NCBI RefSeq assembly: GCF_021246445.1
Contig: NZ_JAJQXW010000001.1
Span: forward strand, 310,001-374,000
Reading direction: 5' to 3'
Source of the DNA: Rhabdothermincola salaria
GTDB taxonomy: Bacteria > Actinomycetota > Acidimicrobiia > Acidimicrobiales > Acidimicrobilacustridaceae
DNA length: 64,000 nucleotides
Shown here: in pieces, positions 1 through 64,000 of the stretch
Layout: every line of letters begins with the position of its first letter
Position numbering within the stretch: position 1 is the first letter of the stretch
Notes under the pieces: model-generated
What the model was told of the DNA's origin: nothing
Seen by the model: only the letters and a program-made list of their open reading frames with translations
Database searches by the model: none
Translations under genes and position numbers: made by a program

Positions 1-667
1 GCCCGATGGCCTTGGCCATCCGGGCGGCCACGGCCGAGAACTTGGGGTCGTCGACCCCCGCCAGCACCAGGACGGGCATCGAGAGGCGCGGCAGGTCGTC
101 CCACAGCGGTTCCTGGGTCCCGGTGCCGGCGAGGCGCAGGCTGGACGCCAGGCCCTCGGCGGTGTTGGCCAGTCGTGCTCCGAGGTGTGCCGTCTCCGGT
201 CGGAGTCCCGCGAAGAGCGGCTGGGCCAGCCACTCGTCGAGGAAGGTCGCCACGCCCACGTCCTCGATGTGGTCGGCCAACTCGTCGTCGGCCCGCCGGC
301 GCTGCGCCCGCTCCGTCTCGTCGACGATGCCGGCGGTGGCGCCGATGAGGACCAGCCGCTCGACCAGCTCGGGGGCCTGCAGGGCGAGGTGGAGCGCGAG
401 CCGTCCTCCCATCGAGTAGCCGAGGTAGGTGGCTCGACCTCCGGCCTCGCCCAGGAGGCGGGCGCCCGCCACGAGGTCGGCTCGGATGTCGACGGCGCGT
501 CCGTGCCCGGGGGCATCCACGGCGACGACGTCCAGCTCACGGGCGAGGTCGTCGGCGAACGGTGACCAGCAACGGCTCGTCTGGGTGAAGCCGTGGACCA
601 GCACCAGCCGAGGGGCACCGTCGGGACCTCCGAGGTGGTCGACGGGCAGCGAGGCAGGGTCGGACAC
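1..667 (-). CDS. menH: Alpha/beta hydrolase, MenH-like (SHCHC synthase); runs off the left edge
   Basis: Minus-strand translation from GTG 667 gives ...PRLVLVHGFTQTSRCW... and a GYSMGGR nucleophile elbow; divergent from menD. Absent from the ORF track because it is truncated. Confidence 0.8.
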   Translation of the reverse strand, partial: MSDPASLPVDHLGGPDGAPRLVLVHGFTQTSRCWSPFADDLARELDVVAVDAPGHGRAVDIRADLVAGARLLGEAGGRATYLGYSMGGRLALHLALQAPELVERLVLIGATAGIVDETERAQRRRADDELADHIEDVGVATFLDEWLAQPLFAGLRPETAHLGARLANTAEGLASSLRLAGTGTQEPLWDDLPRLSMPVLVLAGVDDPKFSAVAARMAKAIG

Positions 668-748
668 GCGGGCGACTGTACGCGCCGCCACCACGAGGGC
701 CCCGGCCGACGCCGAGTGGGGCCCGGCCCGCCCCGTAGGCTGCTCGCC

Positions 749-2509
749 GTGACCGACGACGGGCGAGGAGCTGGCGCCACGACCGCCCAGCCGGGTGGAG
801 AGGGCGAGACCGGCGACCTCAACGCCACCTTCTGCGCGGCGTTCGTCGACGAGTTGGTGCGCAGTGGGGTCACCGATGCCGTGGTGTGCCCGGGCTCGCG
901 GTCCACGCCCATGGCCCTGGCCATCGACGGCGACGAGCGCCTCCGGGTCCACGTCCACCACGACGAGCGATCGGCCGCGTTCCTCGCGCTGGGGCTGGGT
1001 CGGGCCACGGGTCGGCCTGCGCCCGTGCTCACCACCAGCGGCACCGCCGCCGTCGAGCTGCACCCGGCAGTCGTCGAGGCCGACCTCGACCGGGTGCCTC
1101 TGCTGGTGCTCACCGCCGATCGCCCTCCCGAGAAGCGTGACGTCGGCGCCGCCCAGACCATCGACCAGACACACCTCTACGGGCGGTCCGTGCGGTGGTT
1201 CGCCGACCCGGGACCGCCGTCGTGGGAGGCCGCGGACTCCTGGCGGAGCCTGGCGTCCCGGGCCGTGCTCGAGGCCGGCCGACCCCACCCCGGGCCGGTG
1301 CAGGTCAACCTGCCCTTTCGCGAGCCGCTGGTCGGCCGGCCCGGGCCGCTCCCTCCGGGCCGCGACAGCGGCCGCCCCTGGCACCGGATGGCCGCACCGT
1401 CGCCGGCTTCCGGCGACCAGGCCGGCGCCACGCGAGAGGCGCTCGCCGGGGCCGAACGGGGCGTCATCGTGGCGGGCGGCGACATCGACGACCCCGACGC
1501 CGTGTTGGCCCTGGCCGACGCCTGGGGCTGGCCGGTGCTGGCCGATCCCCGCAGCGGGTGCCGCACCGGGCACCGGGCGGCGATCGCCCACGCCGACGCC
1601 CTGCTGCGCAGCGCGGCGGTGGGCGACGAGGTCGACGCCGTGGTGCGCCTCGGATCCGTCCCGGCCTCGAAGGTCCAGGCCCAGTGGCTGGCCCGACTCG
1701 ACGTGCCCCAGGTGGTCGTGGACCGCGACGGCGCCTGGTTCGACCCCGACCGGACGGCCGGGCTCCTCGTGCCGGCGGCCCCCGGCGCCTGGGCCCGCGC
1801 CATGCTCGCGCTCGGCTCGCGGTCGACGAGCCCGGGGTGGGGTCAGCGGTGGCGCCGGGCCGACGACGCCGTCGAGGCCGTCCTCGTCGACGCGCTCGAC
1901 GGCGATGGGTCCCTCACCGAACCCGGCACCGCCCGGGTGGTCGCGGGGTCGCTGCCGGCGGGCGGCGCGCTGGTGGTGTCGTCGTCGATGCCGGTGCGCG
2001 ACCTCGAGTGGTTCGCCGGTCCGATCCCCGGGGTGGCGGTCCACGCCAACCGGGGAGCCAACGGCATCGACGGCGTGGTCTCCACCGCGGTCGGGGTGGC
2101 CCTGGCCGGAGCCCCGACGGCGCTGCTCATCGGCGACATCGCCCTGCTGCACGACACCAACGGGCTGCTGGGTGCCGCCCGGCGCGACATCGACCTCTGC
2201 GTGGTCGTCGTCGACAACGGCGGCGGCGGCATCTTCTCGTTCCTGCCACAGGCCTCCGCCGTGGCCCCCGAGCGCTTCGAGGCCCTCTTCGCCACCCCCC
2301 ACGGCGTCGACCTGGCCGCCCTGGTCCGGGCGCACGGGATCCCCGCCACCACGATCGACCGCGTCGCCGAGCTGGGACCGGCGGTGGCGGGTGCGGTGGC
2401 CCAGGGTGGCGTGCACGTGGTGCTCGTGACCACCGACCGGGCGGCCAACGTGGAGCTCCACGACCACCTGCACCGCCTCACCGCCGACGCGATCAGCGAC
2501 CTCCCTTAG
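749..2509 (+). CDS. menD: SEPHCHC synthase MenD (TPP-dependent)
   Basis: CPGSRSTP, HHDERSAAF, TTSGTA and NRGANGIDG motifs; GTG 749 follows a TAGGCT -10 box. Confidence 0.95.
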   Translation: MTDDGRGAGATTAQPGGEGETGDLNATFCAAFVDELVRSGVTDAVVCPGSRSTPMALAIDGDERLRVHVHHDERSAAFLALGLGRATGRPAPVLTTSGTAAVELHPAVVEADLDRVPLLVLTADRPPEKRDVGAAQTIDQTHLYGRSVRWFADPGPPSWEAADSWRSLASRAVLEAGRPHPGPVQVNLPFREPLVGRPGPLPPGRDSGRPWHRMAAPSPASGDQAGATREALAGAERGVIVAGGDIDDPDAVLALADAWGWPVLADPRSGCRTGHRAAIAHADALLRSAAVGDEVDAVVRLGSVPASKVQAQWLARLDVPQVVVDRDGAWFDPDRTAGLLVPAAPGAWARAMLALGSRSTSPGWGQRWRRADDAVEAVLVDALDGDGSLTEPGTARVVAGSLPAGGALVVSSSMPVRDLEWFAGPIPGVAVHANRGANGIDGVVSTAVGVALAGAPTALLIGDIALLHDTNGLLGAARRDIDLCVVVVDNGGGGIFSFLPQASAVAPERFEALFATPHGVDLAALVRAHGIPATTIDRVAELGPAVAGAVAQGGVHVVLVTTDRAANVELHDHLHRLTADAISDLP

Positions 2510-2670
2510 GGCCCTGACCACCAACCTCTGCGGCGTCTCGTCGGCCAGTGGCACCGCTCGCGGCGTCCTCGTCCTCGCAGTTGGGCAAGGCAGGTACTTC
2601 GTCCTGCGTCCTTGCGAGCGACGCCCCTGACTCGACGACCCACCCACGAACGTTCGTGGACAGAGCCCTA
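2507..2670. mobile_element. MITE/REP-like element with imperfect ~19-bp terminal inverted repeats
   Basis: Left end TAGGGCCCTGACCACCAAC; reverse complement of right end TAGGGCTCTGTCCACGAAC; no credible coding content. Confidence 0.6.
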
Positions 2671-3978
2671 GGGTCGCACGACAGCCGAGAGGAGGGCCTG
2701 CAGCTTGGCCCGGGTCTCGGCCAGCTCTGCCGCAGGATCGGAGTCGGCCACCACGCCGACTCCCGCGTAGAGGCGGGCGGTGGTGCCGTGCAGCTCGGCC
2801 GATCGGATGCCCACCGCCCAGGTGCCGTTGCCCGCGGCGTCGACCCAACCGACCGGGCCGGCGTAGCGGCCCCGGTCGAGGTCCTCCAGCTCGGCGATCA
2901 GGTCGAGGGCCACGTCGCGCGGGCTGCCGCCGACGGCCGGCGTCGGGTGCAGGGCCCCGACGAGCTCGAGGACCGATGCGGGAGGACTCGAGAGGCGACC
3001 CTCGAGTCGGGTGGCCAGGTGCTGGACGTTGGCCATCGCCACGATCTGGGGCTCGGCCTCCTCGTCGAGGTAGCTGCACCACGGCAGGAGCGTGTCGTGC
3101 ACCATGTCGATGGTGTGGCGGTGCTCGTCGCGCGTGTTGGTCGAGGCCAGCAGGCCGGCGGCCAGGCGGGCGTCGGCGCTCGGGTCGCCGCTGCGGGGGG
3201 CGGTGCCCGCCATCGGGTGGGCCAGGACCCGGTCACCGGCCCGGGCGACCAGGAGCTCGGGTGTCGCCCCGACGAACCCCTCCACGGAGAACAGGTGGCT
3301 GGTGGGATAGCTGCGGCGCAGCTGACCGAGCAGGACGCTCGCCCGCAGCGGACGGTCGGTGCTCACCTCGACCGCCCGGGCCAGCACCACCTTGCGGGCC
3401 ACGCCGGCGCGCAGGCGGGTGGTGGCCTCGGCGACGGTGTCGCACCACTCGGCCGGAGCCACGGTGGCCCGCAGGGTGTAGGACCCGGGGCCCTCGTCGG
3501 CTCGGCTCGACCCTGCATCGCGCCCGAAGCCAGTGCCGGTGGCGAGCCCCCGGGCCAGGACGGCGTCGACCTCCTCGGTCGAGCAGGCGTCGTCGGGCGG
3601 GGTGACGGTGGTGACCCATCGGGTGCCGTCGTCGGCCCGACCGACGGTGATCCGGGGGACGACCAGGGCTCCCGGGCGGGTCGGCTCGAAGGGCAGGGCC
3701 CCGATGGCCACCGGTCCCGAACCGGCATGATGGACGGGATCGTCGTGGGTGATCGCACCCAAGGCCTCGGTGACGGCGCCGGCGTCGTCGGCGCCTCCCG
3801 TGCGGGGCACCCGGATGCGGGCGGCGACGCCCACGCCGGCCACGCCCACCCGGTCACGGACGAACACGACACCGTCGTCGGCGGCGACCGCGATCAGGTC
3901 CGGGTCGACGTCGAGGAGGCGGGTGCGGGCCACCAGCCCCGCGGTCGGGCCGGAGCGGACCCCGGGACCGGTCGGCAC
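2668..3978 (-). CDS. menF: Isochorismate synthase (chorismate-binding MST family)
   Basis: KVVLAR, GATPELL, AGTAPR, LHPTPAVGG, RGRYAGPVGW and AGVGVV motifs; men context; start inferred. Confidence 0.88.
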   Translation of the reverse strand: MPTGPGVRSGPTAGLVARTRLLDVDPDLIAVAADDGVVFVRDRVGVAGVGVAARIRVPRTGGADDAGAVTEALGAITHDDPVHHAGSGPVAIGALPFEPTRPGALVVPRITVGRADDGTRWVTTVTPPDDACSTEEVDAVLARGLATGTGFGRDAGSSRADEGPGSYTLRATVAPAEWCDTVAEATTRLRAGVARKVVLARAVEVSTDRPLRASVLLGQLRRSYPTSHLFSVEGFVGATPELLVARAGDRVLAHPMAGTAPRSGDPSADARLAAGLLASTNTRDEHRHTIDMVHDTLLPWCSYLDEEAEPQIVAMANVQHLATRLEGRLSSPPASVLELVGALHPTPAVGGSPRDVALDLIAELEDLDRGRYAGPVGWVDAAGNGTWAVGIRSAELHGTTARLYAGVGVVADSDPAAELAETRAKLQALLSAVVRP

Positions 3979-3980
3979 GG

Positions 3981-4691
3981 TCAGCGCCCGGGGTGGCGAC
4001 GGGTGGCGGTGACCAACTGGGAGATCCCGGTCGAGAGCAGCTCGCGACGCACGTCGACGAACCCGGTGTCCTCGAGCCAGCCGAGCATCACGCCGGGGTC
4101 GGGCAGGTAGGCGACGGACTTGGGGAGATAGCGGTACGCGCCCGGATCGGACAGCAGGCCGCCGATGCGGGGCACGACCTTGCCGAAGTACACGCCGTGG
4201 CCCCACCGCAGGACGGGGTTGGGAGGTTCGGCCACCTCGAGCAGGGCGATGCGCCCGCCGGGCCGGACGACCCGCGCCAGCTCGACGAAGAAGGCCTGCA
4301 GCTCGACCAGGTTGCGCAGCGCGAAGCCACAGGTGATCCCGTCGAGGGCTCCGTCGGGGACGGGCAGGCGCACGATGTCGGCCTGGGCGAGCGGTGCTCC
4401 CGTGCGGGCCGCGGCCAACATCCCGAACGAGAGGTCGAACCCGATGGGGCGCAGGCCCTGGCGGTCGAGCTCACGGCAGAAGTCGCCGGTGCCGCAGGCC
4501 AGGTCGGCGACGGTGGAACCGGCGCCGAGCCCGAGGGTTCGCACGGTTCGCTTGCGCCAGGCCACGTCCATGCGGAACGTCATGACCCGGTTCACCAGGT
4601 CGTAGCGGGGGGCGATGGCGTCGAACATCGACCGCACCGCCGCCCGCTTCTCGTCGCCTTCGGGGAGTCGTTCCGGATCGATGTCCACCAC
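3981..4691 (-). CDS. menG: Demethylmenaquinone methyltransferase (UbiE/MenG)
   Basis: VRSMFDAIAPRYDLVN, DLACGTGD, FALRN, AYRYL motifs; GTG 4691 after TAGGCT. Confidence 0.9.
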   Translation of the reverse strand: MVDIDPERLPEGDEKRAAVRSMFDAIAPRYDLVNRVMTFRMDVAWRKRTVRTLGLGAGSTVADLACGTGDFCRELDRQGLRPIGFDLSFGMLAAARTGAPLAQADIVRLPVPDGALDGITCGFALRNLVELQAFFVELARVVRPGGRIALLEVAEPPNPVLRWGHGVYFGKVVPRIGGLLSDPGAYRYLPKSVAYLPDPGVMLGWLEDTGFVDVRRELLSTGISQLVTATRRHPGR

Positions 4692-4854
4692 GCCGTGGAG
4701 CCTACGGCTGTCGGACCCGCGGCCCTCAGTCCACGCCGGGTGCGGGCGGTGCGGGCGGTGCTGCTGTCCGCCCACCGCCCACTGCCGTAGCTGTCGGGAT
4801 AGGGCGCTGGGGGGTGACGCCCTCTCCTGACAGGGTCGCAGAGGGGGGAGTGCG

Positions 4855-6228
4855 TCAGAGGTCGGCGACGAGGTCGTTCGGGCGGGGTGGGAAGAGCACG
4901 TCCATCACCGCGGTGTGGTGGCCGAGCTGGACGTCGTCGACCCGGGCCGCCAGCCCGGAGGCACCCCAGCGGCCCAGCACGAGAGCCGGGAACCAGTCCG
5001 GGGCCACGCCGACCTGGCCGCTGTCGAACGGGTCGGGATCCGCCGGGCAGGACTCCAGGGTGGTCACGCGCCCATCGGACCACGCCAGCCGGATCGCCCG
5101 CTCGTACAGCGAGATCACCACCTCACCGCGGTCGCCGGCCAGGTGCGAGGTGGCCAGGCGGCGCGACAGGACCGGTTCGAGGGTGCGCAACAGGCCCAGT
5201 TCGTCGGGGGTGCGCCCGTAGATGCCGCTCGGTTCGTCGCGGGGGTGCCCGGTGACGGCGAGGACGCGGGCCCAGGCCGACCCCGGCCGGTCGGCGGTGA
5301 GGATCTCGACCGGACGACCGAGGACGGCGCCGGCCAGGTGGTCGGCCGCCTGTCGCACCCGGGCCAGCAGCTGGAGCCCCACGTCGGCGTCGGGCACTGG
5401 GCCGGGGAGCAGGTGCACCTGGGCCTCGTCGACGTAGACCTGGACGCGCAGCCAGCCGACGATGGTGCCGGCCCGCTCGGCCACGACGAGGGCCTCCCAC
5501 ACCTCGGGCTCGCCGAGGCCCAACCCCGGCGCGTCCGGTGCCGCGGACGTCGACGTCCGTGAGAGCCATCGCCGCCACACGTCGTCGTCGCGTTCGACGA
5601 CGAGACCGTGGTCGTCTCGTCGGACGTCCAGCGCGACGAGCGCGGCGATGTCGTCGGTTCGGGCCGGCCGGATGGTCAGCACCGACGGGTCCGGTGCGAG
5701 CAGGGTGGTCGGTTCCACCACCACGAGCGGCGGGTAGTCGATGGCGTATCCGTATCCGAGCTTGCGGTAGTAGTACGGGATCCCGCCGATCACCTGGAGC
5801 TGCTCGCCGAGCTCGGCGGCCCGGGCGTGGTGGCGGGCGAACAGGGCCCGCACCAGCCCTCGTCCCCGCACCGAGGGATCGGTGACCACGAACTCGATCT
5901 GGCTGCCCGGAATGGTGGCACCGTCGAGGCGGAACCGGTGGGGGATCCGGCAGCACGCCCCGACGACGGTGCTGGAGGCGCCGGGGCCCTCGTCGGCCAC
6001 GACCAGCCATTCCACCGACGATCCCGGCTCGAAGACCGAGGCCACGGCCGATGCGTCCTGCACACCGAACGCCGCTTCGTTCAGGGCGATGACCCCGTCG
6101 CGGTCCTCGGACCGGGCGGCCCGCAGCACCAGCCCGCCCTCGAGCGCCGAGGGGGCGCTCGGTGCGGAGGAGGCTCCACCGGTGCCGCTCGATGGGGCCG
6201 CCGTGTGGGGGGCGTCGGGTCCGGACAC
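4855..6228 (-). CDS. GNAT-family (Eis-like, multi-domain) acetyltransferase
   Basis: VVTDPSVRGRGL acetyl-CoA motif, GIPYYYRKLGY; start GTG 6228 after TACGGT. Confidence 0.75.
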   Translation of the reverse strand: MSGPDAPHTAAPSSGTGGASSAPSAPSALEGGLVLRAARSEDRDGVIALNEAAFGVQDASAVASVFEPGSSVEWLVVADEGPGASSTVVGACCRIPHRFRLDGATIPGSQIEFVVTDPSVRGRGLVRALFARHHARAAELGEQLQVIGGIPYYYRKLGYGYAIDYPPLVVVEPTTLLAPDPSVLTIRPARTDDIAALVALDVRRDDHGLVVERDDDVWRRWLSRTSTSAAPDAPGLGLGEPEVWEALVVAERAGTIVGWLRVQVYVDEAQVHLLPGPVPDADVGLQLLARVRQAADHLAGAVLGRPVEILTADRPGSAWARVLAVTGHPRDEPSGIYGRTPDELGLLRTLEPVLSRRLATSHLAGDRGEVVISLYERAIRLAWSDGRVTTLESCPADPDPFDSGQVGVAPDWFPALVLGRWGASGLAARVDDVQLGHHTAVMDVLFPPRPNDLVADL

Positions 6229-6252
6229 GTCGCCGGACCGTAGCCTGGGTGG

Positions 6253-7374
6253 GTGCTCAAGGCCCCGGAGGTTCGCGTCGCAGGGATCCCCGTGCGCTTC
6301 GAGCCCGTGTTCTTCGTGGTGATCCTGCTGCTCGGACTGGGCCAGGAGCCGCGCTTCCTCATCAGTTGGGTGGTCATCGCCACCATCTCGATCCTGGTGC
6401 ACGAGATGGGTCATGCCGTGGCCTTCCGGGCGTACGGTCTCAGCCCGCGGGTCGTGCTGCACGGCATGGGCGGCCTGACGACAGGCGAAGGCGCGCTGGG
6501 GCCGTCCGCTCGCATCGTCACCAGCCTGGCCGGGCCCTTGTCGGCCCTGGTGCTGCTGGGCCTCCCTGCGGTGGTGATGGCCGGGGCGGGCGTGGTCTCG
6601 CCGGGCGACGCCCGTACCGTCCTCGACCAGGTCGTGTGGATCAACGTGGGGTGGTCGGTGCTCAATCTGGTCCCCGTCCTCCCGCTCGACGGCGGCCAGG
6701 TCTTCCTCGCGGTGTGCGACCTCGTCACCAAGGGTCGCGGTCGTCGAGTCGCCGAGATCGTCTCCGTGGCGGTCGCCGCCGCCATCGCCGTGTGGGCCTA
6801 CAGCCGGGGGTTCCTGTTCGGGGCGTTGCTGGCGGGCGGCCTCGGGGCACTGAACCTCAGCCAGCTCCGCAAGGTGCGCCAGGACGAGCTGCTCGACGAG
6901 CTCTCCGCCGCTCACCGCTTCCTGCTCGAGGGCCGCCCGGCCGACGCCGACACGGTGCTGTCGCGGGTGGGTTCGTCTCGTCCCACCGGTGAGGCGCGCC
7001 GGTGGTGGCACGAGCTCACCGCATGGAGCGACGTGTTCCAGGGCCGACCAACCCCGCCGACCCCGTCGACGCGACCGGGGCCGGCGGCCGATGACCGGCC
7101 CTCGGCCTCGCTGTCGGCGGCGCAGGCTCTTCTGGGCGCCGATCCGGACGGGGGCGTGGCCCTGGCCGCGTGGGCGCTGGCCCACGACGACCCGGCGCTG
7201 CCCAAGAGCCTCCTGGCGGTGGCGGTCGCGTCGGCCGGCGTGGCCGGACCGGTCGCCTCCGAGCTGGTGCTGCTGGGTGAGCCCGGGTGGGCCGGAGCCG
7301 CCCTCCTACGCGACCTTCTCGGGCACCTCGGCCACACCGCCGCGGCCGACGAGGTGGCTGCCGTCCTCGCTTGA
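6253..7374 (+). CDS. Site-2 protease (M50 family) membrane metallopeptidase with helical C-terminal extension
   Basis: HEMGH zinc motif, NLVPVLPLDGG motif, multiple TM segments. Confidence 0.85.
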   Translation: MLKAPEVRVAGIPVRFEPVFFVVILLLGLGQEPRFLISWVVIATISILVHEMGHAVAFRAYGLSPRVVLHGMGGLTTGEGALGPSARIVTSLAGPLSALVLLGLPAVVMAGAGVVSPGDARTVLDQVVWINVGWSVLNLVPVLPLDGGQVFLAVCDLVTKGRGRRVAEIVSVAVAAAIAVWAYSRGFLFGALLAGGLGALNLSQLRKVRQDELLDELSAAHRFLLEGRPADADTVLSRVGSSRPTGEARRWWHELTAWSDVFQGRPTPPTPSTRPGPAADDRPSASLSAAQALLGADPDGGVALAAWALAHDDPALPKSLLAVAVASAGVAGPVASELVLLGEPGWAGAALLRDLLGHLGHTAAADEVAAVLA

Positions 7375-7416
7375 CCGGCCGGTCAAGGCCAGAGGGTGCT
7401 GTGCCACACTCCGCCC

Positions 7417-8643
7417 ATGGCGATCGACTTCTCCTTCCCGCCCGAGATCGACGAGGTCCGCGACCGGGTCCGTCGCTTCCTCGACGAGGTCGTGCGGCCG
7501 ATCGAGGTGGCCGCGGCCGACGAGGACTGGGACCGCGAGCGCTGGATCGGCGCCATCGTCGAGATGCGCGCCGCGGCCAAGGAGTGGGGCCTCTGGCTGC
7601 CGCACATGCCGGCCGAGTGGGGTGGCATGGGCCTCGGCCACGTGGCCATGGCGGCGGTGTCGGCCGAGGCGGCCAAGACCCGGATGGGTCCCTTCGCCCT
7701 CAACGCCCAGGCCCCCGACGAGGGCAACATGCACACCCTCTTGCACTGGGCCACCGACGACCAGAAGCAGCGCTACCTCGCGCCGCTGTGCGAGGGACGG
7801 GCCCGCTCGTGCTTCGCCATGACCGAACCCGAGGTCGCCGGGTCCGACCCCACCCTCATCCAGACCCACGCCTACCCCGACGGCGACGAGTGGGTGATCA
7901 ACGGCCACAAGTGGTTCATCTCCGGTGCCCGCGGCGCCAAGTTCGCCATCCTCATCGCCCGCACGGAGGACGACCCCGAGCTCCCGCAGGCGGCCAACTC
8001 CGCCTTCCTGGTCGACATCCCCACCGACGGCTGGGAGGTCGTACGCGACATCGAGACGATGTCGGGCAGCCACAACCACTGCGAGATCCGCATCACCGAC
8101 CTGCGCGTGCACCGCGACCAGATGTTGGGCGGTCGGGGCCAGGGGCACCTGCTCGGCCAGGCCCGTCTCGGGCCGGCCCGTCTGGCCCACTGCATGCGCT
8201 GGATCGGCCAGGCCGAGGTGGCCCTCGACATGATGGTCGACCGCTCCCTCGACCGCTACGCCCACGGCTCGCTGCTGGCCGAGAAGCAGGGCATCCAGTG
8301 GATGATCGCCGACTCCGCCATGGAGCTCTACCAGGCCAAGCTCATGGTCCTGCACGCCGCCTACCTCATCGACGGCGGGATGGACTTCACCTCCGAGGTC
8401 TCGATGGCCAAGCACTTCGTGGCCAACGCCCTCAACCGCATCGTCGACCGGGCCATCCAGGTCCACGGCGCCCTCGGCTACTCCACCGACACGCCGCTGG
8501 CCCACATGGCCCAACAGGCCCGCTGGGCCCGCTTCGCCGACGGCGCCGACGAGGTCCACCAGATGCGCATCGCCCAGCGCACCATCGCCGCCTACACCGA
8601 CCACGGAACCACCAAGGCGGCCACCGGCAAGCTCCCGCTGTGA
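7417..8643 (+). CDS. Acyl-CoA dehydrogenase
   Basis: NAQAPDEGN, FAMTEPEVAGSD, INGHKWFISGA, DRAIQVHGALG, DGADEVH. Confidence 0.93.
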   Translation: MAIDFSFPPEIDEVRDRVRRFLDEVVRPIEVAAADEDWDRERWIGAIVEMRAAAKEWGLWLPHMPAEWGGMGLGHVAMAAVSAEAAKTRMGPFALNAQAPDEGNMHTLLHWATDDQKQRYLAPLCEGRARSCFAMTEPEVAGSDPTLIQTHAYPDGDEWVINGHKWFISGARGAKFAILIARTEDDPELPQAANSAFLVDIPTDGWEVVRDIETMSGSHNHCEIRITDLRVHRDQMLGGRGQGHLLGQARLGPARLAHCMRWIGQAEVALDMMVDRSLDRYAHGSLLAEKQGIQWMIADSAMELYQAKLMVLHAAYLIDGGMDFTSEVSMAKHFVANALNRIVDRAIQVHGALGYSTDTPLAHMAQQARWARFADGADEVHQMRIAQRTIAAYTDHGTTKAATGKLPL

Positions 8644-8972
8644 CATTCAGCTTCGGTCGGCAAGCCGTGACATTCAGCTCCGGTCGGCAAGCCTCCCTGC
8701 GCCGGCTTCGCCGAAACGCAGACGTTGTCTGAGGCTCAGTCGCTGGCGCTCCTTCGCCTGTCGCCACCCCGTGAGCTGTCAGGTGGACGATGGGAGCGTT
8801 CGCCTCACCGCCTTCGCCGAAACGCGGGACCGTTCTGAGGCTCCGTCGCTGGCGCTCCTCCGCCTCTTGCGAGTCGGCTACCGCGTGCCGTGGGGTGGGT
8901 GATGGGAGCGCCAGCGACCCGTTCGCACCGCGTCCCGAGGAGCTCGCGACGAGGGAAGCGTCGTGCTCCTCG
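8640..8972. repeat. Intergenic REP/MIRU-like mosaic repeat (copy A)
   Basis: 27-bp tandem duplication (8640-8666 / 8667-8693); GTCGCTGGCGCTCC at 8739 and 8845 with its inverse at 8905; shares modules with 22445-23150. Confidence 0.8.
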
Positions 8973-8980
8973 TCTCGAAG

Positions 8981-10651
8981 TCACGGCGCCGATGTGGACC
9001 GCGTGGGACTGGCGCCCGGCGTTCGTGGTCGGATGGTGGCGATGACGTAGGTGTGGTGGTCGACGTGGACGGGACTGAGCGTGACTTCGGCGACGATGGT
9101 GGTGCCGTCGCGGTGCCGGCCGTGGAGCTCTCTGTTGCTCATCGGCCGGATGGTCGGCTCCTCCAGGTAGCGCTGGCGGTGTTCGGCGTGGCGGGTCCGG
9201 AGGTCTTCGGGCACGAGTCTGTCGATGGGGGTGCCGATGAGCTCACTCCGGCTGTACCCGAACAACGTCTCGATGCGTTGGTTGGCGAGCACGATGGTGC
9301 CGACGGTGTCGGTGACGATCAGCGCATCGGGCGTGGCCTCGATGAGCTGCCAGATGAGGTCGTCGGAGAGGGGCAGCTGCCCGATCGGGACGGATGCGGG
9401 GCCAGAGCGGGTCGTGGGGTCGAGCACGCCCAGGACCGGTCGGAAGGCGAGCACCGCGACGTCGTCGCGGAGCCGTGGGAGAGGGCCAGCGAGGCCGACC
9501 AAGTGGTCGGCGAGCTCGCTGGGGTCATTGGTGACGGCGTTGGCCGCGGCCCGACGGAGGCGTTCGATCTCGTCGGTGACGATCGTGCCTGGCCTCTCGA
9601 CGAGTCCATCGCTGTAGAGCACGACGGTGTCGCCGGGCTGGAGGTCGCTGCGCTGCGCCGGGTAGGTGGCGTGTGGGATGGCGCCCAGGGGCGGGCCTGG
9701 CTGGATCGTGCACAGGGCTGCGTGGTTGTTGGGCCCGACCACGATGGGCGGAGGATGCCCAGCGGAGGTGACGACAGTGCCCTGGGGACCCATCTCGATG
9801 CAGCAGCAGGTCGCGAAGCCATCCCGGTCCAGGGCGAGGTCGTTGAGCCGGGCCAGGGCGATCGTGGCCGGGAGACCCTCGAGCAGGTGGCTGTGCAGGA
9901 CGGTGCGGAACTGGGTCATCTGGACGGCGGCCTCGATCCCGTGGCCGGCGACATCGCCGAGCACGAGCACGGTGCGCTGGTCGTGTGTGTGGACGATGTC
10001 GTACCAGTCGCCACCGACCTGGCTGCCGTCGCCGGCGGGTGCGTAGCGAGTGGCGGCCTCACCACTGTCTCCGGGTTGGACCTCCGGGAGCAGACGCCGC
10101 TGCAAGAGGACTCCGGCTTTGCGGGCATGCTCGCTGCTCTGCGATCGGCGCAATGCGCCCGTCCCGACGGCGATGAGCAAGTCGAGGGCGCCCACGCGCT
10201 GAGGACCGAGGTACTCGTGGGGAGCGAACCGCACCCAGAACGTCACCACCACCTGGCCATCGAGCGCGGCACTGGCCGTAGTGCAGATCGGCGAGCCGTG
10301 TGCATCGCGGCTGCAACGCAACGATCCTCGGCGACGCCATGGCGCGGGGAGCTCGGCGGCGTTCGGGACGCGCCCGTGGGAGGCGACGAGCTGCCAGTCG
10401 GCGCCGCCGGGGGTCCCGAACCACACCGCGCTCGCCGTCGCCCCGAGCGCGCGGTGGCAGCTGGTCACGAGCACCGACCCGACCGTCGCGACGTCGGCGT
10501 CGGCGGTGCCGAGCTCGCCCACCGCCGAAACCACCCCGGCCCAATCGACGTCGCTGGAACGCATCAGTGCCGCACGGACGTAGGCCAGCACCCGGAGGGC
10601 GCCGCGGTGGTGAGACGAGGCTCCTCGATGCCTCCCGGCACCGTCCTCCAT
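8981..10651 (-). CDS. SpoIIE/RsbU-type PP2C phosphatase with C-terminal PAS domain
   Basis: LQRRLLP, VGGDWYD, LGDVAGHG, SAGHPPP, LYSDGLVE, DDVAVL, then EATPDALIV...ANQRIETLFGYSRSELIG PAS motif; start uncertain. Confidence 0.85.
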   Translation of the reverse strand: MEDGAGRHRGASSHHRGALRVLAYVRAALMRSSDVDWAGVVSAVGELGTADADVATVGSVLVTSCHRALGATASAVWFGTPGGADWQLVASHGRVPNAAELPAPWRRRGSLRCSRDAHGSPICTTASAALDGQVVVTFWVRFAPHEYLGPQRVGALDLLIAVGTGALRRSQSSEHARKAGVLLQRRLLPEVQPGDSGEAATRYAPAGDGSQVGGDWYDIVHTHDQRTVLVLGDVAGHGIEAAVQMTQFRTVLHSHLLEGLPATIALARLNDLALDRDGFATCCCIEMGPQGTVVTSAGHPPPIVVGPNNHAALCTIQPGPPLGAIPHATYPAQRSDLQPGDTVVLYSDGLVERPGTIVTDEIERLRRAAANAVTNDPSELADHLVGLAGPLPRLRDDVAVLAFRPVLGVLDPTTRSGPASVPIGQLPLSDDLIWQLIEATPDALIVTDTVGTIVLANQRIETLFGYSRSELIGTPIDRLVPEDLRTRHAEHRQRYLEEPTIRPMSNRELHGRHRDGTTIVAEVTLSPVHVDHHTYVIATIRPRTPGASPTRSTSAP

Positions 10652-10898
10652 GTCGGCGCGAGAAACGCGGTCGTCTCAGCGGACCGAAGCTCCTGACCCA
10701 CCATCTCTCCCCCCACGGAGGCCCTTGCCGATGCCGCCCCGTCCCGAGACGCCAGTCCTCATGGCTCCGGAATCAGTGAATCACGCCACGAACCGGCCCG
10801 CGCAGAGGCATGCGCCCCTTTCCATCCGGCATTGTCCTCGGGTCCGGCCCCAACGCGACCTGAGCGTCCCCTGACGCCGCTCTGGTCGGGCGCCGGCG

Positions 10899-12533
10899 CT
10901 ACGTGGCGGCGGTCTCCTTGGCCCAGCGGTAGTCGGCCTTGCCGGCCGGTGAGCGCATCACCTGGTCGACGAAGACGATGTCCTTGGGCACCTTGTAGCG
11001 GGCCACGTGGCGCTCGCATTCCTCGAGGAGGTCGGCCATCGAGACCGTGAACCCCTCGCGCAGCTGCACCACGGCCACCACCTCGCTGCCCCAGCGCTCG
11101 CTCGGTCGGCCGGTGACGACGACGTCGTAGACCGCCGGGTGGTGGGCGAGGGCGGCCTCGACCTCCTCGGCGAAGATCTTCTCGCCGCCCGAGTTGATGG
11201 TGACCGAGTCGCGGCCCTGGAGGTCGAGCAGGCCGTCGGCGGTGAAGCGGGCCCGGTCGCCCGGGACGGAGTAGCGCACGCCGTCGATGACGGGGAAGGT
11301 CTTGGCCGTCTTGGCCTCGTCGCCGAGGTAGCCGAGGGGCACCCGACCCTTCTGGGCCAGCCATCCCGACTCCTCGTCGTCGGGGGCGAGCACGGTGGAG
11401 AGGTCCTCGGAGACGATGGCCATGCCCGTGCCGGGAGTGAAGGTGCCGGTGCTGACCTGCGCCCCGGCGCCGGTGACCTGGCTGGCCTGCTGGCCGGTCT
11501 CGGACGAGCCGAGACCGTCCATGATGGCCATGGCGGGAAGCGCCTCGAGGAAGGCGGTCTTCACCGGGGCGGACAGGGCGGCCCCGCCCGAGACCAACAG
11601 GATCATCGAGGACAGGTCGTAGTCGTTGCGCTGGAGCTCGTCGAGCAACGGCCGGCCGAAGGCGTCGCCGACGATCAGCATGATGTTGACCTTCTCGGCC
11701 TCGATGGTGGCCCACACGTCGGCCGCGTCGAGGCTGGTGGTGTTGTGGGGCAGGACCACGGTGTTGCCGCCGCCCAGGGCGTTGAACGCCAGCCAGTGGG
11801 CGGCACCGTGCATGAACGGGGCGGCGGGCAGGACCCGGGCGCCGCCGTTCACGGCGTTGGCGATCACCGCGTCCATGTCGACCCACTCCTCACCGGTGGC
11901 CAGCTCCCGACCCCCGAGGGCGGCCGGGTAGATGTCGCCCTGGCGCCACAGCACGCCCTTGGGCATGCCCGTGGTGCCCCCCGTGTAGAGGATGTAGAGG
12001 TCGTCCGGGGAGGGCTGCACCGGAGGCGGTTCGGGAGAGGATGCGGCCAGGGCGTCCTCGTACCAGACGGCGTCGGGGAGCAGCTCGTGGTCGCTGCCGT
12101 CGGGCACCTGCAACAGCACCTGCAGCTCGGGCAGGTCGGCCCGCACCGCCTCGAGCGTCGGCGCGAACGACGAGTGGTACACGATGCCCCGCGCCCCGGA
12201 GTCGGCCAGCAGGTAGCGCAGCTCCTCGGCGACGTAGCGGTAGTTGACGTTGAACGGCGCCACCCGAGCGCAGTAGGCGCCCAACATGCCTTCGAGGTAC
12301 TCGGGCCCGTTGTGCAGGTACAGCGCCAGGTGGTCCTGGCCCGACTCCCAGCCCGAGAGCTCGGCGCGGTCGCGGTGGGCCCCCATGCCGTGGTCGTGCA
12401 ACACGTTGCCGAGCCGGTTGGCCCGGGCGACGAAGTCGGCGTAGGTGAGCCGCGTCTCTCGGTGCACGATCGCGTCACGGTCCGGCACCGCCGCCGCGAC
12501 TGCCCGCACCACACCAGCCAGGTCGAAGTCCAC
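10899..12533 (-). CDS. Acyl-CoA synthetase (FadD19-like AMP-binding enzyme)
   Basis: YTGGTTGMPKG AMP-binding motif, GRDSVTINSGGEK, RSPAGKADY. Confidence 0.92.
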   Translation of the reverse strand: MDFDLAGVVRAVAAAVPDRDAIVHRETRLTYADFVARANRLGNVLHDHGMGAHRDRAELSGWESGQDHLALYLHNGPEYLEGMLGAYCARVAPFNVNYRYVAEELRYLLADSGARGIVYHSSFAPTLEAVRADLPELQVLLQVPDGSDHELLPDAVWYEDALAASSPEPPPVQPSPDDLYILYTGGTTGMPKGVLWRQGDIYPAALGGRELATGEEWVDMDAVIANAVNGGARVLPAAPFMHGAAHWLAFNALGGGNTVVLPHNTTSLDAADVWATIEAEKVNIMLIVGDAFGRPLLDELQRNDYDLSSMILLVSGGAALSAPVKTAFLEALPAMAIMDGLGSSETGQQASQVTGAGAQVSTGTFTPGTGMAIVSEDLSTVLAPDDEESGWLAQKGRVPLGYLGDEAKTAKTFPVIDGVRYSVPGDRARFTADGLLDLQGRDSVTINSGGEKIFAEEVEAALAHHPAVYDVVVTGRPSERWGSEVVAVVQLREGFTVSMADLLEECERHVARYKVPKDIVFVDQVMRSPAGKADYRWAKETAAT

Positions 12534-12636
12534 GTTCCCCCCAGTCGTACCGAGCTCGACGGTGGCATCCACCGTCGGCCGGTCGTTCGTCGTCGTTCCC
12601 TGCCCTGCAGTCTGGCCGGGGCCGGGTGGGTGTCGC

Positions 12637-13095
12637 CTACTCGAAGTAGCGGTAGATGACCTCGGCCACGCACGCCGGCTTGGGAGCGTCGACGACCTGG
12701 TAGGTGAAGGTCATGGTGACCTGGGCGCCGTTGTTGGGCAGCTCCTCGAGGGCGGTGAGCTCGGCGCCGAGGCGCAGCTTGGACCCGACGGGCACCGGCG
12801 ACGGGAAGCGCACCTTGCCCATCCCGTAGTTGACGGCCATCGACATGCCCTCGACGCGCACGATGGTCGGCAGCAGGGCGGGGCCCAGCGAGACGGTCAG
12901 GTAGCCGTGGGCGATGGGCCCGCCGAAGGGCCCGTCCTTGGCCCTCTCTGGGTCGACGTGGATCCACTGGTGGTCGCCGGTGGCGTCGGCGAAGGTGTTG
13001 ACCCGTTCCTGGGTGATCTCCATCTCGTCGCTGTAGCCGAGGTGCTGGCCGACCAGTTCCTTCAGCCCGGCGATGCCGGTCACGGTGGTAGTCAT
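12637..13095 (-). CDS. MaoC-like (hot-dog) dehydratase
   Basis: FADATGDHQWIHVDPERA, PIAHGYLT, NYG..KVRF. Confidence 0.92.
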   Translation of the reverse strand: MTTTVTGIAGLKELVGQHLGYSDEMEITQERVNTFADATGDHQWIHVDPERAKDGPFGGPIAHGYLTVSLGPALLPTIVRVEGMSMAVNYGMGKVRFPSPVPVGSKLRLGAELTALEELPNNGAQVTMTFTYQVVDAPKPACVAEVIYRYFE

Positions 13096-13226
13096 GGTCT
13101 GATCATGGCCCCTCCGCGCCGGTCGCGCCGAATGTGGGACGTGCCGGGTCGGCGGGGCCGATCCATCGGTGTCGCCTGCATCGACCGTCTCGGGCCACCC
13201 AGCGGCCGCGGCCCGGGCAGGGGTTC

Positions 13227-13586
13227 CTACGTGAACCAGATGCGCTGGTAGCTGCGGCTCATCGGGTGGACGAGCAGCGCGAACAGCGCCACCGGGAACG
13301 CGAGGGCGAGCAGCACGCCGAGGCCGAAGATCGATCCGAGGCCGTCGCCCGCCACGAGCAGGAGGATGAGGGCGAGGCGGGCTCCGGCAGCGATGACCGC
13401 CGTCCAGTACCCCCACTTCTGCTCGTTGGCGATGCCGAAGCCACCGACGGCGAAGGCGATGGCGAAGAGGATGCCGAGGCCCCCGATGCCGCCCAGCAGC
13501 GAGAACACGGCGCTGATGTAGAGCAGGAAGACCGCGATCTGGAGGGTCTGGGGCTGCCCGGGGTTGGTCCACCGGCGGGTTTCCAT
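13227..13586 (-). CDS. Small hypothetical membrane protein (about 4 TM)
   Basis: Hydrophobic ORF with typical high GC3, directly downstream of rlmN. Confidence 0.75.
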   Translation of the reverse strand: METRRWTNPGQPQTLQIAVFLLYISAVFSLLGGIGGLGILFAIAFAVGGFGIANEQKWGYWTAVIAAGARLALILLLVAGDGLGSIFGLGVLLALAFPVALFALLVHPMSRSYQRIWFT

Positions 13587-13590
13587 CACC

Positions 13591-14667
13591 TCAGTATGGC
13601 GGGGGGTCGGCCGGTTGCATGCGTCGCGGCCCGAGCTGGACGGGCGTGGCGGTGTGGTTGGCCCGCAGCTGGCCGCACGCGGCGTCGATGTCGTTGCCCC
13701 GGTTGGCCCGGACGGTGGCGTTGACCCCGAGGTCCCGCAGCAGGTCGCGGAAGGCGGTCACCCGAGGCATCGGTGTGCCGGTGGTGGGCCACCCCGGTGT
13801 GGCGTTGAGCGGGATCAGGTTCACGTGGGCCCGCAACGGGCGGGCGAACGCGGCCAGCTCCTCGGCGTCGGTGGCCCGGTCGTTGACGCCGTCGATGAGC
13901 GCCCACTCGAACGAGAGGCGGCGGTTCTTGGCCTCGAGGTACTCGGCGCAGGCGTCGCGCAGGGTGGCGAGCGGGTAGCGGCGGTTGATGGGGACGAGCT
14001 CGTCGCGAAGGAGGTCGTTGGCGGCGTGGAGGGACACGGCGAGGTTGACCGGGAGGGCCTCGCCTGCGAGGCGGCGGATCCCGGGCACGATGCCGACGGT
14101 GGAGAGGGTCAGGTGGCGGGCGCCCATGCCCAGGTCGTCGTGGATGCGGGTGACGGCGGCCCAGGTGCGGTCGTAGTTGGCGAGGGGTTCGCCCATCCCC
14201 ATGAACACCACGTTGGACAGGCGCCGCGGCGGCGAGGAGTCCTCGGCCCGGCGCGCCGCGGCCACGACCTGCTCGACGATCTCACCGACGCCGAGGTTGC
14301 GCTCGAACCCGGCCTGCCCGGTGGCGCAGAACCCACAGCCCATGGCGCACCCGGCCTGGGTGCTCACGCACACCGTGGAGCGGTCGGGGTAGTGCATGAG
14401 GACGGTCTCGATGGTGGCGCCGTCGTGGAGCTCCCAGAGCCATTTCACGGTCTGGCCGTCATCGGCCGTGGATTCGGCCACGGGGACGAGGGCCGGCGGC
14501 AGGTCGCGGTCGAGGCGGGCCCGCAGGGACTTGGGGAGGCTGGTGAGCTCGGCGGGGGAGCGATGCTGCTCGTAGAGCCCTTGCCAGACCTGGTCGACGC
14601 GGAAGCGCGGCTCGCCGGAGAGCAGCCCCGCCAGCGTCGGGCGGTCGACGTCGTAGCGGGTCGGCAC
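13591..14667 (-). CDS. rlmN: 23S rRNA m2A2503 radical-SAM methyltransferase RlmN
   Basis: CVSTQAGCAMGCGFC, FMGMGEP, SLHA, DIDAACGQL. Confidence 0.96.
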   Translation of the reverse strand: MPTRYDVDRPTLAGLLSGEPRFRVDQVWQGLYEQHRSPAELTSLPKSLRARLDRDLPPALVPVAESTADDGQTVKWLWELHDGATIETVLMHYPDRSTVCVSTQAGCAMGCGFCATGQAGFERNLGVGEIVEQVVAAARRAEDSSPPRRLSNVVFMGMGEPLANYDRTWAAVTRIHDDLGMGARHLTLSTVGIVPGIRRLAGEALPVNLAVSLHAANDLLRDELVPINRRYPLATLRDACAEYLEAKNRRLSFEWALIDGVNDRATDAEELAAFARPLRAHVNLIPLNATPGWPTTGTPMPRVTAFRDLLRDLGVNATVRANRGNDIDAACGQLRANHTATPVQLGPRRMQPADPPPY

Positions 14668-14676
14668 CCGATCAGG

Positions 14677-15291
14677 CTACTGACCGGGGTCGGCAGGTCC
14701 CCACCAGCGGTGGGCGCTGTGCTCGGTGAAGCCCAGGTCCTCGTAGAGGCGACGGGCGGGCACGTTGTCGGCCTCGACGTGGAGCATGCCGTGGTGCAGG
14801 CCCCGGGCGGCGAGGTGCTGGAGGCCGGCGAGGGTGAGCGCCCGTCCGAGCCCGAGGCCGTGGAAGGCGGGATCGACGGCGATGACGTAGATCTCCCCCA
14901 GTGCCGGGTCGTGGTCGCTGGCGGGGTGGACCTTGGTCCAACAGAACCCGGCGAGGCGGCCGTCGCGTTCGTGGAGCAGGAACCCGTCGGCATCGAACCA
15001 GGGCTCGGCCTCGCGGTCCCGGAGCTCGGTCGCGGTCCAGCCGCTCTGGTCGGGGTGCCAGGCGAACGCGCGGTTGTTGACCTCGAGGAAGGCGTCGTCG
15101 TCGACACCGGGCCGGAAGGAGCGGAGATCGAGGGGCTCGGGGTCGGCGGCGGGGAGGGGACAGCGCAGCTGGAGGACCTCGCGGGTGAGCACCAGGCCGG
15201 CCTCGTGGGCCAGACGGTCGTGCTCCGCGTCGGCGGGATCGGCCTCGAGGGCGACCAGGGTGCCGTCGGGGTCTCGTGTCGCTCGTTCCAC
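14677..15291 (-). CDS. mshD: Mycothiol synthase MshD-like GNAT (short form)
   Basis: VNNRAFAWHPDQSGW, EPWFD..GF, GFCWTKVH, GEIYVIAVDP..GLGLG; GTG 15291 after TAGGGT. Confidence 0.75.
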   Translation of the reverse strand: MERATRDPDGTLVALEADPADAEHDRLAHEAGLVLTREVLQLRCPLPAADPEPLDLRSFRPGVDDDAFLEVNNRAFAWHPDQSGWTATELRDREAEPWFDADGFLLHERDGRLAGFCWTKVHPASDHDPALGEIYVIAVDPAFHGLGLGRALTLAGLQHLAARGLHHGMLHVEADNVPARRLYEDLGFTEHSAHRWWGPADPGQ

Positions 15292-15364
15292 GGCGCCGAC
15301 CCTACTGATCGCGCCCGGCCGCTCCGTCCGGCACCGGGGGCGTGGCGCCGTAGCCTCACGGACG

Positions 15365-16012
15365 ATGGCACGTCCCCGAACGCCCAAGGGCCGAGCTCGC
15401 GAAGTGCTTCGGCGACTCAGCGATGAGTATCCGGACGCCCGGTGCGAGCTCGACCACCGCAATGCCTACGAGCTGTTGGCGGCCACGATCCTGTCGGCGC
15501 AGTGCACAGACGCCCGGGTCAACATGGTCACCCCGGCGCTCTTCGCCCGCTTCCCCACTCCCGAGGACCTGGCGGTCGCCGACCCGGAGGTGGTCGAAGA
15601 GCTCGTGCACTCCACCGGCTTCTACAAGAACAAGACTCGCAGCCTCATCGGGATGGCGCAGGCGCTGGTCGAGCGCCACGGCGGGGAGGTGCCGGGGGCC
15701 ATGCCCGACCTGGTGAAGGTCCCGGGGGTGGGGCGCAAGACGGCGAACGTGGTGCGCAGCGTCGCCCTCGACCTGCCGGGACTCCCCGTCGACACCCACG
15801 TGCTGCGCCTGTCGGCTCGGCTGGGGCTCACGACCGAGACCGACCCGGTGAAGGTCGAGCGCGTGCTCGACCCCATGGTCCCGGCTCGGGAGCGGGGTCG
15901 CTTCAGCCTCCTGTTGATCCTTCACGGCCGCCGGGTCTGCCCGGCGCGCCGACCGAAGTGCGACGTGTGCGTCCTGGCCGACATCTGTCCGTCCGCCGGG
16001 CTGGGTGTCTGA
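15365..16012 (+). CDS. nth: Endonuclease III
   Basis: LSAQCTDARVN, HhH PGVGRKTANVV, VDTH, C-x6-C-x2-C-x5-C Fe-S cluster. Confidence 0.96.
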   Translation: MARPRTPKGRAREVLRRLSDEYPDARCELDHRNAYELLAATILSAQCTDARVNMVTPALFARFPTPEDLAVADPEVVEELVHSTGFYKNKTRSLIGMAQALVERHGGEVPGAMPDLVKVPGVGRKTANVVRSVALDLPGLPVDTHVLRLSARLGLTTETDPVKVERVLDPMVPARERGRFSLLLILHGRRVCPARRPKCDVCVLADICPSAGLGV

Positions 16013-16131
16013 CGGTGCCGGCGGTGCGGGCCAGGTCTCTCGACCGGTTTTTTCTTCCGCCCGTTTCCCCTGCTCAGGGGCGTCCGGTCGGGTCGTCGGG
16101 CGGGGCTGGGCGCGACTTTTCCGGCCCTGGC

Positions 16132-16161
16132 CTGACAGGTGGCGATCTGAGGGGCTATCGT
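16132..16161 (+). promoter_or_regulatory. Putative housekeeping-sigma promoter
   Basis: CTGACA-N18-TATCGT immediately upstream of a structured, terminated unit. Confidence 0.5.
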
Positions 16162-16167
16162 CATCCC

Positions 16168-16266
16168 TGTCAGGTTCCCGCCACCTGACATCCGGCGACA
16201 CATATTGGGATCCGCCGCCCAGTGTCGCCTGCCGACGCCCCCTTCGAGGGGCGTCGGCCTCTTTTT
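16168..16266 (+). ncRNA. Candidate ~100-nt three-hairpin small RNA
   Basis: Hairpins at 16168-16190 and 16194-16229, then terminator 16231-16266; upstream promoter. Confidence 0.5.
16231..16266 (+). terminator. Intrinsic terminator
   Basis: GCCGACGCCCC-cttcga-GGGGCGTCGGC followed by CTCTTTTT. Confidence 0.8.
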
Positions 16267-16336
16267 GCCCACCCGCACGGTGCTTCTCCGGGCCGGCCCG
16301 GGAGGCAGCGCCCCCGGCGTCCTCCATACTCCTGGG

Positions 16337-16531
16337 GTGGACTCCGAGCGTGCGCAGCTGTCATCGGCCAGGACGACCCTCGACGATCTCGTGGCCAAGG
16401 TGGCCGACATCGCCGAGGGCATGCACAACCAGGGCCAGGATGCCGTCGCCCACGACCTGTTCGAGGTCGAGCGGGCCCTGCGGATGGCCCAGCGGCGGCT
16501 CGACGCGGTGACCAGACGGATGCGGCGCTGA
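16337..16531 (+). CDS. Small helical hypothetical protein
   Basis: 64-aa amphipathic ORF (..LFEVERALRMAQRRL..) with CATACT -10 just before GTG. Confidence 0.7.
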   Translation: MDSERAQLSSARTTLDDLVAKVADIAEGMHNQGQDAVAHDLFEVERALRMAQRRLDAVTRRMRR

Positions 16532-16583
16532 TCGGCGCAACCCCTGCCGGGGCCGAGTGCGGGGCCGGGTAGCGTTCGTCGTC

Positions 16584-17900
16584 GTGTTGAACCGACTCGA
16601 CCTGCGTGGCCGTCGCGGCGATCTGACCGCCGACCTGCCCCGCCCCGATCCGGGGGGCGAGGGGCCCGTCGCCGCGGTGCGGGCCATCGTCGCCGACGTG
16701 GCGGAGCGAGGCGACACCGCCGTTCGGGAGTACACCGAGCGCTTCGACGGGGTCGTCCTCGACGACCTGCGGGTGGACCCCTCCGAGGTCGCCGCCGCCA
16801 TCGACGCGGCACCCGCGGAGCTGGTCGCCGCCCTCACCGAGGCCCGCGATGCCGTGCAGGCCTTCCACGAGACCCAGCTCCTCGAACCCCATGTCTTCCG
16901 CCGCCGGGGCGTCACGGTCGAGGGCCGGTCCGTTCCCGTCGATCGGGCCGGCTGCTACGTCCCCGGAGGGCGGGGCTCGTACCCCTCGTCGGTGCTGATG
17001 ACCGCCGTTCCCGCCCGCGTCGCCGGCGTCCCCGAGGTCGTGCTGTGCGTCCCCCCCGACCGCAGCACCGGCAAGGTCGCCACCTCCACCCTCGCCGCTG
17101 CTGCCCTGGCCGGTGTCGACGAGGTGTACGCCATCGGCGGGGCCCAGGCGGTCGCCGCCATGGCCCACGGCACCGAGTCCATCCGCGGGGTCGACGTCAT
17201 CGCCGGCCCCGGCAACGTCTACGTGGCGCTGGCCAAGCGGGAGGTCGCCGGGCAGGTCGGCGTCCCCATGGCCTTCGCCGGGCCGTCGGAGATCGTGGTC
17301 GTCGCCGATGCCACCGCCCCGGCGGACTTCGTGGCCGTCGACCTCATGGTGCAGGCCGAGCACGGGCCCGACGGGCTGGCGTGGCTGGTCACCTGGGACG
17401 AGGCCGTCGCCGATGCCGTCGACGCGGCCCTCACCCGTCTGGTCGCCGAGGCGCCTCGCCAGGCCGAGATCAGCGCCACCTTCGCGTCCGGTGGGTTCTG
17501 CGCGCTCGTCGACGGCCCCGACGACGCGCTGGCCGTGGTCAACCACGTGGCGCCGGAGCACCTGCAGCTCATGACCGGTGACCCCGACTCGCTGGTCCCC
17601 GGGGTGCGTCATGCCGGCGCCGTGTTCTGCGGGCCGCTCGCTCCGGCGTCCATCGGCGACTACGTCGCCGGTCCCAGCCACGTGCTGCCCACGTTCGGCA
17701 CGGCCCGTTACGGCAGCGCCCTCACGGTCAGCGACTTCACCAAGCAGGTCCATGTGGTGCACGTCGACGCCGAGGGCTTCGCCACGGCCGCGCCGGTCGT
17801 CGCCGCCATCGCCGATGCCGAGGGCTTCGCCACCCACGCCGAGTCGGTGCGGTTGCGCCAACGGGCGCTCGATGCCGACGTCGAGGCGGGCACCACGTGA
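16584..17900 (+). CDS. hisD: Histidinol dehydrogenase
   Basis: YVPGG, GGAQA, GPGN, AGPSE, QAEH, APEHL, GDYVAGPSHVLPT. Confidence 0.96.
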   Translation: MLNRLDLRGRRGDLTADLPRPDPGGEGPVAAVRAIVADVAERGDTAVREYTERFDGVVLDDLRVDPSEVAAAIDAAPAELVAALTEARDAVQAFHETQLLEPHVFRRRGVTVEGRSVPVDRAGCYVPGGRGSYPSSVLMTAVPARVAGVPEVVLCVPPDRSTGKVATSTLAAAALAGVDEVYAIGGAQAVAAMAHGTESIRGVDVIAGPGNVYVALAKREVAGQVGVPMAFAGPSEIVVVADATAPADFVAVDLMVQAEHGPDGLAWLVTWDEAVADAVDAALTRLVAEAPRQAEISATFASGGFCALVDGPDDALAVVNHVAPEHLQLMTGDPDSLVPGVRHAGAVFCGPLAPASIGDYVAGPSHVLPTFGTARYGSALTVSDFTKQVHVVHVDAEGFATAAPVVAAIADAEGFATHAESVRLRQRALDADVEAGTT

Positions 17901-18961
17901 TCCGACCTCGCGACGACGTCGCCCTCATGGAGGGGTACCACTCCCCGCAGCTCGACGTGCGCGTCCGGCTCAACACCAACGAGTCACCCGAACCCAGCCC
18001 CTCGGCCTGGGTCGACGAGGTGGCCGAGGCCGCCCGACGCGTCCAGTGGCACCGCTACCCCGACCGCGGCGCCGTCGAGCTGCGCCGGGCCATCGGGGCG
18101 TTGCACGGCGTCGGGCCGGAGCAGGTCTTCGTGGCCAACGGCTCCAACGAGGTCCTCCAGACGCTGCTGCTCACCTACGGTGGCCCCGGTCGCACGGCGG
18201 CCACGTGGGAGCCGACCTACGCCCTGCACGCCCACATCGCCCGCATCACCGGCACCGCGGTGGCCCAGGGCGAACGAGCCGCCGACTTCTCGATCGACAC
18301 CGACGAGGTCTTGCGCGTCGTCGAGGAGGCCAGGCCGTCGCTCGCGTTCCTGTGCTCGCCCAACAACCCCACGGGCATGGTCGACGACGCCGCCACCGTG
18401 GCCGCCACTCTCGAGCTCGTCGCCGGCGTCGACGGGTTGCTGGTGGTCGACGAGGCCTACGGTCAGTTCGCCCCGTGGTCGGCGCTGTCGCTCGTCGGCG
18501 ACGAGGTGCCGCTCGTGGTCACCCGCACCTTCTCCAAGACCTGGTCGATGGCTGCGGCCCGGCTGGGCTATCTGGTGGGGCCCGAGTGGGTGGTCGCCGA
18601 ACTCGACAAGGTCGTGCTGCCCTACCACCTCGACGCGCTCAAGCAGGCCGCCGGTGTGCTGGCGCTGCACCACGAGGCCGAGATGGACGCACGGGTCGCC
18701 CGGCTGGTCGAGGAGCGCGGCCGCCTGGTCGCGGCGCTCGGCGAGCTGCCGGTCGACGTGTGGCCCTCGGGTGCCAACTTCGTGCTGTTCCGGCCCCGCC
18801 ACCTGGGCGGCCGTGAGGTCTGGCAGCGCCTGGTCGACCGCTCCGTCCTGGTGCGCGACTGCTCGTCGTGGCCCCGCCTCGACGGCTGCCTGCGCGTCAC
18901 CATCGGCACCCCCGACGAAGACGACGCCTTCATCCGAGCCCTCCAGGAGATCCTCACATGA
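17897..18961 (+). CDS. hisC: Histidinol-phosphate aminotransferase
   Basis: LNTNE, RYPD, NGSNE, CSPNNPTG, DEAY, RTFSK. Confidence 0.95.
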   Translation: MIRPRDDVALMEGYHSPQLDVRVRLNTNESPEPSPSAWVDEVAEAARRVQWHRYPDRGAVELRRAIGALHGVGPEQVFVANGSNEVLQTLLLTYGGPGRTAATWEPTYALHAHIARITGTAVAQGERAADFSIDTDEVLRVVEEARPSLAFLCSPNNPTGMVDDAATVAATLELVAGVDGLLVVDEAYGQFAPWSALSLVGDEVPLVVTRTFSKTWSMAAARLGYLVGPEWVVAELDKVVLPYHLDALKQAAGVLALHHEAEMDARVARLVEERGRLVAALGELPVDVWPSGANFVLFRPRHLGGREVWQRLVDRSVLVRDCSSWPRLDGCLRVTIGTPDEDDAFIRALQEILT

Positions 18962-19572
18962 GCGCCGAACGCACCGACGACGGCCGACGGGCGGCCACCG
19001 TGGCCCGCACGACCTCCGAGACCGACATCGCCATCGAGCTCGACCTCGACGGCGGCACCCGGGTCGAGACCTCCACCGGCATCCCGTTCTTCGATCACAT
19101 GCTCAACCAGCTCGGCCGCCACGGGGGCTTCGACCTGGTGGTGCGCGCCACCGGCGACCTCGAGATCGATGCCCACCACACCGTGGAGGACGTCGGCATC
19201 GCACTCGGCGAGGTGTTCCGCGCCGCGTGGGGCGACAAGGCCGGTGTGCGCCGCTTCGCGTCGGTCCGCGTGCCCCTCGACGAGGCGCTCGTCGACGTGG
19301 CCCTCGACCTGTCGGGGCGGCCCTACCTGCACTACGAGGTCGAGTTCCCCGGCCAGCAGATCCTCGGCGACCCGCCCTTCGACCCCCAGCTGGTCGAGGA
19401 GTTCTGGCGGGCGTTCGTGGTGTCCTCGGCCATCACCTTGCACGTCACCTCGATCCGAGGGGTCAACACCCACCACCTGATCGAGGCCACCTTCAAGGGC
19501 GTGGCCCGGGCGTTGCGCGACGCCGTGCGGGTCGAGGGCAGCGGCGTGCCGTCCACCAAGGGCACCTTGTGA
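18958..19572 (+). CDS. hisB: Imidazoleglycerol-phosphate dehydratase
   Basis: FFDHML, IDAHHTVED, NTHHLIEA, PSTKG. Confidence 0.96.
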   Translation: MSAERTDDGRRAATVARTTSETDIAIELDLDGGTRVETSTGIPFFDHMLNQLGRHGGFDLVVRATGDLEIDAHHTVEDVGIALGEVFRAAWGDKAGVRRFASVRVPLDEALVDVALDLSGRPYLHYEVEFPGQQILGDPPFDPQLVEEFWRAFVVSSAITLHVTSIRGVNTHHLIEATFKGVARALRDAVRVEGSGVPSTKGTL

Positions 19573-20231
19573 ACGCAACGGGTGGGCGACCGCTCGTCGC
19601 CGTCCTCGACTACGGCATCGGCAACCTGCGCTCGGCCCAGAAGGCCCTCGAACGGGTCGGTGCCGACGCCCGCCTCACCGCCGATCCCGGGCTCGTGGCC
19701 GACGCCGACGCCGTCGTCCTACCCGGAGTCGGTGCCTTCGGCGCCTGCATGACCGCCCTGCACGCCACCGGCCTCGACGAGGTCGCCGTGCGCGCCGCCG
19801 GCAGCGGTCGTCCGTTCCTGGGCATCTGCGTGGGCATGCAGCTGCTGTACGAAGGTTCCGATGAGTCGCCCGCGGTACCCGGGCTCGGCGTGCTGCCCGG
19901 CACGCTGCGCCGCCTCCCCGACGGGGTCAAGCGTCCCCAGATGCAGTGGAACACCCTCGACGTGCGTGGCCCCTCCGCCATGTTCGCCCCCCTCACCGAC
20001 CCCATCTGGATGTACTTCGTGCACTCCTACGCCGCCCCCGCCGATGCGCCCGGGGTCGTCGCCACCTGCGACTACGGAGGGCCGGTCGCCGCGGCCGTCG
20101 AGCTCGACGACGTCTGGGCCACCCAGTTCCACCCCGAGAAGTCCGGCACCACCGGGCTCGAGCTGCTCGCCGGGTTCGTCCGCACCGCGGCGGCCGCCAC
20201 CGGTGCGACCACCGACACCGAGGTGCCCTGA
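19569..20231 (+). CDS. hisH: IGP synthase glutaminase subunit
   Basis: DYGIGNLRS, PGVGAF, GICVGMQ, YFVHSY, QFHPEKSG. Confidence 0.96.
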   Translation: MNATGGRPLVAVLDYGIGNLRSAQKALERVGADARLTADPGLVADADAVVLPGVGAFGACMTALHATGLDEVAVRAAGSGRPFLGICVGMQLLYEGSDESPAVPGLGVLPGTLRRLPDGVKRPQMQWNTLDVRGPSAMFAPLTDPIWMYFVHSYAAPADAPGVVATCDYGGPVAAAVELDDVWATQFHPEKSGTTGLELLAGFVRTAAAATGATTDTEVP

Positions 20232-20950
20232 TGGACCTGTATCCCGCCATCGACCTCCGTGGGGGCAAGTGCGTCCGGCTCTACCAGGGCGACTACGGAC
20301 GCGAGACCGTCTACGGCGACGATCCCGTGGCCCAGGCCCAGGCGTTCGCCGCGGCCGGGGCCCCCTGGATCCACGTCGTCGACCTCGACGGCGCCCGCAC
20401 TGGCGAGGGCGCCAACCGGGAGGCGATCGCCCGCATCGCCCAGCACGTCGACGTGCCCGTGCAGACCGGAGGGGGCATCCGCGACGAAGCCGCCGCCGAG
20501 GCCCTCTTCGAGGCGGGGGTGAGCCGCATCGTGATCGGCACCGCTGCGCTCGAGCAGCCGGAGCTGGTCCGCTCGCTCGCGGCGCGCTTCTCGGTGGCCG
20601 TCGGCCTCGACGCCCGGGGGCGAGAGGTGGCCGTGCGCGGTTGGGAAGAGGGCTCGGGGCGCGACCTGCTCGAGGTCGCCGGCGAGTTCGCCGACGCCGG
20701 CGTGGCCGCGCTGATCGTCACCGAGATCGGCCGCGACGGCACCCTGGCCGGCCCCGACCTCTCGGGGCTGGCCGAGGTGCTCGAGGCCAGCCCGCTGCCG
20801 GTGATCGCGTCGGGCGGCGTCGGCACCCTCGACGACCTGGTGGCCCTCGCCGGGTTGCAGGTGGGCGATCGACGCCTGCACGGAGCCATCGTGGGGCGAG
20901 CGATCTACGAGGGCGCCTTCAGCGTCACCGACGCCCTCGCCGTGCTCTGA
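20231..20950 (+). CDS. hisA: ProFAR isomerase
   Basis: PAIDLRGGKCVRL, HVVDLDGA, GGGIR, DGTLAGPD, SGGV, GRAIY. Confidence 0.95.
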   Translation: MDLYPAIDLRGGKCVRLYQGDYGRETVYGDDPVAQAQAFAAAGAPWIHVVDLDGARTGEGANREAIARIAQHVDVPVQTGGGIRDEAAAEALFEAGVSRIVIGTAALEQPELVRSLAARFSVAVGLDARGREVAVRGWEEGSGRDLLEVAGEFADAGVAALIVTEIGRDGTLAGPDLSGLAEVLEASPLPVIASGGVGTLDDLVALAGLQVGDRRLHGAIVGRAIYEGAFSVTDALAVL

Positions 20951-21006
20951 ACCCGGCCATGCGCCCGGGGGGAGTGGCACCGGCGGCGGCTGTTTACACT
21001 CCCCGG

Positions 21007-21675
21007 ATGGACGCCGACGCCTGGAACGCCCGCTACGACACCGCCGAACTGGTGTGGTCGGGTGAGCCGAACCAGTTCCTGCCCCCGGAGATCGCCGACC
21101 TCGAACCCGGCACCGCACTCGACCTGGCCTGCGGCGAGGGGCGCAACGCCATCTGGCTGGCCACCCAGGGCTGGACCGTCACCGGCGTCGACTTCTCCTC
21201 GGTCGGTGTGGCCAAGGCTCGACGCCTGGCCGGCGAGCGGGGGGTGGAGGTCGACTTCCAGATCGGCGATGCCACCGAGTTCGAGCCGCCCGAACAGGGC
21301 TACGACCTGGTCATCGTGTTCTACCTGCAGCTCCCCGCCGACGAGCGCCGGGCGGCGGTGGCCAACGCTGTGCGCTCCCTCGCCCCGGGGGGCCACTTCG
21401 TGTACGTCGCCCACGACCTGTTGAACCTCTCCGAGGGCTACGGAGGCCCCGACGACGCCGTCGTGTTGGCCACCGCCGAGGGCATCGTCGACGACATGGC
21501 CTCCGCCAGCCTCGAGTACGGCCTCGAGCTCGACGTCGAGCGCGCCGAACGGGTCGACCGGCCGGTGCCCACCCCCGACGGCGAGCGCATCGCCATCGAC
21601 ACCCTCGTGCGGGCCCGGCGGCTGGACACCATCAGCGTCGCCGACCTCGGTCCGATCGGCGAGGACGTGGGGTGA
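21007..21675 (+). CDS. Class I SAM-dependent methyltransferase
   Basis: [33 protein letters not shown] after TACACT. Confidence 0.88.
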
Positions 21676-22448
21676 GGACCGCCCGCGTCATCCCCTGCCT
21701 CGACGTCGACGCCGGGCGGGTCGTGAAGGGCGTGAACTTCGTCGGCCTGCGCGACGCCGGCGACCCGGTCGAGCTGGCCGCCCGCTACGACGCCGAAGGC
21801 GCCGACGAGCTGGTCTTCCTCGACATCACGGCGTCATCGGACCAGCGAGAGACCATCGTCGACGTGGTGCGCCGCACCGCCGAAGAGGTGTTCATCCCCT
21901 TCACCATCGGTGGTGGCATCCGCAGCGTGGACGACGCCCGACGCCTCCTGCGCGCCGGCGCCGACAAGGTCTCGGTCAACACCGCGGCCGTCGACCGCCC
22001 CGAGCTGGTCTCGGAGATCGCGGCCGAGTTCGGCAACCAGTGCGTGGTCGTCGCCATCGACGCCCGTCGTCGCCGCACCGACGACGGCCAGCCCGCCGAG
22101 AGCTGGGAGGTCTTCACCCACGGCGGGCGCACCCCCACCGGTATCGACGCCGTCGAGTGGGCCCGCCGGGCCGCCACGCTCGGCGCCGGCGAGATCCTGC
22201 TCACCTCCATGGACCGCGACGGCACCCGTGACGGCTTCGACACCGCGCTCACCAGCGCGGTGGCCGACGCCGTCGACGTGCCCGTCATCGCCTCCGGCGG
22301 TGTCGGTCGCCTCGACCACCTCGTCGAGGGCGTCACCGCCGGCCATGCCGACGCCGTGCTGGCGGCATCGATCTTCCACTTCGGCGAGCACACCGTCCAC
22401 GAGGCCAAGGCCCACATGCTCGCCGCCGGCGTCACCGTCCGGCCGTGA
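21672..22448 (+). CDS. hisF: IGP synthase cyclase subunit
   Basis: [39 protein letters not shown]. Confidence 0.97.
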
Positions 22449-23150
22449 TGCTTTGCTCAGCTCGGCAAGCCTCGCCGAGCCGGCTTCGCCGAAGCGCGTG
22501 GGCTGTCTGAGCCTCCTTGCTGCGCGGCGTCGGCTGTTGCAGGTCGTGACATCTTGCTCCGGTCGGCAAGCCTCCCTTCGCCGGCTTCGCCGAAACGCGA
22601 GAGCTTTCTGAGCCTTCGTCGCTGGCGCTCCTTCGGCTCTTGCGAGTCGGCTGAGAAGCTCAGTCCGGTGGGCGATGGGAGCGCCAGCGACCCGCCCACA
22701 CCGCGTCCCGACGAGCTTGCGAGGAGGGCGCCATGGACACGGTTCTGGTGCGGGACAGGACCCGCCGGGACCCCGAGGACCCGACAGGTGGGCGATGGGA
22801 GCGCCAGCGACCCGCCCACACCGCGTCCCGACGAGCTCGCGAGGAGGGCGCCATGACACTCAGCTCCGGTCGGGAAGCCTCCCTTCGCCGAAGCGCGTGG
22901 GCGTGTTGAGGCTCCTCCCTGCGGTCGTCGCCTGGCCCTCCCGGTGACAAGGGGTTCCGGTGGGTGGCCCGGACCACGGTTCTGACGCGCGCACAGGAGC
23001 GAGTGCGGCTCGGCGGCCGCGGCCTGCGACCGACGAAGGGTTCGTCAGCCGCCGCCCGAGCTCGACGAAGCCGCCGCTCTGAGCGACTGAGCACGTCAGG
23101 TTCTGGTCCGGGACAGGACCCGCCGGGACGCCGAGGAGGCGGGAACTCGC
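22445..23150. repeat. Intergenic REP/MIRU-like mosaic repeat (copy B)
   Basis: 69-bp direct repeats 22667-22735 and 22787-22855 (1 mismatch); GGTTCTGGT.CGGGACAGGACCCGCCGGGAC at about 22741 and 23099; three CGG(C/G)AAGCCTC modules shared with 8640-8972. Confidence 0.85.
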
Positions 23151-23152
23151 GA

Positions 23153-23809
23153 TCAGAGAGAAGCGATGAAGTCGATGACGAGGCGGGCGGCCTTGTCGGT
23201 GCGGCCGACGAGGAAGTGGTCGGCGCCGGGCACGACCTCGAGGGTGGTGTTCACCCAGTCGGCCGTGGCCTCGGCGGCCGAGGCGGGGGAGCGGAACTCG
23301 TCGTGCTCGGGGACGATGATCAGCTTGGGGCGCGGGTCGTGGCCCACCACGTCGTAGTCGGCTGCGGGTCGGAACCGCAGCGGCGGGGCGATCACCACCC
23401 ATCCGGCGAGGCGCTCGTCGGTGACCCCGAGTGACACATCGGCCCCGAACGACCAGCCGCACACCACCAACGGTCGCAGGGGGGTGGCCGCGGCGAGGGC
23501 GTCGATGGCGGCGACCACGTCGAGGGCCTCGGCCTCACCGTGGCCGTGCTCGCCTTCGCTGGCGCCCACGCCCCGGAAGTTGAAGCGCAACGCGGCCAGC
23601 CCGCTCCGGGGGAGGGCACGGAAGAGCTCGCCGGTGACCAGCGAAGTCATGGAACCGCCGTGGAGGGGGTGGGGGTGGGCCAGCACCACCGAGCCCGTCA
23701 CGGGCGGGTGGCCCTCGGCCGGTTCGCCAGGGAGGGCGAGCTCGGCTTCGAGGGACAGACCGTCGCTGGTCGTGCAGGTGAGGGAGCGGATCTCGGTGTC
23801 GTCGGCCAC
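23153..23809 (-). CDS. Alpha/beta hydrolase
   Basis: HPHPLHGGSM, RFNFRGVGASEG, GWSFG, GADHF. Confidence 0.88.
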   Translation of the reverse strand: MADDTEIRSLTCTTSDGLSLEAELALPGEPAEGHPPVTGSVVLAHPHPLHGGSMTSLVTGELFRALPRSGLAALRFNFRGVGASEGEHGHGEAEALDVVAAIDALAAATPLRPLVVCGWSFGADVSLGVTDERLAGWVVIAPPLRFRPAADYDVVGHDPRPKLIIVPEHDEFRSPASAAEATADWVNTTLEVVPGADHFLVGRTDKAARLVIDFIASL

Positions 23810-23834
23810 GGCTGCAGACGGTACCGTCGACGAG

Positions 23835-24203
23835 GTGACCCCTCCGAGCCACGACCTGGCCCCCGACGACGCACCGGTGCGGGCCGTCGACAAGTTGCCC
23901 ATCCAGATGATGAACGACCGGATCCTGGTCAAGATGGGCGGCAACGAGGGCGAGCGCCGTTCCACCGGCGGCATCCTCATCCCGGCCACCGCCCAGATGG
24001 GCAAGCGCCTGGTGTGGGCCGAGTGCGTGGCCGCCGGTCCCAACGTCCGGTCCATGCAACCGGGCGACCAGGTCCTGTTCAACCCCGAGGACCGCTACGA
24101 GGTCGAGGTCCGCGGCGACGACTACATCATCCTGCGGGAGCGGGACGTGCACGCGGTGGCGGCCAAGCGCCTCGAGGAGGGCAGCACCGGTCTCTACCTG
24201 TGA
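23835..24203 (+). CDS. Stand-alone GroES/Cpn10-family protein
   Basis: DRILVK..ERRSTGGILIP, AAGP, GDQVLF, YIILRERDV; no groEL adjacent; GTG after TACCGT. Confidence 0.85.
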   Translation: MTPPSHDLAPDDAPVRAVDKLPIQMMNDRILVKMGGNEGERRSTGGILIPATAQMGKRLVWAECVAAGPNVRSMQPGDQVLFNPEDRYEVEVRGDDYIILRERDVHAVAAKRLEEGSTGLYL

Positions 24204-24251
24204 GCGCAATGCGTTCGTGGGGGCTCCGGTGGCCCCGGTAGCGTGGCGGGC

Positions 24252-24635
24252 ATGCCCGCCTCCATCCCCATCGACGCCACCGAGGACCAGCTCGCGGCGG
24301 TGACGTACAACAGCGATGGGCTCGTGCCGGCCATCGTCCAGGAAGAGGGCACCGGGCAGGTGTTGATGATGGCCTGGATGAACGAGGAGTCGTTGCGCAA
24401 GACCCTCGAGACCGGCCGCACCTGGTTCTGGAGCCGGTCGCGCCAGGAGTACTGGTGCAAGGGCGAGACCTCCGGCGACCGCCAGTACGTGCGCTCGGCG
24501 GCCTACGACTGCGACGGCGACACGTTGCTGTTCGTGGTCGAGCAGGAGGGCAAGGGCGCCTGCCACACCGGCAACTACTCCTGCTTCTACCGGCCCTTCG
24601 GTCCCGAGGGCGACACCGGCCACGCCGGGCGCTGA
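24252..24635 (+). CDS. hisI: Phosphoribosyl-AMP cyclohydrolase
   Basis: [37 protein letters not shown]. Confidence 0.95.
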
Positions 24636-24639
24636 GCGC

Positions 24640-26160
24640 GTGATCCGGCCCTCGCGGGAGGACTTCCACGCCCTCGCGGCCGAGCACACGGTGGTGCCGG
24701 TGTGGCGCGAGCTGTTGGCCGACCTCATCACCCCGGTCGCCGCGTTCGCCCGCCTCTGCGGCGACGACGAACCAGGCTTCCTGCTCGAATCGGTCGAGGG
24801 TGGCGACCGGTGGGGACGCTGGTCGTTCGTGGGGCGCAATCCGCTGGCCACCATCGTCTCGGCCGGTGGCGAGCTGCGCGTCGAGGGCGACCTGCCCGCC
24901 GACCTGCCCACCACGGACGGCGTGCTGGCCGCGGTCGAGTGGCTCCTCGAGCGCTACCGCTCGCCCACCCTCGACGAGCTCCCGCCCCTGCACGGGGGCC
25001 TCATGGGATACCTCGGCTACGACGTGGTGCGCGAGGTCGAGCGGCTGCCCGACGTGCCCGAGGACGTCACCGGGTACCCCGACGCGGTGCTGTCGGTCAT
25101 CGGCCAGCTCGCCGCGTTCGATCACTTCCGCCAGCGGGTCACCCTCATCGAGAACGTCCTGGTGGCTCCGGGCACCTCTCCCGACGAGCTCGATCGCCTC
25201 TACGACGCCGCCCTGGGTCGGCTCGACCAGCTGGCTGCCGACGGCGCCCGCCCGCTCGACGAGCCCCTCCTCGAGCCCCCTCCGCTCGACGAGCCCCTCC
25301 CCGAGGTCGAGTCGTCGGTCTCGCCGGATATCTACGCCGGCGCGGTCGAGGCGGCCAAGGAGCACATCCTCGCCGGCGACATCTTCCAGGTGGTGCTGTC
25401 GCAGCGCTTCTCGTTCGACCTCGAGGCCGACCCGTTCGACTTCTACCGGGTGCTCCGCCAGGTGAACCCCAGCCCCTACATGTACTTCGTGCGCACGGCC
25501 GAGGTGTCCCTGGCCGGGTCGTCCCCGGAGCCCATGGTGAAGCTGGTCGACGGTCGGGTGATCTCGCGGCCCATCGCCGGCACCCGCCGTCGGGGCCGCA
25601 CCGAGGAGGAGGACCGGCGCCTCGGGGCCGAGCTGCGCGAGCACCCCAAGGAGGTCGCCGAGCACGTCATGCTCGTCGACCTGGCCCGCAACGACGTGGG
25701 TCGCGTGGTGCGCTTCGGTAGCGAGCAGGTCGACGAGATGATGGTGCTCGAGCGCTACAGCCACGTGATGCACCTCACCTCGCAGGTGTCGGGTGAGCTC
25801 GCCGACGGTCGCACCCCGATCGACGTGCTGCGGGCCACGCTTCCCGCCGGCACCGTGTCGGGTGCCCCCAAGGTGCGGGCCATGGAGATCATCGACGCCC
25901 TCGAGCCGATCAAGCGGGGTCCCTATGCGGGGGTGGTGGGCTACATCGACTTCTCCGGCACCATCGACACGGCTCTGGCCATCCGGACGCTGATGGTCGG
26001 CCCGGACGGTCGGGCCCACGTCCAGTCCGGGGCCGGCATCGTGGCCGACAGCGTGCCCGCCCACGAGGACCTCGAGTGCCACAACAAGGCCGGCGGCCTG
26101 CTGGCCGCCGTCCCCGGCGCCCGTCGTCTCACGGCCACCCGCCGAGCCGCCCGCCGCTGA
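24640..26160 (+). CDS. trpE: Anthranilate synthase component I
   Basis: LLESV, GDIFQVVLSQRF, NPSPYM, SSPE, AEHVMLVDLARND, GAPKVRAM. Confidence 0.95.
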   Translation: MIRPSREDFHALAAEHTVVPVWRELLADLITPVAAFARLCGDDEPGFLLESVEGGDRWGRWSFVGRNPLATIVSAGGELRVEGDLPADLPTTDGVLAAVEWLLERYRSPTLDELPPLHGGLMGYLGYDVVREVERLPDVPEDVTGYPDAVLSVIGQLAAFDHFRQRVTLIENVLVAPGTSPDELDRLYDAALGRLDQLAADGARPLDEPLLEPPPLDEPLPEVESSVSPDIYAGAVEAAKEHILAGDIFQVVLSQRFSFDLEADPFDFYRVLRQVNPSPYMYFVRTAEVSLAGSSPEPMVKLVDGRVISRPIAGTRRRGRTEEEDRRLGAELREHPKEVAEHVMLVDLARNDVGRVVRFGSEQVDEMMVLERYSHVMHLTSQVSGELADGRTPIDVLRATLPAGTVSGAPKVRAMEIIDALEPIKRGPYAGVVGYIDFSGTIDTALAIRTLMVGPDGRAHVQSGAGIVADSVPAHEDLECHNKAGGLLAAVPGARRLTATRRAARR

Positions 26161-26220
26161 GCGACACCGATCCGGTGCCGCACCCGTCGGGATCGGCGGC
26201 GGCGCTGGCACACTTCGACC

Positions 26221-27162
26221 ATGGACTCCGCCACCCTGACCGATGTGATCGACGGGTTCGAGGCGCTCTGCGGGACGGGAGGATCGGCTCCCGACACCCG
26301 GGAGCTGGTCACGATGACCGGCCCCGAGGCGGGGCGCTACCTCCAGGGCCAGCTCAGCCAGGACGTCGTCGTGCTGGCGGTGGGCGCCTCCGCCTGGTCG
26401 TTGCTGTTGCAGCCCACGGGCAAGGTCGACGCCTGGCTGCGGGTGCACCGCACCGGCGACGAGGAGTACGCCCTCGACGTGGACCTTGGTTGGGGCGAGG
26501 CGGTGATCGCACGTCTGCGCCGGTTCCTGTTGCGCACCAAGGCCGAGATCGGCGAGGTCGAGGTCCGAGAGGTGCTGTCGGTGCGCCACGAGGCCACGCT
26601 GGTGCAGATCGGGGCGGAGCCTCCCGGCGGGGCCGAGGGACGCCTGGCCGGTGTCGTCGCCGGCCCGTCGGTGGCCGGGGTCGACTGGATCCTCCCCGCC
26701 GGGGACGCAGCCGCGGAGGAGGCCACGGTGCCGGCCGCCGCGCTCGAGCGCTACCGCGTGGCCCACGCCGTGCCCCGCATGGGCGCCGAGCTCACGGACG
26801 CCACCATCCCCGGCGAGGCCGGGCAGTGGTTGGTGCAGGCCTCGGTCGACTTCGCCAAGGGCTGCTACACCGGACAGGAGCTGGTGGCCCGCATCGACAG
26901 CCGGGGCAACACGGTGCCGCGGCCGGTGCGCCTGCTGCGCATCGACCAGCCCGAGGCCATGCCCGTGCCCGGAGCGGCCATCCTCCACGACGGCGCCGAG
27001 GTGGGGCGTGTCACCAGTGCCGTGCCAGCCCTGGGCGAGGGTCACCCGGCGCTGGTGCTGGCCCCGGTCGGCCGCGCCGTCGCCGTCGGCACGCAGGTCA
27101 CGGTGGAGCTCGACGGCAGTGCCGTGCCGGCCACGCTGGTCGACCCGCCGATGCGGCCCTGA
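26221..27162 (+). CDS. YgfZ/GcvT-family folate-binding protein
   Basis: KGCYTGQE motif, YLQGQLSQD. Confidence 0.9.
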   Translation: MDSATLTDVIDGFEALCGTGGSAPDTRELVTMTGPEAGRYLQGQLSQDVVVLAVGASAWSLLLQPTGKVDAWLRVHRTGDEEYALDVDLGWGEAVIARLRRFLLRTKAEIGEVEVREVLSVRHEATLVQIGAEPPGGAEGRLAGVVAGPSVAGVDWILPAGDAAAEEATVPAAALERYRVAHAVPRMGAELTDATIPGEAGQWLVQASVDFAKGCYTGQELVARIDSRGNTVPRPVRLLRIDQPEAMPVPGAAILHDGAEVGRVTSAVPALGEGHPALVLAPVGRAVAVGTQVTVELDGSAVPATLVDPPMRP

Positions 27163-27181
27163 GCGCTCGTAGGCTCGACGG

Positions 27182-27730
27182 GTGGCCGACGAACTGACGC
27201 ACTACGACGTCCTCGATGTCGATGCCACCGCGTCGGCTTCCGAGATCCGTCGGTCCTACCTGGCGCTGGCCCGCGACCACCACCCCGACTTCCACACCGC
27301 CCTCGACGACCACGCCCGGGCGGCCAACGAGCGGGAGATGCAGCGCATCAACGAGGCCTGGTCGGTGCTCAGCGACGAGCAACGGCGTCGGGCCTACGAC
27401 GACGAGCTGCGGCGCCGGCACCGCCGCGAGCGCACGCCGGGCGCGCCCAGTCGCGACTTCGTGCCCTTCGACGAAGGCGACGACACCGACTACGCCGCCG
27501 CCCTCGACGACGAACCGGTCGGGGAGGGGGCCCGGGTCTCCCAGCGCCTGCAGGTGCTGCCCGTCATCGCCGCCGCCGTCGGCGTGATGGTGGTCTTCGT
27601 CGGCCTGGCGGTGCAGTCCGACCTGCTCGCCGCGTGGGGGGCCATCGTGGCCGTCCTCGGCGTGGGGGCGTTCATCGCCACCCCCGTGGTGGCGGTGATG
27701 CGCAGCTACCGCTCCGACCGCGACGCCTGA
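27182..27730 (+). CDS. J-domain protein with two C-terminal TM helices
   Basis: THYDVL, HHPD, INEAWSVLSD..RRRAYD; hydrophobic C-terminus. Confidence 0.88.
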   Translation: MADELTHYDVLDVDATASASEIRRSYLALARDHHPDFHTALDDHARAANEREMQRINEAWSVLSDEQRRRAYDDELRRRHRRERTPGAPSRDFVPFDEGDDTDYAAALDDEPVGEGARVSQRLQVLPVIAAAVGVMVVFVGLAVQSDLLAAWGAIVAVLGVGAFIATPVVAVMRSYRSDRDA

Positions 27731-27780
27731 CCGGGAAGGCGGTCCGCCGGGCCCGGCCCGGTTCTGTAGGGTGCCGGGCC

Positions 27781-28095
27781 ATGGCACAGACCTCGCTGTT
27801 CGTGAAGATGGTGGCCCTGCCCGACAAGCGCGACGAGATGCTCGCCGCCCTCGAGGGCATGTTGCCCCAGGTGGCCCAGGAAGAGGGCACGCTCGTGTAC
27901 TCGTTCCACCTCGACGCCGGCGACGAGAACACGATCTGGATCTTCGAGCTCTACTCCGACGGTGACGCCCTCGCCCTGCACGGGGGCAGCGATGCCATGA
28001 AGAGCTGCTTCGAGGCCCTCGGTCCGCTCTTCGCCGAGCCGCCGATGATGGTGATGGCCACGCCCACGGCCGAGGCCAAGGGCCTTCCCAGCTGA
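27781..28095 (+). CDS. ABM-family (antibiotic biosynthesis monooxygenase-like) protein
   Basis: EEGTLVY, IWIFELY, ALALHG pattern; 104 aa. Confidence 0.82.
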   Translation: MAQTSLFVKMVALPDKRDEMLAALEGMLPQVAQEEGTLVYSFHLDAGDENTIWIFELYSDGDALALHGGSDAMKSCFEALGPLFAEPPMMVMATPTAEAKGLPS

Positions 28096-28883
28096 AGACC
28101 TACCTCGACGGCATCCTCGCCGCCCACCGGGCGGCGGCCGGCGACGACGAGCGTCGTCTCGACGACCTGATCGAGCGCGCCTCGGGGCGGGAAGCGGTGC
28201 GTGGTCTGCGTCGGTCGCTGGTGTCGGTGGCCGAAGGCGGCGACGTGGCCGTCATCGCCGAGGTGAAGCGGCGGTCGCCGTCGAAGGGGCCGCTCGCGCC
28301 CGATCTCGATCCTGTGGCCCTGGCCCGTGACTACGAGGCCGGCGGGGCGGCGGCCATGTCGGTGCTCACCGACGTGGAGTTCTTCGGTGGTTCGTCCGAC
28401 GACCTCGCCGCCGCCCGCTCCGCCGGCGCGCTGCCGGTGCTGCGCAAGGACTTCACCGTCGACGCCCGCGACGTGGTCGATGCCCGGCTGATGGGCGCCG
28501 ACTGCGTGCTGTTGATCGCCGCCGCCCTCGACCAGCCCGAGCTGGTCGACTTCATGGCCCTGGCGCGCCAGGTGGGGCTCGACGCCCTGGTGGAGATCCA
28601 CGACGAGGGCGAGCTCGAACGGGCCGTCGATGCCGGGGCCGACCTCATCGGGGTCAACCAACGCGATCTGGTCACCTTCGCGGTCGACACCGATCGAGCG
28701 GTGCGCATGGCGCCGCAGATGCCCGCCGGCGTGGTGCGGGTGGCCGAGAGCGGCATCACCGGTCCCGCCGACGCCGCCGTGCTGGCCGAGGCCGGCTACC
28801 ACGCCGTCCTGGTGGGGGAGTCGTTGGTGACGTCGGGCGACCCCCGAGGTGCCACGGCCGCCCTCCGCGTCGCTCGTCGCTGA
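28092..28883 (+). CDS. trpC: Indole-3-glycerol-phosphate synthase (probable CTG start)
   Basis: [43 protein letters not shown]; conserved-looking N-terminus KTYLDGIL begins at CTG 28092. Confidence 0.92.
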
Positions 28884-28969
28884 CCCGACCGGCGGGGGTC
28901 GAAGGGCTCTGGGTCCGCCCTCGGGTGCGGTTCTACACTCCGCGGGTCCGGCCACTCAGGGGAGTTCCG

Positions 28970-30223
28970 ATGCCTCGTTTCAACCTGCCCGAGTCCCAGC
29001 TGCCCACGGCGTGGTTCAACTTGCTGCCTCGCCTGCCCGAGCCGCTCGAGCCGCCCTTGCACCCGGCGACGCGTCAGCCGGTGGGTCCCGACGACCTGGC
29101 CCCGCTGTTCCCCATGGCGCTCATCGAACAGGAGATGTCGGCGCAGCCCTGGATCGACATCCCCGGCGAGGTGCTCGACATCCTCAAGCTGTGGCGTCCC
29201 ACGCCGTTGGTGCGGGCCACCCGCCTCGAGGCCGCCCTCGGCACCCCGGCGCGCATCTACTTCAAGGACGAGTCGGTCTCACCGGCCGGGTCGCACAAGC
29301 CCAACAGCGCCGTACCGCAGGCCTGGTACAACAAGGCCGAGGGCATCACCCGGCTGGCCACCGAGACCGGTGCCGGCCAGTGGGGCTCGTCGCTGGCCTT
29401 CGCCACCACCCAGTTCGGCATCGAGTGCAAGGTGTACATGGTCCGGGCCTCGTACAACCAGAAGCCGTACCGCAAGTCGATGATGGAGGTCTGGGGGGCC
29501 GAGGTCGTGCCGTCGCCGGTCGACGAGCCCGACAGCCCTGGTTCGCTGGGGGCGGCCATCTCCGACGCCGTGCGCGACACGGTGAGCCGGGAGGACACGC
29601 ACTACGCGCTCGGCTCGGTGCTCAACCACGTGTGCCTGCACCAGACGGTCATCGGCCTGGAGGCCAAGGACCAGCTGGCGGCGGCGGGCGAGGAGCGCCC
29701 CGACGTCATCCTGGCGTCCTGCGGCGGCGGCTCGAACTTCGCCGGCATCGCCTTCCCCTTCGTGGAGGAAGACGGCGTGCGCCTCGTGGCCGTCGAACCG
29801 GCCTCGTGCCCCACCCTCACCGAGGGCAGCTTCGACTACGACTTCGGCGACGTGGCCGGCATGACCCCGCTGATGCGCATGTACACGCTGGGCCACGACT
29901 TCATGCCGCCGTCCATCCACGCCGGCGGGCTGCGCTACCACGGCGACTCACCGATCGTCTCGCGCCTGGTGCGAGACGGCCGGGTGGAGGCGGTCGCCTA
30001 CCCCCAGGGGAAGGTCTTCGAGGCGGCCATCCAGTTCGCCAACGCCGAAGGCAAGATCCCGGCGCCCGAGACCGCCCACGCCATCCGGGGCGCCATCGAC
30101 GAGGCCCTGGCCGCCAAGGAGACCGGTGAGGAGAAGGTCATCCTGTTCAACTACAGCGGCCACGGCCACCTCGATCTGGCCGCCTACGACGACTACCTCA
30201 ACGGGCGCCTGATCGACGGTTGA
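28970..30223 (+). CDS. TrpB2-type (TrpB-like) PLP enzyme
   Basis: [49 protein letters not shown]. Confidence 0.92.
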
Positions 30224-30338
30224 CCCCCGCTCCGGGTCGGAGCGGCCGCTCGGGACCGCACCCGGCCCGCCGTCCGCCACGGACCGTTCGGAATCCACCC
30301 GCCCCACCACGGGAGCGCAGGGGTACCGTTTCGCCCAC

Positions 30339-31004
30339 ATGTTCGTGAAGATCTGTGGGATCACCAACGAGGCCGACGCCCTGATGGCGGTGGCCATGGG
30401 CGCCGATGCGCTCGGGTTCGTCTTCGCGCCCTCCTCTCGTCGGGTGGGGCCCGACGACGTGCGCGACATCGTCCGCCACGTGCCCGACGAGGTCCTCACC
30501 GTCGGGGTCTTCCGCGACGAGTCGGCCCAGCGCATCGTCGAGCTCGTCACCTCCACCGGCCTCGGCGGCGTGCAGCTGCACGGCCGCGAGTCCCCGGGCG
30601 AGGCGACCTGGATCAAGGCCCGGGTGCCGTTCGTGGTGCAGGCCTTCGCCGCCGGCGACCCCCGTCTCGAACGGGTCGACGACTACGACGTCGACGCCGT
30701 CCTCCTCGACGCCGCCGTGCCGGGGTCGGGCACCACGTTCGACTGGTCGCTGGTGGGCGACCTGCCCCGTCGCCGCCGGGTGCTGCTGGCCGGTGGGCTC
30801 GACCCGGAGAACGTCGCCGAGGCCATCCGCGCCGTGGATCCCTGGGGGGTCGACGTGTCCAGCGGGGTGGAGCGTGGTCCCGGGCTCAAGGACGTGCGTC
30901 GGGTGCGGCGCTTCATCGCCGAGGCCCGCGCCGCCGGCGACGGGCCCGGTACCGAGCCATCCGTCGACCCACCGGGGATCTTCGACGAGGCGTCTCCCAC
31001 CTGA
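30339..31004 (+). CDS. trpF: Phosphoribosylanthranilate isomerase
   Basis: VKICGIT, GADALGFVF, VQLHG, GSGTTFDW, LAGGL, GVDVSSGVE. Confidence 0.95.
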   Translation: MFVKICGITNEADALMAVAMGADALGFVFAPSSRRVGPDDVRDIVRHVPDEVLTVGVFRDESAQRIVELVTSTGLGGVQLHGRESPGEATWIKARVPFVVQAFAAGDPRLERVDDYDVDAVLLDAAVPGSGTTFDWSLVGDLPRRRRVLLAGGLDPENVAEAIRAVDPWGVDVSSGVERGPGLKDVRRVRRFIAEARAAGDGPGTEPSVDPPGIFDEASPT

Positions 31005-31115
31005 CCGTCGGCCGAGTGCCTTTCCGGGTTCTCGCCCGCACCCGGTGGGACCTAACCTCGCCCGATCGGCTCCGTCGCCGGCATCGTCTTCCCCCACCCG
31101 AGGTGCAGATCCCCC

Positions 31116-32273
31116 ATGGCCCTATCCGAGCCCTCCGCCAGCGGTCGATTCGGCGAGTTCGGTGGGCGCTTCGTCCCCGAGACCCTCGTGCCCGCGTGCG
31201 AGGAGCTGGAGCGGTCCTTCCGGTCGGCGTGGGGTGATGCGGAGTTCCGCGGCGACCTCGACCAGCTGCTGTCGGAGTACGCCGGTCGTCCGTCGCCGCT
31301 CACCGAGTGCCACCGCCTCTCCGAGGAGCTCGGCGTGCGGGTCCTGCTCAAGCGCGAGGACCTGAACCACACCGGCAGCCACAAGATCAACAACGTCCTC
31401 GGTCAGGCGCTCCTGGCCCGGCGCATGGGCAAGCAGCGGCTCGTGGCCGAGACCGGCGCCGGCCAGCACGGCGTGGCCACGGCCACCGCGGCGGCGCTGA
31501 TGGGCATGGAGTGCATGGTGTACATGGGCGAGGTCGACATGGAGCGACAGGCCCTCAACGTCTTCCGGATGCGCCTGCTCGGCGCCGAGGTGGTGCCGGC
31601 CATGTCCGGCAGCCGCACCCTCAAGGACGCGGTGAACGAGGCCATGCGCGACTGGGTGGCCACCGTCGAGCACACCCACTACTGCCTGGGGTCGGTCATG
31701 GGTCCGCACCCCTATCCGTGGATGGTCCGCGAGTTCCACACCGTCATCGGCACCGAGGCCCGCGCCCAGTGCGCCGCGCTGCTCGACGGCGGTGTGCCCG
31801 ACGTGGTCACCGCCTGCGTCGGGGGCGGGTCGAACGCCATCGGCATCTTCTCGGGCTTCGCCGACACCGACGCCGAGCTCGTCGGGGTGGAGCCCGCCGG
31901 TGGCGCGGCGGTCGGTCGGGGTGTGCCGGGCGTCGTGCACGGCATGAAGAGCTACCTCATGCAGGACGAGTTCGGTCAGGTCCAGGAGGCGCACTCCATC
32001 TCGGCCGGCCTCGACTACCCGGGCGTCGGCCCCGAGCACTCCCACCTCTCGGCCATCGGTCGCGCCCGCTACGAGCAGGTCACCGACGCCGAGGTCATCG
32101 ACGCCTTCCAGCTGCTCAGCCGCACGGAGGGCATCATCCCCGCCCTCGAGCCGGCGCACGCCCTGGCCTGGATCAGCCGAGACCGGCACGCCCTGGCCGG
32201 TCGCACCGTGCTGTTGAACCTCTCCGGTCGCGGCGACAAGGACGTCGCCCAGATGATGGAGATCCTCGGGTGA
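31116..32273 (+). CDS. trpB: Tryptophan synthase beta subunit
   Basis: [50 protein letters not shown]. Confidence 0.97.
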
Positions 32274-33145
32274 CGACCACCGACTCGGCCCGACCTGTCC
32301 CCGCGCCCACCGACGGCGCGTCCGAGCCCGGCGCGGTGCCCGCCGCCCCTGGCGAACCCGGTGCCCTCGAAGCGTCGCTGCGAGCGGCCCGCAGCACCGG
32401 CCGCAAGCTGCTCGTCCCCTACGTCACCGGTGGCCTCGGCGACGACTGGCCCGAGGTGGTGCGCGCCGTGGCCGACGCCGGGGCCGACGCCATCGAGATC
32501 GGCATCCCCTTCTCCGACCCGGTGATGGACGGCCCGGTGATCCAGCAGGCCAGCGAGCTGGCCCTGCGCGCCGGAGCCACGCCCGTGACCGTGCTCGACG
32601 CGCTGCGCACCGTCGACGCCGGCGTCCCCCTGGCGGTCATGACCTACTACAACGTGGCCTTCCACATGGGCCACGAGCGCTTCGCGGCCGCCGTGGCGGG
32701 GGCGGGGGTGGCCGCCGCCATCCTGCCCGACCTGCCCCTCGAGGAGGCCGGTCCGTGGGCGGCCGCCGCCGACGCCCACGGGGTGGAGACGGTGATGCTG
32801 GCCGCCCCCACCGCCCCCGACGATCGCCTGCCGCGCATCGTGGCCCGGGCCCGGGGTTTCGTCTACGCCGTGGGCCTGCTCGGCGTCACCGGCGAACGCG
32901 ACACGCTCGCGGCGTCGTCTCTGGCCATCGCGGCGCGGGTCAAGGCGGTCACCGACAAGCCGGTGCTGGTCGGGGTCGGCGTCTCCAACGCCGCCCAGGC
33001 GGTCGAGGTGAGCGAGGTCGCCGACGGCGTCGTCATCGGCTCCGCGCTGATGCGGCGGGTGCTCGAAGGGGAAGGCCCCACCGGTGCCGGGGCCTTCATC
33101 GCCGAGGTGCGTCGGGCCCTCGACGGCGAGAGCCGCGGCGCGTGA
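32270..33145 (+). CDS. trpA: Tryptophan synthase alpha subunit
   Basis: [38 protein letters not shown]. Confidence 0.95.
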
Positions 33146-34326
33146 ACCCCGCTCCTGCGACCGTGCGTCACGCGGCGCGCCTCGTCGGCGTGGTGCTGGT
33201 GGCCCTGCTCGGGGTCGTCGCCGTCGCCGTCGGTGGCGGCCCGGGGGCCGGTGTGGCCGGGGCCGGGCTCATCGACTCCTCCGACGCCACCGCGCCCACC
33301 TCCACCGACGCCTACGAGGTCCAGACCGACGTCACCTACGACTCGACCGGCCTGAAGCTCGACGCCTACCTGCCCCGCGACGGCCGCACCGACCGGCCGG
33401 CGCTGGTGATGGTGCACGGCGGTGGCTGGGAGGGCGGCGACAAGGACGCCTACGGGGAGCTGGCCGAGAAGGCCGCCACCGATCAGGGCTGGGCCGTGTT
33501 CTCCGTCAACTACCGCCTCGACGACAGCGATCCCACCGCCTGGCCCGACGAGGTCGAGGACGTCAACACCGCCGTGCGCTTCGTCGCCGACAACGCCCAG
33601 CGCTTCGGCATCGACCCCTCTCAGATGATGCTCATGGGTGGGTCGGCGGGGGCCAACCTGTCGGCCCTGGTGGGCTCGCTGGGCCCCGACCGCGTGTTCA
33701 TCACCGGTTCGCCGGACCCCTCCACCATCTCGGTGGCGTCGCCCGCGCGCATCCGCGCCGTGGCCCTCTGGTCGCCTCCCGTCGACCTGGCGCCCCTGGT
33801 GCCGCCCGACGGCGGTGGTGCCCCCGCGGAGTGCGACGGTGATCCGGCCTGCGACTACATCTGGTCGAGCCCGGTCATCGAGAAGTACCTGAACTGCACG
33901 CCGAACCAGTGCCCGGAGACCTACCGCGACGCGTCCCCGACCAACTGGGTCACCTCGGACACACCACCGACCTACGTGGTGAACTCCAAGCAGGAGGTCG
34001 TTCCGCTCGACCAGGTCGAGGCGTACGTGTCGAAGCTGGCCGACGCCGGGGTCACCCACGACTTCCTCGAGCTCGACGGTGACCGCCACTCGATCCAGTA
34101 CAGCGACGACGCCTGGGGTCCGACGGCCGCGTTCCTCACCGCCCAGTTGGGTGCCGGCGGCGACTCGTCGGGTGACGACGCCACCACGACCAGCGCCGGT
34201 GCGGTCGAGAGCGCGTCGGCCCCGGCGGCCGACGACGGTTCCTCGTTCCCGTGGATCGCGGTGGTCGCCGTCGTGGTCGTGCTGGGCGCCGGCACCGCCG
34301 CCATCGTGGCGGTCCGTCGCCGCTGA
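33142..34326 (+). CDS. Exported HSL-family alpha/beta hydrolase (esterase) with C-terminal membrane anchor
   Basis: N-terminal signal-like segment, VHGGGW, GGSAG, C-terminal TM plus RRR. Confidence 0.85.
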   Translation: MNPAPATVRHAARLVGVVLVALLGVVAVAVGGGPGAGVAGAGLIDSSDATAPTSTDAYEVQTDVTYDSTGLKLDAYLPRDGRTDRPALVMVHGGGWEGGDKDAYGELAEKAATDQGWAVFSVNYRLDDSDPTAWPDEVEDVNTAVRFVADNAQRFGIDPSQMMLMGGSAGANLSALVGSLGPDRVFITGSPDPSTISVASPARIRAVALWSPPVDLAPLVPPDGGGAPAECDGDPACDYIWSSPVIEKYLNCTPNQCPETYRDASPTNWVTSDTPPTYVVNSKQEVVPLDQVEAYVSKLADAGVTHDFLELDGDRHSIQYSDDAWGPTAAFLTAQLGAGGDSSGDDATTTSAGAVESASAPAADDGSSFPWIAVVAVVVVLGAGTAAIVAVRRR

Positions 34327-34356
34327 CCTCGCCCGGTCGGCTGGGCGAGGCGAGGG

Positions 34357-35502
34357 TCAGCCCAGCCCGAGGCTGCGGGCGATGATCATCCGCTGGATCT
34401 CGCTGGTGCCCTCGCCGATCTCGAGGATCTTGGCGTCACGGTAGAAGCGGGCCACCGGCGTCTCGTCGATGAACCCGTACCCGCCGAAGACCTGGGTGGC
34501 GATGCGGGTGGCGGTGACGGCGGCCTCGGAGCTCTGCAGCTTGGCGATGGCGGCCTCGCGGGCGAAGGGCCGGCCCTGGTCGCGGCGCCACGCCGCCCGG
34601 TAGGTGAGCAACCGGGCGGTGTCGGCCATCACCGCCAGGTCGGCGATGGGGAAGGCCACCCCCTGGTTGGCCCCGATGGGGCGGCCGAACGCCTGGCGCT
34701 GCTGGGCGTAGGCGGTGGCGTGCTCCAGGCAGGCCTGCACCACGCCGGTGGCCAGCGCGGCGATCGCCACACGGCCCTCGTCGAGGATCTCGAGGAACTG
34801 GCGGAACCCCCGGCCCCGTTCCCCGAGGAGGTTCTCGGCCGGCACCCGGCAGTCGGCGAACGCCAGCCCGTGGGTGTCCGAGGCGTGCCACCCCATCTTG
34901 CGGTACGCCGGTTGCACCTCGAAGCCCGGGGTGCCCGACGGGACGATGACGGCGCTGATCTCGTCGGCTCCGGTGCGGGCGGTGACGGTGACCAGCGCCG
35001 TCATCTCGCTGCCCGAGTTGGTGATGAAGGCCTTCTCGCCGTTGATCACCCACTCGCCGGTGGTGTCGTCGAGGCGGGCTGTGGTGCGGGTGCGCCCGGC
35101 GTCGGAGCCGGCGTCGGGCTCGGTGAGCCCGAACCCCCCGAGGGTGCGCCCGGCGCAGAGGTCCGGGAGCCAGCGCTGCTTCTGGTCCTCGGTGCCGTAG
35201 CGGAAGATGGGGTTGGCGCCCAGGCCCACCCCGGCCTCGAGCGTGATGGCGAGGGACTGGTCGACCCGGGCGATCTCCTCGATGGCCACGCACAAGGTGG
35301 TGAGGTCGCCGCCGCCCCCGCCGTAGGCCTCGGGGAAGGGGATGCCGAACAGGCCCAGGTCGCCCATGGCCCGCACGGTGTCCACGGGGAAGACGTGGTC
35401 GCGATCCCATTCCTCGGCGTGGGGGGCGATCTCGGCCTCGGCGAAGTCCCGCACCACGGAGCGGAACTGCTCGTGGTCCTCGGACAGCTCGAAGCTCGAC
35501 AT
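34357..35502 (-). CDS. Acyl-CoA dehydrogenase
   Basis: FGLTEPDAGSD, NGEKAFITN, QVFGGYG, IGEGTSEIQR. Confidence 0.94.
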   Translation of the reverse strand: MSSFELSEDHEQFRSVVRDFAEAEIAPHAEEWDRDHVFPVDTVRAMGDLGLFGIPFPEAYGGGGGDLTTLCVAIEEIARVDQSLAITLEAGVGLGANPIFRYGTEDQKQRWLPDLCAGRTLGGFGLTEPDAGSDAGRTRTTARLDDTTGEWVINGEKAFITNSGSEMTALVTVTARTGADEISAVIVPSGTPGFEVQPAYRKMGWHASDTHGLAFADCRVPAENLLGERGRGFRQFLEILDEGRVAIAALATGVVQACLEHATAYAQQRQAFGRPIGANQGVAFPIADLAVMADTARLLTYRAAWRRDQGRPFAREAAIAKLQSSEAAVTATRIATQVFGGYGFIDETPVARFYRDAKILEIGEGTSEIQRMIIARSLGLG

Positions 35503-35603
35503 GCGGCGAGGGTAGTGACTGGTGGCACGCGGCGGGGTGGTGGCGTGGGGGCCGGCGCGGCTCGGCGGTAGCGTCGAGCGGTGCGCGACGGGAGGACCAG
35601 CCG

Positions 35604-36017
35604 GTGACCAGCGACGAGCAGCTCCTCTTCGAGAGGGTCGACGGGGAGGCGTTCTTCGTGCGTCTGGTCGATCGCTTCTACGCCGGCGTGGTCGCCGACC
35701 CCGTCCTGGCCCCGCTGTACCCGCCCGACGACATCGAGGGGGCCAAGGCCCGCCTGGCCGGGTTCCTCGTGCAGTTCTGGGGTGGGCCGACCACCTACAG
35801 CGACCAGCGGGGCCATCCCCGGCTGCGCATGCGCCACGCCCCGTTCGTGATCGGCGAGGCCGAACGCGAGGCCTGGTTCCGTCACATGGCCACCGCCGTG
35901 GGTGCCGCGGCCGACGCCGGCGAGCTCTCCGCGGACGACGAGGCCCGTATGCTCTCGTACTTCCATCGTGCCGCCGAGCACATGGTCAACGCCCCCGGCG
36001 CTGGATCGGGGACCTGA
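35604..36017 (+). CDS. Group II truncated hemoglobin (GlbO-like)
   Basis: LVDRFY, FLVQFWGGPTTYSDQRGHPRLRMRHAPF. Confidence 0.92.
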   Translation: MTSDEQLLFERVDGEAFFVRLVDRFYAGVVADPVLAPLYPPDDIEGAKARLAGFLVQFWGGPTTYSDQRGHPRLRMRHAPFVIGEAEREAWFRHMATAVGAAADAGELSADDEARMLSYFHRAAEHMVNAPGAGSGT

Positions 36018-36137
36018 AATCCACCCGCGGTGCGCCCAGAGCCGCCATGCTGTCCCGGAGTGGATGAGCCTCATCCGCCCCGTCACCGCCCGCCAGGGAC
36101 GTCACCCCCGCCCCGTCCGGGCCAACAGGAGGATCCA

Positions 36138-36419
36138 ATGACCAAGTCCGAGCTCATCTCCGAGATCGCCGAGCGCAGCGGGCTCGCCAAGTCCGACGTC
36201 GAGAAGTGCATGAAGGAGTTCGAGGGCGTCGTCCACGAGGTCGTCGCCAAGGGTGAGGAGAAGCTCACCATGCCGGGCTTCCTCTCCTTCGAGCAGACCA
36301 TGCGCTCCGCCCGCACCGGCCGCAACCCCCAGACCGGCGAGACCATCCAGGTCCCGGCCTCCAAGGCCGTCAAGGTCACCGCCGGCTCCAAGCTCAAGGC
36401 CTCCGCCAAGGGCGCCTGA
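36138..36419 (+). CDS. hup: HU-family DNA-binding protein
   Basis: MTKSELI, PGFLSFE, ARTGRNPQTGE; AGGAGG SD upstream. Confidence 0.93.
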   Translation: MTKSELISEIAERSGLAKSDVEKCMKEFEGVVHEVVAKGEEKLTMPGFLSFEQTMRSARTGRNPQTGETIQVPASKAVKVTAGSKLKASAKGA

Positions 36420-36469
36420 GCCTCACCGGCGGCGGGGGCGACTCCGTCGCCCACCCACGAATCGCGGAT

Positions 36470-36502
36470 GTCAGGGGAGCGCCCCACCGGCGCTCCCCTG
36501 AC
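36470..36502 (+). terminator. GC-rich hairpin downstream of HU
   Basis: GTCAGGGGAGCGCC / GGCGCTCCCCTGAC perfect 14-bp stem. Confidence 0.55.
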
Positions 36503-36541
36503 CGCGTCCGGCGTCGCTGCGGGGCGGTAGATTCGGCGGCC

Positions 36542-37002
<461 letters not shown>

Positions 37003-37006
<4 letters not shown>

Positions 37007-37425
37007 GCCCGCTGGCGGCGCCCGACGAGGTGCTCCCGCATCGGCCGCCCTTCCTCTTCCTCGACGAGGTCGTCCGCCTCGAGGTGGGGGCGTCCGCCGA
37101 GGGGCGCTGGCACCTCACCGGCGACGAGGACTTCTTCGGAGGGCACTTCCCGGGCCGCCCCACCCTGCCCGGCGTGTTGATGCTCGAAGCGATCGCCCAG
37201 CTCGGCGCCTACGCGGTGCTGTGCGACGAGGCCTACGCCGGCAAGCTCCCGTTGTTCGGCGGGGTCGACAAGGCGCGCTTCCGACGCCAGGTGGTGCCCG
37301 GCGATACCCTCACCCTCGAGATCGAGCTCGGCCGCATGTCCGCTCGGGCCGGCAAGGGGCACGGGCGGGCCCACGTGGCGGGCGAGACGGCCTGCGAGGC
37401 CGATCTGCTGTTCGTGTTCGCCTGA
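37003..37425 (+). CDS. fabZ: 3-hydroxyacyl-ACP dehydratase
   Basis: [44 protein letters not shown]. Confidence 0.92.
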
Positions 37426-37438
37426 GGGGGAGACCATC

Positions 37439-37921
37439 GTGGCCACAGCCGTTCTGGAGACGATCGTCGGGCCCCTGACCGTGGAAGCCGGGGCCGCGGG
37501 GTTGCGCCGCATCGAGTTCGGTGCCTGGCCGCCGCCGCCCGACGACGAGGTGTCAGCGCGGGCCACCGCGGTGCTCGAGCAGGCCTGCTCCGAGCTCGAC
37601 GAGTACTTCGCCGGGTCGCGCACCAGCTTCGACGTCGCCATCGACTGGGCGCGGGCCACGTCGGGCTTCCGCTCCCGGGTCCTGCACGAGCTGGCCCTGG
37701 TGCCCTTCGGCGAGGTCGTCAGCTACGCGGAGCTCGCCGGCCGCGCCGGCAACCCCAACGCCGCCCGGGCGGTGGGGTCGGCCATGGCCACCAACCCGTG
37801 GCCCATCGTGGTGCCGTGCCACCGGGTGGTGCGCAGCGGCGGTGCGCTCGGTCAGTACGGCGGGGGCCCGGACGTCAAGGCCCGCCTCCTCGCCCTCGAG
37901 GGCCTGACCCTCCCCGCCTGA
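37439..37921 (+). CDS. ogt: Methylated-DNA-protein-cysteine methyltransferase
   Basis: [19 protein letters not shown]. Confidence 0.93.
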
Positions 37922-38014
37922 CGGGAGGTTCCGCATCCCCCGCCTCGTCGGGGCGGGGTCCGCGATCGGCGCCCGCGCCCCGACCCGCGGCCGTGGTCGG
38001 TGGGGGAGGGTGCG

Positions 38015-39193
38015 TCAGTCGGTCGGCGGGCCGATGACGATGCAGCCGTTGTGGCCGCCGAAGCCGAAGCTGTTCGACAGCGTGGGGGCCGGCTCCCAGG
38101 GGCGGGCCTCGCCGACGACGAGATCGATGGGGGCCATGTCCGGGTCCGGGGTGGTGTACCCCGCGGTGGGCGGGATGAGGCCCTTGCCCATGGAGAGGAT
38201 GGTGGCGACGGCCTCGAGCGCGCCGGCGGCACCGAGGGAGTGGCCGGTGACGCCCTTGATGGACGTGACCGCGGGGCCGGGAGCACCGAAGACCTTGCCG
38301 ATGGCGTCGGCCTCGGCGGCGTCGTTGAGCGGCGTGGAGGTGCCGTGGGCGTTCACCTGGCCGACCTGGTCGGGGGTGATGCCGGCGTCGGCGAGGGCCA
38401 TCTCCATGCAGGCGATGGCGCCCACCCCGCCGGGCGAGGGCGCGGTGATGTGGTGGGCGTCGGCGTTGGAGGCGGCACCCATGATCTCGCCCAGGATGGT
38501 GGCGCCGCGGCTGCGGGCCGCCTCCCACTCCTCGAGCACCAGCACCCCTGCACCCTCGGCCAGCACGAAGCCGTCGCGGTCCTTGTCGAAGGGGCGCGAC
38601 GTGTAGCTGCCCGACATGGCGGTCATGTTGGTGAAGCCGGCGATGCAGGTCGGGGTCATGGTGGACTCCGACGAGCCGGTGATGACAGCGTCGCAGCGGC
38701 CCGACGTGATGAGCCGGTAGGCGTTGCCGATGGACTGGGTGCCGGCCGCGCAGGCCGTGCAGGTGGTCTCGCACGGGCCCTGCCAGCCGTAGCGCATGGA
38801 GACGGCGGCCGAGGCGGCGTTGGCCATGAGCATGGGCACCATGAACGGGCTGACCCGTCGGGCCCCCTTGTGCTCGTTGACGAGCACCTGCTCCTCGAGG
38901 GTGGTGAGCCCGCCGATGCCGGTGCCGATCCAGCTGCCCTTGCGCATGGGGTCGCCGCCGATGTCACCGGCCTGGGCCAGGGCCTCGGCGGCGGCGGCCA
39001 GGGCGAACTGGGCGAAGCGGTCGGTGCGACGGGCCTCCTTCGGGTTGTCGAAGTAGGGCGCCGGATCGAAGTCCTCGATGCGGCGCAGGCCCTCCGGGGG
39101 CTCGGACAGCAGCCCGTCCCAGAAGGCCTCGACGCCGATGCCACAGGGGCTCACGACGCCGATCCCGGTGACGGCGACCCGTCGCTCCGCCAT
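38015..39193 (-). CDS. fabF: Beta-ketoacyl-ACP synthase II
   Basis: TACAAG, NAHGTST, KGVTGHSLGAAG, NSFGFGGHN. Confidence 0.93.
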   Translation of the reverse strand: MAERRVAVTGIGVVSPCGIGVEAFWDGLLSEPPEGLRRIEDFDPAPYFDNPKEARRTDRFAQFALAAAAEALAQAGDIGGDPMRKGSWIGTGIGGLTTLEEQVLVNEHKGARRVSPFMVPMLMANAASAAVSMRYGWQGPCETTCTACAAGTQSIGNAYRLITSGRCDAVITGSSESTMTPTCIAGFTNMTAMSGSYTSRPFDKDRDGFVLAEGAGVLVLEEWEAARSRGATILGEIMGAASNADAHHITAPSPGGVGAIACMEMALADAGITPDQVGQVNAHGTSTPLNDAAEADAIGKVFGAPGPAVTSIKGVTGHSLGAAGALEAVATILSMGKGLIPPTAGYTTPDPDMAPIDLVVGEARPWEPAPTLSNSFGFGGHNGCIVIGPPTD

Positions 39194-39429
39194 CACTGCT
39201 TGGAGGTGATCAGTTCGAACGCCTGCCCGACGGTGTCGACGCCTTCCAGCTCCGACTCGTCGACGGACACGTCGAACTCCTCTTCGAGGGCCATGACCAG
39301 CTCGACGAGGTCGAGGCTGTCGGCGTCGAGGTCGTCACCGAACTTGGCGTCCATGGTGACCTGCTCGGGCGTCACGCCCAGCAGCTCCACGGCGCACTTC
39401 TTGAACCGCTCGAAGGGATCGTCGCTCAC
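39193..39429 (-). CDS. acpP: Acyl carrier protein
   Basis: DLDADSLDLVELVMALEEEF; AAGGAG SD before GTG 39429. Confidence 0.95.
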   Translation of the reverse strand: MSDDPFERFKKCAVELLGVTPEQVTMDAKFGDDLDADSLDLVELVMALEEEFDVSVDESELEGVDTVGQAFELITSKQ

Positions 39430-39508
39430 TGTTGCTCCTTGGTGGTGAAGAGCCCAACGGTAGTCGGGCGAGGGCTGGGGAAAAGGGTGGTCGGGGGTGG
39501 GCCCGGGG

Positions 39509-40228
39509 TCAGGTGGCGCCCATGCCGAGGCCGCCGTCGACGGGGACGACGGCACCGGTGATGTAGCCCGCCTGGTCGGAGGCGAGGAAGGCCACCGCGG
39601 CGGCCACCTCCTCGGGTTCGGCCATGCGGCCGAGGGGTACGGCGGCTTCGATGGCGGCTCGGGTGTCGTCGGCCACAGCGGCGAACATGTCGGTGGCGAC
39701 GGGGCCGGGCGCGACCACGTTGACCGTGATCGACCGGGAGGCGAACTCACGGGCCAGCGAGCGGGCCAGGCCCACCAGGCCGGCCTTGGACGCCGCGTAG
39801 TTGGCCTGGCCGGCTTGGCCGGTGCTGCCCACCACGGACCCGACGAAGACGATGCGCCCGAAACGGGCCCGCATCATCTTGGCCACGGCCCGCTTGGCCA
39901 CCCGGAAGCCGCCGACCAGGTTGGCGTCGAGCACACCGCTGAAGTCGTCCTCGTTCATGCGCAGCACGAGCATGTCGGCGGTGACCCCGGCGTTGGACAC
40001 CAGGATCTCGACCGGTCCCCACTCCTGCTCGATGCGGGAGAAGGCGGCGTCGACGGCCTCCGCGTCGGTGACGTCGCAGGCGACGCACAGCCAGTCGGCG
40101 GGGACGTCGTCGGGGGGTGCGGAACGGTAGGTGACGGCGACGCGATGGCCGGCGTCGGCCAGGGCCTGGGCGCAGGACCGACCGATGCCCCGGTTGCCGC
40201 CGGTGACGAGGGCGACCCGGCCGCTCAC
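39509..40228 (-). CDS. fabG: 3-oxoacyl-ACP reductase
   Basis: VTGGNRGIG, SNAG, GQANYAASKAG, VDGG. Confidence 0.94.
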   Translation of the reverse strand: MSGRVALVTGGNRGIGRSCAQALADAGHRVAVTYRSAPPDDVPADWLCVACDVTDAEAVDAAFSRIEQEWGPVEILVSNAGVTADMLVLRMNEDDFSGVLDANLVGGFRVAKRAVAKMMRARFGRIVFVGSVVGSTGQAGQANYAASKAGLVGLARSLAREFASRSITVNVVAPGPVATDMFAAVADDTRAAIEAAVPLGRMAEPEEVAAAVAFLASDQAGYITGAVVPVDGGLGMGAT

Positions 40229-41223
40229 GAGGTGGCTCCTGACGAGCGCAGGGCGTCGACGTCGGGCCAGCGCACCACGGCGGAGGCCCAGCTCATGCCG
40301 GCACCGAAGCCGACGAGCAGCACCAGGTCGCCAGGGGCGACCCGACCGGCGTCGAGGGCGTCGACCAGGGCCAGGGGGATGGACGCCGAGGAGGTGTTGC
40401 CGGTGGCGTGCAGCACGGTGGCCAGCCGGTCGGAGCCGATGCCGAGGCGGTTGCAGGCGGCGTCGATGATGCGGATGTTGGCCTGGTGGGGGACCACCAG
40501 GGCGAGGTCGTCGGCGGTGGCGCCGGCGGCGGCGAGCGAGGCGTTGGCGGAGCGCACCATCACGGTGACCGCCTGGCGGAACACCTCCTTGCCGTTCATC
40601 TGCATGACCCCGCCGATGGGGGCGTCGAGCAGCGAGCGCAGCGAGCCGTCGGAACCGAGGTCGAAGCCGAGCAGCTGCCCGTCGTCGTCGGTGGCCTCGA
40701 CCACCACGGCCCCGGCGCCGTCGCCGAAGAGGATGGCGGTGTTGCGGTCCTCCATGTCGGTGACTCGGCTCATGGTCTCGGCGCCGATGATGAGCACCCG
40801 CTGCAGGCCCATGGCGATGAGGCCGTGGGCGTGCACGAGGGCGTAGACGAACCCGGAGCAGGCGGCGTTGAGGTCGCTGGCGCCGCCGCGGATGCCGAGG
40901 GCGTCCTCGACCTCGGAGGCCGTGGAGGGGATCTGGTAGTCGGGGGTGGTGGTGGCGAGCAGGAGGTAGTCGATGTCGTCGCCGGTGAGGCCGGCGGCGT
41001 CGAGCGCGGCGCGACCGGCCTCGGTGGCCAGCGACGCCGTGCTGCCGCCGTGGCGACGCTCCTTGATGCCGGTGCGCTCGGTGATCCACGCGTCGGTGGT
41101 GTCGAGGCGGGCCTCGAAGTCGGCGTTGGTGACGACGTTGTCGGGGAGGGCCGTGCCCCACGAGACGATGGCCGCGCCACGGGTGCCGGGTGCCGGCCGG
41201 GTGCCGGTGGGGGTGTCGCTCAC
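40225..41223 (-). CDS. fabH: Beta-ketoacyl-ACP synthase III
   Basis: DTTDAWITERTG, NAACSGF, FGDGAGA, HQANIRI, GNTSSAS. Confidence 0.95.
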   Translation of the reverse strand: MSDTPTGTRPAPGTRGAAIVSWGTALPDNVVTNADFEARLDTTDAWITERTGIKERRHGGSTASLATEAGRAALDAAGLTGDDIDYLLLATTTPDYQIPSTASEVEDALGIRGGASDLNAACSGFVYALVHAHGLIAMGLQRVLIIGAETMSRVTDMEDRNTAILFGDGAGAVVVEATDDDGQLLGFDLGSDGSLRSLLDAPIGGVMQMNGKEVFRQAVTVMVRSANASLAAAGATADDLALVVPHQANIRIIDAACNRLGIGSDRLATVLHATGNTSSASIPLALVDALDAGRVAPGDLVLLVGFGAGMSWASAVVRWPDVDALRSSGATS

Positions 41224-42395
41224 GAGGTGCGCAACCAGGCGATGGGTTGGCTGACCGAGACCCGTTCGCCGTCCACGGCGAGCATGCCCATGACGGTGCC
41301 GGCGAACGGGGAGCGGACCTCTTGGTCGCCGACCAGCCCGAGCACGCTGCCGGGGGTGACCTCGGTGCCGGCATCGACGTCGGCGGCGGGGGCGAACACC
41401 CCGGCGGCGGGGCTCACCACGACGCGCTCGGTGGCGAAGAGGTGCTCGCCCTCGTGCACGCCGGCGCTGGCGGCCGACGGGGTGGCCAGGGTGGCGAGCA
41501 GCTTGTCGAGGTCGTCGGGGACCGACACCGACAGCGTGGTGGCCCCGCTGACGGTGCGCTTGGCCATCCCGGTGAGCACGTTGCCGGGGCCGAGCTCCAC
41601 GAACACGGTGGCGCCGGCGTCGGCGAGGTGGTGCAGGCTCTGGCGCCAGCGCACCGGGCTGCAGAGCTGGGCGCCGAGGAGGCCGGGCCACTCGTCGCCG
41701 TCGCCGTGGGCGAGGGCGTCGACGTTGGCGTAGACGGGCACGTCGGGGGCCCGCAGCTCGGCGGCGCCGACGGCCTTGCGCAGCCGCTCGCGCGCCGGGG
41801 CCATGAACGGGGTGTGGAAGGCGCCGCTGACCGCCATGGGCATGACCTTCTTGGCGCCCATGGCCTTGGCCACGTCGGCGGCCTCAGCGACGGCGTCGGG
41901 GCTGCCGGCCACCACCACCTGGCCGGGGGCGTTGTAGTTGGCCACCCAGACGTCGCCGTCGACGCGGGCGCAGGCGATCTCGACGTCGCCGTCGTCGAGC
42001 CCCAGCACCGCGGCCATGGTGCCCGTCTGGGTGGTGGCCGCCTCGAGCATGGCCTCGCCCCGTTCGGCGACGAGGCGCACCCCGTCGTCGAGGGAGAGGG
42101 CGCCGCTGGCCACCAGGGCGGTGTACTCGCCGAGGCTGTGGCCGGCGGTGGCGGCCGGTTCGACGCCGACGCGCTCGACGGCGTCGAGGACGACCAGGCT
42201 GGTGAGGAAGGTGGCCAGCTGGGCGTTGTGGGTGGCCTTGAGCTCGTCGGCGTCGGCCTCGAGCAGCAGGCGGGCCAGGTCGCGCTCGGCGACCGACGAG
42301 GCCTCGTCGACGAGCTCCCAGGAGGGGTGGTCCCGCCAGGCCTCGCCCATGCCGGGCTTCTGAGAGCCCTGCCCAGGGAAGGTGAACACGATCAT
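41220..42395 (-). CDS. fabD: Malonyl-CoA:ACP transacylase with C-terminal biotinyl/lipoyl-fold domain
   Basis: FPGQGSQ, GHSLGE, SGAFHT, ELGPG; extra C-terminal VVSPAAG...VRSPFAG domain. Confidence 0.93.
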   Translation of the reverse strand: MIVFTFPGQGSQKPGMGEAWRDHPSWELVDEASSVAERDLARLLLEADADELKATHNAQLATFLTSLVVLDAVERVGVEPAATAGHSLGEYTALVASGALSLDDGVRLVAERGEAMLEAATTQTGTMAAVLGLDDGDVEIACARVDGDVWVANYNAPGQVVVAGSPDAVAEAADVAKAMGAKKVMPMAVSGAFHTPFMAPARERLRKAVGAAELRAPDVPVYANVDALAHGDGDEWPGLLGAQLCSPVRWRQSLHHLADAGATVFVELGPGNVLTGMAKRTVSGATTLSVSVPDDLDKLLATLATPSAASAGVHEGEHLFATERVVVSPAAGVFAPAADVDAGTEVTPGSVLGLVGDQEVRSPFAGTVMGMLAVDGERVSVSQPIAWLRTS

Positions 42396-42486
42396 CGGGT
42401 GGCCGGCACCTCCGGGAGTAGGGGGACGGCGCCGGGTGTGCACCGGCGCCGGGAACAGCTGTGACCCGCGAGGGTCGGGAGAGGTT

Positions 42487-42639
42487 TCACGTGGATCCGT
42501 ACCGTTCGTGGAACTCGGCGAGGTTGCGGGCCATCGCCCGGCTGCGGGTGCGGCTCACCCAGCCCGCGCCGAGCGCCACGGCGACGACCAGCACGAGGGC
42601 GCGCGGGGGTCGGTGGCGTCGTCGGGTGGGGTGAGCCAT
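42487..42639 (-). CDS. Possible 50-aa single-TM peptide immediately downstream of tRNA-Leu
   Basis: MAHPTRRRHRPPRALVLVVAVALGAGW...; no SD visible. Confidence 0.35.
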   Translation of the reverse strand: MAHPTRRRHRPPRALVLVVAVALGAGWVSRTRSRAMARNLAEFHERYGST

Positions 42640-42642
42640 GGG

Positions 42643-42726
42643 TGCGGCGGGAGGGATTCGAACCCTCAAGCCCTTGCGGGCAGCGGGGTTTGAGCCCGCC
42701 CTGTATGCCGGTTCCAGCACCGCCGC
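42643..42726 (-). tRNA. tRNA-Leu(CAA), CCA not encoded
   Basis: Acceptor GCGGCGG/CCGCCGC-A, anticodon arm GCGGG-CTCAAAC-CCCGC, long variable arm, GGTTCGAATCC T-loop. Confidence 0.95.
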
Positions 42727-42807
42727 GTGCGATGAGGAGCAGGCCTACGGTAGCGCTCGCCGGACCGTGGTCCGGCTTACCGGGGGGTAACCGTCCTACA
42801 CTCCCGG

Positions 42808-43104
42808 GTGATGAGCAGGGCCATGGTCGAACGGCGTCTCACCGACGTCAGCACGCAACTCAAGGAGTTGCGGCGCGAGCTGGCCGTCACCGACGAGCAG
42901 CTGGCCCAGTTGTCCGACGAGGCCGAGGACGCTCGCCTGCGCTCGCTGGTGTCGGAGACCCCGCTCGCCGAGCGCGAGCACCGCGAGGCCTCCCGCCACG
43001 CCGAGGCCATGCAGCGCCACCGCGGCGAGGTCATGGGCGACATCGTCCGCCTCGAGGCGCTCCAGGACGAGCTGCTCGACAAGCTGCTCGACACGTCGGC
43101 CTGA
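42808..43104 (+). CDS. Small coiled-coil hypothetical protein
   Basis: Helical heptad-rich ORF (..ARLRSLVSETPLA..), TACACT -10 just upstream. Confidence 0.8.
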   Translation: MMSRAMVERRLTDVSTQLKELRRELAVTDEQLAQLSDEAEDARLRSLVSETPLAEREHREASRHAEAMQRHRGEVMGDIVRLEALQDELLDKLLDTSA

Positions 43105-43171
43105 CGCCGGCGGTCGCGTCGCCGACGGGTGCCCGTCGAGCGGGCGCGATCGGTCTTGTACGCTCGGCGAC

Positions 43172-43756
43172 GTGCCGACCCGTGTCGTGATCGCCGAGGA
43201 CGAGGCCATCATCCGCCTCGACCTGAAGGAGACCCTCCTCGAGGAGGGCTACGAGGTCGTGGGCGAGACCGGACGGGGCGACGAGGCCGTCGAGTTGGTC
43301 AAGGCCCATGCTCCGGACATCGCCATCCTCGACATCAAGATGCCGGGCCTCGACGGGCTGTCCGCGGCCCGCGAGATCGCCGGTGAGCGCCGGGCCGCGG
43401 TGCTCATCCTCACCGCCTTCAGCCAGCGCGACCTCATCGAGCAGGCCCGCGACGCCGGGGCGCTGGCCTACCTGGTCAAGCCGTTCCAGCGCAGCGAGCT
43501 GATCCCCGCCATCGAGCTGGCCATCGGCCGGTTCCAGGAGATGAAGGCGCTGGCCGACCAGGCCCAGAACCTCGAGGACCAGCTCGAGACGCGCAAGATC
43601 GTCGACCGCGCCAAGGGCCAGCTCATGGACGGCCACGCCATGTCCGAGGGCGACGCCTTCTCGTTCATCCAGCGCACGGCCATGCGCGAGCGCCTCACCA
43701 TGAAGCTGGTGAGCGAGCGGATCATCGCCGGCGAGCTCGTCCCGCCGGCGTCGTGA
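43172..43756 (+). CDS. ANTAR-domain response regulator (PdtaR-like)
   Basis: REC (AEDE, LDIKMP, LVKPF) plus ANTAR (LETRKIVDRAKGQLM..AFSFIQ); tRNA-Leu/ANTAR/polA synteny. Confidence 0.92.
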   Translation: MPTRVVIAEDEAIIRLDLKETLLEEGYEVVGETGRGDEAVELVKAHAPDIAILDIKMPGLDGLSAAREIAGERRAAVLILTAFSQRDLIEQARDAGALAYLVKPFQRSELIPAIELAIGRFQEMKALADQAQNLEDQLETRKIVDRAKGQLMDGHAMSEGDAFSFIQRTAMRERLTMKLVSERIIAGELVPPAS

Positions 43757-43793
43757 CCCCGGCCCGTCGGCTCGCACGGGGGGATCGACCCCG

Positions 43794-46490
43794 ATGAGCA
43801 AGCTGATGCTCATCGACGGCAACTCGTTGGCCTACCGGGCCTTCTTCGCCCTGCCCACCGATCTGGCCACCGCGTCGGGCCAGGTCACCAACGCGGTGTT
43901 CGGGTTCACGTCGATGCTGGTCAACCTGATCCGCGACCACGAGCCCGACCACCTGGCCGTGGCCTTCGACCGACCCGAGCCGACCTTCCGCCACGAGGCG
44001 CTCGACACCTACAAGGCCAACCGCGAAGAGGCTCCCGACATCCTGCGCCAGCAGCTCGGCCTGGTCCGCCAGGTGGTGGAGGTGCTGCACATCCCCGTGC
44101 TGGAGCTGGCCGGCTACGAGGCCGACGACATCATCGCCACCCTCGCCACCGCCGGGCGCGACCGAGGCGACGACGTCCTCGTGGTCACCGGCGACCGCGA
44201 CAGCTACCAGCTCGTCGAGGACCCGCACGTCAAGGTCCTCTACAACAAGCGCGGCGTCTCCGACTACGCCCTCTACGACGAAGCCGGCATCGCCGAGCGC
44301 ACCGGGGTGCATCCTTCCAAGTACCTCGAGTACGCCGCGTTGCGGGGCGATCCCTCCGACAACCTGCCGGGCGTGCCGGGGGTGGGGGAGAAGACGGCGG
44401 CCAAGCTGATCAACAACCACGGCGACCTCGACGGCATCTTCGCCCACCTCGAGGAGCAGACCCCGAAGCTGCGTCAGAACCTCGGCGAGCACGAGACCCA
44501 GGTGCGGGCCAACGCGGTGATCATGAAGCTGGTGCGCGACGCCCCGGTCGACGTCGATCCCGATCAGCTGGTCCTGGGCGACTACGACCTCGACGAGGTC
44601 CGCGAGCTGTTCGACTTCCTCGAGTTCCGCACCCTCTACGACCGTCTGCTCGAAGCGCTCGCCGCTCTCACCGGCGACGACTCGGTGGTGAGCACCGGGT
44701 CCGGGCTCGACGTGCTCGAGGCCGAACGACGCGACCTCGACGACCCTGCTGCCGCCGTCGGTGTGCTCGAGGCGCTGGCCGCCGGGGAAGGCCCGTTGGC
44801 GGTGGCGGCCACGTGGGTGGGCACCGAGGGGCGCTCGGCGCTCGAGGGCCTGGCCGTCGTCACCGATCCCGAGACGGCCGACGTGGCGTGGCTGCCCGCC
44901 GCGGTGCTGAGCCAGGCCGATGTGCACACCGCGCTCGCCGCGCTGCTGGGCGACGGCGGCCGACCGTTGGTGGCCCACGGCGCCAAGGCGCTGATGCGCA
45001 GCCTCGACGAGCTCGACGTCGACGTGCGCACCCTCGCCCTCGACACCATGATCGCCGCCTACCTGCTCGACCCGGCCGAGGCCCGCTACGCCCTCGAGGA
45101 GCTCCTCGAGCGCTACGCCGAGCTGCGCCTCCCCGACGAGGGCGACGTGGCCGAGGGCCAGCTCGACTTCGGCGGCGAGGCCGGGCCCGACGGCCAGAAG
45201 GCGGCCCGCCACGCCCTCGCCGTGCACCGCCTGGTCGAGCCCCTCCAGGCGGCCCTCGACGCCCGGGGACTGCGCACCCTCCACGACGACGTCGAGACGC
45301 CGCTGGTGCGGGTGTTGGCCCGCATGGAGATCGTGGGGGTGGGGATCGACCGCCAGGAGCTCCAGCGTCTGAGCGACGAGCTCGTGGCCGAGTGCGATCG
45401 TCTGCGCGCCCAGATCTGCGAGGACGCCGGCGAGGAGTTCAACGTCAACTCCACCGTCAAGCTGCGCGAGGTCCTCTTCGACCGGCTCGGCCTCACCCCC
45501 CAGAAGAAGACCAAGACCGGCTACTCCACCGACGCCGCGTCGCTCGAGAAGCTCAAGGGCCAGCACCCCATCGTCGAGCACCTCCTCTCCTACCGCGAGG
45601 TCGAGAAGCTGCGGTCCACCTACGGCGAGGCCCTGCTGGCCGAGGTCGCCGACGACGGCCGCATCCACGCCACGTTCAACCAGACCGTGGCCCGCACCGG
45701 ACGGCTCAGCTCCGACGCGCCCAACCTGCACAACATCCCGGTGCGCACCGAGATCGGCCGGGCGTTCCGCCGGGCGTTCGTGCCCGCCCCCGGCCACCAG
45801 CTGCTGGTGGCCGACTACAACCAGATCGAGCTGCGCTGCATCGCCCACCTCGCCGAGGACCCGGGCCTCATCGAGGCCTTCGAGACCGAACAGGACATCC
45901 ACACCACCACCGCGGCGCGGGTGTTCGGCGTGGAGCCCGGCGAGGTCACCCTCGAGCAGCGCTCCAAGGCCAAGATGGTCAGCTACGGGTTGGCCTACGG
46001 CATGGAGGCCTACGGGCTGGGGCAGCGCCTGGGCATCCCCACCGGTGAGGCCCAGACCATCCTCGACGCCTACTTCGTGGCCTTCCCCGCGGTGCACGAC
46101 TACATGGACCGCACGGTGGCCGAGGCTCGCGAGCGGGGCTACACCGAGACCCTGTTCGGTCGGCGCCGCCAGATCCCCGAGCTGTCGTCGGGCAACTTCC
46201 GCATCCGCCAGGCCGGCGAGCGCCAGGCCATGAACGCCGGCATCCAGGGCCTGGCGGCCGACATCTTCAAGGTGGCCCTGGTCCGCCTCGACCGGGCCCT
46301 CGAGGACGCCGGCACCACCAGCCGGCTCATCCTGCAGGTCCACGACGAGGTGATCTGCGAGGTCACCCCCGACGAGCTCGACGCGGTCACCGGGCTCGTC
46401 CTCGACGCCATGTCCGGGGCCTTCGCCCTGCGCGTGCCGCTGGCCGTGAACCTGGCGGTGGGGGACTCGTGGGCCGACGCCAAGGGTTGA
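43794..46490 (+). CDS. polA: DNA polymerase I
   Basis: LIDGNSLAYRAFFA, GDPSDN, TGRLSS..PNL, ADYNQIELR, QVHDE. Confidence 0.97.
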   Translation: MSKLMLIDGNSLAYRAFFALPTDLATASGQVTNAVFGFTSMLVNLIRDHEPDHLAVAFDRPEPTFRHEALDTYKANREEAPDILRQQLGLVRQVVEVLHIPVLELAGYEADDIIATLATAGRDRGDDVLVVTGDRDSYQLVEDPHVKVLYNKRGVSDYALYDEAGIAERTGVHPSKYLEYAALRGDPSDNLPGVPGVGEKTAAKLINNHGDLDGIFAHLEEQTPKLRQNLGEHETQVRANAVIMKLVRDAPVDVDPDQLVLGDYDLDEVRELFDFLEFRTLYDRLLEALAALTGDDSVVSTGSGLDVLEAERRDLDDPAAAVGVLEALAAGEGPLAVAATWVGTEGRSALEGLAVVTDPETADVAWLPAAVLSQADVHTALAALLGDGGRPLVAHGAKALMRSLDELDVDVRTLALDTMIAAYLLDPAEARYALEELLERYAELRLPDEGDVAEGQLDFGGEAGPDGQKAARHALAVHRLVEPLQAALDARGLRTLHDDVETPLVRVLARMEIVGVGIDRQELQRLSDELVAECDRLRAQICEDAGEEFNVNSTVKLREVLFDRLGLTPQKKTKTGYSTDAASLEKLKGQHPIVEHLLSYREVEKLRSTYGEALLAEVADDGRIHATFNQTVARTGRLSSDAPNLHNIPVRTEIGRAFRRAFVPAPGHQLLVADYNQIELRCIAHLAEDPGLIEAFETEQDIHTTTAARVFGVEPGEVTLEQRSKAKMVSYGLAYGMEAYGLGQRLGIPTGEAQTILDAYFVAFPAVHDYMDRTVAEARERGYTETLFGRRRQIPELSSGNFRIRQAGERQAMNAGIQGLAADIFKVALVRLDRALEDAGTTSRLILQVHDEVICEVTPDELDAVTGLVLDAMSGAFALRVPLAVNLAVGDSWADAKG

Positions 46491-46503
46491 GGAGGCTTCG
46501 CCG

Positions 46504-47343
46504 GTGAGCGACCACGGTTCCCGTCCCGACGACCCGGTCCACTGGTTCGAGTCCGTCGCCGACCACCTCGGCGAGGCCTACCTGCGGTACTCCTTCACCA
46601 AGGGCACCGAGAACGAGGTGGCGTTCCTGGTCGACGAGCTCGGGCTGGGTCCCGGGCACCGGGTGCTCGACGTGGGCTGCGGCCCGGGCCGTCACGCCCA
46701 CGCCCTGGGTCGGCGGGGCATCGAGGTGGTGGGCGTCGACATCGCCCGGCGTTTCGTCGACCTCGCCCGTCGCGACGCCCCCGACGGGGTGACCTTCGAG
46801 CGCATGGACGCCCGTGCCCTCTCCTTCGACGGCGAGTTCGATGCCGTCATCTCGCTGTGCCAGGGCGCGTTCGGGCTGTCCGGGGGTGGTCCCATGGCGG
46901 CGCCGTTGGCCGACGTCTCGGCCGGCCGGGTGGCGGGGGTGGCCCCGATGGCCGGGCCCGGAGCGCGCGCCGGCGACCCCGACGCCGCCGTCCTCGACGG
47001 CATGGCCCGGGCGCTGAAGCCCGGTGGTCGCCTGGCCGTGTCGGCCTTCTCGGCCTACTTCCAGGTGCGCTTCCTCGAGCACACCGACCGCTTCGACGCC
47101 GCCTCCGGGGTGAACCACGAGGTCACCAGCGTGCGCTCGCCGAGCGGCGAGGAGGTGACCACCGATCTGTGGACCACCTGCTTCACGCCGCGCGAGCTGC
47201 GCCTGCTGGCGGTGCGATCGGGCCTTCTGGTGCGCGACCTCTGGTCGGTCACCCCCGGTGAGTACGCCCGGCGCGACCCGGACCTCGACCACCCCGAGTT
47301 CCTCATGGTCGCCATCCGCCCCTCCGCGCCGACGTCCGCCTGA
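46504..47343 (+). CDS. Class I SAM-dependent methyltransferase
   Basis: VLDVGCGPGRH, MDAR, LKPGG. Confidence 0.87.
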   Translation: MSDHGSRPDDPVHWFESVADHLGEAYLRYSFTKGTENEVAFLVDELGLGPGHRVLDVGCGPGRHAHALGRRGIEVVGVDIARRFVDLARRDAPDGVTFERMDARALSFDGEFDAVISLCQGAFGLSGGGPMAAPLADVSAGRVAGVAPMAGPGARAGDPDAAVLDGMARALKPGGRLAVSAFSAYFQVRFLEHTDRFDAASGVNHEVTSVRSPSGEEVTTDLWTTCFTPRELRLLAVRSGLLVRDLWSVTPGEYARRDPDLDHPEFLMVAIRPSAPTSA

Positions 47344-47497
47344 GAGCCCACGGGCCGGAAGGGCCGGATCGTCCCCGGATGGGGCGGGACGAGGCCGCGG
47401 TGCTACCCTTTCAGCCCGTCGTGCGCGCCCGCGCACGCCCGGCCCACCGGTGCTCCGCCGAGGGCCGTTCCCCGACGTTTCCGAAGCGAGTCTCACC

Positions 47498-48982
47498 TTG
47501 TCCGAGCAGGCCGACGCCGGCATCCCCGCCGACGACACCCCCGAGTCCTCCGCAGCAACCGCCACCATGACCGCCGAGGCACCCTCGGGCATGGGGAGCT
47601 TCGACGAACAGGGCCAGTACGTGCCCCGCCAGGTGGTCGCCGACGACCTCGAGGGCGTCTCGCTCGACGATGCGTACACCCAGTCGATGGTCCAGGTCGA
47701 GGACGGCCAGATCGTCGAGGGCACCGTGGTCAAGGTCGACCGCGACGAGGTCCTGCTCGACATCGGCTACAAGTCCGAGGGCGTCATCCCCTCGCGTGAG
47801 CTGTCGATCCGCAACGACGTCGACCCCGCCGAGATCGTCGCCCTGGGCGACGAGATCGAAGCCCTCGTCCTGCAGAAGGAGGACAAGGAGGGTCGCCTCG
47901 TCCTGTCCAAGAAGCGGGCCCAGTACGAGCGGGCCTGGGGCACGATCGAGAAGATCAAGGAAGAAGAAGGCGTCGTCAGCGGCCCGGTCATCGAGGTCGT
48001 CAAGGGCGGCCTCATCCTCGACATCGGCCTGCGCGGCTTCCTGCCGGCGTCGCTGGTCGAGCTGCGCCGGGTCCGCGACCTCGCCCCCTACGTGGGGCGC
48101 ACGCTCGAGGCCAAGATCATCGAGCTCGACAAGAATCGCAACAACGTGGTGCTCTCCCGCCGAGCCTGGCTCGAGGAGACGCAGAAGGAGCAGCGCGAGG
48201 ACTTCCTCGCCAACCTCAAGCCCGGCGAGGTCCGTCGCGGCACGGTGTCGTCGGTCGTGAACTTCGGCGCCTTCGTCGACCTCGGCGGCATGGACGGCCT
48301 GGTGCACGTCTCCGAGCTGTCCTGGAAGCACGTCGACCACCCCGGTTCGGTGGTGGCCGTCGGCGACGAGATCGACGTGCAGGTGCTCGAGGTCGACCTG
48401 TCCCGCGAGCGCATCAGCCTGTCGCTCAAGGCCACCCAGCAGGACCCGTGGCAGGAGTTCGCCTCCAACCACCAGGTCGGCGAGCTGGTCTACGGCCGGG
48501 TCACCAAGCTGGTGCCGTTCGGTGCGTTCGTGCAGGTGGGCGACGGCATCGAGGGCCTGGTGCACATCTCGGAGATGTCGGCGCACCACGTCGACCTCCC
48601 GGAGCAGGTCGTCACCCCCGGCGAGGAGCTGTGGGTCAAGATCATCGACCTGGACCTGCAGCGTCGTCGCATCAGCCTGTCGATCAAGCAGGCCGCCGAG
48701 GGCGGCATCGTGGCCGCCGAGTACCAGGAGCACTTCGGCGAGCACGCCTACGACGAAGAGGGCAACTACATCGGCTTCACCGGTGAGACCGAGTCGAGCG
48801 AGGGCCAGGAGGCCTGGGCCGAGTACTACGCCGAGCACGGCGTCGACGCCGAGGCCCCCGAGGTCGACCCCGCCGCACCCGCGGCCCCCGAGGCCGAGGC
48901 CCCGCCGGCCGCGGCCCCCGAGGCGGCCGCCCCGGAGGCTGCGGAGGCCGCCGAGCCCGAGCCCCCGGCCGAAGAGGCCTGA
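47498..48982 (+). CDS. rpsA: 30S ribosomal protein S1 (4 S1 domains, acidic Ala/Pro/Glu tail)
   Basis: DIGYKSEG, GLRGFLPASL, FGAFVDLGG, EGLVHISE; start TTG 47498 or ATG 47567. Confidence 0.96.
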   Translation: MSEQADAGIPADDTPESSAATATMTAEAPSGMGSFDEQGQYVPRQVVADDLEGVSLDDAYTQSMVQVEDGQIVEGTVVKVDRDEVLLDIGYKSEGVIPSRELSIRNDVDPAEIVALGDEIEALVLQKEDKEGRLVLSKKRAQYERAWGTIEKIKEEEGVVSGPVIEVVKGGLILDIGLRGFLPASLVELRRVRDLAPYVGRTLEAKIIELDKNRNNVVLSRRAWLEETQKEQREDFLANLKPGEVRRGTVSSVVNFGAFVDLGGMDGLVHVSELSWKHVDHPGSVVAVGDEIDVQVLEVDLSRERISLSLKATQQDPWQEFASNHQVGELVYGRVTKLVPFGAFVQVGDGIEGLVHISEMSAHHVDLPEQVVTPGEELWVKIIDLDLQRRRISLSIKQAAEGGIVAAEYQEHFGEHAYDEEGNYIGFTGETESSEGQEAWAEYYAEHGVDAEAPEVDPAAPAAPEAEAPPAAAPEAAAPEAAEAAEPEPPAEEA

Positions 48983-49032
48983 TCGGCGCCTCCCTGCGCT
49001 GCGGCTCGGGGAGGTGTCCACCACCAACTGTT

Positions 49033-49069
49033 GCGACGATGGCGGCGTCCACCGCGCCGCCATCGTCGC
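49033..49069 (+). terminator. Hairpin downstream of rpsA
   Basis: GCGACGATGGCGGCG / CGCCGCCATCGTCGC 15-bp stem. Confidence 0.6.
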
Positions 49070-49136
49070 GTCGGTCCGCATCCCGGCCGCGCCGGTCGGG
49101 GTGCACCGGGGCCGCAAAAAGAATGTGGTCGACCGC

Positions 49137-49164
49137 TAAGCCCGGTGGCCCGACGCGCCGAAAG
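49137..49164 (+). promoter_or_regulatory. Sigma-28/WhiG-like promoter of the tad operon
   Basis: TAAG-N16-GCCGAAAG. Confidence 0.5.
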
Positions 49165-49282
49165 AGGAGAGGCGTGTTCGGCCGATGGCCGTCTGCGCCC
49201 ATGTTGTTTGCCATGATGGTCGCTGGTCCCCCAGGCCCCGGCGACTGGTTCCAGCCCTGGATGCATCGAGAAGAGGACGTAC

Positions 49283-50101
49283 GTGAGCTCGCGGAGAACC
49301 CTGATCCTCATCGGCGCCATCGTGTTGGGCGTCGTCGCCGCGTTGTTGTTGTTCAACTACGTCCGAGGCATCGAGGATCGCGCCAACGACAACGCCCGGC
49401 GCGTCGACGTCTACGTGGCCGATCGCGACATCGCCCGAGGGGTGCCCGGTGAGACGGCCACCGCCGACGGGAGCATCGGTCAGTCCCAGATCCCCCAGGA
49501 GTTCCGTCCGGCCAGCGCGGTGACCACCACCGACGAGCTGCAGGGCAAGGTGGCGCTGTTCGACATCCCGGCCAGCTCGGTCATCGTGCGGGGCATGTTC
49601 GTCGACCCGGCCCAGACCCAGATCAGCTTCCGGGCCCGTCTGCGCAACCCCGAGCACGTGGCCGTGTCCGTCTCCACCGACCAGGTGCGCGGTGTGGCCG
49701 GCTTCCTCGTCCCCGGCGACGAGGTCAACCTGATGGTCTTCTCCGACGTGCCGGCGAGCGAGGACCCCAACGCCGCCAGCAGCGCCATCCAGCAGGCGGG
49801 CCGCTACCTGTACCAGAAGGTGCAGATCCTGGCCGTGGGCGAGTCCACCATCCTGGCTCCGGGTGAGGAGACCGACGCCGCGGCCACCCCTGCGGCCAAC
49901 TCGGGCATCATCACCTTCAACGTGCCGGCCGATGCCGCCCAGTGGATCGCGGCCGCTCAGCAGGGCGGCGGGTTCTACATGACGCTCGTGGCCCCGGATT
50001 ACACCCCGCAGCCGTTGCCGGCCCCCGACCTGGCCGGCCCGCTGCCCGGCGAGGACCCCGCCGTGTTGACCCCGTACGGCCCCCAAGGCAACCAGGAGTA
50101 G
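49283..50101 (+). CDS. cpaB: Flp pilus assembly protein CpaB/RcpC
   Basis: N-terminal TM, SAF-like VYVADRDIARG, GVAGFLVPGDEVN, VQILAVG. Confidence 0.88.
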   Translation: MSSRRTLILIGAIVLGVVAALLLFNYVRGIEDRANDNARRVDVYVADRDIARGVPGETATADGSIGQSQIPQEFRPASAVTTTDELQGKVALFDIPASSVIVRGMFVDPAQTQISFRARLRNPEHVAVSVSTDQVRGVAGFLVPGDEVNLMVFSDVPASEDPNAASSAIQQAGRYLYQKVQILAVGESTILAPGEETDAAATPAANSGIITFNVPADAAQWIAAAQQGGGFYMTLVAPDYTPQPLPAPDLAGPLPGEDPAVLTPYGPQGNQE

Positions 50102-50112
50102 GTGAGACGTAG

Positions 50113-51351
50113 GTGACCAGCCCGTTCTCCGGATCGTCCGGTGATGGATTTCCCGACCTCCCCCCGACCGCCGGCGACGGCGGTGGTGGGGAGGCGCGGG
50201 TCGCGGTGGCGGTGGTCGACGACGACCAGGCCACCCGGTCGCGCATGGCGATGCAGCTCGGCAACGGCACGGCCGCCTTTGCCAGCATCGGGGAGCTGGC
50301 GGCGTCGCTGACGGGTGCGCCCGTGGTGGTGGTGCTGGGGCCGTCGCTGGCCACCAGCTCGGACCTCTCGACCACCGAGCAGCTGCTGGCCGCCCGGCGG
50401 GAGGTGGGCGCCATCATGGTGACCGACGAGCTGTCCACCGACACGCTCCAGCGGGCCCTGCGGGCCGGCGTCAAGGACGTGCTGCAGGCCCCGGTCGACT
50501 CCAACCAGTTCGACGAGGCCATCGGCCGGGTGGCGGCCACCTTGCGGCCGGCACCGGCGACGGCCCCGCCCATGGTCGTCGAGGGCGAGGCTCCCGGCGA
50601 GCTCGGTCGGGTCATCATGGTGTTCTCCACCAAGGGCGGCTCGGGCAAGTCGGTCATCGCCTCCAACCTGGCCGTGCTCCTGGCCGAGCGCAGCGAGAAG
50701 CCGGTCGTGCTGGTCGACGCCGACCTGCAGTTCGGCGACGTGGCCGTGATGCTCAAGCTCACGCCCCAGCACACCATCGTCGACGCCGTCGGCTCGCTCG
50801 ACCGCCTCGACGACACCCTGCTCAAGGAGCTCCTCGCCACCCACGAGCCCGAAGGGCTCTGGGTCCTCCCGGCCCCGCTCGAGCCGGCGTTCGCCGACCA
50901 GATCGGCGCCGCCGAGATGGTGCGCATCGTCGAGCAGCTGCGCAGCTTCGCCGGTCACGTGGTCATCGACACCCCGGCGTACTTCAACGACGTCGTGCTC
51001 GGGCTCATCGAGATCAGCGACGACGTGCTGTTGGTGGCGGGCATGGACATCCCCAACATCAAGAACGTCAAGATCGGCCTGCAGACCCTCCGGCTGCTCA
51101 ACACCCCGATGGAGAAGCTGCGCCTGATCCTGAACCGGGCCAACTCCAAGGTCCGCCTCGACGCCTCGGAGGTCGAGCGCACCCTCGGCGTGCAGGCCGA
51201 TGCCCTCATCCCCAGCGACATCGTGGTGCCGCAGTCGGTGAACCGGGGCGAGCCCGTGGTCCACGTGGCCCCCAAGTCGTCGGTCGCCAAGTCGTTCAAC
51301 GAGTTGGCCGACCTCTTCCTCCCTGCGCCGGCCAAGAAGCGCCGGCGGTGA
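50113..51351 (+). CDS. cpaE: CpaE/TadZ-like pseudo-receiver plus MinD/ParA ATPase
   Basis: REC-like N-terminus (ALRAGVKDVL), KGGSGKS deviant Walker A, VDADLQFGD, IDTP. Confidence 0.87.
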   Translation: MTSPFSGSSGDGFPDLPPTAGDGGGGEARVAVAVVDDDQATRSRMAMQLGNGTAAFASIGELAASLTGAPVVVVLGPSLATSSDLSTTEQLLAARREVGAIMVTDELSTDTLQRALRAGVKDVLQAPVDSNQFDEAIGRVAATLRPAPATAPPMVVEGEAPGELGRVIMVFSTKGGSGKSVIASNLAVLLAERSEKPVVLVDADLQFGDVAVMLKLTPQHTIVDAVGSLDRLDDTLLKELLATHEPEGLWVLPAPLEPAFADQIGAAEMVRIVEQLRSFAGHVVIDTPAYFNDVVLGLIEISDDVLLVAGMDIPNIKNVKIGLQTLRLLNTPMEKLRLILNRANSKVRLDASEVERTLGVQADALIPSDIVVPQSVNRGEPVVHVAPKSSVAKSFNELADLFLPAPAKKRRR

Positions 51352-51398
51352 CCTTGCCCCCCGACGAGACCCTTCGAGAGCACTGAGGTAGCCCGCGG

Positions 51399-52754
51399 AT
51401 GTCCCTCTACAAGCGTCTCCACGATGTGCAGGGTGCCCCGGAAGCCGGGGCACCCCGTCGCGACCCGATCCTCGACGACCTGCGCCAGCGGATCCACCAC
51501 CACCTGATCGAAGAGCTCGGCCCGATCATCTACGACAAGCGCTTGTCCGAGGACGACCTGCGCAAGCGGGTGAACGAACAGCTGCACGTGGCCCTGGCCG
51601 CCGAGCGGGCCCCGCTGTCGGCCGCCGACAAGGCCCAGCTCATCCAGGACGTCTCCGACGACATCCTCGGCTACGGCCCGATCGATCGCCTCCTGAGGGA
51701 GGACGACATCTCCGAGGTCATGGTCAACGGCCCCGAGCAGGTCTACGTCGAGCGCAACGGCAAGCTCGAGAAGTCCACGGCCAACTTCGTCGACGACGTC
51801 CACCTGCGGCGCATCATCGACAAGATCGTCGGCGAGATCGGCCGGCGCATCGACGAGGCCAACCCGCTCTGCGATGCCCGTCTGCCCGACGGCTCGCGCG
51901 TCAACGCCGTCATCCACCCCCTCGCCATCGGCGGGCCCTTCCTCACGATCCGGAAGTTCGCCAAAGAGAAGCTCCAGATCGACGACCTCATCCGCTTCGG
52001 CACCCTCAACGCCCATTCGGCCCGCTTCCTGCAGGCCTGCGTGGTGGGTCGGCTCAACGTCATGGTCTCCGGGGGCACCGGCACCGGCAAGACCACCACC
52101 CTCAACGTGCTGTCATCGTTCATCCCCGAGGGCGAGCGCATCGTCACCGTGGAGGACGCCAAGGAGCTCCAGCTCCACCAGGACCACGTCCTCGCCCTCG
52201 AGGCCCGGCCGGCCAACATCGAGGGGCGGGGCGAGATCACCATTCGCGACCTGGTGAAGAACTGCCTGCGGATGCGCCCCGACCGCATCGTGGTGGGGGA
52301 GTGCCGCTCCGGTGAGGCCCTCGACATGCTCCAGGCCATGAACACCGGCCACGACGGGTCGCTCACGACGGTGCACTCCAACAGCCCGCGCGACACCCTG
52401 GCCCGCCTCGAGACCCTGGTGCTCATGGCCGGCTTCGATCTGCCGGTGCGGGCCATCCGCGAGCAGATGGCGGCGGCGCTCGACGTCATCGTGCACCTCA
52501 GCCGGCTCCGCGACGGCACCCGTCGCATCACCCACATCACCGAGGTGCAGGGCATGGAGGGCGATGTCATCACCCTCCAGGACATCTTCTTGTTCGACTA
52601 CGGGATGGGCGTCGACGAGCACGGCCGCTTCAAGGGGCACCTCAAGGCCACCGGCGTGCGACCCAAGTTCGCCGAGAAGCTGTCCGACATGGGCATCCGC
52701 CTCGGCCAGGAAGTCTTCCAGCCCGAGGGCTTCGCTCGCCGGGCCTCGGGCTGA
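51399..52754 (+). CDS. cpaF: Tad pilus assembly ATPase
   Basis: DARLPDGSRVN, GGTGTGKTT, LRMRPDRIVVGE, AMNTGHDG. Confidence 0.95.
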   Translation: MSLYKRLHDVQGAPEAGAPRRDPILDDLRQRIHHHLIEELGPIIYDKRLSEDDLRKRVNEQLHVALAAERAPLSAADKAQLIQDVSDDILGYGPIDRLLREDDISEVMVNGPEQVYVERNGKLEKSTANFVDDVHLRRIIDKIVGEIGRRIDEANPLCDARLPDGSRVNAVIHPLAIGGPFLTIRKFAKEKLQIDDLIRFGTLNAHSARFLQACVVGRLNVMVSGGTGTGKTTTLNVLSSFIPEGERIVTVEDAKELQLHQDHVLALEARPANIEGRGEITIRDLVKNCLRMRPDRIVVGECRSGEALDMLQAMNTGHDGSLTTVHSNSPRDTLARLETLVLMAGFDLPVRAIREQMAAALDVIVHLSRLRDGTRRITHITEVQGMEGDVITLQDIFLFDYGMGVDEHGRFKGHLKATGVRPKFAEKLSDMGIRLGQEVFQPEGFARRASG

Positions 52755-52764
52755 CGGAGCTGAC

Positions 52765-54792
52765 ATGACCGCCACCCCGACGACCCCGGCATCCACAGGG
52801 CGCCGCGCCCGGAGCGCCCGGCCCGTCGCCGTCGCGGCCGTGTTCGTTGTGCTGCTCCTGGCCCTGGCCGCGGTGGTCGTCGGTGGCCCCGTCGGAGCCC
52901 AGGACACCGGCTCGTTGGTCCTGCGCCAGGTCGACACGTCCGAGCCGGCCGACTCCAGGCTGCAGTTCGTCTACACGGGCCCGGCCTCCGAGGTCGAGGA
53001 CGCCCGCCTGGTGGGCAACGGCGACCAGATCTCGTCGGCGCCGCCACGGGCCCTGCCCGGGTCCACCCCCATCGCCACCGCCCTGGTCTTCGACACGTCG
53101 ACCGCCATGGACGAGTCGGGTGCGCTGGTGGCGGCCAAGGACGCGGCCAAGGAGTGGGTCGAGGATCGCAGCGGTGCCGCCGCGGCCAACCAGGTCTTCG
53201 CGGTGTACGCGGCCAGCGACACCGGCATCCAGATCCAGGGCTTCACCTCTGACACCGAGCGCCTGGTGGCCGCCATCGACCGGGTCGCTCCCGCGGCCGC
53301 CACCGAGGACCAGGGCCTGTCGGCGATGTGGTCGGCGGTCGGCCAGGCCGCCTCGGCCCTCGATGCCCGCAACGCCGAGCAGCCGAACCTGGTGGTGATG
53401 ACGGGCACCACCGACAACGCCACTCCGTCCGCCGAGCGCCCCGCCGCTCGGGGCGACGTCACGTCGTCGGGGGCCACCGTCTTCGCCGCCGAGTACCTCA
53501 ACGCGGGGCTCGACCCGGCCGCCGTCGACTCCCTGGTGGCCACCAACGGCGGGCTGGTGCTCCGCTCCGACAGCGGCCCCGACTTCGGCGAGCTCGTCGA
53601 GGAGATCGCCACCGCCATCACCGAGCAGCAGTACGAGATGGTCTACGACGCCGGCGTCGATCCGGGCACGGTGGTCGACCTCACCCTCGAGGTCGGTGGT
53701 CAGAGCGCCACCGCATCGGTGGTCACCGGTTCGTCGGTGCAGGGCGAGGTCGCCCTCAACCCCGAGATCATCGAGTCCTCCGGTGGCGTCTCGGCCCTGC
53801 AGGGCAACCTGGGGCTGATCGCACTGGTGCTGGTGGGTCTGCTGGCCGCCGGGTTGTTCGCCTTCGCCATCTTCTCGCTGTTCGTCCGCGAGGACCGCCT
53901 GGCCCAGGTGCTGCAGCCCTACGACGACGCCATGACCACCTCGGCGCTCGGCGACGGGGCTGACGACGACGCCGACACCTCGCTGGCCCGCACCGCCATC
54001 GTGCAGCGGGCCGTGCAGATCACCGAGCAGGTGGCCACCGATCGGGGGCTGCTGGTCAAGGTCGAGAACGCGCTCGAGCGGGCCAACCTCCCGCTGCGCG
54101 CCGGCGAGGGCCTCTTCTTCTACGCCGCCGGCGTGGTGTTGCTCACCATCCTCGCCTTCGTGGTGGGCGGCAGCCTCATCCTCGGCCTCATCGTCGGGCT
54201 GTTCGCCGCCATCGTCCCCCCGGCGGTGGTGAACTTCCTTGCCGCCCGGCGGCGCAAGCAGTTCATGGCCCTGCTGCCCGACACGCTCTCGCTGCTGTCG
54301 GGCACCCTGCGGGCGGGCTATTCGCTGATGCAGGGCGTGGAGGCCGTGTCCCAGGAGGTGGCCGAGCCCATGGGCACCGAGCTGCGCCGGGTGGTCACCG
54401 AGGCCCGCCTCGGCCGTCCGCTCGAGGAGGCCCTCGACTACACCGCCGTGCGCATGGCCTCGCCGGACTTCGCCTGGGCCGTCATGGCCATCCGCATCCA
54501 GCGCGAGGTCGGTGGCAACCTCTCCGAGCTGCTCATGACGGTGGCCGACACCATGGTCCAGCGCGAGCGTCTCCGCCGCGACGTGTCCGCCCTCACCGCC
54601 GAGGGGCGGGTCAGCGCCTTCGTCCTCGGGGCCCTGCCCATCGGTCTCGGAGCGGTCATGTTCGTGCTCAACCCGGACTACACCAACAAGCTCATCACCG
54701 AGGGACTGGGCAACCTGATGCTCGCCGTCGGGGTGGTGTCGATGCTCATCGGCTTCGCCTGGATGAAGAAGATCATCGACATCGAGATCTGA
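52765..54792 (+). CDS. tadB: TadB (T2SS-F) platform protein fused to an N-terminal exported vWA-like domain
   Basis: Signal-like N-terminus, LVFDTS vWA strand, C-terminal LRAGYSL..QREVGGNL..LTAEGR. Confidence 0.85.
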   Translation: MTATPTTPASTGRRARSARPVAVAAVFVVLLLALAAVVVGGPVGAQDTGSLVLRQVDTSEPADSRLQFVYTGPASEVEDARLVGNGDQISSAPPRALPGSTPIATALVFDTSTAMDESGALVAAKDAAKEWVEDRSGAAAANQVFAVYAASDTGIQIQGFTSDTERLVAAIDRVAPAAATEDQGLSAMWSAVGQAASALDARNAEQPNLVVMTGTTDNATPSAERPAARGDVTSSGATVFAAEYLNAGLDPAAVDSLVATNGGLVLRSDSGPDFGELVEEIATAITEQQYEMVYDAGVDPGTVVDLTLEVGGQSATASVVTGSSVQGEVALNPEIIESSGGVSALQGNLGLIALVLVGLLAAGLFAFAIFSLFVREDRLAQVLQPYDDAMTTSALGDGADDDADTSLARTAIVQRAVQITEQVATDRGLLVKVENALERANLPLRAGEGLFFYAAGVVLLTILAFVVGGSLILGLIVGLFAAIVPPAVVNFLAARRRKQFMALLPDTLSLLSGTLRAGYSLMQGVEAVSQEVAEPMGTELRRVVTEARLGRPLEEALDYTAVRMASPDFAWAVMAIRIQREVGGNLSELLMTVADTMVQRERLRRDVSALTAEGRVSAFVLGALPIGLGAVMFVLNPDYTNKLITEGLGNLMLAVGVVSMLIGFAWMKKIIDIEI

Positions 54793-54803
54793 GGAAAGCT
54801 GCC

Positions 54804-55730
54804 ATGGCGCTCATCATCGGACTCGCCCTCGTGGCCCTGGTCATCGCCCTGGTGGTGTGGGCCCTGGGCAGCCAGGCCGACGAGAAGGCGGTGGTGCGGT
54901 CCTCGCTGCGCCAGCTCGAGGGCTACGAGGTCGAGAACGTCCGCGACCAGGAGCTGCTGGTGCCGCTGCGCGACCGGGCCATCGCCCCGGTGCTCACCGG
55001 CCTCAGCGACCTCGGGCGCCGCTTCACCCCCGCCGGCTACGTCGACACGGTCCGCCGCAAGTTCGTATCGGCCGGCAACCCGTCGGCCGAGGCAGTGGAT
55101 CGGTTCCTCGCCATCCGGGTGCTCACCGTCGCGCTCGTGCCGTTCGCCTTCATCCTGGTCTTCGTCCTCAACCCCCTCGGGTTCGAGGGGTTGATGCAGC
55201 TCGGGGCGTTCGCCCTGCTGGCCTTCGCCCTCGTGGCCGGGCCCGACGCCGTGCTCAACCGTCGGGTCGAGGAACGGGCCAACGAGCTGCAGCGCAAGCT
55301 CCCCGACATCCTCGACCTGCTCACCATCTCCGTGGAGGCCGGCCTCGGGTTCGAGCAGGCCCTCGACCGCACCATCGCCGCCGTACCGGGGGCGCTCTCC
55401 GACGAGTTCGCCCGCATGCTGGGCGAGGTGCGCGCCGGCGCCAGCCGGGCCGACGCCATGCGGTCCATGGAGCAGCGCACCGACGTGCCCGAGGTGCGCT
55501 CGTTCGTGCTGGCCATCCTGCAGGCCGACACCTTCGGTGTCTCCATCGGCCGGGTGCTGCGGGCCCAGGCCGACGAGATGCGCATCAAGCGCCGCCAGGC
55601 GGCCCAGGAGCGGGCCCAGAAGGCACCCGTGAAGATGATGATCCCCATGGTGTTCTGCATCTTCCCGGCTCTGTTCGTCGTCGTCATCGGCCCCGCCATC
55701 ATCAACATCCGTGAAGGCTTCGGAGGCTGA
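54804..55730 (+). CDS. tadC: TadC (T2SS-F) platform protein
   Basis: LPDILDLL.ISVEAGLGF, QADTFG, AQKAPVKM..P...CIFP. Confidence 0.9.
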   Translation: MALIIGLALVALVIALVVWALGSQADEKAVVRSSLRQLEGYEVENVRDQELLVPLRDRAIAPVLTGLSDLGRRFTPAGYVDTVRRKFVSAGNPSAEAVDRFLAIRVLTVALVPFAFILVFVLNPLGFEGLMQLGAFALLAFALVAGPDAVLNRRVEERANELQRKLPDILDLLTISVEAGLGFEQALDRTIAAVPGALSDEFARMLGEVRAGASRADAMRSMEQRTDVPEVRSFVLAILQADTFGVSIGRVLRAQADEMRIKRRQAAQERAQKAPVKMMIPMVFCIFPALFVVVIGPAIINIREGFGG

Positions 55731-57171
55731 GGCCGTCGCCACCCGGGCCTCGGCGACGGCTCCGGGATGGCTCCGGGCCCCCGCGCTCAGCACGCTCGTC
55801 GGGGGGATCCTCGTCCTGTGGGGCGTGTACCTGGGCATGGCCCGGATCAGCGACAACAGCTTCCTCACCCACCTGGCCACGGGCCGGCTGATCCTCGACA
55901 CCGGGTCCATCCCCCGGTCGGACCCGTACTCGTTCTCCGCCGCCGGCGAGCCGTGGGTGGTGCAGAGCTGGCTGGCCTCGATCGTCTACGCCGGTGTCGA
56001 ACGCCTCGGCGGCATCGACGGGGTCCGGTTGCTCACCGCCGCCCTCATGGCCCTGCTCATGGGCATCATCTGGGCCCTCACGCGACCGGCCGACGGTCTG
56101 GTCGTCCGCTTCGCGGTGGCCGCCTCGGCCGCCGCCGTGGGGGCGGTGGCCTGGTCGCCTCGGCCGCTGCTCTTCGGCTTGGTGCTGTTGGGGCTCACTC
56201 TCCTGGCCGTGGAGCGGCGCTGGCCGGCGCCTGTCCTCGTCCCGGTCTTCTGGCTGTGGGTGAACACGCACGGTTCGTTCCCGCTCGGGTTGGCGCTCCT
56301 GGCCGTGCTGGCCCTGGGCTCCCACCTCGACGGACGTGAGCCCCGTGTCGAGCTCCGCGCTCTGCTGTGGGCTGGTGTCGGCACCCTGCTCGGTGCCGTC
56401 AATCCTCTGGGCCTGTCCCTGCTCACCTTCCCCCTGCGGGCGCTCGAGCAGCGCGACGTCTTCGGCTACGTGGTGGAGTGGCAGCCACCTGACTTCTCGG
56501 GGACCCTGGGGCGGCTCTTCCTGTTGCAGCTGGCCATTGCTGTCGCCGCCCTGGTCCGCCGTCCCAGCTGGCGGGTGGCCCTGCCGCTGGTCGCCTTCGG
56601 GGCGATGGGCTTCGTGGCCTCGCGCAACATCGCGGTGGCCTCGATCGTGCTCCTGCCGGGGATGGCCGCGGGCCTGGCCGGGCTGGGCGGGCTGAAGGGT
56701 CGCGAGCGGGGTCGGGGCACCGTCATCGGTGGGGCGGTTCTGCTGGCCATCGGCGTCCTTGTCGTCGTGGGAGGCCTGGCTCGGCCGGCCTACGACCTGA
56801 GTCGGTTCCCGGTGGACGCAGTGGCGTGGACGGAAAAGGAAGGGCTGCTCGGGCCCGAGCAGCGTCGAATGGCGCCGGACACCGCCGGGAACTACCTGGA
56901 GCTGGTGCTCGGTCCCGAGGCAGCTGTGTTCGTCGATGATCGGGTCGACATGTACCCCAGCGGGATCATCGAGGACGCGGTGGCGCTGAAGGGCAGCGGC
57001 GTCGGGGGTCTCGCCATCGTCGAGCGGTGGCACCCCGATGTCGTGATCTGGCCCCGCGCTGCTGCCTTGTCCGAGGCCCTGCTGGCGAATTCGGCATGGG
57101 CGCTGGGCTACAGCGACGATGAATGGCTGGTGTTCACCCCGGCCGATGGCGACAGTTCGTCGCTGGGTTGA
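55711..57171 (+). CDS. Polytopic membrane protein, putative GT-C-fold glycosyltransferase
   Basis: About 11 TM; D..F.THL.TG..I...G.IP..DPYS....PW loop after TM1, RPLLFG, WVNTHGSF, EWQP, C-terminal soluble VFVDDRVDMY. Confidence 0.6.
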   Translation: MKASEAEAVATRASATAPGWLRAPALSTLVGGILVLWGVYLGMARISDNSFLTHLATGRLILDTGSIPRSDPYSFSAAGEPWVVQSWLASIVYAGVERLGGIDGVRLLTAALMALLMGIIWALTRPADGLVVRFAVAASAAAVGAVAWSPRPLLFGLVLLGLTLLAVERRWPAPVLVPVFWLWVNTHGSFPLGLALLAVLALGSHLDGREPRVELRALLWAGVGTLLGAVNPLGLSLLTFPLRALEQRDVFGYVVEWQPPDFSGTLGRLFLLQLAIAVAALVRRPSWRVALPLVAFGAMGFVASRNIAVASIVLLPGMAAGLAGLGGLKGRERGRGTVIGGAVLLAIGVLVVVGGLARPAYDLSRFPVDAVAWTEKEGLLGPEQRRMAPDTAGNYLELVLGPEAAVFVDDRVDMYPSGIIEDAVALKGSGVGGLAIVERWHPDVVIWPRAAALSEALLANSAWALGYSDDEWLVFTPADGDSSSLG

Positions 57172-57180
57172 GCAACGCGA

Positions 57181-57214
57181 CGAGGGGCGGGACCCCGGAG
57201 GATCCCGCCCCTCG
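57181..57214. terminator. Hairpin between convergent tad operon and pilin genes
   Basis: CGAGGGGCGGGA / TCCCGCCCCTCG. Confidence 0.6.
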
Positions 57215-57230
57215 ACGACTAGGGATGCGG

Positions 57231-57401
57231 TCAGAGAGCGCTGCTGACGGAGCTGCCGGAACGGTCCAGGCTGTCGTACAGGCTGTCACCGAGGAAGATC
57301 AGCGCCGTGACGCACACCAGGGCGATGAGGGCGAGGAGGAGTGCGTACTCGACGAGGCTGGCACCCTCGTCGCCCTCGCGGAGCTCGTCTCCGTGGGGCA
57401 T
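57231..57401 (-). CDS. flp: Flp family type IVc pilin (second copy)
   Basis: G|ASLVEYALLLALIALV Flp motif; Ser-rich C-terminus. Confidence 0.85.
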   Translation of the reverse strand: MPHGDELREGDEGASLVEYALLLALIALVCVTALIFLGDSLYDSLDRSGSSVSSAL

Positions 57402-57438
57402 CGGACCTCGCTTGGTGGTCAGGTGACCGGAAATGCGA

Positions 57439-57469
57439 ACGAGCGGGACGGTGGAACCGTCCCGCTCGT
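57439..57469 (-). terminator. Hairpin between the two pilin genes
   Basis: ACGAGCGGGACGGT-gga-ACCGTCCCGCTCGT perfect 14-bp stem. Confidence 0.65.
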
Positions 57470-57487
57470 CAGCCGAAGTGGCAGGTG

Positions 57488-57679
57488 TCAGGCGCCCTGG
57501 ATCTCGGAGCCGACCTCGTTGAACTGATCGCTCGCCGAGTCGCCGATGAAGCTGATGGCGATGATGCACACCACGGCGATGAGGGCGACGAGAAGGGCGT
57601 ACTCGACGAGCGAGGCGCCACGGTCGGACTTGGTGCGGGCCTGGAGCCAGGCGCTGATGAAGTCGTAGGAGGTCATCAT
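57488..57679 (-). CDS. flp: Flp family type IVc pilin (probable major pilin)
   Basis: RG|ASLVEYALLVALIAVV; GGGAG SD upstream. Confidence 0.92.
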   Translation of the reverse strand: MMTSYDFISAWLQARTKSDRGASLVEYALLVALIAVVCIIAISFIGDSASDQFNEVGSEIQGA

Positions 57680-57754
57680 GTTCGGGGGTTCTCCCTGTGC
57701 TGGTGCTGTCGGAAGGCCCGGAGCACCGGACCCGTTGTCGTTGCGACAGGAGAA

Positions 57755-57781
57755 GTATCGGCGCAGGGGCAGCGGACTTTA
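57755..57781 (-). promoter_or_regulatory. Sigma-28/WhiG-type promoter of flp
   Basis: Minus strand TAAA-N15-GCCGATAC, near-perfect match to TAAA-N15-GCCGATAA. Confidence 0.75.
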
Positions 57782-57888
57782 TGGGCAATCCGGCCCTTTC
57801 CCCTGAAAAAGACCTCCAGAGGCCGAAATGAGCCATTTGACCTAGTCGGTCGCCGGAGACCCGTTGCTCAGCGGGCGCCCACACCCCT

Positions 57889-58545
57889 TCAGTCGAGGTG
57901 CACGATGCCCATGCGCACGGCCTGCAGCACGGCCTGGGTGCGGTCGCGCGCGTCGAGCTTCTGGTAGATCGAGGCCAGGTGGTTCTTCACCGTCTTCTGG
58001 CTGATGTAGAGCTGCTCGGCCACCTCGGGGGTGGAGCACCCGTCGGCGATGAGCTGGAGGACCTCTTCCTCCCGCCGGGTGATGATGCGCTCCTCCTCGG
58101 CGGCGCCGAACGACGGGTCGCTGTCGAGGCGGCGCACCTCGTCGAGCATCGACGCCGCCAGCTGCGGTGACAGGGCGGTCTCCCCGCTCACCGCCAGGCG
58201 CACGGCGGTGGCGATCTCGGTGGTGGAGCAGTCCTTGACCAGGTAGCCCGAGGCCCCGGCCCGGATGGCGGCGGCCAGTACCTCCTGGTCGGCGTGCATG
58301 GTGAGCATCACCACCCGGGTGGAGGGCAGGCTGCCCCGGATCTGGCGGGTGGCCTCCACGCCGTCCATCTCCGGCATGGTGACGTCCATCAGGATCACGT
58401 CGGGGCGCAGCTCGTCGGCCATGCGCACGGCCTCTTCGCCGTTGCCGGCCTCGCCGACCACGTCGAAGCCCTGCTCGAGCATGGATCGCCGCAGGCCTTC
58501 GCGCAGCATGCGGTGGTCGTCGGCCAGCATCAAGCGGATCGTCAC
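57889..58545 (-). CDS. NarL/LuxR-family response regulator
   Basis: ADDH, MDVTMP, GYLVK, TRREEEVL, KTVKNHLASIYQKL. Confidence 0.94.
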   Translation of the reverse strand: MTIRLMLADDHRMLREGLRRSMLEQGFDVVGEAGNGEEAVRMADELRPDVILMDVTMPEMDGVEATRQIRGSLPSTRVVMLTMHADQEVLAAAIRAGASGYLVKDCSTTEIATAVRLAVSGETALSPQLAASMLDEVRRLDSDPSFGAAEEERIITRREEEVLQLIADGCSTPEVAEQLYISQKTVKNHLASIYQKLDARDRTQAVLQAVRMGIVHLD

Positions 58546-58601
58546 GTGGGGTCCTCCGTCGCCTCGTCCCCTGCCGGGGCGGCCCCCTGAGGAGGGCGAG
58601 A

Positions 58602-60398
58602 TCAGCCTAGGACGCCGGACGCGGCCGTGGAGCGAGCGGCGGCACTGCTGCCGTTGCCGTTGCCGTTGGCCCGCAGGAGGCTGCAGCGGACGCGAGTGCC
58701 CTTGCCCTCCTCGCTGGCCACCTCGAGGGTGGCGCCGATGCTGGAGGCCCGCTCCCGCATGCCCATGAGGCCGTAGGAGTCGAGCCGTCCCGCCTTGCCG
58801 ATGGGGAAGCCCTTGCCGTCGTCGGTGACCTCGAGGGCGGCCGCCTCGCCGTTGCAACGCCACAGCACCCGCACCCGGGATGCGCCGGAGTGGCGCTCGA
58901 CGTTGGTGAGCGCCTCCTGGGCGATGCGCCACATCTCGCGCTCCTGCAGCAGGGGCAGTCGGGCGTCGCGGTCGCAGTGCAGCTCGACGACCAGGTCGCT
59001 GCGCTCGCGCACGCGGGTGGCGTAGGTCTCGAGGGTGTCGGCCATGCCCTGGGTGTCGGTGACGTCGGTGCGCAGGTCGTAGAGGGTGTCGCGCACCTCG
59101 CGGATGACGCCACGCACGTCGTTGCGCAACTGGTCGAGCGACGCCCCCACGTCGGCGCCCTCGGCCTGGGCGGCCACGATGCGGTCGAGCTCGAAGGCCA
59201 GGTAGGCCAACGACTGGCCGATGCGGTCGTGGAGGTCGCGGGCGATGCGGGTGCGCTCTTCGTCGGCGCCGACCGTGCGCAGCCGGTTGAACCAGCGGGC
59301 GTTGTCGATGGCCAGGGCGACCGGCTCCACGAAGCCCCGCAGCAGCTCCACGTCGCGCTCGGTGAAGTGGCCCTCCTGGCCGTCCTCGATGACGAGCAGG
59401 CCGATCACCGAGCCCCGCGCCGCCAGCACGGCGTAGATGCCAGAGGCCGAGCGGGGCGCCAGGCCGGTCCAGCTCGAGCCGTTGAGGCTGGGCACCGACA
59501 GCAGGCTCTTCTCGGCCACCGCCTTCTTGGCCGGGGTGGGGAGGTCGGAGAGCTGGAGGCGGGCGGGGAGGGGCCGTCCTCCTTCGCGGCGCAGCACTTC
59601 CCAGTGGCCGTCGGTGTCGTCGAGGCCCAGGATGGCCAGTGTGTCGAACTCGAAGAGGCCCCGGAGGCGGGTGACCGAGGTCTGCAGCACGTCGTCGAGG
59701 TCGAGCGAGGCGGGAAGGGTCTGGGTGACGCGGTGCAGGCTGTAGAGCAGGGCGTTGGCGTCGGAGAGCTGGCCCAGGCGGTCGAGGGCCAGCTCGTGCT
59801 GGCGGTCGGCCTCACCGGAGATGCGCCGGGCGTAGCCGGAGATGACGCCCACGAGGAGCAGCACGAGCGTCCACTGGGCGGACTGGACGATGCGGTCGTT
59901 GGCCTGGTCCTCGATGAGGAAGGGCAGGCTGACGACGAGCGTGGTGGCGATGGCCACGCGGATGGCGAAGGCGAAGCCCCGGGCGAAGCCGGCGACGGCG
60001 GTGGCGCTCAGCAGCGACAGGATGAAAGGGCTCTCCCAGTACCCGGTGGTGATGACGCACAACGAGAAGAGGACGACCTCGGCCAACACGGCCACCAGGC
60101 TGCGCACGTCGCCCAGGTAGCGGATGGGCCGGAACGTGCGCACGATCGTGTAGGTGAGCAGGACGCTGCACCAGATGGCGGTGCGGGCGGGCGCGGCGTC
60201 GTAGTCCTGGGTGGCGAGGGCGACCGAGGCGATGGCCACCCCCCAGCGGATGGCCAGGATGGCGGGGTTGAACGCCGCGACCCGGTCGACGCGCTGGGTG
60301 AGGCCGATCCCGTCGTCGCGGGTCGAGCCGTCATCGCTCTGGGAGAACTGCCGCACTCGCTGGCGCCAGGTCATGGTGTCCTCGTCGACGCTCACCAC
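58602..60398 (-). CDS. Membrane GAF-domain sensor histidine kinase (HisKA_3)
   Basis: About 6 TM, GAF, EERTRIARDLHD, QEALTNVERH, DDGKGF, GLMGMRERA. Confidence 0.92.
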   Translation of the reverse strand: MVSVDEDTMTWRQRVRQFSQSDDGSTRDDGIGLTQRVDRVAAFNPAILAIRWGVAIASVALATQDYDAAPARTAIWCSVLLTYTIVRTFRPIRYLGDVRSLVAVLAEVVLFSLCVITTGYWESPFILSLLSATAVAGFARGFAFAIRVAIATTLVVSLPFLIEDQANDRIVQSAQWTLVLLLVGVISGYARRISGEADRQHELALDRLGQLSDANALLYSLHRVTQTLPASLDLDDVLQTSVTRLRGLFEFDTLAILGLDDTDGHWEVLRREGGRPLPARLQLSDLPTPAKKAVAEKSLLSVPSLNGSSWTGLAPRSASGIYAVLAARGSVIGLLVIEDGQEGHFTERDVELLRGFVEPVALAIDNARWFNRLRTVGADEERTRIARDLHDRIGQSLAYLAFELDRIVAAQAEGADVGASLDQLRNDVRGVIREVRDTLYDLRTDVTDTQGMADTLETYATRVRERSDLVVELHCDRDARLPLLQEREMWRIAQEALTNVERHSGASRVRVLWRCNGEAAALEVTDDGKGFPIGKAGRLDSYGLMGMRERASSIGATLEVASEEGKGTRVRCSLLRANGNGNGSSAAARSTAASGVLG

Positions 60399-60402
60399 TC
60401 AG

Positions 60403-60429
60403 TTGTCGGTCGCTGGCCGCGAACCTTGA
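60403..60429 (-). promoter_or_regulatory. Sigma-28-like promoter of the two-component operon
   Basis: Minus strand TCAA-N15-ACCGACAA just before the kinase GTG. Confidence 0.5.
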
Positions 60430-60490
60430 ACCTCGAGACGCGTCGAAGCTCCAGGAATCCCGTGCCCGGCGCCGATGGTACCGTCGCCGC

Positions 60491-61111
60491 GTGCTGCGCA
60501 TCGGGCTGACAGGGGGCATCGGATCAGGCAAGTCGACCGTGTCGGCGGGCCTGGCCGAGCGGGGGGCGGTGGTCATCGACGCCGACGCCGTGGTCAAGGA
60601 GCTCCAGGCCCCGGGCCAACCGGTGCTGGCCGCCATGGTCGAGCGCTTCGGCCCCGGCATCCTGCTCGCCGACGGCAGCCTCGACCGCCAGGCCGTGGCC
60701 GACGTGGTCTTCACCGACGCCGAGGCCCTGGCCGACCTCAACGCCATCGTGCACCCGGCGGTGGGAGCCGAGATCATGCGGCGCATCGAGGCCGAGGAGG
60801 GCACCGACCACGTGGTGGTCCTCGACGTGCCCTTGTTGGTGGAGAACGAGGCCTTCGAGGTGGCGGCCGTCGTGGTGGTCGACACCGACCCCGAGATCGC
60901 CGTGCAGCGCCTCGTCGAGCACCGGGGGTTCACCGAGGACGACGCCCGGGCCCGGATCTCGCGCCAGGCGTCGCGCGAGCAGCGCCTGGCCCGAGCGGAC
61001 TTCGTGATCCCCAACGACGGCGATCGGGCCGCACTGGACGCCCACGTCGAGCGCTGCTGGGCGTGGATCCAGGAGCTCCACGCCGGCCAGGCACCCGACG
61101 CGGCGGGCTGA
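60491..61111 (+). CDS. coaE: Dephospho-CoA kinase
   Basis: IGLTGGIGSGKSTV, IDAD, LDR, IVHP, DVPLL. Confidence 0.96.
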   Translation: MLRIGLTGGIGSGKSTVSAGLAERGAVVIDADAVVKELQAPGQPVLAAMVERFGPGILLADGSLDRQAVADVVFTDAEALADLNAIVHPAVGAEIMRRIEAEEGTDHVVVLDVPLLVENEAFEVAAVVVVDTDPEIAVQRLVEHRGFTEDDARARISRQASREQRLARADFVIPNDGDRAALDAHVERCWAWIQELHAGQAPDAAG

Positions 61112-61120
61112 CCGACCAGA

Positions 61121-62521
61121 TCAGAGCCCGAGGCGGCGGCTGAGGTCGCTCTGCAGGCGCCGGTCGGGATCGACCCGGTCGCGCACGGCGCGCCACTCGT
61201 CGAGGCGGGGGTACATGGTGTCGAGCAGGTCGGGGGCCATGCGGGCGTCCTTGGCCAGGTAGATGCGCCCACCGGCGGCCGCCACCTCGCGGTCGAGGCG
61301 GTCGAGCAGCGGGCCCAGGCCGGGCACCCCGGCGGGGATGTCGAGGGCCAAGGTCCAGCCCTCGGTGGGGAACGACAGCGGCCCGGGGTCGCCGGGCCCG
61401 AAGCGCTTGAGCACGGCGAGGAACGAGGTGCAGCGGGCGGCGCTGAGGTCGCCGACGATGCGGCGCAGCACGTCGTCGGTGCCCGGCGGGATGACGAACT
61501 GCCACTGCACGAAGCCGGCGGGGCCGTAGAGGCGGTTCCAGCCGCCGACCATGTCGAGGGGGTGGAAGAAGGCAGGGATGGACTGCAGCTCGTCGCGGCG
61601 GCGAACGGGGGCCTTGCGGAACCACAGCTCGTTGAACGCCTTCACCGAGAGCCGGTTGAGCAGCCCCGAGGGGACGACGGGCGGAGCGGAGGCCAGCACG
61701 CCGGCCCGGTAGTCGAAGGGCCAGGATGCCCCGCCCTCGGTGGCTTCGTCAGCAGTGGCGAAGCGGCCGCGTGTGAGCACGGAGCGACCGAGCGAGCGGC
61801 CCGAGGCCATGAGGTCGATCCAGGCCACGGAGTAGTCGTAGGCGTGGTCACCGGTGGCCATGAGGCCCATGACGGCGTCGAGGTCGGGGGCGCGGTCGGT
61901 GTCGACGAGGAGCTGGCTCGACCCGATGCGGGGGCAGGCGAAGGTGGCGTCGACGATCACGCCGGTGAGCCCCATGCCGCCGGCGGTGGCCCAGAACAGC
62001 TCGGGGTCCCGGTCGGGGCCGATCTCGACCACCTCGCCGTCGGGGAGCTGCAGGCGCATCGACACCACGTGGTCGCACCACGAGCCGGAGTGGTGGTGGT
62101 TCTTGCCGTGGATGTCGGCGGCGATGGCCCCGCCGACGGTCACGTAGCGGGTGCCGGGGGTGACGGGTACGAACAGGCCCTGGGGCACCAAGGCGTGCAG
62201 GAGCCGGTCGATGGACGTGCCGGCCTCGGCGGTGACCAGCACCCGGTCGGCGTCGGGGTCGGCGTCGTGGACCCAGAACCCGTCGACGTCGACGGTGTCG
62301 ACCACCCGCCCGCCGGCGTTCTGGGCGGCGTCGCCGTAGCTGCGACCCAGGCCCCGGGCGATGAGGCCACGCCGGTCGGTGGTGGGCAGCGCCCGGCGCA
62401 GCTCGGTGGTGGAGGTGGGGCGGCGCAGGTCGGCGGCGGAGGGTGCCGTGCGACCCCACCCGGTCAGCTCGGCCGGGTGACGGTGGGCCGGGGCGTTGGG
62501 TTCAGGAGGTGTAGACGGCAC
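61121..62521 (-). CDS. dprE1: DprE1-like FAD oxidase (polyprenyl-P-ribose 2'-oxidase)
   Basis: LTGWGRT, ARGLGRSYGDAAQN, VTPGT.YVTVGGAIAADIHGKNHH, GGMGLTG, GGRIYLAKD; start uncertain. Confidence 0.88.
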   Translation of the reverse strand: MPSTPPEPNAPAHRHPAELTGWGRTAPSAADLRRPTSTTELRRALPTTDRRGLIARGLGRSYGDAAQNAGGRVVDTVDVDGFWVHDADPDADRVLVTAEAGTSIDRLLHALVPQGLFVPVTPGTRYVTVGGAIAADIHGKNHHHSGSWCDHVVSMRLQLPDGEVVEIGPDRDPELFWATAGGMGLTGVIVDATFACPRIGSSQLLVDTDRAPDLDAVMGLMATGDHAYDYSVAWIDLMASGRSLGRSVLTRGRFATADEATEGGASWPFDYRAGVLASAPPVVPSGLLNRLSVKAFNELWFRKAPVRRRDELQSIPAFFHPLDMVGGWNRLYGPAGFVQWQFVIPPGTDDVLRRIVGDLSAARCTSFLAVLKRFGPGDPGPLSFPTEGWTLALDIPAGVPGLGPLLDRLDREVAAAGGRIYLAKDARMAPDLLDTMYPRLDEWRAVRDRVDPDRRLQSDLSRRLGL

Positions 62522-63413
62522 AGCCGTAGATGATGGCCCACACCACGCCGGCACCGAGGACGATCCGGTCCGACAGGATGAGGACCTCCGGTTCGGCGCC
62601 CTTGCCCTGGTCCAGCAGCAGGGCGTAGCGCAGGATGGCCACCGCGAAGGGCACGATCGACACCTGGAACAGCACCGCCCCGTCCGGGTTGGTCTGCCCG
62701 GAGGTGAAGGCCCAGATGCAGTAGGCGATGAGCACCCCGCCGGAGAACACGGCGCGGAGGTAGTGCAGGAAGCTGGGCGTGTAGGCGCCGAGGGCGGGGC
62801 GGACGGCCACGGCGTCGTCGGCCAGGTCGAGGGACTCGCCGTGGCGCTTGCCGGTGACCATGAACAGCGCCCCGAACGAGGTGACGATGAAGAACCACTC
62901 CGAGATGGGCACGCCGACGGCGGCGGCGCCGCCCACGGCGCGCAGCACGAAGCCGGCGGAGATGGCCACGATGTCGAGGACGGGCTGCTCCTTGAGCCAG
63001 TAGGTGTAGGCGGTGGTCAGGCCCAGGTAGGCCACCAGCACCCACCCGAAGTCCGGTTCCAGCAGGAAGCCGCCCACCAGGGCGGCCACCAGCAGCACCG
63101 CCGCCAGCGCGTAGGCCAGTCCGGGGGAGACGACACCGGCGGCGATGGGCCGGTTGCGCTTGGTGGGGTGGAGGCGGTCGGCCTCCACGTCGGTGGCGTC
63201 GTTGACCAGGTAGGTGGCGCTGGCTGCTGCGCAGAAGCAGGCGAAGGCCCCGGCCGTGTGGAGGAGCACCTCGCCCTGGTCGATGACCCCGGCGGCCACC
63301 GGGGCCGCCACCACGAGCACGTTCTTGGCCCACTGCTTGGGGCGCAGGGAGCGGACGATGCCGGCGGCCAGCGACGGGCGCGGCGCGTCCGTGGGGCGGT
63401 CGGCGTGGGTCAT
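62502..63413 (-). CDS. UbiA-family decaprenyl-phosphate phosphoribosyltransferase (DPPR synthase)
   Basis: RPKQWAKN, YLVND..DVEADRLHPTKRNRPIAAG, GFVLRA..G, GKR. Confidence 0.9.
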   Translation of the reverse strand: MTHADRPTDAPRPSLAAGIVRSLRPKQWAKNVLVVAAPVAAGVIDQGEVLLHTAGAFACFCAAASATYLVNDATDVEADRLHPTKRNRPIAAGVVSPGLAYALAAVLLVAALVGGFLLEPDFGWVLVAYLGLTTAYTYWLKEQPVLDIVAISAGFVLRAVGGAAAVGVPISEWFFIVTSFGALFMVTGKRHGESLDLADDAVAVRPALGAYTPSFLHYLRAVFSGGVLIAYCIWAFTSGQTNPDGAVLFQVSIVPFAVAILRYALLLDQGKGAEPEVLILSDRIVLGAGVVWAIIYGCAVYTS

Positions 63414-63414
63414 C

Positions 63415-64000
63415 TCAGCGAGCGCTGACCTTGCGCCACAGGCCTCGGGGGAGGTGGCCGAGCACGAAGAACAGGTAGCGCAGCACCGGTGGGGCCCAGA
63501 TGACCTCTCGGCCCTTGGCCAGACCCTCGACGATGGCCTCGGCCACCTTCTCGGGGGTGGTGGAGAACGGCGCCGGGTCCATGCCCTCGGTCATCTTGGT
63601 GTGCACGAAGCCGGGTCGGACCACCACGGCGCGCGCCCCGGTGCCGATGAGGGCGTCGCCGAGGCCCTGGGTGAAGGCATCGAGGCCGGCCTTGGACGAC
63701 CCGTAGACGTAGTTGTCGCGTCGGGTCCGCACCCCGGCCACCGACGACAGCACCAGCAGGGTGCCGTGGCCCTGGCGACGGAGGCGCTCGGCCACGGCCA
63801 AACCGCTCGAGACGGCGCCGGTGTAGTTCACGGTCACGGCGTCGGCGGCGGCCACGGGGTCGGCGTCGAACGTGGTCTGGTCGCCGAGCACGCCGAAGGC
63901 CGAGATGACCAGGTCCAGGTCGCCGAAGCGGTCGAAGCAGTCGTCGACGACCCCTTGGTGCGACGCCGGATCGGTGGCGTCGAAGGCCACCGTCTCCACC
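63415..64000 (-). CDS. dprE2: DprE2-like SDR reductase (5' part beyond window)
   Basis: FDATD, FGVLGDQ, VNYTG, SSVAG.R.R..NYVYGSSKAG, VRPGFV.TKMT. Confidence 0.85.
   Translation of the reverse strand, partial: VETVAFDATDPASHQGVVDDCFDRFGDLDLVISAFGVLGDQTTFDADPVAAADAVTVNYTGAVSSGLAVAERLRRQGHGTLLVLSSVAGVRTRRDNYVYGSSKAGLDAFTQGLGDALIGTGARAVVVRPGFVHTKMTEGMDPAPFSTTPEKVAEAIVEGLAKGREVIWAPPVLRYLFFVLGHLPRGLWRKVSAR

Follow-up and report, generated by a model that had tools for sequence, protein, structure and literature searches.

Background

TfpW of Pseudomonas aeruginosa group IV is a GT-C D-arabinofuranosyltransferase of type IVa pilin (bioRxiv 10.1101/2020.04.19.049825). It is described there as a polytopic GT-C-type enzyme whose gene lies beside the pilin gene, whose loop 1 and C-terminal domain face outward, and which is marked by a DDX motif in loop 1, a YX6PFX7P proline motif, and a C-terminal TPR domain.

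Other relevant GT-C enzymes are the oligosaccharyltransferases STT3, AglB, and PglB, the PMT/GT39 and DPY19 enzymes, and the mycobacterial arabinosyltransferases EmbA/B/C, AftA, AftB, and AftD. The oligosaccharyltransferases have 13 membrane helices, and in archaea AglB attaches N-glycans to type IV pilins and archaellins. PMT/GT39 and DPY19 enzymes add one sugar unit, taken from a polyprenyl or dolichyl phosphate, to proteins on the outer or lumenal side. The locus described here belongs to a Flp/Tad (type IVc) pilus of a Gram-positive actinomycetotal host, unlike that of TfpW, and ends its tad operon with a gene for a GT-C protein. On balance, this protein is rather likely to be a pilin-linked GT-C membrane glycosyltransferase with a putative role in modifying the Flp pilin or another Tad component, using a donor other than that of the dpr pathway.

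Gene content of the locus

The window, i.e., the whole 64,000-nucleotide stretch analysed, contains the gene order cpaB-tadZ-tadA-(VWA)tadB-tadC, a 486-aa GT-C protein, two convergent flp genes, a LuxR-type regulator and GAF-domain kinase, coaE, and dprE1-ubiA-dprE2. On the forward strand, a cpaB/rcpC-type Flp pilus assembly gene (49283..50101; Pfam RcpC, E 7.4e-16) is followed by genes for a tadZ-type ParA/MinD ATPase with an N-terminal receiver-like domain (50113..51351; Pfam CbiA, ParA, AAA_31, and, weakly, Response_reg), the tadA/cpaF secretion ATPase (51399..52754; T2SSE, E 5.9e-62), a TadB with an N-terminal VWA fusion (52765..54792; VWA_2 and T2SSF), and the TadC platform protein (54804..55730; T2SSF, E 1.1e-20). 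VWA-tadB is a single gene, as a frame-specific GC3 plot gave one coding frame with GC3 above 0.9 over 52750-54550, and the ATG at 52765 is the first in-frame start past the tadA stop. The final gene of the operon (55711..57171, forward strand, GTG start), present in single copy in the genome, encodes the orphan-family GT-C protein P0001. It shares a 20 nt overlap with tadC and appears to be co-transcribed with or tightly coupled to it.

A GC-rich, terminator-like hairpin without a T run (57181..57214) separates the GT-C gene from the flp genes that converge on it; the region 57165-57240 folds at −34.9 kcal/mol (z −2.47), a value equalled by 3 of 200 shuffles. Both pilin genes are on the reverse strand and carry the G/ASLVEYALL motif: flp pilin 2 (57231..57401, 56 aa; Pfam Flp_Fap E 7.9e-05 on the enclosing ORF, under the gathering score) and flp pilin 1 (57488..57679, 63 aa; assigned by reading the sequence), the conserved major type, whose orthologues throughout the related loci share this processing motif and have leaders resembling its own. 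Also on the reverse strand are genes for a LuxR-type response regulator (57889..58560, start approximate; Response_reg E 4.1e-30, GerE E 2.1e-18), located after flp in 64 of 80 loci, and a GAF-domain histidine kinase (58602..60398; HisKA_3, HATPase_c, and GAF), found in 60 of the 80. The next ORF, on the forward strand (60491..61111), which we take to be coaE and whose translation has an N-terminal Walker-type GxxGSGKST P-loop, is part of the housekeeping backbone between the Tad module and the dpr operon, and was matched in 56/80 loci.

The dpr genes were called by NCBIfam equivalog cut-offs, which all three exceeded. They lie on the reverse strand and comprise dprE1 (61121..62554; NF053785, 586 bits against a cut-off of 500), the gene for a UbiA-family decaprenyl-phosphate phosphoribosyltransferase (62502..63413; NF008978, 355 against 207 bits), and dprE2 (63415..64000; NF053786, 257 against 250 bits), which is cut by the window end, the full ORF ending at genome position C1:374185, 185 nt further on. 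The layout had already been described in the sequence-only reading (a Tad operon ending in a protein of about 11 transmembrane helices that overlaps tadC, two convergent Flp pilins with Ser-containing tails, and a dprE1/ubiA/dprE2 operon about 4 kb off), and its observations were confirmed, while its interpretation was partly supported. The statement that arabinosyltransferase genes were not visible holds within the window and is a window edge effect: elsewhere the genome encodes two GT-C proteins 2.2-6 kb past dprE2, an AftD homologue (E 6.3e-97), and three GT-C proteins of a PMT_2-type family (f4) at C2:587-599 kb.

Fold and conserved residues of the GT-C protein

P0001 had no match among Pfam, NCBIfam, or PDB sequences. 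In an AlphaFold2 model built from 42 homologues (pLDDT 92.4, pTM 0.90), 11 long helices span the membrane and are followed, from about residue 360, by an alpha/beta C-terminal domain, in agreement with the soluble C-terminal domain noted earlier; the predicted fold is clearly GT-C. Of the Foldseek matches in the PDB, 24 reached E ≤ 0.001, and the best 36 ranks listed were all GT-C enzymes. By VIA-align, the best whole-protein match was STT3A (Z 18.8, rmsd 4.6, 425 aligned), followed by the other protein-modifying enzymes AglB (17.9), DPY19 (17.1), Pmt4 (16.5), and PglB (15.4), then by ArnT (13.4), AftA (12.4), Emb (11.9), AftD (11.5), and AftB (9.8), with PIG-U chains at 11.2-11.7; GT-C folds in general score highly against STT3, PMT, and ArnT, and an unrelated neighbour, X1, reached Z 20-22 with the same structures. 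The C-terminal domain alone (363-478) matched the C-terminal globular domain of AglB (Z 8.0, rmsd 2.9, 108 aligned), and in the ESM Atlas the nearest named clusters were those with PMT_2, Dpy19, or STT3 (feature score 0.92, a lead only). Given the 11-helix count and GT-C precedent, the C-terminal domain would face outward, as would loop 1, which is the orientation of both in TfpW.

The acidic/His loop noted after the first membrane helix is borne out by D48, H54, and D71, all invariant in the 42-sequence alignment. Ten residues (D71, W82, W87, R151, W183, H187, E256, R305, D409, and R411) are shared by the 42 aligned sequences. Among 23 additional members of the class (27-50% identity), each has no more than two exceptions, and of the 12 homologues from other classes, 11 or all 12 retain it. 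At the position of D48, 7 of these 12 have T, A, S, or N (mafft --add alignment). The near-invariant charged and aromatic residues sit in loops and the C-terminal domain, a pattern of conservation consistent with an enzyme.

P0001 is set apart from each described group. The proline motif of TfpW was found in 0 of 65 family members, the DDX motif of loop 1 is missing (the class motif is D-N), and Pfam detected no C-terminal TPR domain, the comparison with TfpW being one of motifs and domains. Compared with STT3, AglB, and PglB, the protein has fewer helices and is shorter (about 486 aa against 640-870 aa), the WWDxG motif occurs in 0/65 members, STT3 was missing from the Pfam matches even up to E ≤ 10, and the C-terminal domain has a D-[DS]-R motif (409-411); the N-x-S/T sequon was found neither in Flp1 of the window (regex) nor in Flp2, which has no Asn (by eye). 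The PMT/GT39 and DPY19 enzymes share the fold (Z 16.2-17.1), but P0001 has no Pfam PMT, PMT_2, or Dpy19 match and no MIR domain, and it has a dedicated genomic linkage to one pilus system. The mycobacterial arabinosyltransferases, likewise GT-C, gave lower Z values (9.8-12.4), and Pfam Arabinose_trans and GT-C_AftD did not match P0001; the true AftD homologue of the genome is encoded elsewhere. The best reading is that the protein represents a new sequence family, nameless in Pfam and NCBIfam.

Linkage of the GT-C gene to tad and flp

Of the 72 Acidimicrobiia loci that have enough upstream DNA, 67 encode tadC on the strand of the GT-C gene, ending no more than 400 nt upstream of it. Inside the class this adjacency is not independent evidence because the whole block rpsA...uvrB is conserved. 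The tadC to GT-C order was kept in all 20 further loci, of which 17 hold distant members (26-34% identity), and a Flp-motif ORF was found within 3.5 kb downstream of the GT-C gene in 57/65 loci. In three rearranged loci (L024, L058, and L110), the GT-C gene stays with flp and the response regulator and kinase genes, and the tad operon has moved and is inverted. Outside the class but within the same phylum, tad genes lie within 10 kb of the GT-C gene in 9 of 12 loci, and flp is its immediate neighbour, within about 450 bp, in 4 of the 12; no tad gene was found in the 10 kb examined in the other three. The gene neighbourhoods thus indicate a persistent linkage of the family to tad and flp genes across Actinomycetota.

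In five loci (L105, L106, L108, L113, and L114), tadC is directly followed by the next conserved gene, and the GT-C gene is dispensable for Tad in such lineages. Conversely, L040 and L047 (genome G200) retain it with no tad operon alongside; in G200 it lies between rpsA and coaE, and a separate tad-type ATPase locus is present in the genome. Flp pilin tails showed no visible difference between loci with and without the GT-C gene.

Distribution of the dpr operon and the sugar donor

The sequence-only reading had proposed that the tad-linked protein uses the donor made by the dpr operon. That the GT-C enzyme O-arabinosylates the Flp pilin with decaprenyl-phosphoryl-D-arabinofuranose from the neighbouring dprE1-ubiA-dprE2, in the manner of TfpW, would agree with the GT-C fold, with the operon 4 kb away in this genome, with its place in the coaE-uvrB slot in 17 of 42 related loci in which both coaE and uvrB were visible, and with the TfpW precedent (bioRxiv 10.1101/2020.04.19.049825). 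Against it stands the distribution of the genes among 201 genomes of the class that were at least 90% complete, with DprE1 counted at E ≤ 1e-50. GT-C and DprE1 occurred together in 29 genomes, GT-C only in 45, DprE1 only in 76, and neither in 51, such that DprE1 was absent from 45 of the 74 carriers. AftD and DprE1 gave 89 with both, 13 with AftD only, 16 with DprE1 only, and 83 with neither, and the f4 family gave 69, 9, 36, and 87, respectively; Fisher values for these tables overstate significance because the genomes are related to one another. DprE1 therefore tracks AftD (89/102) and the PMT_2-type family (69/78) instead of the tad-linked protein, and of 20 sampled loci, 6 have f4 genes next to the dpr operon. 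Such co-occurrence of the dpr genes with other arabinosyltransferases is what the sequence-only reading had itself named as counting against its proposal.

Among five re-checked carriers of close orthologues, four (G104, G122, G072, and G114) had neither a DprE1 over the cut-off nor the phosphoribosyltransferase, and DprE1 was found in 0 of 5 out-of-class carriers. A sister-genus locus (L116) reads rpsA-coaE-dprE1-ubiA-dprE2-uvrB, with tad, GT-C, and flp all missing. The family thus shows no dependence on the DprE1/DprE2 pathway across its members, which is a further difference from TfpW, and with the absent TfpW and Emb proline motifs (0/65) and structural Z values that are lower for mycobacterial arabinosyltransferases than for STT3, AglB, DPY19, and PMT, arabinosylation by P0001 is improbable. 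Of the cross-genome association that had been suggested, the linkage to tad and flp stood and that to dprE1 did not. As a rule, the donor of the family is probably not decaprenyl-phosphoryl-arabinose, as judged from gene distribution. The dpr operon is probably a separate module in a conserved slot, distinct from the Tad and GT-C genes; it most likely supplies AftD-like and PMT_2-type GT-C enzymes whose genes lie at other sites in the genome, and its end product is probably cell-envelope arabinan.

Acceptor and alternative explanations

The position of the gene suggests the Flp pilin as the acceptor. The enzyme would draw on a polyprenyl-phosphate-linked donor at the outer face of the membrane and, while the pilus is being assembled or before that, transfer the sugar to Ser/Thr of the pilin's short, exposed C-terminal tail, or possibly to another exported Tad component. 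The same linkage evidence would fit an acceptor other than the pilin, such as CpaB, the TadB VWA domain, or a glycan, lipid-linked or of the cell wall, that would need modification where the pilus crosses the Gram-positive envelope. GT-C enzymes also modify lipids and glycans, and ArnT, Emb, Aft, and ALG structures were among the matches; the similarity of the pilin tails and the retention of the gene in G200 point the same way. Such an acceptor is nevertheless unlikely, as broken synteny leaves the GT-C gene by flp and not by tadB, tadC, or cpaB, flp is the immediate neighbour in a third of the out-of-class loci, and the closest structures are protein-modifying enzymes.

A non-catalytic GT-C fold serving as a structural part of the actinobacterial Tad machine, comparable to PIG-U in GPI transamidase, would account for the PIG-U chains among the matches and for the loss of D48 beyond the class, but is very improbable with D71, R151, H187, E256, R305, D409, and R411 near-invariant down to 26-34% identity and with several lineages keeping a Tad locus without the gene. 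It is equally hard to credit that the linkage is merely inherited gene order and that the enzyme serves the envelope or protein glycosylation in general, with no connection to Tad pili. The class-wide rpsA...uvrB block, the gene retained in G200 without tad there, and the three out-of-class loci without tad nearby speak for such a role; inherited order does not explain the pairing in the other nine, which show several different orders and orientations, and the rearrangements within the class leave the gene beside flp.

Gene content of the tad locus

The source genome of the window is 3.9 Mb in size with roughly 72% G+C, and the relatives of the encoded proteins come from Acidimicrobiales and Acidimicrobiia. 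Between 47 and 64 kb, the gene order is rpsA, cpaB, tadZ, tadA, a VWA-tadB fusion, tadC, the gene for P0001 (the Tad-linked GT-C, a 486-aa membrane protein encoded at 55711–57171), two flp pilin genes, a LuxR response regulator (RR), a GAF histidine kinase (HK), coaE, and the dprE1-ubiA-dprE2 (dpr) operon. The locus was assigned to Tad/Flp (type IVc) pili, as it encodes Flp pilins with the G/xxxxEY processing motif as well as TadA, TadB/TadC, CpaB, and TadZ; the prepilin peptidase gene is located outside (C1:1072803–1073138). The VWA-tadB fusion is a single gene (52765–54792) encoding 675 aa with an N-terminal VWA domain, and a combined VWA-tadB query gave matches in 48 of 80 related loci. Both flp genes (57231–57401 and 57488–57679) lie on the minus strand and converge on the P0001 gene, with 60 nt between it and the nearer one and a GC-rich hairpin (57181–57214; −34.9 kcal/mol, z −2.47) between the convergent genes. 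A promoter/terminator scan of 55500–58000 returned no promoter-like sites and three terminator-like sites (0.9 expected), none of them at the gene junction. All three dpr enzymes exceeded their NCBIfam equivalog cut-offs (586 vs 500, 355 vs 207, and 257 vs 250 bits). The tad operon, membrane protein, flp genes, and dpr genes described in the sequence-only reading were thus all recovered, and given these gene assignments and scores its observation is correct.

The remainder of the window (1–47000) is housekeeping in character (his and trp biosynthesis, fatty-acid synthesis, acyl-CoA enzymes, a SpoIIE-PAS phosphatase, polA), and no glycosylation-related genes were seen in it. The block polA/rpsA-tad-GT-C-flp-RR-HK-coaE-(dpr)-uvrB-(X1/X2)-uvrA is kept across the class Acidimicrobiia (window 43713–64000, loci L003–L115), i.e., the pilus locus and its two-component regulator sit amid core housekeeping genes class-wide.

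Fold and conserved residues of P0001

P0001 matched neither Pfam (E ≤ 0.01) nor NCBIfam, 42 aligned homologues matched none of the GT-C Pfam families even at E ≤ 10, and the family profile had no match to PDB sequences at E ≤ 10. At least 1176 homologues were counted among 8000 candidates scored; the 120 homologues listed are without Pfam domain, and the sole name given to them is 'hypothetical protein'. The AlphaFold2 model of P0001, built on the 42-sequence alignment, has a pLDDT of 92.4 and a pTM of 0.90 and has 11 long helices and, at the C-terminus, an alpha/beta domain. In a Foldseek search of this model against the PDB, ranks 1–36 among the matches listed were all GT-C enzymes. VIA-align Z scores ranged from 18.8 to 9.8, with human STT3A at 18.8 (rmsd 4.6, 425 aligned), AglB at 17.9, DPY19 at 17.1, Pmt4 at 16.5, PglB at 15.4, ArnT at 13.4, AftA at 12.4, EmbA-EmbB at 11.9, AftD at 11.5, and AftB at 9.8 (ALG also included). 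Residues 363–478 alone aligned with the C-terminal globular domain of AglB (Z 8.0, rmsd 2.9, 108 aligned). By these structural matches, the model falls within the GT-C fold as defined by a polytopic core, loop 1 helices along the membrane, an outward C-terminal domain, and similarity to solved GT-C structures. Because of the confident model, the Foldseek ranks, and the VIA-align scores, the predicted GT-C fold is well supported, and the earlier suggestion of a GT-C-like enzyme held up under structure prediction. The description of P0001 as closest to STT3/AglB calls for caution, since an unrelated GT-C of the same genome, X1, scores Z 20–22 against ArnT, ALG12, Pmt4, and STT3.

Ten residues (D71, W82, W87, R151, W183, H187, E256, R305, D409, and R411) are near-invariant in homologues down to 26–34% identity. 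In loop 1, D48 was found in 65/65 class members and is replaced in 7/12 homologues from other classes of Actinomycetota (out-of-class), while D71 is kept in 11 of these 12, with E in the remaining one. By sequence, the family lacks the hallmarks of the enzymes nearest to it in structure. The WWDxG motif of STT3/AglB/PglB is absent (regex WWD.G and WWD, 0/65), and none of 42 family members matched Pfam STT3 (PF02516) at E ≤ 10. The acceptor sequon of these enzymes, N-x-S/T, does not occur in Flp1 of the window (regex), and Flp2 has no Asn (by eye), so N-glycosylation of Flp is not supported and was rejected; N-A-S is present in some orthologous pilins, in which the Asn is not conserved. TfpW, an enzyme modifying type IVa pilin and carrying the motif YX6PFX7P (bioRxiv 10.1101/2020.04.19.049825), shares with P0001 a gene position adjoining the pilin gene, yet its motif was found in 0/65 family sequences; the EmbC-like motif YX6PX5P was likewise found in 0/65. 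Unlike PMT/GT39 enzymes, neither P0001 (E ≤ 0.01) nor the 42 members (E ≤ 10) matched Pfam PMT or PMT_2, and PMT_2 matches exist in other genes of the source genome. As for Emb/Aft enzymes, P0001 has no Pfam match to Arabinose_trans (PF04602), which is unmatched genome-wide in the source genome, or to GT-C_AftD (PF11847), whose only match in this genome (C1:865929–867932, E 6.3e-97) lies in a 1653-aa ORF encoding an AftD homologue (G000:C1:863532–868493).

Linkage to tad and flp genes

With each species represented by a single genome, 341 stretches encoding a P0001 relative were found, and the best 80 of these 341 loci were analysed. Upstream DNA of 1.1 kb or more was available for 72 loci, and in 67 of these a same-strand tadC ends no more than 400 nt before the P0001 homologue (exceptions: L024, L040, L047, L058, and L075); an ORF with the Flp motif follows within 3.5 kb downstream in 57/65 loci. 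The order tadC–P0001 homologue was also found in 20/20 further loci from a class-wide search, 17 of which encode distant members (26–34% identity). The gap between the homologue and flp exceeds 900 nt in only three of the 80 loci, and nothing informative in the way of donor-naming genes was found there.

Because members of the class inherit the entire block from rpsA to uvrB, within-class linkage alone could be passive synteny. Two sets of loci argue otherwise. In the rearranged loci L024, L058, and L110, the P0001 homologue stays with flp-RR-HK while the tad operon has moved and is inverted. In a phylum-level sample, the family was found in at least 22/301 genomes, 17 of them out-of-class, a count that is a floor because the search used a stricter first look and that shifts by one, with conclusions unchanged, if one unpublished genome (G336) is set aside. 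Tad genes were present within the fetched DNA of 9/12 out-of-class loci, in varied orders and orientations, and absent from that of the other three (L148, L152, and L156); flp lies within about 450 bp of the homologue in four of the 12 (L150, L154, L158, and L159). Across the phylum, the P0001 family is thus persistently found near tad and flp, so that the Tad linkage first noticed in a single window is not only borne out but extended.

In five related loci (L105, L106, L108, L113, and L114), the P0001 homologue is absent and the next conserved gene comes immediately after tadC, and in L107 its position is taken by 5.4 kb of other DNA. L103 holds a 27%-identical copy below the HMM threshold, L111 and L112 differ in tad architecture, and L104 and L115 are cut off by a contig edge at this point. 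G200 (L047/L109) carries a homologue between rpsA and coaE with no adjoining tad operon and has another tad-type ATPase locus elsewhere. TadC was rejected as a marker of the rpsA-linked locus, as its matches in 170/201 class genomes (E ≤ 1e-5) are inflated by paralogous tad loci.

Source of the sugar donor

The sequence-only reading had proposed that P0001 may arabinosylate Flp pilin with a donor made by the dpr operon about 4 kb away. Co-occurrence was determined in 201 class genomes of at least 90% completeness, with E ≤ 1e-10 for the P0001 family and E ≤ 1e-50 for DprE1; the tallies for DprE1, TadC, f4 (a PMT_2-type GT-C family), and AftD include one unpublished genome (G168), which shifts counts by one and leaves the conclusions unchanged. 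The P0001 family was found in 74 genomes and DprE1 in 105, with 29 having both, 45 the P0001 family only, 76 DprE1 only, and 51 neither. A dependence on the DprE1/DprE2 D-arabinofuranose donor as in TfpW was thus not found across the family. Instead, DprE1 tracks other GT-C enzymes, namely AftD (PF11847; both 89, AftD only 13, DprE1 only 16, neither 83) and f4 (both 69, f4 only 9, DprE1 only 36, neither 87). Fisher values for these tables overstate significance because the genomes are related; what counts as evidence is which way the associations run, along with the natural deletions. Five carriers of close P0001 orthologues were rechecked at loose thresholds, and none has a DprE1 above the cut-off (best 72 vs 500 bits); the phosphoribosyltransferase is missing too in four of them (G104, G122, G072, and G114). 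None of five out-of-class carriers had DprE1 at E ≤ 1e-30.

The dpr operon lies between coaE and uvrB in 17/42 related loci with both flanks visible, and in the sister genus the corresponding locus (L116, G019) reads rpsA-coaE-dprE1-ubiA-dprE2-uvrB, without the tad/GT-C/flp block; of four genomes sampled from this genus, all have DprE1 and none the P0001 family. An arabinose donor is therefore not supported as a rule for the family and is unlikely for P0001 in the source genome, and the nearby dpr operon is no evidence for pilin arabinosylation. About 2.5 kb separate the end of a second, paralogous tad-type locus (L133, G053:C4:558900–578800; TadZ 34%, TadA 56% identity) from ubiA-dprE1-dprE2, which lies downstream of it, and the interval holds a cobalamin adenosyltransferase gene; this nearness is probably coincidence.

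A putative arabinan-type pathway in Acidimicrobiia

Besides its AftD homologue, the source genome encodes an f4 cluster (L136, G000:C2:585221–598950) of three PMT_2-type GT-C and three AT3/SGNH acyltransferase genes, interrupted by purA and purD, and of 20 dpr neighbourhoods sampled, six have f4 genes and AT3-SGNH acyltransferases immediately next to the dpr operon. Together, the dpr operon, AftD, and the f4/AT3 cluster look like an undescribed arabinan-type envelope pathway, the DprE1/AftD part of which is widespread in Acidimicrobiia. A description of DprE1 in this class was not found in the literature searched, and an Ilumatobacter (Acidimicrobiales) sequence appears in the AftD alignment of a figure legend in bioRxiv 10.1101/2019.12.22.885152. 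DprE1 is missing from 13 of the 102 AftD-positive genomes, and in the four of these that were checked the decaprenyl-phosphate phosphoribosyltransferase is missing as well; the AftD-like enzymes of such genomes have no known route to the expected donor.

Just past the window end, between uvrB and uvrA, lie X1 (570 aa) and X2 (579 aa), paralogous polytopic membrane proteins (L002:2336–5771 = G000:C1:376336–379771). X1 has no Pfam match, and its model has a GT-C fold (pLDDT 83.5; Z 22.3 to ArnT, 21.8 to ALG12, 21.4 to Pmt4). It was found in only 19/201 class genomes, 17 of which also have the P0001 family and six of which are without DprE1 (lists compared by eye). X1 is thus a poor partner for the dpr operon, and X1/X2 were rejected as arabinose consumer.

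Proposed function and pilin acceptor

Glycosylated pilins are known from type IVa pili (TfpO/PglL, TfpW) and from the pili of archaea (AglB), and the modification influences resistance to phages, adhesion, and the stability of the fibre; according to the sequence-only reading, Flp of Aggregatibacter is glycosylated too. No enzyme for Flp/Tad pilin modification was found in the literature searched (GT-C with Flp pilin; Tad pili with O-glycosylation, by title), and the glycosylation passages of a review (PMC13234629) name type IVa pilins only.

The GT-C fold of the model, the conserved loop and C-terminal-domain residues, the operon position, and the family's lasting nearness to tad and flp were established. 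The enzyme would take a polyprenyl-phosphate-linked sugar at the outer face of the membrane and may transfer it to Flp pilin, at the exposed C-terminal tail with its Ser/Thr residues, by analogy to TfpW/TfpO on type IVa pilins and AglB on archaeal pilins. We put forward tentatively, as a reading that is quite possible if somewhat short of probable, that P0001 is the founder of an unnamed, Actinomycetota-wide GT-C family, compact and structurally closest to STT3/AglB, that would be dedicated to glycosylating Flp pilin and would be the first pilin-modifying enzyme linked to Tad (type IVc) pili and to Gram-positive bacteria, with the sugar varying by lineage. If so, Tad pili of many environmental Actinomycetota would be glycosylated fibres, and GT-C structure-function work would gain a new family. 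A conserved, unnamed GT-C gene beside flp across the phylum is a concrete and testable candidate for Tad pilin modification.

All Flp ORFs of the fetched loci were compared, and no usable difference in pilin tails by presence of P0001 was found, with few loci being without the gene: tails such as LGKxASSKFSSVGS from loci with a homologue and VSDKFNDAGT or VSSTFSDIAT from loci without one have an S-x-x-F core in common. Tandem flp arrays of three to five near-identical copies are frequent (L006, L038, L051, L083, L091, and others), and many loci encode a second pilin type with a longer tail and paired Cys.
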